Shown: one piece after another, positions 1 to 64,000 of the stretch
Numbering within the stretch: the first letter of the stretch is position 1
How the letters are laid out: each line of letters starts with the position of its first letter
Source: Octopus bimaculoides
Taxonomy: Eukaryota
Assembly (NCBI RefSeq): GCF_001194135.2
Contig: NC_068986.1
Span: 89,211,945 to 89,275,944, forward strand
Length of the DNA stretch: 64,000 nt
Reading direction: 5' to 3'
Program-made: the position numbers and the translations under genes
The notes under the pieces: generated by a model
Databases searched by the model: none
What the model was told of the DNA's origin: nothing
Seen by the model: the letters and a program-made list of their open reading frames with translations, nothing else

Positions 1-204
1 ACACACACACACACACACATATTGCCTTACATATATATACGGATAAATACGGATAAATGATTTAAAATAAATATATTTTGGAAATAGTGATTTACGGTAC
101 AATACCTAGAAACGTGAAAATCAGACCACATGGGTTTGTTTACGTCAATTCGGCAGTTTCCATAAAAAGTGTTGGGAAAGATCGTGAAAGAGATAGAGAG
201 AGCG

Positions 205-525
205 CGCTCTCCCGCCCTTACACACATGCCAATTATCTCTCTTTCCTTCTTTCTTTTTCTCTCTCTCTGTCTCACACACACAGCAACATTACACAGACAC
301 ATGCTGCTCTCTCACACTAACAAAAGAACTTCACATACACACCACACTTTCCGTCTCACATACTCACTATAAAAAGATAGCGTCAATTTCTTTTTGGCAA
401 CATGTGTTTTGTGTGTAATGTTGCTGTGTGTGTGAGAGAAAGAAAGAAAGAAAGAAAGAAGGAAAGAAAGAAAGAAAGAAAAAAGAAAGAAAGATAAATG
501 GCATGTGTGTGTAAGGGAGGGAGAG
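205..525. repeat. Imperfect inverted repeat (MITE-like) within a probable non-autonomous element
   Basis: The left arm ~205-310 (cccttacacacatgccaattatct...acacacagcaacattacacagacacatg) is complementary to the right arm ~395-525 (catgtgttttgtgtgtaatgttgctgtgtgtg...agataaatggcatgtgtgtgtaaggg). Confidence 0.55.
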
Positions 526-1226
526 AGAGAGAGGGGGGGTATTTTTTTCTTTTTGCTTGTTGTTTGCTGCTTACCACACAACTGTTAAGACGCTGGCAAA
601 CAAATTGTAACTCTCTTTCACCCTGCCTCTCACAAACATACAATTTCTCTCTCTCCTTCACGCGCAAACTTCGAAATTGGTAAAAGTTATGGTTGAAAAT
701 CGATTTTTACAGGTATATGCGGGTACCTCTGAGAGAGAAAGTTGACGAAAATGCACATTGGGTCATTCCGAATCTCCTCCTAAAATTAGAGCAACATGCG
801 TGCTAATTTGTGGACGTGCATAAACTACATTCACGTACACACAAAAACACACACACACACACATATATATATTCGGATTATGAATTGAAAATAATTGTTT
901 TGGAACTGAGGTCTAACTATGAAACTTAAAACAATTTTGTTCAAATTTTCTAAGCGAATCTAGCCAGTATTTTTCAAAATCTTTTTCATTAGAAGACAGA
1001 GCCAAGGGTAAGCAATCACCTTTTAAAACATATTTCCCATTTGATGAGGAAATATTTTATTAATTCCTGAAATATAAACATTAGACATGGTGGAAGTTTG
1101 ATATCAGATGTTAAAGACTGTAAATACTACGAGATATTTTAAATTGGTACAGAGTCTGACAAAACTAGTCAAACATATATAGGTATTTCCTTTTGTACAA
1201 TGATGTTCATTTTTCGTATATTTCAG

Positions 1227-1315
1227 ACGAATACTCACATATCAAATATGTGCTATGAATAAGCAACACAAATGCGAAATGGACTTCATGTCCTATGCTA
1301 ACATAGTTTGTGATG
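1227..1315 (+). CDS. Gene 1 A-type exon (89 nt, phase 2 to 1)
   Basis: tttcag|A CGA ATA ... GAT G|gtaaga; [29 protein letters not shown]. Confidence 0.85.
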
Positions 1316-2482
1316 GTAAGATATTTATAGTTATTTATTTATTTATTGTATCTCATTTGCGGATAGGCTTTGTCATGAAGCTAAATTCGAAACAGAGTTT
1401 AATTTTGGCACGTAACGTTTTACAATCAATTCAAATTAAGGTTTGAGAAAACACTATTGGCCTTTATCAACGTTACTATGCATTGATTTACTTTTCGATC
1501 TTACTTCCTGATAACATAATAGAAGAGGTCCCACATGATGTATATTATGTTTTTCCATCTGTCTACTCGTTGTGAGACAGATCTCATTTTTGTTCCTGTA
1601 CTAATTTCTGTGTTTGTTGAAATTTTTGCAGCCTAACTCTTTTTCTTTCCACTCACATTTTCTTAAAGAATGGTCCTTGCCAGGTTATTAGATCTTGTTA
1701 AATATGCATACTATTCATTCTTACGGTAATCTCCATGTTGTATTTCTGATTAGCAGCGTGAAACAACACAGGAATTGTAAAAAAAAAAAAACAAGTCATA
1801 AGTGTACTGACAGTATAAAAGCTCGCAGAATACCTAAATGTACCTTTAGAATTAACGACATTTTTCAAAAGCCAGAATATAAACGGTATTTCAATAATTA
1901 TAAGCATTACCGAGGCTGCGAACTGGCAGAATTATTTAGCATTCCGAACGACATGCCTAGCGATATTTCGTCCGTTTTACTTTCTGAGTTCAAATTCCAC
2001 CGATGTCGACATCTTTTACGGGTCAATAAAATAAGTAGGTCTTGAACACTGAGATCGATGCAGTCGACTTAGCAAAACTTATCCGAAAACTGTTCGCCTT
2101 ATGCCAAAATTTGAAATCAATAATTATAAGCATTATTGTTTTTTTATCTACATTTTAGAATACAACAGCAGCCAAACTAGTTTTCGTGTACAACATTACT
2201 AAGTTTTATGAAATCCATACCATTTTCCAGTTCCGTGTTACACGTGACAACAAATAACTTTGATTCACAGGAGATACAAACGTTTAAATTTGTTAAGAAG
2301 TATGTAACATTTCGTCTTTAATAATATTTGAAAATTGAATATCTAAAATATATCTATTTTAGAACAAGCAGACGCGGGTGATTGCAAAGCAATGTACCAA
2401 TTAACTTGCTATGTAGCCAAAAGAGACTATCCACCAATGCATCCAGATAAGTACCACTGCCAGTGCGTATATACATTTGCTG

Positions 2483-2532
<50 letters not shown>

Positions 2533-2612
2533 GCTGCTGCTGTTGTTGCTGCTGCTGCTACCACTGCTGCTACTGCCACTGCTGCTTTACTACTACAACT
2601 ACTGCTGCTGCT

Positions 2613-2654
<42 letters not shown>

Positions 2655-5600
2655 TTACTATTACTATTACTACTTATACTTCAGCTTACAATAACACTTA
2701 TTTATTTCTATAAATCAAAAGTTGTGTAAGTTAAGATTATCGATTGGTGGTCATGTAGTTTCGGATTTGGTTCCACTGTGCAATATTTTTGGCGATTGAT
2801 TTCTTTATAATTACCTTTTTAACTGGATATTACGTGTAGTTGTGCGTATGTGTATATCTGTGTGTTCAGAGTGTGTGCTTGTATGTATGTGAAAGTGTGT
2901 GTGTGTGCGTGTGTGTATGTTTGTGTGTGTGTCGATATGACCAGTTAAACGCTTTACCCCAATAAATGTAATAAATGCGCCCTTTTAAAGCCTAGCCAGG
3001 CTCATGGGCCCGGTTTCCTAGTTTCAATGGTGTATGTGTTCCCCAGCTGGACGAGACGCCAGTCCATCGCAGCGTTACTCATTTTTGCCAGCTGAGTGGA
3101 CTGGAGCAACGTGAAATGAAGTGTTTTGCTCAAGAACACAACGTGTCGCCCAGTCCAGGAATCGAAACCACAATTTTATGATCATGAAGCTGAGACCGCG
3201 CCTCCACTACCCCAATAAAACCTCAGTCTAATTACTGATACGGGTAAACATAATAGACTAAAGCCGTACAGTGATATTGTCAATAGTTAATTACTAACAA
3301 TTTCTGCATTGGCAAACAAGGCTACCAATAATTGATTGGAATGCAGTAGTTCACTAGTGTATTCTACCTAATTTATACTAAATTATCTTCCTCGCAAAGG
3401 GCATCTCAACTCATGTTTAGTAGGGTACTAAACATAAAGCTGACTTCTACTACTCTATGGACAAGTATAGAAATGTGGAGCTAGGCAACAAACTGTTCAA
3501 TATAACCCCAGTCTCTGAATACGAAAAATTCCATAAAACTTGGAAGTGTGAAAAGATAGTTACTCATACAAGTAATTTGACCTCACAGTGTAAATAATGA
3601 CTACACTGCTACATATTTGAAACTGGTACATAATTTTTTATCAATACGTAAACTAGAAATATTACTAAGTTAATGAATAATGCTTTATGATTTCTAATTT
3701 TAAGTAATGCTTATCTATTTATTTTCTTCATCTAGGCGCATAGCCACATATCAAAAGTGTGCTGAGAAATTCGAAGACAAACATTGCATCGAATCGTTTA
3801 AAAGAGTTTATAACAGTACTTGCATGAGTATGATTATTTTATCAATTTAGAATATTGGCAAAATCAAATCAGTTAAAGTATGAAAACGGGCAATATAAAA
3901 GTAAAGTTATTCTTTAAAGTTTATTTGCCAATAGAATGTGGCGGTCCTATAAATGACGATGTTACTATTGTTTAAAAGCCTAAGGAAAAATATCTTTTCC
4001 AGCTGGCTGTCGACACACAATCTGTATCCGTATAGTGTTTGCAAGGGAGGTCATCGCACCCATCTCCAGACTTACGTGATAGTCACAAACTACGGTTTCT
4101 GGGTGTTTACTCGTCCTCAGTGTGAGATGATTATTGGCTGTTGATGAAAGCTTTCTCCACTCGCAAACACTATATATTCTTTAAGCGACACACAGACGCT
4201 GATCTCATATAGAGAAAAACAACTTGCTTTACATCTCTCAGCAAGAGATATGCAGTAACAGTATCGAATAGTAAAGTTCATTTACCAACAGAATGTGCCG
4301 GTCCTATAAAGGACAATGTTACCATTGTTTAATCCCCAAGAAAACATCTTTTCCATGTTACTGCATATGTTGGCAAATAAACTTTACTATTCAATACTGT
4401 TATTGCATATCCTTTGCTGAGAGATTTAAAACGAGTTGTCTTTCTCTACACGAGATCAACGTCTGTGTGTCGCTTAAAGAATATATAGTGTTTGCGAGTG
4501 GAGAAAGCTTTCATCAACATCCAGTAATCATCTCACAATGAGGACGGGTAAGCACCCAGAAACCATGGTCTGTGAGTATCATGTAAGGCTGGAGATGAGA
4601 GCGATTACCTCCCTTGCAAACACTTTACGGACACAGGCTGTGTGTCGATATCCAGCTGGAAAAGATATTTTCCTGAGGCTTAAACAACAGTAACATCGTC
4701 CTTTATAGGACTGCCACATTCTATTGGCAAATTAACTCTACTATTCGATACTGTTACTGCATATCTCTCGCTGGGAGATTTAAAACAAATTGTTTTTCTT
4801 TAAATCTACTTGAAATAGCTATTTCTGTTGCCAAAAACAAATTCACAAACATTTATACAGAAACTACTTTTGTTATCATGAAATATGGGGCATAGATTAC
4901 AAATGATGACATGGAATAAGACCAGAATCGTATATTTTAATTAAGATGTATATTTGAATGTTTCCTCGAACTCTCAAGAAGTATGAGATAAAAAAAAAAT
5001 ATTAAATGTAGACATTATTTTTCAGAGGCAACAGAGAACTGCAATATTATATTCAGAACATTTTGTCCTCAAGCCATAACAGATTATCCTATACATATCG
5101 ATAAATATTCCTGCAGGTACATATGTTGTTTTTATTCCATTGAATGTTATTATTACATATAATATTGAAATGTATATACTTAAATATGCAGTAGTATCAC
5201 TAACATACTAATAGTTCTTATGATGTAGAATTTTTAATATTTCATCTTCAAAATCAGAGAGCACCGGTTCAAAAATTAGTACGTAAATTATATTTTGTCT
5301 TGAATAAGAAATACTTTATCAAGTCTGAAAATTAGACACTCGAAATTTAATATCAGTACCTGAAGAGTACATATGTTGCTAGATATTTCAAATTGGTATA
5401 AAGTTTAGAAGCCCAAATAGCTTGAACACACTACATCGATTATCCAAAATAGCACCAATACATGAAGCATTTTTTTCATTGATGAAAGGATGTTATATTC
5501 TTTTTTATATTCCAGACGCTTACTCGCATACGAAAAATGCGCTATTTCGTTGAAGCACGAATGCGCTGAGATCTTCCACTTATATGCTCTCATCTTTTGT

Positions 5601-6979
5601 TCATATGGTAAGATTTTGCTGTTAATTTAATTTAGTTTACTGAGGGATAGGCTCTGTCAACGCAGTAAATTTCTATTAGGAATTACAGTAATAAAGTTCA
5701 TTTTTACAATCAAATCATACGTTTACAATTAATTCATATCAACGCTTGAGAAAGAAATATTAGCTGGTACTAATGTTAGTATTCGTACCAGCTAATAATG
5801 TTTTTTTTCAAGCATTGATTTGTCTTCAGCTTTGACTTCCTGGTGAATCATAGAAGAGGTGCCATGTGCTCCGTACAAGGTTTTCCCATCAGTTAGCGGA
5901 GAGCATCGGATCTTGTTATCTACATTAATAACGTCAGTGTCCATCAACATTTCCTTGCTTTCCTAATTTTCTTTCTGCTAGCAGTTTGTTAAAGAATTTT
6001 CTTTGCCATGTTATTAGAAATAAGCATACCGTCACTATTGCCTTTTTTCAGATTTGTAACATTGAATTCTCTACCATGTGGTGGATAGTTTCGCGTGCCC
6101 TCTCACTGATTTGGTCCAAATACAAGATACATAGGATATTCCACCTAATCTCAAGTGCTTCTGTTTTCCTTTTATCTATGTTGTAAAGATCCATATTTCG
6201 CATGCGTATGTACCCTTCAGCGTGTCAATGGTTTATGGTGCCCTTATTCATTCTAATATTATGCATGGGGGTGATGTTTCTAATCTTCCATATTGGCTCA
6301 TGCCATTTTACTGCGCTCATTTTCTTCAGAACCCCTTGGTTTTTATCCCTGATTAATAGTTGCTTCCACATATTTGATATACAGTTAATATCTAGTTTTT
6401 CACTTTGGACATGCATGTCATGTTCTGATGAAATCCTTGGAATTTGGTATGAGCATGTCTTGTACAGTTTTCATCTTAATCAAACTTATTGGAAACCATG
6501 CAAAGGTACTGTCTAAGTTGATCAATTTATTCTAACTTACTGCCAGTTTATCCACTTGCAAGATAGACTTTGTTGATAGAAATAGTTTTATTGCATTATA
6601 GAATTCACTAAAAGTAAACTTCGGCATTAAGGTGTGCAGAATAGAGAAGTGGAGGAAATAGCTTTTCATCAATGAAGACCAACTAAGTGCCACATAGGTT
6701 CGTTGATCGTTTCTGTTGTCTAGCCAGGAAGGCGCAGCAATATGCAAACAGAGATTAGACCTCGGAAAAAGAACGGCTAATCCGCACGGATGGAAAATTG
6801 TAAATCCCTACACTTCCATCATAATAGATATCCTGAAAGTATGTATAACATTCTTTGTACGAGGTTATGCATCGCAGATTTTCGGCACTATTTTCATACC
6901 CCAACACTTTAATTTCCACAAAGATATGAATCACTATGTACAGACTTCGTAAGTATATATAAATATTTATATGTGTGCA

Positions 6980-7073
<94 letters not shown>

Positions 7074-8176
7074 TGCATCCATGTATATATGCATATATAA
7101 CATGCAAGTATCGAGGTGTTGGAAGAAAGTTGGCTTCAAGTAAATATTAAACATATCTTTCAAAGAGAATAGAAGTTTATTGAGATGGAAGGTTGTAGGT
7201 TTTTTTCTGATCGAAGTACGATAAACGTAAAAAAAGTTATTTACATATTTCATGCGAATAAGACTACAAGAATTGAGAAATTAAGCAGATAAGATCCGGG
7301 CTACATATGTTTCATAGCGAGCGGAACCTCGGAAATGGTAAATGTGTAAGTGAGGTGTATACTGCAGGCTACACTTCAGACCAAGGATAGCTTGATTAAA
7401 TGAAAGTGTACATTGTGGCAAGGAGGTACATTTTAACAGATGGAAGAGTCAATCACAATGTATAAAGAACACAGAAGGAGTGGGGAATATAAATATAGAG
7501 AGAAATTAGGATTACAATAAGGAAAAAGAAAAAATACATAAGGTAGTGAGAAGAAAGAAGAATTTAAGCAAGGTCATTTGACCGGTAGTATTCATTAGAG
7601 CTATTTTGGCCGAATCACAGAAATCAGTGAGAGGAGTGGTATTTGAAAAAGATAATGTAGAGGGGAGATGGTGAGGAAATACATTTAATCAAGGGGAAGA
7701 AAAAGTATGCATGAAGAAAGCAAGATAAAGTGGGCAAGAATCGTGGCGGATACTACTAGCAATCAATTAAGGAGTGTATATTGTGTGCGTTGAGCGTGTT
7801 TACAGCATGAAGTTGTAGAGGTTCTATGTCGGTGTATATACTTGCAAGTTTACATGATGGGGGTGGTGGAGTAGGACAATTTTATAGATGGGATTAAATA
7901 ATTTTAAGGGCGATAGATTTAAGGGGATAGATTTAGGGATAAATTTAGGGGAAAGATTTAGGCAAAAGTTTTTTGAGTAGAGCGTAGAAGAGTTTAGATA
8001 CTTGAGTCTAACATTAAGGGCGAAGAGGGGTGAAACCAGATAACGTCGCGCGTTCATATTCGTTTAATCCCATTTGGGGGTTTCTTGGGTGGGGATAGGG
8101 TTTTGGAGGTACATGCTCGTGTCTGTTTCGGTGAGTTTCAATGTATATAAGATTTGGAGTCATCTGGCAGGAGGGT

Positions 8177-8241
<65 letters not shown>

Positions 8242-11200
8242 TAGATATACTAGATATAATACCCGGCGTTGCAAGGGTCAGAAAGTAGTAAATATTTAGA
8301 GGGTCTAGTTATGTTGTCAGTCTACATTACAGCAGTCCGGACCTCAAACGGTAGTGCAAAAATGAATTGGGCATTCCAAAGTTTTATAGAGTTTTATTTA
8401 GGTTAAGGTTAGAGTTAACAATGCAATTTGAGATCACTCAGTCTATGACAAATAAGTGTTTGTCCGTCCATGTGGTGACTCGTGTTGTATACCTCTCTGT
8501 ATCACTGCTGCCCGGCGCTATCCGATGATGCAACATTGTAGTGTGCATTGCAATGGTGTGTAGAGAGATTTTGGGGTTTATCAGATGTAGACACAGAGAG
8601 TGAATCCAAATTTGTATTTAACAAGTGAGCATTTTGGGGGATTGGGCTGTTTAAACAATCGTTAAGTACAACTGTCGTTAAAATGGGGAGAGTGATTGTA
8701 TGTTGATTAGTTGTCATGACGAATGGGTAGTTTCGACGATGAATGTTTGTCCACACGATTTATGTCGCACAGTGCCCGAAACTGCCATAGCGAATGCGTT
8801 CCATGTATCTCTGCCCTTTTCATAAGCCTCTATCAGTTAATTGGCGTAATATTGCATGCCTCCTTTCTGCTTACACATTGAATGCATTAGAAGCGCATAA
8901 GAAAATACTGATCGGTTGAAGTTACGTCCTTAAAGATGCTCGATCGACCATTAAGCCATTGTTGGAGTAATTATCCCTTCTATTTTTTTTAAAAACCTAG
9001 ATGCTGTCCTAAGAGGGTTGTAACTTAATAGGTTTCTCTTTGTGAAATGGGTTGACTGTGTGCTGTTAGTTTTAGAGTAAAAGCGGATCTAAAGTCCATT
9101 ACACACGTCTGAGAGGATGCTGTCTAAATCAGCTGCTTTGTGAAACTGTACGTTACCTTTTCACAGTATAAACAGTTACGAATTCTCATCCTAATACCCC
9201 TTGGTAGACAATATTTTTCGTTCTACTCCGAGGTGAGTAAACGAAGAGACTTTCCTTGCTTCCCACCCGGGAACAATCGACGTATAGCTGACCGTGTGAG
9301 AAGCATGATTCATCAAAATGCAACCCTGCCACCGATAGTGTCTGCCCCTGTGACATTGCAAAACAGTCTAAGCTGGAACTGCAGACGGTGAAATGCAAAG
9401 AGAATATCTGCACCAGATGGAATGAGGGGGATTCTGGGGATGAAAACGTCCTCACCTTTGCCACAGCCGGACAAAATGGTGACTTCAAGAACGTACTTCA
9501 TAGCCTTCTTAATAACCAAGCGTGTCCCATTGCAAAGCTTTCGAGGGTCTAAATTCCTCAGCAGCATGACAGGAACTCCGAATTTAACTTCCAGTGTATG
9601 TGGGGGCAGCCCAGGTGGGTCAAGGGAATTAAGAAACTCCAATGGATAGTTCACTGCCTGGTCGTCGTCGGATACAGAATCGATTGACCTTAGACGTGCA
9701 GTCTTCCGGGAAGCGAATGCAGCAGCTTAGCGTTGAGAGCGATCACTGAACTGTTTTTTGGAGCCAAAATGACTCTTTCGGAAATCGAATTCATGTGAAG
9801 GTAGTTCCTTTGTAGATTTTGAAAGACATGTGCCTCTAGCTCATCGGAATTACTGACAGGGATGCAGAGGTGAGTTAGTGACAGTTCCCCGTTTTCATCG
9901 AGCGGAACAATACCGTTTCCGATTGACAATATGTCACATGCAAAATCTGATGCCATCTGGTCACCACGAAGCTGTGCCCTGATGTTTGTTTTGAGAGACA
10001 ATGTTGTAACATTTTTCCACAGCACAGAGAACTTTAGGCAGGCTCTGACTACATCTGCCCTGGTTCCCTTGGGTATTACAGGAAGCGTTTGTCGGAAATC
10101 GCAAGACAGGAAGAGAGTTATACTATCCATCGTAGCCGGACAGTCTCTCATGTCTTGAAGAGTGGTGTTGAGAGCTTCGAGGGATCGCTTGTGGGCCATT
10201 GTGCATTCATCCCAAACTATCAGCTGGCAACTCCGGAGAAGCAAGCCCTTTCCAGACGTTTTGGTGGTGTTACAGGAAGGCACTTCGGACCTTGTCAAAT
10301 CAAATGGTAGCTTAAAGGTTGTGTGCGATGTCCTGCCACCGGGCAGTAAAGTGGCTGCAATGCAAGATGAGGCCACAGCTACGGCTACGTCTTTTCGGTG
10401 CCTTACTTTAGTCAGGAGAAGCTGAATAACGAACGTTTTTTTTTTTGTCCCTCCAGGTGCATCAAGAAAACAATACCCCCTTTTCGTTTCTACATGTGAT
10501 CAAGGATGGTACTGTAAGCCCACCGTTGCTCAGGCAGAAGTTTGGGCTCATTTTGCTGAAGGTATTGATTAAGGACTTCAGTGTCATAGGACGTTTCACG
10601 TATTAACTCTGTTGGTATTGAAGGCGTCCTGCGTCGCAATGGTTGCGGCACCCCGTATGTAAGTAAGGTATTACCTCCCAGAGAAAAAGTCTTGTTCTCT
10701 ATGTCAAGTAAAGCAAAGTTGTAAATGAAATCATCTTCAGCAGGCAAGCAGGTATGATGCAGTTGGGCCTGGTAATGGACGTCTTCCGATAGGTCGTGTC
10801 TGTACTTTAACCACAATTAATGGGGATCGGGAAGTGCAGGAGTACAGAAAACAGAGCTCTGAGACTTTTCGGTGACTGTGAAACAGCAGCCTCCGCAAGC
10901 GTAGTATCCCACTGCGCATAGTTTTCTAGCAGCCCACGTAGTAGGCAGGCCTCCCTAAACGTAGCACATGTATGGCCGCTCACAGTCTTTAGTTGGTCGA
11001 AGAACTTTGGAGCCCTTGCCTCGTGAAGCAGTAATTGGAGGGTGAAGCATTCTTGTTGGCTCGGGTGAACCGTGTACACTCTGCCAAGGCAATTATCAAA
11101 GTTAATCTAAGGGTGACCATCAACGGTTCGGCCTGACTTCCTTCGCTGCCACTTACACTTATTCCATGTGTAATATGACGGGACTTGAGGATAAAGTAGA

Positions 11201-13867
11201 TCTTGCGCAAACTGGTCTACCTGGCAGAGTTTGAAGAAAGCCGTGAGTGCTATATCTTTTGGTTGCTCAATCAGTCGAGTAGCAGTGGAAGTGGTGAAGT
11301 ACACACGCTGGCCATTTCGAAGGTGCACAGCAAGCTGCTAGATTGGCGGATGCCTTTGATGCAGTGGAAACCCGAAAATGCGACAGAAGGCTTCGTTATT
11401 ACTTATGTACCTGCCTACTTGATATTGCGTTATTTCATCTCGGACTCCGTCTGGTTGCAGACCGAACACAGCAGTATCAGAGCCTTTGCTGATGTACTTG
11501 CACACATGTCTGATGGACTTTACAGAATTGCAGAGCTCGACATTTATGTGAGCATCGAATGCTTTCGACAGGACCAGGCAGTAAGACACCGTCAATCTGT
11601 TGTCTACTTCATACGGACTAACATGCGCTGTGAATCCACCGTCCTCTGGTTTCCTTCTTCTATACAGAGGGTACCCATCGTACCTGGATTGTGTTTCCTG
11701 GAGGAATTGTTTTGGGTATTTCTTGCTGCAAACTCACTTTTGTGCAAAGCAATCGAAGGTTGAATCCTCGTCCCAGGGTCCATGGATCATGTTAGCCTTC
11801 TCTGTCTCAAAGAGAGTCCTTTCGATAGAGGGGTCAAATTGTCAATTGCATCGAATGAAATCTCTGTGGACAACCAACTTAGGATATGAGCATGAGGAAG
11901 ACCCCTTTTCTGCTATTTGACGGTATACATGTTGCATCGCACGGGGCCAAATATTTGACCTTTGGTGATGAAGTTCATGAGTCTGTGTAACTTCAAATGG
12001 AAGACCCGCGCAATGAGATCATGTCTGTCTTTGGCCTGCTGACCCTAAAAACGTTATATTCCAATCTCCCCTCAACACCCAAGATTACAGATGAAAGTGA
12101 GTACGCCTGTAGTAGCGGACGTAGGCCATTGCGTCTTGACTTCTTTCGTGCATGTAACGTGGGCCGCCAGTGAAAGATGACGGCAAGATGCACACCTGAC
12201 ACAACCCTCCGGGCGATACGTCTTTGCTGAGACCATCCCTAAGATGGATGTAGCTGTCAGATCGAAGTTTCTGCTGGTTAAATCTGATATAGGATAACTT
12301 CTCAGATACCATTTTGCACAAACATCGACGGCAAATTGGTGGAACAGGTCACACGCTCGCTGGGGGTGGTTAGTGTAGTCGTGACGGAGCATAAAGCGGT
12401 ATGAGTAGAACTGCATGCACGAAACTTGTTTGGTACTCGTTTCGTTTCGTCTGGTGAAGACTCAGCAGGCATCTTCTTCGCGCACAAAAATAAGTGGATA
12501 CTGGAGCGTGTGTGTCTCGTTGATGCGCTTAACAGTTAGGTCACGGCACGAAAGAACAATGCTTCTTGGGTTGTGCAGTTCACCGCCGAGCACAATGGCA
12601 ATTTCGTTGCAATTGGGCAAATTGTAGCGGCCAGAATGGTCGTTTCCCGACCGTTTGTCAGCGTCAATAACCGCTGTGACGTCCGGCACTGATGGAAATT
12701 CCAAGGCATACTTAAAGCTCTTTACCGAAGAGTTATGCATGTGCAACATTTCCTGGGGTTGAAGAATTACTTCAAAACTTGTGCCGAGGGAGATAGTTCT
12801 TCGGCCTGCTGCCTGTGTTTCGTAGTCACCGACAAAGTAAACCTGGAGGAACTGTGGCGTTTCGTTGGCAGCGTGTAGAAGGGCTCCATTTCTGTGGTAA
12901 ATCTGCCCCTGAATTTTAAATGTAGGCAAGAAGTCACCTTCCCTAACGATATTAGCATCAAATTATATCATCTGAAAGACGCAGTTATACTTTTAATTTT
13001 AAACATTGGACTTGGCAAGAACTAAAATGTTGGTGTTCCAAATGGCGTAGTTTAGCGTTAGTATGTTTGAATAAAAGTTTGGCAACGGAAGTTTGTAATG
13101 TAGTAGTGCACTGAGCCCCGACAAAGGATGACTTTTGCTTAATTAAGTGCGCCAAAATAGTGTCAATAGGATGAGTAGGGGTGCAAAAAAGTGATGATGC
13201 ACGCCTTGTTGTCTCTACCCCCTATGTAACACCATACACAGCAACTAAGGCGTGGGTATGGTTAACGGAGAAGCTATTGCAAGCAGTAATAGGGCTTCAA
13301 AAGTCTTGACGTGATTTTTTACAACGAACTACCGCTTTGGCCCTCGACTAAGAACGCCTAGTACTCAATGTTACGCATTGGAACTTGCAAAACGTACGGA
13401 ACACGGGACTTTTTGCTGTTTTCTTCAAAGTAAAAAGTGTAACGATGTAATGACTAAACGTTCGGCAACTGGTTTTTAAGGTAGCATTACATTGAACCCT
13501 GGCAAATAAAGGGTACGTGCTTCATTTATTGGGCCCAAAAATGTGTCAAAAAGGTAGCTAGAGGTACAAAACGTGTTGGTGCATGAGCCTTTTTTCATCT
13601 CTCCCCTCAAAACATCACATTCACGTGTAAAACGGAGCAATTAACACGTGAACAAAACTTCAGCAACACATGTGCGCATAAGGTCACTTTGTGTGTATGC
13701 CCCCGATCACGCGTGCAGGTCACGGGGGTGATTTCTTCGCCATGACCTAGCTCTGACCTTATGGAGTATGTGTATAAAATTTGAGGTCAATCGGACTTTG
13801 AATGTGGATTTCTATAAAAAACATAAATGTCTACACACACACACACACTGACACACTGATTCAATTT

Positions 13868-13937
<70 letters not shown>

Positions 13938-15276
13938 CAAAAGAAGTTGTACTTTAACTTTAATGATAGTGTACTCCCTTGCACCTCTGATCATAAGCCC
14001 CCACGTCCTAAATATAGGCTGTGCCCACAACTATCGCAAACATTACTTTTACCGGGGTACATGAATATCATTTTATACGTGTACTCGGGAAAGTGGAATC
14101 ACCATACGAAACTAAGAAATTGTAAAAATCAAAGAATCTGCCTGTATTTGGATGGTAAAACTGTAACATATATTCCTTTGCACAAGATGTAGCTGTTTGT
14201 TATAAAATATTATAAGCTTGTTTTCAATTTTAACCATTATTATATGGGATTTAGTTTCTTATATAAACTACCACTGCCACTACAAATATAGAAATATAAC
14301 TTTAACTCACAGAGGAGTCAAAATGTTAAAAACTGTGCTTTAGACGGCATAAACTAGTATCTTTGAAATTACAGATGAAATAGGGTTTATTAATGAAATT
14401 TACTTAGGATCCAGGAACACTGAAAACTGTTAACATTGATTAGTTAATAATTTTTAATCTTCAGCGGATGCTTAGAGTGTTTTTGAAAAGTATTAGGTGG
14501 AGGTAATAGAATTATAGACACCTTCATACAATATCTCTTACTAAACGCATTTCTGCATGGAAAACCGATACAGAAATTGTAAAACACAAAATACGTCATA
14601 CGAGAATTGTTAGAACTATAAATACTCGTAGATCTAAAGCTATTATAAGAATTAATGTTTTTTTTTTCTAATATTCAAATCAGCAAAATTCAAGGAATAA
14701 GGAACATTTCTTAATTATAAACACTATTTTAATCTACCTTGAAGACTACAATACCAGCCGAAAAATATTTCGAGTTCAATATTGAATATTTTATAGCAAC
14801 CTATCCATCTTTAGCATCCATATTATTGATGACAACTCATAACTTTCATTCAGATTAGAATTAATTGTTTCAATATATCATGTATCATGTGATAGTTCAT
14901 CATTATAAGAATATTTAAGAACTTAATTTTCAAACTCTCAAAATTGTAGGACATGCAGATGCTATTAACTGCCAAATAATGTACAGATCAGTGTGCTCTG
15001 AAGCCGTCAATCAATACCCACTGGTATATCCAGATAATTTTCGCTGCCAGTACGTATATTTAATTATTATTACTTTTATCATTAATACAACTTATATTTA
15101 ATTTTTCAGTTGTGTAATTAAGAAGATCGCTTTGTAAATACATGGTTGTAGTTTCGGCTGTATAGTGCTGCACATTTCGCAAGTGTATTTCACAATTGTC
15201 CTCGGTGACTAGTGTCTTTTAACTGAACACGTTAAGCGGAAGACCATCGTAGTGACAAATGTGACTTGGTGCGTGT

Positions 15277-15334
<58 letters not shown>

Positions 15335-16848
15335 GAGAATGTACGAAAAAACAACAACAGACGAGGACAGGTGGTGTAAATAACAAAAGGATGTATTAGT
15401 ATGACGCTCAGGAATACGGCAAGTCTTTGACGTTTCGAGCTACGCTCTTCAACAGAAAGAATACGGAGACAAGGAGAAAAACACGGAGAAAAAAAATTGA
15501 ATAGTGTTCAGTCAACGGTCAATCATATATATATATATCTATATATATATATATATATTATGCTTGAGTGAATGTGGATGTTTCTCATTCCTTGGCAACT
15601 GTTTTAGTCTTAGAAATAATACATTTCTAAATCTCTGAGAGAGTTGTATGCAGTAGTGATACGATGAAGTAGTTGTATGCTGTCAATTTAATGTGACAGT
15701 CCCCTGAAGAGAATAATACTACTGTTGGTTAGACCTAGGAAGCTGCACCGCTTCCTGTCGGCCTTGACATATTTCCTGTGTCCTTATGTTTTAGTCTTGT
15801 TTGCATCCCCGTAATTAGGCGGTTTCTCTAAGGAAAAGACTAAGGGATATATATGATATAAATGAAGTAATGAGGTCCATATGATAAACAAGAACACTTC
15901 AGGGAAATGTCCGAACAAGGCTTCAGCCCAGTGACTAAAACGGGTAAAAATAATAAATTAAACCTGTACAAGGATATCATCAGCAGTTAATTACTAACAC
16001 TTTTTGCATTGGTACAAGACTACTAGTAATTAATTGGACGCAGAAGTTCACTAATGTACTCTATCTGAGTGTCGCTTTTAGCAGAGTGCTAAATCTAAAG
16101 CTGATTTCTACTGTATGGACAAGGATAGAAATGTGGAGCTAGGCAACAGACTGTTCGGTATAACTCCGGCATCTGAATACGAATAATTTCATAATAATTA
16201 GAAGTACGATAGTTACTGATAGCAATGATAGTGACTATCTTGGTAGATATCTGAAACTGATATTTTCATTCGAAAATCAGAAATATTGTCGTATCTATGA
16301 ATAATGTGTTTTGCTTTTTAATATTGGTTTCAAACAAAGGCGGTGAGCTGGCAGAAACGTTAGCACGCCGGGCGAAATGCTTAGCGGTATTTCGTCTATC
16401 CTTTCGTTGTGAATTCAAACTCCGTCAACGTTGCCTTTTTCTTTCATCAATTCAGGATCGATAATTTAAGTACCAGTTGCGTACTGGGTCGATCTAATCG
16501 ATTGGGCCCATCGCCTAAAATATCGGGCCTTGTGCCTAGAGTAGAAAAGAATATTGGTTGCAAACAAACGGCTACCACACAAAATAGGTAGCAGGTAGTG
16601 TAAATTGCTGAGTCGTATTTCATCCGTCTTCACGTTCTAATTCCGTTGAGGTCGACTTTACCGTCCACCCTTTCGAAATCGATAAAATAAGTACCAGTTC
16701 CTAAATTTGAAATCAATACTGAATTAACGTTTGCCGATTTCTTTTTCTTCGTCCAGGCGCATTAAGTTATTTCAAGAGTGTGCTGTGAGTTTCAAAGATA
16801 AACATTGTGTGGAAACATTTCAAAAAACCTATAAAGTTGAATGCCCAT
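1227..16848 (+). CDS. Gene 1 (5'-truncated by window edge): multi-exon six-cysteine-repeat protein; exons 1227-1315, 2363-2462, 3736-3827, 5026-5116, 5516-5607, 14950-15049, 16757-16848
   Basis: All seven exons have AG/GT boundaries and compatible phases. They splice into one open frame: [218 protein letters not shown]. The 3' end is not identified. Confidence 0.85.
1400..1690 (-). mobile_element. Short paralogous copy of the RTE-like LINE fossil
   Basis: cgttttacaatcaattcaaatta and cataatagaagaggtcccacatg align with ~5720-5870 and ~17458-17580. Confidence 0.5.
2363..2462 (+). CDS. Gene 1 B-type exon (100 nt, phase 1 to 2)
   Basis: ttttag|AA CAA ... TGC CA|gtgcgt; (E)[32 protein letters not shown](Q). 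Confidence 0.85.
2482..2676. repeat. Compound (ACT)n/(GCT)n/(ATT)n microsatellite
   Basis: Directly visible just downstream of the exon at 2363-2462. Confidence 0.95.
2967..3207 (-). mobile_element. tRNA-derived SINE with target-site duplication
   Basis: The minus strand starts gtggaggcgc...gtggtttcgattcc (B-box-like). It is flanked by TACCCCAATAAA at 2955-2966 and 3208-3219. Confidence 0.75.
3736..3827 (+). CDS. Gene 1 A-type exon (92 nt)
   Basis: catctag|G CGC ... ATG A|gtatga; [30 protein letters not shown]. Confidence 0.88.
3917..4790. repeat. Large fold-back palindrome built from a ~360 bp unit
   Basis: 3920-4345 (one unit plus a partial second) is the reverse complement of ~4350-4790. 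For example tttgccaatagaatgtggcggtcctataaatgacgatgttac pairs with gtaacatcgtcctttataggactgccacattctattggcaaa. Confidence 0.9.
5026..5116 (+). CDS. Gene 1 B-type exon (91 nt)
   Basis: ttttcag|AG GCA ... TGC AG|gtacat; (K)[29 protein letters not shown](R). Confidence 0.88.
5516..5607 (+). CDS. Gene 1 A-type exon (92 nt)
   Basis: attccag|A CGC ... TAT G|gtaaga; [30 protein letters not shown]. Confidence 0.88.
5730..6750 (-). mobile_element. Degraded RTE-clade LINE (RT and C-terminal region)
   Basis: Minus-strand remnants [21 protein letters not shown] resemble the RTE motif YACETWTL...KKLEAFEM. Many stops. Confidence 0.55.
6984..7071. repeat. (GT)n microsatellite
   Basis: Directly visible. 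Confidence 0.97.
8179..8240. repeat. (TA)n microsatellite at Helitron 3' flank
   Basis: Directly visible. Confidence 0.95.
8250..13880 (-). mobile_element. Near full-length Helitron with disrupted Rep/PIF1-helicase (RepHel) ORF
   Basis: Minus-strand motifs in order: [28 protein letters not shown] (HUH), [90 protein letters not shown]. The 3' end has a hairpin (ccc...ggg, 8262-8277) and terminal CTAG followed by T (8250-8253). The 5' end merges into (TA)n. Frameshifts and stops are present. Confidence 0.93.
13873..13934. repeat. (TA)n microsatellite at Helitron 5' flank
   Basis: Directly visible. Confidence 0.95.
14950..15049 (+). CDS. Gene 1 B-type exon (100 nt)
   Basis: attgtag|GA CAT ... 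TGC CA|gtacgt; (G)[32 protein letters not shown](Q). Confidence 0.88.
15424..15460 (-). ncRNA. Minimal type I hammerhead-ribozyme-like motif (core variant) in a short repeat at ~15332-15525
   Basis: The minus strand reads UCUUU-CUGUUGA-A-GAGC gua GCUC-GAAAC-GUC-AAAGA, giving stem I UCUUU/AAAGA, stem II GAGC/GCUC and a GUC triplet. A6 is replaced by U. Confidence 0.55.
16339..16549 (+). mobile_element. SINE (GGCGG.GAGCTGGCAGA-headed family) with TSD
   Basis: ggcggtgagctggcagaaacgttagcacgccgggcgaaatgcttagcgg; flanked by aatattggtt(t/g)caaacaaa on both sides. Confidence 0.8.
16757..16848 (+). CDS. Gene 1 A-type exon (92 nt), last intact exon found
   Basis: cgtccag|G CGC ... CCA T|gtaaga; [30 protein letters not shown]. 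Confidence 0.88.
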
Positions 16849-17276
16849 GTAAGATTAATTGTTTTTAATTTTAAAATCACGTTAGCTGTTCAAAATATAA
16901 TTTATTGTTTTGAAAAAAAAATTCATAATTTGTTGTTTATAAGTTGGATTACAAAATAATGTTTTGTACCTTAGTTCTAATGATTAACCTTAAAACAATT
17001 TTGTGGGAATTTTTCAAGCAAAATTCGATGGTATTTTTTAAAATTTCCTCTTCATTCGCAGATAGCCACTGCCTAAAAAATCTGCTTCTAAAATATATTT
17101 CCTGTCTTGATAAGGAAATATCTTACCTATCCTGGATAATAGAAACGTTAGGAGCTGTAGCAATTAGATCTGAGAATTATTAAATGGCACACAATTTGTC
17201 AACACTAGTGAGATTGACACTTACCACAAGGATATTCTTTTATATGCAATCATTTTCTCGTATTTGTATATTCCAG

Positions 17277-17369
17277 ACAAAGACACGCGTATCAAAATTG
17301 TACAATGAAGAAAAATGAGAAGTGTTCAAAAGAGATTTGACATGCTTTATTTTATCTTTTTTTGCGAAG
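17277..17369 (+). pseudogene. Frameshifted A-type pseudo-exon of gene 1
   Basis: attccag|A CAA AGA CAC GCG TAT CAA AAT TGT ... gaag|gtaatt. It is 93 nt, whereas intact A exons are 3n+2. QRHAYQNCTMKKNEKCSKEI is followed by TGA. Removing 1 nt restores ...CSKEFDMLYFIFFCE. No B exon is visible upstream. Confidence 0.75.
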
Positions 17370-17439
17370 GTAATTGTTTTTATTAGTTATCTTTTTTTTT
17401 GCAGTAGACTGCTGTATCGCTGTAAACTCTAAACAGAAA

Positions 17440-18360
17440 TTATATTTGTCAAGTTACGTTTTACAATCAATTCAAATTAATGCTTGCGTGAGAAATATTC
17501 CCCTGCACCAATGTAATATACATTGAATTGTTTTCAGTCCTCCTTTCCTGGTGGTGTCATAGAAGCGGTTCCATATGCGAGGCACTGGAGTTTTCAAGCA
17601 ATGGGTGGATTTCGGCAGATCTATCCGTTCTTTTTTTCTCTTTTTCAATAACTTTTGTATCCGTCAACATTTTCCTTAAACAGGTCTCCTCTCCGCTGAT
17701 GATTTCTTAATGAGTGTTCTTTGCTGCGTTATTACATCATGCTACAGAAGCATCCCATCTTATATTTATTTTCTAAAGATTTGTGATATTACTTTCTTCG
17801 ATGCCACTGTTTGGTGGATGGTTTCGCGTAAATTCTCATTGGTGATCTTCTCCAAGTACGAGATTCCTTGGATATTTCCTCCTATTTCGTGTGCCTGTAT
17901 TTTTCGTTGAATCTATATTTTAAGGATCTGTATTTCGCATGCGTATGGAAGGTGTAGGATACTTACGATGTACAATGCTTATACTCTTTCTTATATTTTT
18001 GATGGAGGTGCTTTTGTCATCCGTATTGGATCGTCATCTTGCTGAACGCTTTTTCTGTACTTTTCTTCCCAGGAGTTTCGGTCTTGATCCTTGATCGATA
18101 ATATCTGCCTCCAATTATTTGATCTGCTATTTATCTCCAGTATCTTCATTTTGACATAAATGTTTCTGTGGAAAAGCGTGGAGTTTGTTCTAGGGGTATT
18201 TTGTACATATTTGTGTTCAAGCTTCTTGAGGACATTAGCAAGGTACCGTTAATTCAACTACTTTATCCACACTGTTTGTTATATAATCCACTGAAATCAC
18301 GTATTGTAGTTTTTTTTCATATATTCTTTCCGAAGTTAACTGCACTTATATCATCTTTAA
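17440..18360 (-). mobile_element. Third paralogous copy of the RTE-like LINE fossil
   Basis: Colinear with 5730-6520 (catagaagcggttccat; tggtggatggtttcgcg; atatttcgcatgcgtatg). Confidence 0.6.
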
Positions 18361-21241
18361 ATGCTATCGCTTACAATCCACACCAACAAAAGGGTGCGGA
18401 AGGAGAGGGTGTCAACTCAACCTGATGTTGCGCAGATTTAAGTTTTTTGCTGAAGCCTTAGCGTAAAAGTATTACTAGAATAAATTACACTTTTCATAAT
18501 GTCCCAAAAACCGCCATTTCTGAAGTCCATGATGACATGCTAGAAAGCATATTTGACGATCTAATCAGTAATACTTCTATCTTCCCCGATACCTGCTCGT
18601 TGCGCTTCTGTGATATTATCTTTGCTTGCAAGATTTATCTTCCTGATAGTATTATCAGTTACAAATAGTTACTTCCACTGCATTACAGAATTCTGTGCAA
18701 GACAACTTAGATATTATGGTAACCGGAGTAGACAAATAAAGGAAATATCCTTACAACGGTGACGTTCTAGTTGAGTAACCTACTGATTCACTAACTGGAT
18801 TTTATTGTCAGGGGGTAGGGGACATACGCAAAGAGACTGAGGTTAGACGGTCGGTAGAAGAACGACCTATATTATTGGATGCATTATCTACTATATTAGA
18901 TCTCCTCATAGTATGATGACCATCGCTTTTTGCAATATTCGAAACTGGTATGAAACCTTCAGTGACGTTTAGAACAGAGTTTTTCAGCTTTTCTTTGTCC
19001 TACACAAAATTCAGTTTCCATTAGAACTTGCACCAAACATTTTTGAAATTTTTAATCCATTCCTTCTTCACTATCTTACATTCTATCAGTGCGTGCACTG
19101 CACCATCGCAGGCATAATTTTACAAGCATGCATAGATTGCACTACATTTGTATACATAGGCCTGTAGATATCACCATGAAAATATTAAAAAAAGCTATAA
19201 ATATGAAAGGATCTGCCTGCAGCAGATTGTTCATGAGAATACATAAAGTTCTGATATCCGATTAAAATGTTCTTGATGGATATGCTGACTGTAGACTGTG
19301 TCACATTATAAGCCAGTTCTCCTCTCCATTAAATCAAAATACATATAATTCCTTGATCTGTGCCTCTCCGGTGTTCTTACATTGTATATGCTAATCGTTC
19401 TTTCTCCCAAGAACTACTCCTGTCTAGTCACCAACAGGACACATCTCATCTAGTCGAATAGGGTAGGTACCCGGGTATATATTTACTTCTTGCTCTATTT
19501 ATCCTGGTGTGCGAGTTGTAGCAGAGAGCTGCCTATGTTTAGTGTGAGCAAAATATGTTTTCTGTCGCAGCAGTGTAATATTAATGTTGTTGTATGGAGT
19601 ACTATAATACCAAACATGAATAGCATACATTCAATATGTATTTAATATCTCACCGTAATGTGATATGTCTGTATTACCACTAATGCAGTGATATAAAGGG
19701 ATATAAACAGAATATCAAGCCTTATCCTATAGATAGTTAACTTTAATTGTAACGAAATTGTTTATGGAATGTCAGCGCAATGCAGTAACACTTCACGTAG
19801 ATGCAATATGATATAATTTAAGCTTTATAATCAGGAAGAAGACAATCCCTTGACCGTTTCAAGGCCTCTGAGAGTAGTTGGGAAGACGGTGAAGGAGGGG
19901 AGATATTCTCAAACCGAAAACCGAATGCTTGCAATAGAAAGGATTCCACTGAAATATTTCAGGAACCAAATAGTGATCATAATCTAGGTAACTTTAACTC
20001 CAACAGCTGGAACAGCTGTCATAGTTACTAGAATATCACTGCCAACTAAAACATAACAATTAGCAAAGTCATTATCAAAATAACACAGACAATACTGAAT
20101 TATAGAAAATAATATACCTTCTGTTTTAAATCACTCTTCAAAAGAAATACTTAAAGGTATATTTTTCCGTTTTCTTTTGCAGGACAGATTCCAATTAACC
20201 AACAATACTGAAGCTGTGACTATGGCTATTTCTTGAAATTTACATGAAATAAAATTGGATTTTGAAAGATTTCCCTTGTGTGTCTGTTATTTCGCAGTTT
20301 TATTCGAATAAGGATAGTTACTAAAAATTGCATTGTTATTTGATATTGCGGGATTTCAATGGAGGTCAAGACCAACGTTTATTGATTGAAGGGTTTCAGA
20401 TATACATAATGTGGGGACTAAATTATGCTGGGTTTAGTCCTCAAGGAAGATTTGTGTTGTCTATGTCTAGTGTTAATTCCAATGTTACACTGCTCTGTAT
20501 CAACCACAATTGCTATATTTCAAAAGTACAGTAATACATATTTTAGACAATCGTCATTGGTCGAGCAATGTGGTGGATGTTTTCTATTATTTCCATTAAC
20601 AGCGGGGAAGCGTTATTTGTACAGCTATAACTAACTTTTATAGCGTTTAACGAAAAGCTTTATTTTGTTAAGGAGTAGTGAGATGTGTATGAGCTGAAGA
20701 AAATACTCATATATTATGTTTATTAAAATAGGACATGTAATACATACCAATCAAAGTATTATATTTATACATTATCAAACACTTTCGGATCACCTGGTAA
20801 ACTAATTGCAAGACCTTACTGTGAAATTCTGGATCTTATGGGTACTTAAACATAAAAAGCAAACGATTGTATACTATAGCACTACGGTGCTTGGAACAAG
20901 TATATGCTTGGAACAAGTGAACCACTGAAAATATCACAATATCTCTCCGAAGATATACACAAATGAATTAATATTAGAAAATGTTCTGCTTTCAATAAAA
21001 GTGGTTAAATTGTGATTTATACGACAATGATGAAATCATAGTCTTCTGACTTGATTATTAACTGAGAAACGTACGGTTATAGAAAATATAATAAATGTAA
21101 TGCTGAAGAAACGACAAAATCATATTGTCATAGCGAGTGGAAATCCATTTTAAATGCAAAGACTATTGAACTGGCTAATAAACAGTATAAAATCTATAAC
21201 ACCTAAATAGACACTTAAATTTTACAAAATAAAATCACATC

Positions 21242-21278
21242 ATGAATATGCACCTGGCCTGCGAAACATTATTTCCAG
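21242..21278 (+). pseudogene. Possible decayed copy of the first (signal-peptide) exon
   Basis: ATG + 11 codons + G (37 nt, the same length as gene 2 exon 1; MNMHLACETLFP) with no GT donor. It lies in a block (~20170-21350) paralogous to ~23970-25340. Confidence 0.35.
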
Positions 21279-22964
21279 AAATATTGAAGAGATATTGTGA
21301 ATGTTCACACGCATGTAAAAGTCTATTTCATTTCAATAAAAACCTTAATCGAAGACAGTAGAAGGTTTCTCTATTCACAATATTTCGTTATTGTGTTGGA
21401 TGCTTAGCGTTTTATTATTCAGGCCATGAAGTTACTGAAGGACATTGTATACACATAACTGTGGCTATATGACAGATTTGTTTTGTACAAATCTGTATAG
21501 TAATACACTGAAAGATCACTCAGGACATTTAAATAAATTATCACAGACATTTTTGTAAAGACTGATAGTTATTCCGACGTTTTTCCTTCGCATAGATGTC
21601 GAAAGTATGCGATAAAGAAAGATAAAACAAGATGATAGAAGAACTTAAATGAGCACTAGAAATAGACCAGATCCTAGGAGAAAAAGATTTGTTGGTCGTT
21701 TATGAAGGTCTAAAGAAAGTTATGTACAATGCTAAGAAATGTTAGGTGTGTTGAAAGAAAAATAAGATTAAACGGATGAGCGAGCAGTTAGTTACTAAGG
21801 AACAGCAGTCTAAATAGGACTAAAGAGGAGCTGGATAGACTATAAAAGAGACCTATAATGACTCAAAATTAGAGCAATCGTTCCTACTCATGGACTATTT
21901 AAAACAACCAACTAAATTATGAGTGAAATTTCAATTTAGAGATCTCAACAAGAAAGAAGTATATAAATTCATGAAGAACGCAAAAGTGAAGAGAGCATCT
22001 CGAGGTGATGATGTACCATACAAAATGAACGAATACCTACAACTTGTAGAGTCTTGCTGGAAATGTAAACTGGGGCACGATTGAAGGGAAATTGATTGGC
22101 CGGTTCAGACCAATTTCCATTCTGAAGGTAGACGGGAAGATTTATATGGGGTTACTCGCTAAGAGAACCGCTATTTATTTACAAAATACTAGCAATGTTG
22201 CTAAAGGTGTTTTGAAGGATGGAATCCCAGGAACTTCTGGGAGTGTGGAACACGAAATTTAAATTTGGGACTAAAGACATACGCAAAGAGGAATAAAAGG
22301 GATTTGAATGCTTTATGTTTTGGTCTGCCCAATGTTTATGGTTCTGCATTACACAAATTGTGGGTGGAAGCAACAGACTATTTCTAAATACCAGAGAAGA
22401 TTAAGGATTCGATGAAGAGTTACTACAACAATTTCAAAATGCAGTTCTCGAAACAGAAATTCCACAGCACGCGGGCGTCGTCTTGGAATTGGAATTGCTT
22501 ATAGGTTGCAGAGTATCAGTCGCATTTGCTTGTTGTCGACATGCTGATCAGATCACCAGATTGCTCAGAAAAAAACCCGGCTAAATTAAAATCACCTACG
22601 AAAACTGTCATAAATGACATAGAAATGCAAAAAGGAGACCAAAAGCACGTGCAAACAATTCTGGATAGACAGGGTGAATTAATTACTTGGTAGAGAATGC
22701 CGTTTAAAGCCAATGAGTGATAGAGTCTGACATTCGTAAAAGATCGGTAGAAGCAAATGAAGTTCAAAATAGAAGAAACCATACCAATGGTCAAATACAA
22801 TTCTATAATGAGTTTATGATGATGATATGCTAACTGGTTGTCCGATAATAGAGAAAATATCACAAACCGAGGATAGGTTAAAACTACCGAACAAATACAA
22901 GATTTGATACTTGTAGCTTGAACCCTAACCCTAACCCTGACCCCCAGCTCGTATGCTGACATGG

Positions 22965-23880
22965 TTGCTACACTTGGGAATTACGCTTCAACTTTATCAG
23001 TAGTGCAAAAGTTGAATCTGAATTTGGGAGGGAAAGGGAGAATGGTGAAGATACCCCAAGGTCTGGACATCCAGTATCTGCTGCCACCGAACATTGATCG
23101 TGATCAGCACGTTATGATGAAAAACAGAGCTTAACTATAAATAAAGCTGATGTTACTAACATATTCCATGGGAGAGTTGAAAGTATTCTGCACAAAGGTT
23201 TGGCATGATGAAGTTTTGTGCTCAGTGGGTGCCACGTCTTATGACACCTGATTAAAGGGCACTGAGATGATCACATCATGGGAAAATCTAACATTATTTG
23301 ACACAGATCCAGCTAATTTACTTAAAAGTTTCCCAAGTCAAGATGAATGTCGGTTTCACTTTGAGCCAGAGACAAAGAGACAAAGAGACAATCCAAAGAA
23401 GACCAAGATCGTTTTATCTGCAGGATAAGAGATGACTACTGTCTTCAACTTTCTGAGGCAGTTGCGGAAATATATCATGATGAAACAGCCAAGAAAACTA
23501 ACGAAAGGTGTCTTTTTACATCAGGACAATGCTCCAGTACACAACTTGTTGGTTTCAATGGCTGTTCTACTGGACTGTTTTTGAACTAGTTGATCACGCT
23601 CTCTATTCTTCTAATTTCGCCCCACCTCACTATCATGTGTTCCTCAAGATGAAAAAGCACTTGCTTGGGAATCGGTGTCGCAGTAATGGTGACGTCATAT
23701 GTATTGTTGATAATTTTTTTAACCAACAGGATGAAAACTTTTTCACCAATGAGATACACGCACTGCAACACCGATAGAAGTGGGTGGACTGCAAGGGGAA
23801 CTATGCTGAAAAATAAACATCATTTGATCACATTCCATTAGAGTATCTTAGTCAGCCTATGAACTTTTCAGCCAACCGTC
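22965..23880 (+). mobile_element. Degraded mariner transposon
   Basis: Remnant motifs RSGHP, WVPRLM, HQDNAP, YSSNFAPPHYHVF (YSPDLAPSDY-like); TIR-like tail agtcagcctatgaacttttcagccaacc. Confidence 0.8.
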
Positions 23881-24830
23881 ACAGACAATATTGAATTACA
23901 TAAAATAAATACACTCTCTCTATCTTCAATAAATCTTCAATAGTAATACTTGAAATATTTTTCCAACCGCTTTGCATATCAGATTCAAATTAGCAATTAG
24001 TCCTGAAGCTGTGATTATGGCACCGTTTTGAAATTTATACAAAATAAAGTTGGATTTTTCAATAATTCCATGTGTGTCATTTACTTTGCAGTTTTATTCT
24101 ACTTTCCAAAAATTGCATCGTTATTCGATCTTGCAGTATTTCGGTGGGCGTCCAAAATTGGAGAGTTTCAGATATACTTCATGTAAAAGCTAAATATGTG
24201 CCTAGTCCTAAAAGCGGGTATGTGTTATCTATGTCTCGTTAAATTCAGTGACACACTTCCTAGTATCAACTACAGTTGCTATGTTTCAAAGCTACAGTAA
24301 TAAATACATTAGATCTCATTGGCTGAGTAATGCGGTGATTGTTTCTGTTATTTTCGATTAACACTAGGGCAGTGTTTCTTGTACAACGTTAACTAACTTT
24401 TGCAGCAATTAATAAAAAATTGTAATGTATTCATCAGTAGAGGGAAGTTGATGGATGGTAGTAAATATTCAAATGCTTTGTACGCAGCTTTAGCATTCTA
24501 GAAAAAAGAACTATTATACTGAATTTATAATCTGGGATTTAGTACATACGAATAAATATTTATACTTTGTCAAACACTTCAGATTACCTTGTAAACAAAT
24601 AATAGGATAATAGTATGTTTCTTTAGATCTTAACATCACAGATTAAATCATATAAAAACGAAAGAACATAATCCATAAAATTAAACTATTTTTGTTATTT
24701 TTTTCTTTTCGTCACATAAATAACCCGTGACACAGCAAGTGAACCTTCCAAAATTATATGTAATATAAGTTTAATCACAAAATCTCTCGGAAAATGTACT
24801 GAGATAAGTTACTATTATAAAAATTTCTAA

Positions 24831-25031
24831 GGCGGTGAGCAGGCAGAATAGTTAACACGCTGGGAAAAATTCTTAGCCTGTCATTACATTTTGAGTTCAA
24901 ATCCACCGAGGCTGACTTTATCTTTCATCCTTTCCAGGTTGATAATATAAGAAACAACAGAGCACTGGGGTTGATGTAATCGACTTGACTCCGCCTCGAA
25001 ATTGCTGGCAGTGTGCAAAAATATGAAACCA
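24831..25031 (+). mobile_element. SINE (same family as 16339)
   Basis: ggcggtgagcaggcagaatagttaacacgctggg...ctttcatcctttcc...gtgcaaaaatatgaaacc. Confidence 0.75.
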
Positions 25032-25224
25032 AGACTATAAAATGTTCACTTTCCTTTGATTTGTAAGTGGTTAAATAGTGTATTATACCTGACAATTTAT
25101 GTAATTATATATCTCTTTAAGATATAAAATTAATGTCATTATTATGATCGAAATGTTGGAATAGATATAATGAATATATGAACATAATTATTCAATTATT
25201 TTCAACTGCAACGTGAAAATCTCT

Positions 25225-25264
25225 ATGAAGACATACGGAAATTTGCATCCGTATCAGACTGCAG
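25225..25264 (+). pseudogene. Decayed copy of gene 2 first exon
   Basis: ttcaactgcaacgtgaaaatctctATGAAG resembles ttcaagttcaacaagattatcaataATGAAG at 28339. The copy is frameshifted and has lost its donor. Downstream 25505-25630 matches gene 2 intron 1 at 28623-28740. Confidence 0.55.
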
Positions 25265-26448
25265 ATTTTGAAATTTTAATGTTTCAAATGTTACACAAAC
25301 AATCTTCAGTGGAGAAAAAGAGAGAGCTTATTATAATCGAAGCTAATTGATTATAATGTGTGATAATACGATATTCATTAAAAAATCGCAAGATAGCAAG
25401 CGGAGCTACCAAAATAGTTATAAAGTGGTGCTTAATCACATTTTTACTCAAATATTAAATATTAGTTCCGAAGAAATTTGGAATGGAATATGTATTGCTA
25501 AATATTCAACAGAACGAAATTATTCGAAGCATGAAACACGATAAGACTGAACACAAATCAGCTTATAAAGTCAATGTAACCATTAAGAACCAAATATTAG
25601 AAAGGTCTTAACAACTAGTAACGTTACACATTATAGTCTATACTATAATGGAGAAAGCTGCCTCTTAATTAGGTACGTAACAATTATTAAAAGTGCTCAA
25701 AGAAAGCAATATTTAAAGCCTGACCGTCTGGAAATATTTTTTATAAATTCATGTTCCAAGAAATTTCCAATAATTTCGATTTCTGAAGTTTCTTGAATTT
25801 TTTAACTCCAATTTCTCGCAAATTTAAATATTCATTGCATTCACTGCGGGGTAGATTTTGTTTAATAGTAAACAATATTAATTTGTTGCAGGCGACATTT
25901 TACGTTTTCATTTACAACAGTCTCTCATTCTCGCTAGCTTCTATTTTCATTAATGATAGTTTAATAATAGCTGTGTAACTTTGATACGAAGCACAATTTC
26001 AAGAATATGATCAATTTCCCAAGTTTGTTAAAAGAATATTTTTTTGATAAAATAAAAATTCTCTAATATACCGGTATATATATATTGTTTTAATGAAGAA
26101 GTGATTTCGTTGGTATAGTTACTTTGAATGCTATAAGCCTTACAATAATAATTATGTGATCGCTGCTATTTCTAGCACGCTAAACAAGATAGATCTTAAC
26201 GAGCTTTCAGTTAAACGATTGTTTCATTTCATGTTTATTTTCATTCAATGTTTTCAATGTTCTTTCCTCCCTCTCTCTCTCCCTCTCTCTCTCCCTCTCT
26301 CTCTCTCTCTCTCCCTCTCTCTCACACACATACACACACGCACACACATGCACAAAAAAACTCACGCTGTATCTCTAATATAAACACACAAACTTCAGGT
26401 TTGATTTCGTTATCACACAAATATCACATTTGAATTTTGCAATTCAAC

Positions 26449-27833
26449 ATGGGGCGTCCAAAAAAACATGCAACTGAAAAGAATTTAGCAGCAAAGGTAC
26501 AACGACAGAAAGAAAGACGAGCAGCTGAATCAGATGAAACCAGGGCAAAGTGACTGAAGCAGATGTCTGTATATGCACGGAGATGTAGACATGATTCTGT
26601 TTCCGCTACACATGACCGACTGGTTAGGGTGCCACGAGAGGAGAATATTCTACTTCAAAATAATGGTGCCAGATCACAAATTGTTGATGCAACACTAAAG
26701 AGATCTTTTCTTTCTGACCATGTAGAAGTAGTGGAGGTGACAATCAGTCTAAGACTTCGTACAGAAAGTCATTCTGCTGAAAGAGTGTTTGCTAAAAACG
26801 TTCTTGATGTTGGAAATGGTAACATTTCTTATTTCTTTACTGCCCACAGGGGGCTACACACAGAGGGGCCAAACAAGGACATACAAACGGATTAAGTGGA
26901 TTACATCGACCCCAGTGCGTAACTGGTACTTTATTTATCGACCCTGAAAGGATGAAAGGCAAAGTCAACCTCGGCGGAATTTGAACTCAGAATATAACGG
27001 CAGACGAAATACCGCTAAGCATTTCGCCCGGCGTACTAACGTTTCTGCTAGCTCGCCGCCTTGGAAATGGTAACATTTCAGATGAGAAAAATCTAGGTGA
27101 ATTCAAAATCAAACTACCCAATGACCCCTGCTTTGAAAGTGGTACTCTTTCAGATCTATGTGATTTTGTATATGGTGACCTTAAAAATAACTTCACAAAA
27201 ACTGGTTTAAAAGAATAGTTTTTTGATAAAATGAAAATTCTCTAATATCCCTGTATAATTTTTTTTTTGGGGGGGGGGATGAAGAAGCAGCACAATTTGT
27301 GAATGATCTTCTTCTGCCCAAGTTCCCTCGTGAGCTAAAGACATACAGAAGCTCAGATACAGTTGATGAAACTCTGTACCCAATCGAATTCTTCAGCAAT
27401 CAAGTTCTTCAACTTTCACCATCAGGGTTTCCACCATACATTACCAAGCTGAAGAAAAACTGCTGCATAATGCTTGAGAAATTTCGATGCTACGAATGAA
27501 CATTGCAATGGCAAACGCTGCATCATTATTAGTTTACATGATAATGTTATTGAGGGTGAGGATGCTTGTGGTCCTTATGCAGGATCAACGCAGCTGATCG
27601 CAAGAATACCACAATTTCCTGTTAAGCCAACTTTTGCCTTGAGGTGTAACTAGGCCCGGGGACAGACTTTTCAACAAATTAGAATATATGTTCCGATACA
27701 ATTCTTCTCACATGGTCAGCTATACGTTGCATTTTCTTGAGTTCGAAAGAAGGCTAATCTAAAAATAACGGCTGAGAGAAATGGAAACAGTATGATTACT
27801 GAAAATTGTATCTACAAGGAGATATTACTTTAG
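26449..27833 (+). mobile_element. Internally deleted, degraded Helitron RepHel fragment
   Basis: The N-terminus MGRPKK...RRAAESDETRAK is joined to the PIF1 C-terminal half: [52 protein letters not shown]-stop. Confidence 0.8.
26829..27060 (-). mobile_element. SINE nested in Helitron fragment, 19-bp TSD
   Basis: The minus strand begins ggcggcgagctagcagaaacgttag. TTGGAAATGGTAACATTTC is duplicated at 26810-26828 and 27061-27079. Confidence 0.9.
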
Positions 27834-28264
27834 AGCAAAATATGCTTTTTAGCAAGTTGCAGTAAATATAATTAACACACAAATTATATATAAAGTAACA
27901 TATATTTCAGAAGAATTAAATTGTTTTGACATATTTCAAATATATAACGAATTATGTCGTTATATTAGATTGTGATTGTGTGATTGGTACATGAGATGAT
28001 GCATAGATTAATACCTATAAATATATGTATGTACACACATATTTTGTCATCAAACACAATTAATATGATGCTTGTGTACATTTTCGAGACTCTCACAAGA
28101 CACGTCAAAACTTAAATCAATTTTGTAGGGTTTATAGTTGTCAAAACATTCATTTCAAATATCATCTAAATCATACAGAACGCTACAATAAATTACCGTA
28201 ATATACGTTTATAACAACTTTAGTAGGTGTAAATGAGGTAAACATCTGTTACAGCATGTATTGT

Positions 28265-28272
28265 TATATAAG
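28265..28272 (+). promoter_or_regulatory. TATA box candidate for gene 2
   Basis: TATATAAG ~70 nt upstream of the ATG at 28339; this would imply a start site near 28295 and a short 5' UTR. Confidence 0.5.
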
Positions 28273-28338
28273 CCAATGTTTACAGCAGCTGTGTGGGCTT
28301 AACATCACCACGTTTCAAGTTCAACAAGATTATCAATA

Positions 28339-28375
28339 ATGAAGGACTGTATAAGTATATGTCTTCTAATCGCGG
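28339..28375 (+). CDS. Gene 2 first coding exon (signal peptide, ends phase 1)
   Basis: ataATG AAG GAC TGT ATA AGT ATA TGT CTT CTA ATC GCG G|gtaagt has a consensus donor. Joined to 33809 it gives MKDCISICLLIAGLATA-ND, a short hydrophobic leader with an A-x-A cleavage motif. Confidence 0.7.
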
Positions 28376-31300
28376 GTAAGTAACGGAATTATAAAGTATT
28401 TTTAAGATTCATAAATAATCCCATTTCTGATTTTATTCATACGTACACGTACACACACTCACACGAATATTCATACGCACTCACCTACACATACTCGCAA
28501 ATACATAGTTTTAAATATTTAGCTTAGTTTATATATTTATCCCACACATACTTTTCCCACGTATGTATGTATGTATGTATGTATGTATGATGTATGTATG
28601 ATGTATGTATGATGTATGTATGATGTATTCGAAATATGAAACACGGTATGTAAGACTGAAAACAAATTAAGATATAAAGTCAATGTAAGCATTAAACAGA
28701 ACCAAATATTAGAATGCTCCTAGCTACTGGTAACGTCACACAATGCATGTATGTATGTATGTATGTATGTATGTATGTATGTATTATGTATGTATGCATG
28801 CATGTCATTGTTCAGTTTAATTTCAAGACTTCTTGCCAACAGAGAACCTTGATCCAAGGCTCCTCCATTGGAATTTCAACATGAACAGATTATGTATGTA
28901 TGTATGTATGTATGTATGTAGGTATGTATGTATGTATGTATGTATGTATGTATGTATGTATGTATGCATGTGTTGTATTCTCCGTCTCCAGTGTCGTGGT
29001 ACAGCCACGATCTTGTGACTGATGGTTTAGATATACTGCATCGGTGTTGTTGCAGTAAACACGATAACGATGCAGTCATAATAATAACGTAACAATCCGA
29101 CAATCAATATTTCAAACAAACTAACCGATCGACACCTTCTAATTTCACTGCGAACTCCACTCGAACTAACACACAAGCTTCACTACGACCGCTGTTATTC
29201 ATAATCGCTTGGTCCAGTCTATTTCTCGCAAAGGGGCGTCGTGATTCTCATCAAAACATCTACCCTTTCGAGACTTCAACTTCCGTAACAACTGAAATGT
29301 ATATTATTTTCTTTAATTTTCTAGCACCTCTCCTATTTTCTTTTCTTTTTTCTCTGGCAAATTTAATATCGTTTTCGTTTTGGCATTATTTCGAAGCATA
29401 CAGTCTGTTTCCTCTTTCTACTCCAGCTCCTACGAGGCTCAATCTCTTCCGCTGTTGGCACCTCAAAAATGTCATACCAGACTTTCATTGGTATTTCCTT
29501 TCGTTTTTTAATGTCTCGTCTTTAATTGGTTTAGATGTCTGTTATGTTCCCATCGTTGTCCTTTAATTACGCACACCATTTTTCCTAATCTTTTAGTTAC
29601 AAAACCTCCCAGCCTTCGTTACCATTTTTGTAAATCTTAAAATGAACTTTATTGCCTATTTCGAAATGTTTTGTTGCCTTTTCTGAATTTCCTTAAATGT
29701 ATTTTGTCCTGGTTATAATTTATCGAAGATCGATTTATTTTTCGCACGCGCAATAACTCTGCCAGAGACTTTCCTGAACTGGTATTCGGATTGGGTGTGA
29801 ACTCCATATATCCTCAAGAATTTTGTTAGCGCTTCGTCATTTCCTGTCATCCATTCCTTGCATTTTTTAACACTCTTTCTACCTCCCCGTTTAACCTCGG
29901 GTGGTATGCCGGGGGTAAAAATATGCTCTATCGCATGTATTTTGCAGAAATGTTTGAATTCAGTACCCGTAAATTGTGTCCAGTATCAGATACCAACGTG
30001 TCTGGAACACCGCATCGAGCAAAGAACTGTATTGTCTTTGCGGTTGGCTTATTGCACCTGCACGCCCTGGCGACTTTATGCCGCTATCAACAACGATTAG
30101 ATAGTATGCGTCGTTCACCGGTCCAGCGTAGTCGATATGTGCCCTAGGCCACGGACTAACCGTCTCAGGCCACCATTTGTATTTCACCGTTGGTGCTTTA
30201 GATGCCAGTGCACGACCTCTACAAGATTTTACACAGTTTTCAATGTCCCGGTCCATTGTCAGCCAATATACATAGCTCCTCATGAAAATTTTCATTCTCG
30301 ACATTTCCGGGTTTCCAACGTGGATTTCCTGCAATACTTGTTTCTGTAGTGCAGTTGGTGCTATCACTCTTTGCGCGTACATTAGAACATCGTCGCACAG
30401 TGAAAAATTATTCGAATTTGTATTTTTATTTTGCTTATTTTTCAACGCTTCTTTCATTCTTTTTATGTAACTATCCTCTGCGGATTTCATTTTTATACCA
30501 TGCGCTGTCACTGGCATTTCATTTATTTTTTTACAGTACTAGCTTATTGGGAGATCCCATAAATCAAATAACTCCAACCAGTCGGAACCAAACAGATTAG
30601 TAGCATCCTTTACGAAGAAAACATGCACATTTTTCCTCGAAATGTGACATCATTCCAACATTTCGCGTACAAAGTGTAGTTTGTCACCCGTCCCGCCACG
30701 TGCAGTTTTTGCTATTTTATCTTAACATATGTTTCCGTATTTTCTTCCACGTGTCGGTGCTAATGATTGAAATGTCACTACTAGTATCCAGTTGTAATTT
30801 AATATTTACTCCCTGTACAATTTTCCTTATCCTGAGAGCACTTTAGAATGTTTCACATTTGCCTATTTCACTTTTGTTCTGCAGTAATTCGTAATGAAGT
30901 CACCATCCTCTTTTTAGTTAAATTCTAGCACCCCATTCGAGTGTTAAATACAGAAGTTTTATTACCGAACATGTTAGACAGTAATTATGTTAACATCCGC
31001 CTGGGCAGCCCATTTCCACAACTGTACGCAATCTCTGTTCTCCGTCCCAAATTGAGGCTTTCATTGGGACATTCCAACAGTACTCCTTTTTTATTATGAG
31101 TGACTATGGCTACCGCCATACTGTGGATTCTTATTTCTTTGTCCTCTAGGTTATCCTTCCGACGGATTTCATTATACAGTGTCCTGGGTACAACATCATG
31201 TCTCATCAGTAAATAACACTGTGATGGCATTTTCGGACAGCTGCTTAGGACGTAGGTGATATCTTTGGTGTTAACTCCGCAAAGTCTGCATCGGATATCA

Positions 31301-32164
31301 TATTTTGCTGCTTTTCCTGCGTCTCGGTCCCTTTTGCGCATCAGTTGTTTGATTGATATTTCCTGTTCCTGGATTGCAAATGCATACCCGTCAAAGTGAC
31401 AGTTAGTAATCTGGTTGTTGGTCTATGATAGACTGCTTTGATGATCAGTGCAACAATCGTCTCGGAGCTTTCTACTAACATATCCATGCATGGTATTCTG
31501 CTGATATACGCTCATCTTTTCATCTGATGATACACTGTGGTAGTTGTATGATTTTTTTTTGACATGTATGTTAAGTTTTAAGACAAGGAACGCTGCTCAA
31601 GAAGCTGCTCTGCAAGTCTTAGATGTCATCATCCACATATATGCAAACTTGGTTAAGCGATGCACGTCGATACTTGGTGGTTAATTGATGTTGCAAAAGA
31701 GATATGATACGACATTGAAAGGCAATTTGGATCGATGTTAAGCCTGTGCTGTTTTGTTTTCGTTTTAGTTAGAGGCGGTCAGCTCACTCTTGGTGTAGAA
31801 ATTATGAGTGTTGGTTAGTATTTTCCATGTTTTTACATCAATGGCTCGGATTTCATCAAGCGTCCAATCAAGCAGCGCACAATGTTGGCACTGCAAATAT
31901 TGTGGACCAATGTTGTATTGAATGCAAAGAGTTTCGAGGTTCAATGTTTCTTTATTCGACAGCAATATTTTTTAGTGACACGTGTTTTGTTACAAGTTCC
32001 ATCGTAAGATATGCTTTCATCCACCCCTAGATACTTGTAACATTCCTCATTAGATATAGGGGAAACGGTCAAGTCATTGATGGAGATGTTGCTAGTCCGT
32101 TTAGTTTTTTCCTCTTTTCGCAACCATATAGCAATATCCTGATATATAAATGTATCTATGTATG

Positions 32165-32195
<31 letters not shown>

Positions 32196-35100
32196 GCATG
32201 TATGTATGAATGCATGCATATATACTTTCATGCCCGAGTGGCGCAGGACATGCTGTGCAAAGTCCTGCACGAGTTTGGAATTAATGAGCAACTTGTGGTT
32301 GCTGTAATGACCCCATACGAATTCCCGGATTTTGTTTATGTTCAACTGAATGATGCTAAGGTGAAAGCTTCTAATGTTAGCGATGGATTTCGGCTGTGGT
32401 GCATATTGTCACCTCCCTTGTTTTTTAATTTTTATGGTAACAAAGTTTTTATAGTCTGTATCTTTCTTTGTCTCTCTGATTGAAACAGTTTGATATAATT
32501 GCAGATTGACTTTATTGAGAAGCACTATATTTCAGCGGCAATCGAAATTGTTACCTGTTACTTGTTATAAATAAAGGTTTATAAAGAAGTCTATTGTGGC
32601 CACTGCTGCGTGATTCAACAATTCAGTACGAATGTTGACAATTCCTGCTAACTTTCCATCCTTCAGTAGATTACATAGTTGTATCCGCTGTAAGAATGTG
32701 TGTGTGTACATGTGGCATAGCTATATAGCAATTGAATGCAAAAAGCTATTTTATGTATTAATATTCAGTACACAAATATATCTAGACTTTTTCTACGACC
32801 TCATGAAATTTGGTTTCTGTTCTCATCTATTTGAATATCGAAGACTAGTTGGAAAGCAGTCAATGACGGAAACTTTATTGCAGTGTTTAAATGCGCATCA
32901 GGTGGTTCTGAACGATATTTTGATCCTTTTATGTGCATTAGAGAGAGAGTACATGCACAACCACTTACATGAACTTCCGAACAAAGACAATATTCTTGAA
33001 GCATATTGATTGTATTCATTATATATTTATCCTCCAAATATAGATAAAATACAATTATATTTTATATCTACAACGAAAATCCCATGGAAATATATACTAT
33101 AATGGTCACCTGCAATTTTGATTCTCATCTGAAAATCATTCATAAAAATTCTGCTTACCATCTGTATTCAAACACCTCATCTATTTCCTGTTTATACGTA
33201 ATTTATCTAAATGGGTTGAAACATATCTTTCTCTATCGGCTAGTCTTTGAGAGATATAAGATCCACAAATTCGTCTATGAAGTACATAACTTCATCAGCT
33301 AACATCGAATGAAAGTGTAGTGTTGTCCCAAATGTTGGAATTCCTGTCAATGACAAGGGAAATACCCAAAAATAATGTACTTAAGTTGCTGCTCTGCGTT
33401 TTCAGAAGTATCCATAAAACGTTCAAGAAATACAGTCCCTGATGATAGTGCATATGAAAATAATTGCCGTTTTCAGGACAGATTCTCTAATCTATTTTAA
33501 AACAAATTCGGCTTGTTACTGCATGACACCGTTGCCCAATAAATACATTGTAAGCAGGAACATATCGCGCATGAGTATTTTGAAACTCGAATAAATCACG
33601 CCGAAATTGATGCTTAAAAGTGTCGCAAAAACGGCCAGCTGTCAGAATTTATAGAGCGCCAAGAAAATCTTTACCGGACTTTTTCTGTCTGCTAAAGAAA
33701 ATATATTCCTACTAGAATTAAAAGCTTTAATTTATGTTGAATTGTATGATATTTTTTCAATGTGGTACAATTTGGGAAGAGTGAAGAAACAAAGTATCTA
33801 ATTTCTAGGACTTGCAACGGCGAACGACTGCATTGAACAATACAATGCAAGATGTCCCAGTATAATAGGCCTGAACCCCATACGCAACCCAGACACTGGC
33901 TACTGCAAGTATATATATATTTTTACATTTCTTTATATTATTCTACATGTAATATCTACATTTATTTTATATGTACAGTAATATCAACTGCTTAATACTA
34001 ATTATTTTTAAGTTGACACAAACCTAGAAATAGTTACTCAGTGTAGTATTCCAATAGTGTACTGTCATCGTTCGGTTCAATACTGGACTGTAATTGAACA
34101 TGTTCAATGCAATAATGTGAAAACGCTCATAGTCGACTGCTAGAAAATTAATATATTATATAGCTGATTTCTAACATAGGTAGGAGTCAGAACACCAATC
34201 TACTGATTTACATTTATTACAAATTATTATACCCATTCCGGAATATAAATGGAAAATTAGGCAGCTTTGAACTCAGAATATTACCATGGTTATACAGCCA
34301 GACAATCAAAGCTGTCATTAACCCTTGTAGAATTTAAATCCACTATGTAAATAATGCAGAATATTGCCAAACATTTTAAACATTTTTTTACATTCTGAAA
34401 GCAATGTTTATTGATATACTCTATATTTCAGTCGTTTGGTCGCATATAAAAGATGCGCTAATGCAGGTGAAAAGTGCGAAGATTACTTCGAGCAAACCTT
34501 TCAGGATCAATGCTGTGGTAAGATATGTTCATAGATTTGATTTTTTGTTGGCAAAATGTGGTGTCAACAAGCTATACTGAAAAATAAAATATTGTGATTT
34601 TCATATCCAGGGACGTCAACATCACATTCTAAAAGTTTCAACCTTTAAAAACAGAACTTCTGAGCAAGCATTTATCGCAAATGCTTAGCTCTCAATTTCT
34701 GGTGGTATTCTATTGACACTGTCGTGACAGACAGTACTCTAGTCTGTTCCATAGCGAATGACTTTGTTCCAGTGCTTGTGAATGTCCTGTTAAAAATCAT
34801 TTTGTTGTCCACACATCTTTTTCTTCCTTCACATATCTCTCCATTTACTCTTCTAATAATTTCTTGAAGGAAAAAAGACTACTGAATGTTATTACGTACC
34901 ATACTATTTCAGCTTCATTTTCTTCAGTATGTAAGTCAGACAATGAGATATTGGAAGTGTTCGCTGCTTACTCGCTTTGGATGTAGTCTAATAACTGCAA
35001 GATGCATGGGAATCTGTAATATATCATTAATAGTTCCTGTATCGTTGCACTAATTGAAAGATAGTGGCAGACACAGTACTGTGTCTGTCATGCTCATGGG

Positions 35101-38100
35101 AAGATGAAATGTGCCTGTCCTCGCAAAAATGTGATCTGAAAGAACTGTTTCAGAGAATTTATATTCGTTTTAATTTAATCAGTATAGTCATTGACAACGA
35201 GGTTCAATGAGTACTGTGTTTCTGTTAACATTCTTACAACATGTATCATTGAATCCTTGGATATTAGAACTGTTGCAGCAGTTGTGATTTGGACAGAAAT
35301 ATCTATTGTGCCGAAGAAGTCTGGCTTAGTGATGAGTATGGATTTTTCATCACTGAATTTGTGTACAAAATTGTTATTTTCTATCATGGTGACTCATTCT
35401 TCCTTTCTGTCTGTCCATCGCCACAAAATCATAGATTTGGATGATACCCCCTTCGATACTGGCTGTACCCTAATGGCATCCAGTGTCATCATTTATATTC
35501 TGTTCTTTGACGATGTTGAAGAATAAGAGCAAAGGGAGCGTACTACCTGATTTCTACAATAGCAACGAAAGAGCGTGCCAACTTGGTACAAATCTGTATG
35601 TATTTCTTGCACTTTTAGTCTAGTAGGAAACATTCTTTTTTACAGAATGTTTTCTACTAGACTCGGCCGAAAGCCTTCTTGAAGCATTCTCATTAACGCT
35701 GACGATATTTCTCACTGAAGAGGCAAAGATTCATACTTATGGAATCCTGATTCGTTCTTTATTGAGATGCTTTACACTCGATATATGTAGGTGTGTATGT
35801 GTGCATTTGCGGGCGCGCATCCATATCTCAGCGCATATTCATTGTGTGTTCTAAGAGTCATTCTTCTATCTCTTCGATTCCGTTGTTTCCTACTTTTATC
35901 CGGCCTTGTGCTACATATACCGACCACATGCATTTTGTTTTAATGCAGTTCATTTTAAGACCTACTGCTAACCTATGACTGCTCACTACTCTTCGTATGG
36001 TTTGCAGCTGGTCTGTAATTTCATCGATCAGTACAATGCCACCTGTTAATCATTTATGTATTAGTTTCTCACCAGTCAATGTCCTTCATGACCATATCTA
36101 CACCGGCCGTAAAATGTTTCGGAGAGATGGTATTTCCTTGCCTGTCAGCCTTCCCAGTTGGGACCCTTACTAGTAGTGATAACAGAGCTATATCTGTTGC
36201 ACATTCAGAGTTTGCATCTCTGAGCAGTTTGAAATATTGCGCCTCGAGCTACAACAGCTTGCATTTTCAGAGATTTCAACACTGCGTTCATCACGACGCG
36301 ATAGAAGACTTTTTCACTAATATTTCTCACGCTGAGAGCAACAGTATATGAAACCATATTAGTAATTAAATTGTAAAGTTCGAGTAGCTTTAACCTTTCA
36401 CCGATGATTATATTTTCTGAAATGGAATGGAACTTTACGTACGTATATTTTAAAACAGTAAGTAGTAGGACGTGTCTTTGTATTCTTATGTTCTGGAAAT
36501 GACGCATTAAATACATTTTTTCATACAAAACGAAAGAAACTTCTGAAACTGGCAATTTGCGGTCTAGCGTTATATTTCATTTTCTTTCAAATATATATAT
36601 ATCAGGCCATCCCATAAGTGCTGTCCGATTTTACCTTTTTCAAAATTAAATGAAATTTAATAGTATTTTAGAATGTCTAATGGAATTAAAAATTATTTTT
36701 ATGCATTTGCATACATTTAAAGTAATTAAATATTATTTTACAGAAAAATAGAATTAAAATTTCTTTGATTAAAACCCTTTCTAACATGGAAGTATCCCAA
36801 GAGCATTTTAGGCACATAATGCTTTATGAGTACAAAAAAGAAATCTCTGCATCCGAAGCGACTCGAAACATACACTCAGTTTATGGGAAAGAATGCTTGA
36901 ATGAAAGAACTTGCAGAAGATGGTTTGCAAAATTTAGAAGTGGAGATTTGAGCCTTGAAGATGAAGATCGAACAGGTCGTCCAGTTGAGTTTTATGATAA
37001 GCTCAGTGAGGCATTACTTGACAGAAATACAGCATTATCAGTTAAAGAATTGTCAATAAAGCTTAGTTCAAACCATACAACTGTTCATCGTCACCTTCAA
37101 CAACTTGGAAAGGTTCCTAAACTTGGAAAATGGGTGCCTCATGAATTGTCCGAAAGTAACCGCAATTCCCGAGTTGACATCTACACTTCTCTCCATTCTC
37201 GCGAACTCATTTCGCCCTTTTTGGATAGACTTGTGACTGGTGACGAAAAATGGATCTTCTATCGAAATTTTAAACGTCGTAAATAGTGGCTTGGTAAGAG
37301 GGAAAAAGCTCAACCACAACCGATAAGGGAACTTCATGGGAAGAAGGTTCTTCTCTCTATCTGGTGGGATTGCAAAGGGGTAATTCACTTTGAATTGTTA
37401 CCACCTAATGCAACAATCAATGCTCAAGTCTACTGTCAGCAATTAGAGCGTTTGAACAAAATTTTGAAGAAATAAAGACCCACTTTAGTGAATCGGAAAG
37501 TAGGGATGTTTTATCAGGACAATGCGTGACCCCACACTGCAAAGATCACATCACAGAAGATCGAAGAGCTTAGTTAGGAAAAAATTCCTCATCCACCTTA
37601 TTTTCCCGACCTTGCTCCTTCAGACTACCATTTGTTTCGTAGTTTACAGAATCATTTGTGGGACATAACTTTCGCAAGCCAGGAGGAGGTCGAAACTGAC
37701 ATTTCAGAGTTCTTCGCTTTGAAACCAAGAGTTTTACATTGTTGGGATCAAAAAGTTTGTAAATAGATGGAAGGAAGTCATAGATAATCAGGAAAAGTAC
37801 GTTGATGATTAAATTTCAATTAAATATATCATTTGATCACTTGTTCTCTTTATTCAAAATTCGGACAGAACTTATGGGATGACCTGATAGCTTGTTGTTA
37901 ATAAAAGTTAGCTGTAAGAAGTAGAATGCTTTCCGATGCCACTTAGAACTGAGAGAAATCTAGATTTCAGTTCGTAACGTTGATAAATATTAATAGTTTT
38001 TATACATGTTTAATATAAAATAATCATTAAAATACTATGGAGCCTATCACTGTCATAATCAACCTCACTCGATGCGCCATGATTAGCATCAGATATTTCT

Positions 38101-41100
38101 TGAACAACATATCTTATTAATCACTGCTTCAAAATAAGAACCACAATGAAGACAAAAAATCATGTTACAACATGCCCATCTTCCAACTAGATCCTGATCC
38201 CTAGAAAAATGTTTATTTCTGCAGTAGACTTCTGTATAACTCCATAAATCAATTAAACAAATTTTAAAATACAAGCACATCTTAACAGAGTTATGTAAAT
38301 AGATATATACTACTCCGAGCTTGGAGGCATTATTGTAAAATTGATCGACATTTTTAAACATTCAAAACGCTAAATATCACACTAAATTCTGAAAAAAATA
38401 TATATAATTATAATACCTATAATTCACTTATGATTATGATATTTATTATTCTTTTGTTTTTCGTTAAATAAATATAAATGAAAAAGCAATTCATACCACA
38501 TTGTCTTTAATGCACACTATCATAACATCTAATTGAAACAAAGACTTATCTCTTCCATCGATAAATTACGTATTACAAATGTCATTTGACAGCATTGCTT
38601 TAGAGCAGAATTAAATATTGTAATTTAAATGAAATAGTCCTTTAGTATGGTAAGAGTACTGAAGAGTTTTAAAAATATTTTTATCAAATTTCTAGGACGT
38701 ACAGAGACAGAAGACTGTTTGGACAGGGCGAGACAAACATGTAAACATGCTTTAATTCTTCATCCTCGAAGTAACCCCGATAAGCATTTTTGCAGGTAGG
38801 TATAATTTCTCCCTTCTGTTACTATTTTTACATGTAACATTTATAATCTATATATCAACGACTATAGTGTTTTATCAACATTTAACTATAAGTGGAGATG
38901 TTTAAGAGTTTGTCTTGATGTTTCCCCGCAAAAAGCACGGCGTTTGAATCATCTAGGTGACACGACAGATCTTTTCGTTTTTTATATTTTATACTAGCTG
39001 TTGTGCTGGGCAGCTAGTATGAAGAAATACATTTTTACTAAGAAACTCAATTTTATTTAGAGAAAATTTTATATATACTGGTGTTTTTGTATGGCATTTT
39101 ATATCTATTACATGCATCATTTATGTAAATGCAGATACGTGTGGAAAGATGAATATTTCTAGTTTTTTATAACGATTGCCGCTTTCATATGTGCATTATT
39201 TGTTATTTAAGTGGAGGTGCAATGGCCCAGTGGTTAGGGCAGCTGACTCGCGGTCGTAGGATCGCAGTTTCGATTCCCAGACCACGCGCTTTGAGTGTTT
39301 ATTGAGCGAAAACACCTAAAGCTCCACGAAGTTTCGGCAGGGAGTGATGGCGAACCCTGCTGTACTCTTTCACCACAACTTTCTCTCACTCTTTCTCCCT
39401 GTTTCTATGGTACCTTTATTCTAAGGGCCAGCCTCTGTGTCACGCTGAATCTCTCCGAGAACTATTTTAAGGCTCCACGTGTCTGTGGAGTGCTCAGCCT
39501 CTTGCACGTTAATTTCACGACCACGCTGTTCCATTGATCGGATCAACTGGAACCCTCGTCGTCGTAACAGATGGAGTGTCACATATATGCCATATTTGTT
39601 ATTTAAGTAAATTATATATTTTACTTTGCTACTTTTTATATTCATTTTTTCTATTCTGCGCTCTGATACTTTGATGAAAGATAGTTACAGGTTACAATGG
39701 CGGACACCAGTGTGCTGAAGAGAAATGAAAGGTCATGTTGCATTGCATTAAAATCAACTGAAGTACAAACTTACTAGTACAATTTTGGGTTGTACTCGTA
39801 TCTGTTGAATGATGGTGCTATTTACATCCTATACAACGAGGTTTGTGGGAGCTCGGATAGCACGTTTTGAAAATTTCTCATTATTTCTATAATTCTGTGT
39901 GAGGCTACGACATACTTTCAATAGCCTTTCTGAGGCGTTGAAATATCACTTTCACAATGTTTTTTGCATTTTGACATCTTCATACCCCATTGGTCCAGTT
40001 GAAAAATAAAACTAGCATACTGGACGTGTAAGATAATCACTACTGAATGCAATCCAAAATAGGATTCTTCAAGTTATGCTCTCAGCTCATGTGAAAGTGT
40101 AACTTTTGGCTTTTGGTATGCCTTCCTCAGAAAATATTTCAGATACTAGAAGGGATTTGATCCAAGAGTTTTCTACAATAGATGTCTTAAATTTTAAAAA
40201 AATACCTCATTTAAAAACCGTATCTTCGAAAGATACGTATATGATTACAAATACTAAAGAATATAGAAACCTTTTACTCTTTCATTTTGTATCATATTCA
40301 AATTTGCATATATTCACGTCTACTTAAAATGCCCTGCCAATGTCTGTGATTATATCAGAACACAAATCAATTTCGCACAAAATATTTTGCTAGTGTATCC
40401 TGAAGCACATTGATAGCCGTCATTTGAAATTTGTGATTTCAAATTCTGGTCGTCGGTCTCAAATCCAGCGGAAGTCAGAAGTTTGTTCTTTTTTTTCCTT
40501 CCGTTCAAAATCTTTATGTTATAAATAATATGCAATATTGTGTTCTATGAACCAATCTAATGATTTTTAATGAATTGTAAATTATATTCAAAACATTTTT
40601 AAAATTAGCTGTTCCATTATGAATGAATATTTTAGAAATTTAAAGAAGCATAAATGTAATAAACTTGGAATCCTAATAACGACGGCCATCTAAACATCGC
40701 ACTTTCTTCAGTTAAAATAATAGTAATAAAATGATTCTTTAAAGGTTTTTTAGGGAAAACATGAAAAATAAAATTTTAAGTATGTATCCGTATTACAATA
40801 AGATATATTTTTATATATATTATATCACAATAAAATATATATTTGTACTTCATACAAAAAAAGATATATAAAGACTTCTTATAATTTAAGGTACTTACGT
40901 TTATCAAAGGTATGTTTTATATATTTGGTACTCTGGCAATCCCGGATACTTCTGTTTTGTACTAGTGTTTACAGGGAACAAGTCAAATTTGTTTCGAGTA
41001 TAGTATTTCAACACACTAAATTGCTGGATTGGCGTTTATTATATAAAGTTAAGAATGATGCATACATATACTACAATATATTTTGAATTAGCAAAATGCT

Positions 41101-55686: not shown

Positions 55687-58243
55687 TCAAAAATACCTTA
55701 GGAATGAGAACCCAGGTTCGAAATTTTCCCAAGACATCTGATGAAGGCTGGAGGGTATATCAGCCGAGACGTTGTGTTAACAACAAACAAGGTGAAGTCA
55801 AATATCTGCCATATGTAAATAATGTACATAATTCTTCATCTCTTAAATATAGAACTGGAAGTTACTGCAAATTTACACATATTTTTTACCAGTTTTTCCA
55901 TATATATATATATACATACATCTTGCAGACGACTCATCGAATTCGAAAAGTGTGCTGAAAGCGATAACGACAAGCATTGCAAAATTTATCTTCGCTTACT
56001 CTATACTATGAATTGTGGAGGTAAGAATGACTTATACAGAATGAATGTAAAGCATTCATTAAAATATTAAATCTAACTGTAACATTATTAATACGTCTTT
56101 CAGCAGCCATAATCAGTGTGATATTACAAATTTGAAACATCACAGCCACAAGAAAAATATATGCAACCTACCTTATTAAACGCTTTTCCAGACTAGGGTA
56201 CTCTCTACTACACACAAGACAAATAACTCAACCTGATACACGCAAATACCTTAGACTGTATCTTTTTCTCTACATTTCTGAATGGCACCATAACTCAGAA
56301 TTATGAATATAGAAGTCCCCCTCATGATGGCACTAGGTGTGATAGATCGATGATTCGGAAAACTAGATTACAGAGAGTAATGTGATTATTATACATTTTT
56401 CTTTAAATCTAAATCAAGTATCCCCATCGTTTCCTATACGCAAATTTACAATATTACATAGCGAAAATATTTTTGTCACCGTCAAGCAACGTATTTATGT
56501 TGGCACTCTGAGGCTTACGACGTCGGGGGTTCCAGTTGATCCGATCAACGGAACAGCTTGCTCGTGAAATTAACGTGCAAGTGGTTGAGCATTCCACAGA
56601 CACGTGTACCCTTAACGTAGTTCTCGGGGATATTCAGCGTGACACAGTGTGACAAGGCTGACCTTTTGAATTACAGGCACAACAGAAACTGGAAGTAAGA
56701 GCGAGAGAAAGTTTTGGTGGAAGAGTACCACAGGGTTCGCCACCATCCCCTGCCGGAGCCTCGTGGAGCTTTAGGTGTTTTCGCTCAATAAACACTCACA
56801 ACGCCCGATCTGGGAATCGAAATCGCGATCCTATGACCGCGAGTCCGCTGCCCTAACCACTGGGCCATTGCGCCTCCACCAAGCAACGTAATATACATTA
56901 CAAATGATAACGTGGATTGTGAACAAGGTAAAAAGTTTTAAATTATGGTGTGTACAGTATAACACTTTCTTAGTATGCCAAACGTATTTTTTTAGATTTA
57001 AAGAAAAAATGTTAAAATGTTTTGCAGTGGAAAAAATTTGCTTACGTGCGATTGAATCAAAATGTGAACATGCTGAAAAAGAGTATCCCATAAGTAACCC
57101 AGATTTGAATTACTGCAAGTACATATATTTTCTTACATATCTGACTATTATTATTACATCTAATATTTACATATTTGTATATTTGATTGTACAGTTGCAC
57201 CATAAATTATTAATTAGAAATGTTTGTTATATTGGTACAAGCCTAGAAATGCGTACTCGAAGTGTATTTGATTCAACAGAAAATAATAATTGACTCCTGC
57301 AAATTACACCGATCTAAACACGATGCATATCGACGACATTATGACTTGTACTGACTATTGGCAGATTACCGAATATATACGTAATTCCAAGGAGGGACAC
57401 AAGTCAAAAGATACACATTTTGGACAATGGTTCTTGAACAATTCAAGAGCAATTTCCCAAGTGAAATGCGCCAGCACCTTTTAAAATTTAATCTGCATTT
57501 CCAAATTTAGAAATCAGTTTATAATACACATACAATTCCCCTCTCAAAAAGGAATTACATTGCTGTCCCGAAAATATAAAAATTAAACACAGTGACAACT
57601 AGATTTTAGCATGTAGAAAAGATATTGTTACTAGATATTTTAACCGTAGCGAAATTTAAGCTGAGTACTTCGATAATCAAAAATATTGATGAAATTATTA
57701 AAAGCTAGCAGGACATATTGAAAACAATATGAAATTTCAAACGAGCAAGAAATTTCAAAAACCTCTTTTCAAATCCTGACATTTCATTAAAACTGTAATT
57801 TCAGATATATTCAAAATGAACATGTAAGCATAGGTGTGGCTATATGTATGAAGTTTGCTTCCCAACCGGGTTCAGTCTAATATACCTTCGAGCAAACCAA
57901 GGACTTGTTAGTGGATTTGATTGGCAAAAACTGAAAGAACTCCGTCGTATATAGATATATATATATATGTGTGTGGGGGGGGGGTGAGTCTGTGTCCCCT
58001 TCCACCGCTTGACAACCGATGTTAGTGCGNNNNNNNNNNNNNNNNNNNNNNNNNNNNNNNNNNNNNNNNNNNNNNNNNNNNNNNNNNNNNNNNNNNNNNN
58101 NNNNNNNNNNNNNNNNNNNNNNNNNNNNNNNNNNNNNNNNNNNNNNNNNNNNNNNNNNNNNNNNNNNNNNNNNNNNNNNNNNNNNNNNNNNNNNNNNNNN
58201 NNNNNNNNNNNNNNNNNNNNNNNNNNNNNNNNNNNNNNNNNNN

Positions 58244-58275
<32 letters not shown>

Positions 58276-58810
58276 GCTTTCGGGTCGAATGTTTTTTTTA
58301 TACGGTGCTGTATTTTACAATCCTGTAAATACTAATAATGGTATTTTTTATATAAGCTTAAAGCTTATAGCGATCACCGTGCAATGACTAACGAAATAGT
58401 TTGATAAGAGGGCGTATAAGACCTCGACAGAAAAAAGCAGGCTTTCCTATCCGCGTTGGAGTCGAAACTACATCCCTTTGTTAACGCGACTAAGTGTGTT
58501 ACCTTTACACCAGTGAATCGTGTAACGGTAACACACTTAGTCGCGTTAACGAAGGGATGTAGGTTCGACTGCCACGCGGATAGGAAAGCCTTCTTCTTTC
58601 CGTCGAGGGCTTATATACCTCGTTATTAGAGTATTTTCCTTAGCCATTTCAGATATGTATATTTCTTATAATTTAGAACTAACAGTAAAAAGTTGTGATT
58701 ATAGTACTCGGAGTACTATAATGACAGCTTTAACTGTTTGGTCTAAATTCTAACATATATAAATAATCATCTATTTGGCTAATTTCGAGGTCTCATTGTT
58801 TTGTAGTTAC

Positions 58811-58882
<72 letters not shown>

Positions 58883-60359
58883 TTAAATGAAGTAGCCAGT
58901 AGTACAGTCTGAGTGGGAATATATGGTTAAGTTTATGGAGCTCTCTGATAATCTCTCTTTGAGTCTCCTATCCCATCATGCCATAAATAGTTTAGTCACA
59001 TCGCCAGAGAAACTGACATCGGTGGCTGCGCTTTTCTCTTGGGCGTAACCTTGGTATTAAACTTGAATATCTGGACCTTGAATGTGACTCTGGTACTCGC
59101 ACCCACTGCACGTACGACCATCTTTGTAACCTGATCGTTGATATAAGCCTAAGATGAAGGTATAGGCATTGGTACCAGTGTCACTGGTGATGTGTTGTGA
59201 CTAAGCTCGTCAGTGCTCTTCAGTGCTCTACCAACATGCTCAAGTAGAAGATAGAGGCTCGATTAATAATATAGAGGTAAAGTTATTATACACGCATAGA
59301 ACAGACACGATATTTATACAGATTACAAAGATTGCACACAGTAATAAACAGACGAAGCGTCAACAAAAGACACGAATGGAACAATATCACCCATCCACTA
59401 CAACACCACGCAACACGACGACTAAAGACAGAAGGATGAGAAAAACTGTTACAAACATTCCAGAACAAACAAAAGACAACCATGCACATACTTATGATGA
59501 AATATACGAAATAGAGATAAATAGATAAACAAAAGAAACTATACGAAAAGGCACGGGTACAAACAATAGAGTAAGCAAACCAAAATATATGCACACAAAC
59601 ATATGCAGTAACTTCACAAACTGCCGCAACAGCATGAACATCAACAACAACAACTGCCCCAATGGTAACGACATGAACAAACACGCAAACATAGAATGCT
59701 ACAAAGCAATATCAAAATAAGGGCCAAGAACAGATTTACTAGATTGCTGATATTTAGCAATGGTTTTTCCCATTGTGTTGATTTGTCATTTTCTATGATC
59801 AATAAAACTATCGGAACTTTTGACGACACAGATATGTTGATATATAGAAAAAACTGTCCAACTACCATCACGGCTCAGTCAACCATTTAAGATTATTTTC
59901 ATTTCATTTCATTTCATTTGAGTTCAGTCCAGGTACATATCTACCTGTGTATCTATAAATATATCTCTCTATTTGCATATTGGTATATCTATATACTCAA
60001 CTATGTACCAATCTATCTAGCTAGGCAATCATATCTACACTCACTTCTGTATATCTCCTCTCATAATACCGATAAGTATTTGAACTAAACAAAATATGAA
60101 TAATGATGCCACGGCATAGTTATAGCCGTTGATTTGGAACGTTAAAAGATAAAAGCGTAATATCTACAGTTATTTGCTAACACGGTTATTTCGCTTTAAT
60201 TCAACTATCTATCGATAATTATTTTATCGTATTAATTCATAAAACTTCATGATATTGTCTCACTATGTTAAACATTTCGACTGCAGTTGTGATTAGATCA
60301 CGCAAAAGCAGAATAATAGCGGTCTTCTCCTCCTCCTCTTTATCTCTGTATATATGTGT

Positions 60360-60395
<36 letters not shown>

Positions 60396-61593
60396 AAACG
60401 CGTGCGTGCATACACACATATACACGCGCACGCGCACACACACACACATACNNNNNNNNNNNNNNNNNNNNNNNNNNNNNNNNNNNNNNNNNNNNNNNNN
60501 NNNNNNNNNNNNNNNNNNNNNNNNNNNNNNNNNNNNNNNNNNNNNNNNNNNNNNNNNNNNNNNNNNNNNNNNNNNNNNNNNNNNNNNNNNNNNNNNNNNN
60601 NNNNNNNNNNNNNNNNNNNNNNNNNNNNNNNNNNNNNNNNNNNNNNNNNNNNNNNNNNNNNNNNNNNNNNNNNNNNNNNNNNACGTTCTGAGTTCAAATT
60701 CCGCCGAGGTCGACTTTGCCTTTCATCCTTTCGGGGTCGATTAAATAAGTACCAGTTACGCACTGGGGTCGATATAATCGACTTAATCCGTTTGTCTGTC
60801 CTTGTTTGTCCCCTCTGTGTGTAGCTCCTTGTGGGCAGTAAAGAAATAAGATACGTTAGCACGCCGGGCGAAATGCTTAGTGGTATTTCGTCTGTTTTTA
60901 CGTTCTGAGTTCAAATTCCGCCGAGGTCCATTTTGCCTTTCATCCTTTCGGGATCGATAAATTAAGTACCAGTTGTGTACTGGGGTTGATCTAATCCACT
61001 GGCCCCCTCCCCAAAAATTTTGGGCCCTGTGCCTAGAATAGAAAAGAATATTTATTGACCGAAATGGTAAATTAAGATAGCAATTAGAAAACACGTTACT
61101 TTTGCCAAGTAAGGTCATAACTATGAACTTTATATTAATGGTACGGACAGTTTTTCCTTAGTCCTCCATGTACGCAAGCTTTTGTTATTATCATCCATTT
61201 GAATTACAAACTACAAAATACACATTACATCAGATAAGTTGGAATGGACATTATAATGATCATAATTTTTTTCTTTTAAATCTAACTGAAGTACGTCCAT
61301 CAAGTGCCACACACAAAATCGCAGCAATTCAGGCAGAAAGCAACTTCGTCACCATAAAGTCACGTAATATAGATTAAAAATCTAATACTGATTAAGACCA
61401 GAATTAAATTATTTAATTTATGTTGTGTCTTCTAGTATTTCCTCATTGTATCAAGTTTATTTTTGATAACCAAAGAATCTGTCCAATTTTTACGTGTCGT
61501 AGATGATGACAAATGTATAGACGAGTTCCAAAGAATTTGTCGCTCAGGGGAAGACATGTATGCTATGCGGATTCCAGATACAAATTTCTGCCC
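28339..61593 (+). CDS. Gene 2: putative secreted six-cysteine-repeat protein (signal-peptide exon plus at least 12 repeat exons; continues past window)
   Basis: Splicing gives an open frame: MKDCISICLLIAGLATANDCIEQYNARCPSIIGLNPIRNPDTGYCN-RLVAYKRCANAGEKCEDYFEQTFQDQCC-GRTETEDCLDRARQTCKHALILHPRSNPDKHFCR-RMRMYALCASAIHNYECKDHFVNLYFGECK-SQLTTRDCMAMYSQSCFEAIRDYPIWQPDFEYCK-RLVVLRKCAEEEKNKLCVGFFDKLAEDSCS-PVDNCTNSLKTTCLQAEKNYPILKPDTNYCD-RLRVYEICAYTKNHTCKHYFSDLFHAMCK-SHEEQRDCMEIYRSTCLKAFSEYPELNPDRNYCR-RLIEFEKCAESDNDKHCKIYLRLLYTMNCG-VEKICLRAIESKCEHAEKEYPISNPDLNYC. The A exon expected between 57118 and 61503 was not found. Confidence 0.85.
29590..30720 (-). mobile_element. Gypsy/Ty3 LTR retrotransposon integrase fragment
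   Basis: RVIAPTALQKQVLQEIHVG...RSYVYWLTMDRDIENCVKSC...PWPRAHIDYAGP...YYLIVVDS and GVPDTLVSD; frameshifted. Confidence 0.85.
30985..32110 (-). mobile_element. R4/NeSL-like (RLE-type) non-LTR retrotransposon fragment
   Basis: YKYLGVDE (RT), WTLDEIRAIDVKTWKILT, and the zinc-knuckle remnant CRLCG...LSSCP...RHD. Confidence 0.75.
33809..33908 (+). CDS. Gene 2 B-type exon (100 nt)
   Basis: tttctag|GA CTT ... TGC AA|gtatat; (G)LATANDCIEQYNARCPSIIGLNPIRNPDTGYC(N). Confidence 0.85.
34432..34517 (+). CDS. Gene 2 A-type exon (86 nt)
   Basis: atttcag|T CGT ... TGT G|gtaaga; RLVAYKRCANAGEKCEDYFEQTFQDQCC. Confidence 0.87.
35880..36400 (-). mobile_element. RTE-clade LINE RT fragment
   Basis: Minus strand RQGNTISPKHFTAGVDMVMKDIDW resembles the RTE motif RQGD.ISPKLF. 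Confidence 0.6.
36602..37887 (+). mobile_element. Full-length (1286 bp) mariner transposon with inactivated D,D34D transposase
   Basis: TIRs tcaggccatcccataagtgctgtccga / tcggacagaacttatgggatgacctga with TA on both flanks. Motifs WVPHEL, VTGDEKWIFY, QDNA, YFPDLAPSDYHLF; in-frame stops. Confidence 0.95.
38696..38795 (+). CDS. Gene 2 B-type exon (100 nt)
   Basis: tttctag|GA CGT ... TGC AG|gtaggt; (G)RTETEDCLDRARQTCKHALILHPRSNPDKHFC(R). Confidence 0.87.
39213..39592 (+). mobile_element. tRNA-headed SINE with 16-bp TSD
   Basis: ggaggtgcaatggcccagtggttagggcagctgactcgcggtcgtaggatcgcagtttcgattccc. TATTTGTTATTTAAGT is at 39197-39212 and 39593-39608. Confidence 0.88.
41647..41738 (+). CDS. Gene 2 A-type exon (92 nt)
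   Basis: cttccag|A CGC ... AAA T|gtaaga; RMRMYALCASAIHNYECKDHFVNLYFGECK. Confidence 0.88.
43201..43300 (+). CDS. Gene 2 B-type exon (100 nt)
   Basis: tttatag|CT CAG ... TGC AA|gtacgt; (S)QLTTRDCMAMYSQSCFEAIRDYPIWQPDFEYC(K). Confidence 0.88.
43625..43835 (-). mobile_element. SINE 3' portion (third family)
   Basis: cttgtttcagtcatttgactgtggccatcctggagcaccgc...; related pieces at ~47340-47400 and ~48920-49120 on the opposite strand. Confidence 0.6.
43928..44758. other. Assembly gap (N run)
   Basis: N bases flanked by (TA)n. Confidence 0.99.
44773..45120 (+). mobile_element. CR1/L2-like LINE ORF2 C-terminal fragment
   Basis: LKVLGLYSLERRRERYVIIYIWKILEGLVPN...LGFRGPQLFNAL...FKTKLDAFLSTIPDE. Confidence 0.75.
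45851..46062 (-). mobile_element. tRNA-headed short element with (AAT)n spacer and hammerhead-like tail, truncated
   Basis: Minus strand: tagcgtagtggttaagagcgcgggc...gagttcgattcc (A/B boxes), (AAT)n, then CTGATGA-A-GGCTG gagggtatat CAGCC-GAAA, cut off by (TA)n. Confidence 0.7.
47826..47917 (+). CDS. Gene 2 A-type exon (92 nt)
   Basis: cttccag|A CGC ... TCT C|gtaaga; RLVVLRKCAEEEKNKLCVGFFDKLAEDSCS. Confidence 0.88.
50077..50167 (+). CDS. Gene 2 B-type exon (91 nt)
   Basis: cttgcag|CG GTC ... TGC GA|gtacat; (P)VDNCTNSLKTTCLQAEKNYPILKPDTNYC(D). Confidence 0.87.
51151..51239 (+). CDS. Gene 2 A-type exon (89 nt)
   Basis: atttcag|T CGT ... AAA T|gtatgt; RLRVYEICAYTKNHTCKHYFSDLFHAMCK. Confidence 0.88.
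53502..53601 (+). CDS. Gene 2 B-type exon (100 nt)
   Basis: atttatag|CC CAT ... TGC AG|gtacgt; (S)HEEQRDCMEIYRSTCLKAFSEYPELNPDRNYC(R). Confidence 0.88.
54555..55175 (+). mobile_element. 3' half of a mariner of the same family as 36602-37887
   Basis: GTVDEKWVFY, KKVLLSVWWDCK, QDNA, PDLA.SGYHLFGSLQNHL; ends in TIR tttatgggatggcctga followed by TA. Confidence 0.85.
55430..55860 (+). mobile_element. Penelope-like short element: inverted partial tail, tRNA-like head, (AAT/AAC)n and hammerhead-like tail
   Basis: 55430-55533 is an inverted copy of ~55716-55830. Head tggcgtagtagttaagagcgc...gagttcaattcc at ~55545-55625. Same family as 45851-46062. Confidence 0.7.
55733..55778 (+). ncRNA. Minimal hammerhead-ribozyme-like motif (mutated)
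   Basis: GACAU-CUGAUGA-A-GGCUG gagggtatat CAGCC-GAGAC-GUU-GUGUU. The core GAAAC reads GAGAC in this copy. Confidence 0.5.
55929..56020 (+). CDS. Gene 2 A-type exon (92 nt)
   Basis: cttgcag|A CGA ... GGA G|gtaaga; RLIEFEKCAESDNDKHCKIYLRLLYTMNCG. Confidence 0.88.
56494..56879 (-). mobile_element. tRNA-headed SINE (same family as 39213) with 11-bp TSD
   Basis: The minus strand begins gtggaggcgcaatggcccagtggttagggcagcggactcgcggtc. CAAGCAACGTA is at 56483-56493 and 56880-56890. Confidence 0.88.
57028..57118 (+). CDS. Gene 2 B-type exon (91 nt)
   Basis: tttgcag|TG GAA ... TGC AA|gtacat; (V)EKICLRAIESKCEHAEKEYPISNPDLNYC. Confidence 0.85.
58030..58243. other. Assembly gap (N run)
   Basis: N bases. 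Confidence 0.99.
58403..58628. mobile_element. MITE-like palindrome (~100 bp arms)
   Basis: ggctttcctatccgcg...atccctttgttaacgcgactaagtgtgttacc pairs with ggtaacacacttagtcgcgttaacgaagggat...cgcggataggaaagcc. Confidence 0.8.
58807..58881. repeat. (ATT)n microsatellite
   Basis: Directly visible. Confidence 0.95.
60452..60682. other. Assembly gap (N run)
   Basis: N bases. Confidence 0.99.
60683..61050 (+). mobile_element. Two head-to-tail SINE copies (family of 16339 and 26829)
   Basis: acgttctgagttcaaattccgccgaggtc occurs at 60683 and again at ~60900, with the two tail variants. Confidence 0.75.
61503..61593 (+). CDS. Gene 2 B-type exon (91 nt), last exon seen in window
   Basis: gtcgtag|AT GAT ... 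TGC CC|gtacgt; DDKCIDEFQRICRSGEDMYAMRIPDTNFC(P). Confidence 0.82.
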
Positions 61594-61774
61594 GTACGTA
61601 TATTTTCTTACTGCTTTCTTACAACGTAACTATACAGTGATACATTCAAATGTTTAATCATGGATTAGTGGAGAGTCTTGAGACATTCGCAGTTGATGGT
61701 GGTGCAAAATTTTCTAAATTTTACTTATATTTTACAAAAGTTTAATCTTTTACTTTTTTCAGTTCCAGGGATGT

Positions 61775-62400
61775 TGCCGTGCCCCGGTATGGTGTTGCTA
61801 AACATTCATTAATGCTCCTTTAATAGTTGTCATTTGGTGAATGCGGGAGTTTGATGATGCTGCCCTCATTCGCACTTCTTACCATGAAGTTGGTTCATCT
61901 GGAACTCTTGTTAGCAGGAGATCTAGTTCAGTTTTGGAGTCATTAACATCCACACTGTGTAGATCTCTCATCCCCTTCGCGAGGATATTGAAGGGTTGTG
62001 GTCCCTTAAATCCCAAGCTATTGCAGGATATGGACCTACATTTTGACGGCAAGTGAGGGATTTAGACATTGCAACATGGCGCACTATTTTGATGTTTGTA
62101 TAACTTTCCCTGCAAAGCTTACGACAAGTCCTTCTAGGATCTTCCAGAGATATATCATGACATATTTTTCCAGTCTTCGCTACAATGAGTAAAATCCTAA
62201 CGTTTCCAGTTTTTCCCAGTAGCTAATTTGCTTCATTGAGCCTATCTTTTTACATGTAGCTTCCCAAGACTGCTTCACATTCTGCTATTAAAGGAAATTT
62301 TTGTACTGCCTCATGCAGTTATGGCACAGATTTGGGTGTGTGAAACGGCAGTTTACACAGTCGTCTGCATGCCAGCAAATACCGTGCAGGTAAAACTTAC
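61775..62400 (-). mobile_element. CR1/L2-like LINE C-terminal fragment
   Basis: Minus strand ...LGFKGPQPFNILAKGMRDLHSVDVNDSKTELDLLLTRVPDEP resembles 44980-45110. Confidence 0.65.
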
Positions 62401-64000
62401 ATACCTGTGTGTTCTCCATCTATTTTCCATTTGTATTCTCCAGGTTCTTTCTTGTCTTAATGTTTTCTTTAATTTTTAATTATTGGTACTTTCACGTATG
62501 TACATCCTACCTTATTTCTTTATTTGGTTGTTCTTCTTGGGAGCTGATTTTTGGATCCTTCTTATCTTTTATTTGTACCGTCATCATCTTTTTGTCCCTG
62601 TTTCTTTTTAGCAGCTTTTGATTTCCTTTCCTCTCTTAATTTCATTTTCTTCTTTTTTTTTACCCTTTCATCTCTTTCATTGTGGTTGGGCCACTACTGA
62701 TGGTGTCTCCGCTTGCCGATCTCTCCAGCATGGTTATAACAGAATATGTGATCCTCATATTTTGATGAGTGTTAGTATAATATAAGCGAAAAAAAGATTT
62801 TGTAGCTTAGCGTGTCTAATAGGTTCGAAATGCTTAATACATAATTTGATAAGTTTTTATTTATTTTTTAGTAAGGACACTTTTTGTCTTCGTCATATAT
62901 ACCTGTTGATACCTTCACTGAATATGATTTTATAAAAAGTAAAATAGAATAAATAATATTAACCATTAAAATATAGCATTGTGGGGGCTCTGTGTACGTA
63001 AGGAATCAAAAATATGTTTATATAAAAATTATAAAACCCCAAATTATTTTTGATTATAGTTTCTCGTAACCCGAGAAAGACGGTTCTGAAATTACTTGAT
63101 GCACAGGATGCACAAACGATTTATTTATAGTGATCCAATATTTGAGCTGCACATTAGCTCACTTCTTCCATCAAATAGGCGTTATCTGCTCCATGTAAGG
63201 CATCGAACTGATCGCCATGCAACAGAATATGAAGTATTATTTTGAAGAACACATCCCATCACCCGATTCAGGCATTGAAACCTCGATCTCGTCATTGAGA
63301 GAGCAACATCCTAAGCACTAGATCATGCACCCTAGCTGTTAGGGTATTCTTTCTATTGAAATGTCTTATGCAGTGTTACCAGTAATTTTGTTCAAATCTC
63401 TATCATTTACCAAAATTTGAGGCAAGCGATCAGGGCACAGTCGTATAGATTTTATGCATTGCCATTGAACCTGTAGTTCAATCGAGATCAACGCAGTCCT
63501 TGAGAAAATAATATTTAAATATTAAGTTAATTGAAATTATGAAACGAAAGATTCAGAGGTTCTCATATCAAACACCCAATGTTTAGAATTGAATTACCTA
63601 CATGGTATCGAAGTCGTCATGAATAAATAAATATTATTCAATCCATTGTAGCGGTTGGATAATTCATGATTTTTAGTCACAACAATGATATGTAAAACAA
63701 AGTAAAGATATCGTTTTGACTTATTGTTAATTCTTAAATTTAAAACAATCTTGTCAGAATTTTTTAAACGAAGTAGGCCAAATATTTTTGTTTTAAATTT
63801 CATTTTATTTCCAGAGAGATGTATGTTAAGAATCCCTGTCTTAATTAGTAAATATTCTATATAAAAGTTAGACACAGTGGCAATTTTATCTAAGAAAATA
63901 AACGATGTATCTATAACTGGGTATTTAAAACTGGTACATAATTTGTCAATACTAGTAACGTTTAAAATCAGTACATTAATAATCGAAAATATTTTAAACA

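Follow-up and report, generated by a model that had tools for sequence, protein, structure and literature searches.

Two neighbouring octopus genes encode tandem chains of a six-cysteine, predicted helical domain that may be distantly related to the RGM N-terminal domain

The window, by which we mean the whole 64,000-nt stretch of DNA analysed here, is part of Octopus bimaculoides chromosome CM046606.1. Motif scans and a repeat-unit HMM, the latter run against every six-frame stop-to-stop fragment of the window, located 19 repeat exons on the + strand, each with E ≤ 2e-6 (next best fragment, E = 0.77). A preliminary description of this DNA had proposed 19 repeat exons with canonical splicing signals and compatible phases, together with a leader exon, all of which were recovered in our scans, with the outermost exon boundaries at 1227 and 61593 reproduced exactly. 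It had also presented the genes as hidden, which they are not, because the exons fall in two loci already annotated in RefSeq, namely LOC106874482 (gene 1), of which the window covers the 3' part, and LOC128248155 (gene 2), which has 17 annotated coding exons, the first 12 of them in the window. These are adjacent, same-strand genes, both labelled "uncharacterized protein", and the proposal of tandem multi-exon genes is supported.

Two exon types alternate without exception along the window. Type A exons (91 or 100 nt) code for C-x7-C-x14-16-C and end in Y-P-x3-P-D-x2-Y-C, with partial codons of 2 nt at the start and 2 nt at the end, and type B exons (86-92 nt) code for R-L-x2-Y-x2-C-A...C-x3-F...C, with 1 nt at the start and 1 nt at the end. 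Each of the 19 repeat exons has AG at its acceptor and GT at its donor site. One A+B exon pair encodes one domain, with a phase-2 intron inside and phase-1 introns on both flanks; tandem duplication of whole domains therefore keeps the frame. Identity between repeats is only about 30%. Long-type and short-type repeats are each closer to their own type than to the other, which upholds the two-repeat super-unit noted earlier, and in the more regular parts of the arrays long+short double units of four exons were duplicated in tandem in this manner. Transposon debris fills the introns of the repeat genes.

Gene 1 extends upstream of the window, within which seven repeat exons give an open frame of 218 aa; the protein is XP_052824452.1, with a chain of at least seven domains. 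The array opens with a type-B exon of a short-type repeat 4 at 1227-1315, which matches residues ~194-223 of P0028. It is followed by a long-type A exon of 100 nt (2363-2462), a B exon with C-x8-C spacing (3736-3827), a short-type A exon of 91 nt (5026-5116) and a B exon with C-x7-C spacing (5516-5607), these four being defined by motif scan/HMM and splice sites. The next exon, a long-type A at 14950-15049, has a second in-phase acceptor at 14959, and the B exon at 16757-16848 is present in the older XP_014777710 and skipped by the current XP_052824452. A twentieth exon at 17277-17340 on the + strand is the terminal coding exon, a truncated and degenerate B-like remnant. Spliced to the A exon at 14950 it reads QRHAYQNCTMKKNEKCSKEI followed by a stop, and spliced to the B exon at 16757 it reads YKDTRIKIVQ and then stops at 17308. 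The intron sequence upstream of it (16953-17151) is homologous to that upstream of the B exon at 1227 (888-1084).

Gene 2 begins inside the window. An TATATAAG box at 28265-28272 (+ strand), 74 nt upstream of the ATG, is a candidate core promoter judged on sequence only. The leader exon, also on the + strand (28339-28375, with the ATG at 28339), encodes MKDCISICLLIA followed by a single G and supplies most of the predicted signal peptide. Its donor, G|GTAAGT, is in phase 1, and joining to the first type-A exon gives MKDCISICLLIAGLATA|NDC. This leader is short and hydrophobic, with A-T-A preceding the first domain, and the earlier reading of it as signal-peptide-like is borne out by these features and by its conservation across paralogues. 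The repeat exons follow as A and B pairs at 33809-33908 and 34432-34517 (repeat 1, of which the B exon has C-x6-C spacing and an extra Cys), 38696-38795 and 41647-41738 (repeat 2), 43201-43300 and 47826-47917 (repeat 3, used for the AF2 model), 50077-50167 and 51151-51239 (repeat 4, with a short A exon), and 53502-53601 and 55929-56020 (repeat 5). Two further short A exons lie at 57028-57118 (repeat 6), which RefSeq ends at 57114 via a GC donor, and at 61503-61593 (repeat 7). Motif scan/HMM and splice sites again define these exons. The leader and 11 exons assemble into an open 356-aa model that agrees with XP_052824892.1 at 100% identity across residues 1-355. Beyond the window, gene 2 continues with B, A, B, A and B exons starting at window-equivalent positions ~64044, 65950, 68628, 69027 and 69856, and its domain chain comprises at least nine domains.

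Three assembly gaps interrupt the window, all of them intronic and flanked by microsatellite. The gap at 43928-44758 sits within the intron between the A exon at 43201 and the B exon at 47826, and nothing need cross it because the phases of the two exons are complementary. The interval 57119-61502 on the + strand, with gaps at 58030-58243 and 60452-60682, lacks at least one type-B exon: the A exons on either side cannot be joined in frame via canonical sites, and the HMM search of six-frame fragments detected no B exon in the readable DNA between 57118 and 61503. The exon at 61503-61593 therefore cannot be shown to share the frame of the other exons, and RefSeq bridges the missing B exon with the GC donor. 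Of the two long open frames proposed in the preliminary description, the 218 aa of gene 1 and the 356 aa of gene 2 are indeed open, but continuity fails between 57118 and 61503. Taken together, we are highly confident in the gene and protein architecture of LOC106874482 and LOC128248155 as modelled here.

The domain is about 62 aa long with six invariant cysteines, and successive domains are separated by linkers of 3-6 residues. AF2 modelling of gene 2 repeat 3 gave helices at residues 5-21, 31-44 and 48-61 (pLDDT 92.1, pTM 0.79), predicting with high confidence a three-helix bundle and agreeing with the six-cysteine helical repeat expected from the sequence. A two-domain model (pLDDT 86.8, pTM 0.56) consisted of separate bundles whose mutual orientation is uncertain. 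No hydrophobic C-terminal tail was found in the window's proteins, which end in ...ISCEL, ...KCSKEI or ...RIKIVQ, and mature XP_052824892.1 contains 51 cysteines, an odd number. We infer that these are soluble, secreted proteins whose domains each contain three disulfides.

Searching 1.84 billion (1.84e9) protein representatives returned 26 matches. Among the 22 genuine relatives (query gene excluded), 20 were looked up and all 20 are from Octopus; the family forms about two dozen 50%-identity clusters, and with every member looked up coming from Octopus it seems confined to octopuses. Many members, often with a single domain and at most four, share the leader and the exon plan and end in a hydrophobic C-terminus, a GPI-like tail that occurs in 11 paralogous genes. 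For example, the single-domain paralogue LOC128249789 consists of leader, A, B and then a tail exon, with intron phases identical to those of the window's genes, and three genes of this type lie within 23 kb. The short paralogues are probably GPI-anchored.

The earlier statement that the repeats could not be assigned to a known family is too strict, in that one Pfam family, RGM_N, is matched repeatedly and specifically, with scores for the window's own genes that stay below threshold. Among 43 single domains, 22 matched RGM_N (best E = 2e-4), against one of 43 for any other Pfam family. Against the Pfam gathering cut-off of 24.2 bits, gene 1 scored 15.8 bits (E = 0.017) and gene 2 8.5 bits (E = 3.3); only the paralogue P0004 exceeds it, its four repeats adding up to 37.9 bits. 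When the family profile was compared with PDB sequences, RGMB N-domain chains took the top four places (E = 0.03-0.4), and the sole Foldseek match in the PDB was RGMB 6z3m_I, weak at E = 5 and TM = 0.42. Alignment with vertebrate RGM N-domains in hhalign gave P = 0.0011 over 59 columns with a probability of only 20%, and a narrow vertebrate RGM profile barely separated the exons from background. Although each signal taken singly is weak, we lean towards distant homology between the repeat domain and the RGM N-terminal domain. A clearly less probable reading is that of an orphan, octopus-born helical Cys-rich domain without RGM kinship, whose core would be convergent. Its proteins would have a structural or protective role outside the cell, for instance in mucus, the egg coat or the matrix of sucker or skin, and would not bind signalling ligands. 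This reading accords with the sub-threshold level of each RGM signal for the window's genes, with a family seen in Octopus alone and with long arrays of small Cys-rich domains on 3-6 residue linkers, an arrangement characteristic of matrix and mucus proteins. Against it stand the convergence of three independent methods (Pfam, PDB profile search and Foldseek) on RGM and the GPI-like tails of the paralogues, which mirror the GPI-anchored RGMs.

The arrays might instead be polyprotein precursors, cleaved into six-cysteine peptides of ~60 aa that would serve as waterborne pheromones, toxins or antimicrobials, much like the attractin-type pheromones of gastropods. Domain size, helices and six cysteines do resemble small molluscan signalling peptides, and single-domain paralogues exist, but domain junctions show neither dibasic sites nor any other recurring cleavage motif, KR/RR sites occur only inside the domain within the conserved C-x-R-L motif, the linkers span just 3-6 residues, and neither Pfam (attractin), the PDB nor Foldseek returned a match to such peptides, making this very unlikely. 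Least probable of all is a decaying, non-functional exon array or gene-prediction artefact that yields no stable protein. In its favour, the assembly lacks one B exon, gene 1 ends in a truncated remnant exon, one exon is read out of frame in RefSeq isoform X1 and the introns are laden with transposon debris; however, the 19 exons have kept every one of their 57 cysteine codons, 38 splice sites and reading frames despite ~30% repeat identity, the exons beyond the window are equally intact, and the missing B exon coincides with assembly gaps.

The best explanation as a whole, which we consider fairly probable, is that the two genes encode secreted chains of six-cysteine domains that are distantly RGM_N-like and possibly bind ligands. 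Most speculatively, the domains would act as extracellular binders of TGF-beta/BMP-type ligands, the soluble multi-domain forms working as decoys or multivalent binders alongside single-domain paralogues anchored in the membrane. Binding of BMP/GDF by the octopus domains is a speculation that we regard as unlikely. Unlikely, too, is the wider scenario that the RGM N module was freed from RGM in octopuses and spread over some two dozen genes as a BMP/GDF capture layer, with the window's genes as multivalent secreted traps. If true, some genes with a single, GPI-anchored domain and others encoding soluble chains at least nine domains long would together constitute a lineage-specific capture of TGF-beta-superfamily ligands.

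Several known systems resemble the octopus proteins in part. The two-repeat unit, with ~125 aa and 12 Cys, recalls DUF19 (PF01579), the nematode 12-cysteine domain, a resemblance raised in the preliminary description that did not survive: 0 of 43 domains and neither the gene 1 nor the gene 2 protein matched at E ≤ 10, and the single 12-Cys domain was rejected on the two-repeat AF2 model of two independent bundles (pTM 0.56). UniProt names the paralogue A0A0L8GPX5 (P0009) a 'GDNF/GAS1 domain-containing protein', the only support for GDNF/GAS1 (SM00907/PF02351), which likewise is extracellular, rich in cysteine, entirely helical and found in GPI-anchored proteins. This candidate was rejected, as the Pfam GDNF model matched none of the 43 domains, nor P0009, at E ≤ 10; the PDB profile search and both Foldseek searches returned no GFR-alpha chain. 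Domains of GFR-alpha are also larger and contain five helices and five disulfides. Aplysia attractin-type pheromones are secreted, helical molluscan peptides of about 60 aa with six cysteines; their cysteine spacing differs, and the octopus domains, unlike them, are concatenated without processing sites.

The closest parallel is the RGM N-terminal domain (Pfam PF06535; PDB 4UHZ, 4UI0, 6Z3H and 6Z3M), the three-helix, three-disulfide, BMP/GDF-binding module of the GPI-anchored RGMA, RGMB and RGMC/hemojuvelin. The module is reported to occur solely in RGMs. Every true RGM retrieved combined PF06535 with PF06534 (RGM_C, vWD-like), whereas no family protein scanned matched RGM_C or showed a GDPH autocleavage site. 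Both domains are small, extracellular three-helix bundles with six cysteines (predicted on the octopus side) and have in common the core D-x2-[FY]-C-x2-L-x2-Y-x2-C-x7-C, located at both ends of helix 2 and where helix 3 begins, as well as an identical central C-x8-C-x7-C spacing. The near-invariant Phe or other hydrophobic residue at Cys5+4 of the octopus domain is equivalent to RGMB Leu103, the one positional parallel seen to the BMP/GDF-binding region of RGMs (helix 2-3 linker and helix 3). They differ in the outer Cys spacing (x4/x22/x21 in RGMB versus x7/x15/x11 in octopus), in the shorter octopus helix 3, and in the RGD/RGN loop and His106 of RGM, which are not conserved in octopus. The GPI-like tails of the octopus paralogues parallel those of RGMs, from which the window's genes depart in having no C-terminal GPI-type hydrophobic tail; and while each RGM carries a single N-domain, the octopus domains are arrayed in tandem, in chains reaching at least nine.

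The window is AT-rich (35.5% GC) with three runs of N, and the locus corresponds to CM046606.1:89,230,283-89,293,765 of GCA_001194135.2, with 45,662 overlapping bases identical to the window. A window scan for [YFH]P...PD..[YFH]C returned six sites and the looser PD..[YFHW]C eight, all on the forward strand and none on the reverse; RL..Y..CA-type sites were likewise on the forward strand, and looser cysteine-spacing scans added three further exons. An HMM built from 11 complete repeats and run against 2,778 six-frame stop-to-stop fragments of the whole window gave exactly 19 matches (E = 1e-13 to 2e-6), all on the forward strand. As the best fragment below these reached only E = 0.77, the 19 exons form a complete set, well separated from chance. 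The boundaries derived here are the same 1227 and 61593 claimed in the preliminary description, whose observation of the exon set is confirmed. The exons follow the order A, B, A, B without exception, one type A and one type B exon together encoding a six-cysteine domain. Type A exons (91 or 100 nt) are each preceded by AG and end in TGC plus 2 nt before GT, and type B exons (86-92 nt) start after AG with 1 nt and end with an additional 1 nt, mostly followed by GTAAGA. Joining the exons gave an open frame of 218 aa for gene 1, its 5' end cut off by the window, and one of 356 aa for gene 2, reaching exon 57028-57118. Extra or degenerate repeat exons were sought at 16848-28339, 57118-61503 and after 61593, and none was found except a remnant at 17277.

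The assembled gene 2 protein is 100% identical to a RefSeq protein of Octopus bimaculoides. Gene 2 is LOC128248155, with XP_052824892.1 (540 aa) and XP_052824891.1 (546 aa) as products, residues 1-355 being the same as in our model, and it runs past the window through another five exons (B, A, B, A, B) to a stop following ...ISCEL. Gene 1 is LOC106874482 (XP_052824452.1, 401 aa). The earlier interpretation is supported in part: the genes are real but not hidden, both being already in RefSeq as uncharacterized; no publication turned up in a literature search on their LOC and XP identifiers. The leader exon of gene 2 (forward strand, phase 1) extends from the ATG at 28339 to a G followed by the donor GTAAGT at 28375, and joined to the first A exon it reads MKDCISICLLIAGLATA and then NDC, with a TATATAAG box 74 nt 5' of the ATG. 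The first repeat of gene 2 carries a seventh cysteine at 34432-34517 (…DQCCG), so that the number of cysteines in the mature protein is odd; the extra residue could stay as a free thiol or form a disulfide between molecules. In isoform X1 of gene 2 (window 50077-53601), B51151 is read out of frame (FVCAYTKYVLTRRITPVNITSAISFTQCVN) and the frame is regained via an acceptor upstream of A53502; the isoform probably reflects either an error of gene prediction or non-productive splicing.

In the current model of gene 1, A14950 is spliced to a terminal exon at 17277-17340, a truncated B-like remnant reading QRHAYQNCTMKKNEKCSKEI before the stop. An older model, XP_014777710, includes B16757 and reads the terminal exon in another frame, as YKDTRIKIVQ and a stop. 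The intron 5' of this remnant is homologous to that 5' of B1227, which fits a decayed short-type unit. The repeat array runs at least 18.7 kb further upstream of the window, where positions 1006-4692 of the flanking stretch L003 (window-equivalent -18681 to about -14995) hold five intact exons in the order B, A, B, A, B; these precede the RefSeq start of LOC106874482 and belong to no called gene. Because of these exons, and because the RefSeq protein begins MILEDIRR... without a leader, the annotated gene 1 probably lacks its 5' end, or else a third gene has been left out of the annotation; a regex search covering 10 kb 5' of the RefSeq start found no gene 1 leader exon.

All three gaps within the window are intronic and edged by microsatellites, (TA)n/(CT)n or (TG)n/(CA)n. 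The gap at 43928-44758 falls in the intron separating A43201-43300 from B47826-47917, two exons that RefSeq joins directly; no coding continuity is needed across it because the phases of the two exons are complementary, and a B+A pair may be hidden there. The other two gaps (58030-58243 and 60452-60682) separate two A exons, 57028-57118 and 61503-61593, which canonical sites cannot splice in frame because 2 nt plus 2 nt make no codon. The repeat HMM found no B exon in the readable DNA of this 4,384-nt interval (57118-61503). RefSeq bridges it by ending the exon at 57114 on a GC donor (T followed by GCAAGT), which drops the third cysteine (...PDLNY-YDDKC...). One or more B exons of gene 2 have probably been lost to an assembly gap between 57118 and 61503; since the A exons on either side are both short-type, the assembly may lack B+A+B there and not B alone. 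Current RefSeq models of both genes are thus imperfect, given this probable, bridged exon loss, the probably absent 5' end of gene 1 and the five intact but unannotated upstream exons. Another gap (L003:18534-19687) ends at window position 0, within the intron between a short-type A exon (L003 17324-17428) and B1227.

Several introns carry transposon debris. A PIF1-like helicase (PF05970, 2.5e-35, and a Pif1 2B domain) lies in pieces over several reverse-strand ORFs at 9316-10376, with related ORFs to 12929, and looks like a decayed Helitron-type element in the 9.3-kb gene 1 intron. In gene 2, the first intron holds an integrase H2C2 zinc-binding domain, an LTR-retroelement remnant (29963-30517, reverse strand), and the B34432-A38696 intron a Mos1/mariner HTH_48 transposase fragment (36765-37283, forward strand); another mariner-like copy, at 54542-55177, shares 75-78% identity with 37204-37889. 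A SINE-like dispersed repeat (~100-370 nt, 78-93% identity) occurs in both orientations at 16337-16555, 24884-24993, 26820-27062 and 60683-61052, one copy adjoining the gap at 60452-60682. The next downstream gene, on the same strand at 56803-63483 of the flanking stretch L001 (window-equivalent ~75141 onward), encodes a 704-aa product with no Pfam match; its readable part gave no repeat-unit HMM match, and the region contains several gaps.

The 11 complete repeats share 26-35% identity with the first, with C7, C15, D28, C32, R34, C41, A42, C48 and C60 invariant and P23, P27 and F52 near-invariant. Long-type repeats (100-nt A exon, C-x8-C in B) are 38-48% identical among themselves and short-type repeats 36-45%, compared with ~31% between types, so the regular parts of the genes grew by duplicating a four-exon long+short unit. 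Intron segments 5' of equivalent B exons are still 73-83% identical (3234-3547 with 15934-16205; 888-1084 with 16953-17151), the DNA-level match being lost in the adjoining exons; these segments are traces of such duplications. An AlphaFold2 model of the single domain, based on an alignment of 43 non-redundant family domains, was confident (pLDDT 92.1, pTM 0.79) and showed three helices (5-21, 31-44 and 48-61). The pLDDT of 86.8 but pTM of 0.56 for a long+short pair indicate two confident bundles of undefined mutual orientation in the model, resembling beads on a string. The genes have a modular exon-pair architecture and encode chains of confidently modelled three-helix six-cysteine domains after a hydrophobic leader.

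A profile search of 1.84 billion representative sequences returned only 26 proteins at E ≤ 1e-3. Two of them, P0010 and P0013 (636 and 907 aa, with low-complexity 'DGTCEDYFQQLY' repeats), were rejected as spurious, profile positions 42-63 alone being aligned. There were 22 genuine relatives besides the query gene; the 20 looked up all come from Octopus bimaculoides, O. vulgaris or O. sinensis, and only two of them carry a name, 'Secreted protein' and 'GDNF/GAS1 domain-containing protein'. A word-indexed search for homologues, with the short alignment of repeats as query, gave no matches. Many members are only 78-150 aa long, with a homologous leader (MK..IC I.LLI.G...), a single domain and a hydrophobic C-terminus after small residues that looks like a GPI-anchor signal. 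Their genes are grouped on a different chromosome from those of the window, and three genes of the LOC128249789 plan (leader, phase 1; A, phase 2; B, phase 1; tail exon) lie inside 23 kb. As these short paralogues are single-domain and tailed, the window's genes represent a multi-domain, tail-less branch, presumably soluble. The family, seen so far only in Octopus, probably has an RGM_N-like domain, and about 25 'uncharacterized' octopus genes could be annotated from it.

The preliminary description had noted a resemblance to DUF19, which is not borne out by Pfam, where neither the proteins nor any of the 43 domains matched this family at E ≤ 10. Pfam found nothing meaningful in the two assembled proteins, RGM_N (PF06535), the N-terminal domain of repulsive guidance molecules (RGMs), scoring only E = 3.3, for gene 2. 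The Pfam GDNF model gave no match. A two-repeat unit taken as a single fold was also rejected, Foldseek returning generic TPR-like helical PDB matches (TM ~0.3, rmsd ~13 Å), with neither GFR-alpha nor GAS1 among them. At the level of single domains, 22 of 43 matched RGM_N (best 2.2e-4), the 19 other families listed being matched by one domain each, the paralogue P0004 scored 37.9 bits against a curated RGM_N cut-off of 24.2, and gene 1 reached E = 0.017. Ranks 1-4 of the family profile against 177,635 PDB sequences were RGMB N-domain chains (E = 0.03-0.4), with PDknyCkRLklyekCaeevdkeC paired with FDSEFCKALRAYAGCTQRTSKAC; the whole protein as query gave no match in a PDB sequence search. The sole Foldseek match of the single-domain model in the PDB was weak and again RGMB (6z3m_I; E = 5, TM = 0.42). 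A profile-profile comparison by hhalign with 16 RGM N-domains, a vertebrate-only set whose RGMB, RGMA and HJV sequences were verified against the PDB, gave P = 0.0011 and a probability of 20% over 59 columns; in a homologue search for RGMs, the matches listed were all vertebrate RGMB. Against window fragments, a vertebrate-only RGM N-domain HMM gave uninformatively low scores, since the shared motif is divided between two exons.

These signals are independent and specific, each being weak, and on balance we lean towards homology of the octopus domain with RGM_N. The main rival, an orphan domain unrelated to RGM with a structural or mucus role, seems to us rather unlikely. A polyprotein precursor is disfavoured by the absence of cleavage motifs at domain junctions, and a pseudogene reading by the fact that none of the 57 cysteine codons or 38 splice sites is disrupted despite a repeat identity of ~30%. 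The octopus proteins are presumably secreted, with three disulfides per domain, and the short paralogues presumably GPI-anchored. The RGM N-terminal domain contacts BMP2/GDF5 by its helix 2-3 linker and helix 3, and RGMB Leu103 enters the ligand pocket. By analogy, and as speculation, the octopus domains may bind dimeric TGF-beta/BMP-type ligands and the soluble multi-domain proteins act as multivalent binders or decoys, a joint proposal that we regard as a long shot. Should the RGM_N link be false, the family would still be well defined, secreted and apparently octopus-restricted, with a confident fold model, although of an ordinary class. Should it be true, it would offer a testable handle on lineage-specific control of TGF-beta/BMP signalling in cephalopods and a clean case of domain expansion through phase-1/phase-1 exon-pair duplication.

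Compared with RGMB (C-x4-C-x22-C-x8-C-x7-C-x21-C), the octopus domain (C-x7-C-x15/16-C-x8-C-x6-8-C-x11-C) has the central cysteine spacing in common, whereas the outer spacing differs. Four residues after the fifth cysteine, the position of Leu103 in RGMB, it carries a near-invariant Phe or another hydrophobic residue. The RGD/RGN loop, His106 and the C-terminal domain RGM_C are absent, and the octopus proteins fall outside the RGM family in the strict sense. If the link to RGM_N is true, they would contain the first BMP-binding RGM_N module found outside RGM proteins, in a very different architecture of tandem arrays without the neogenin-binding C-terminal domain, and a known module would thus be seen in a new architectural variant.
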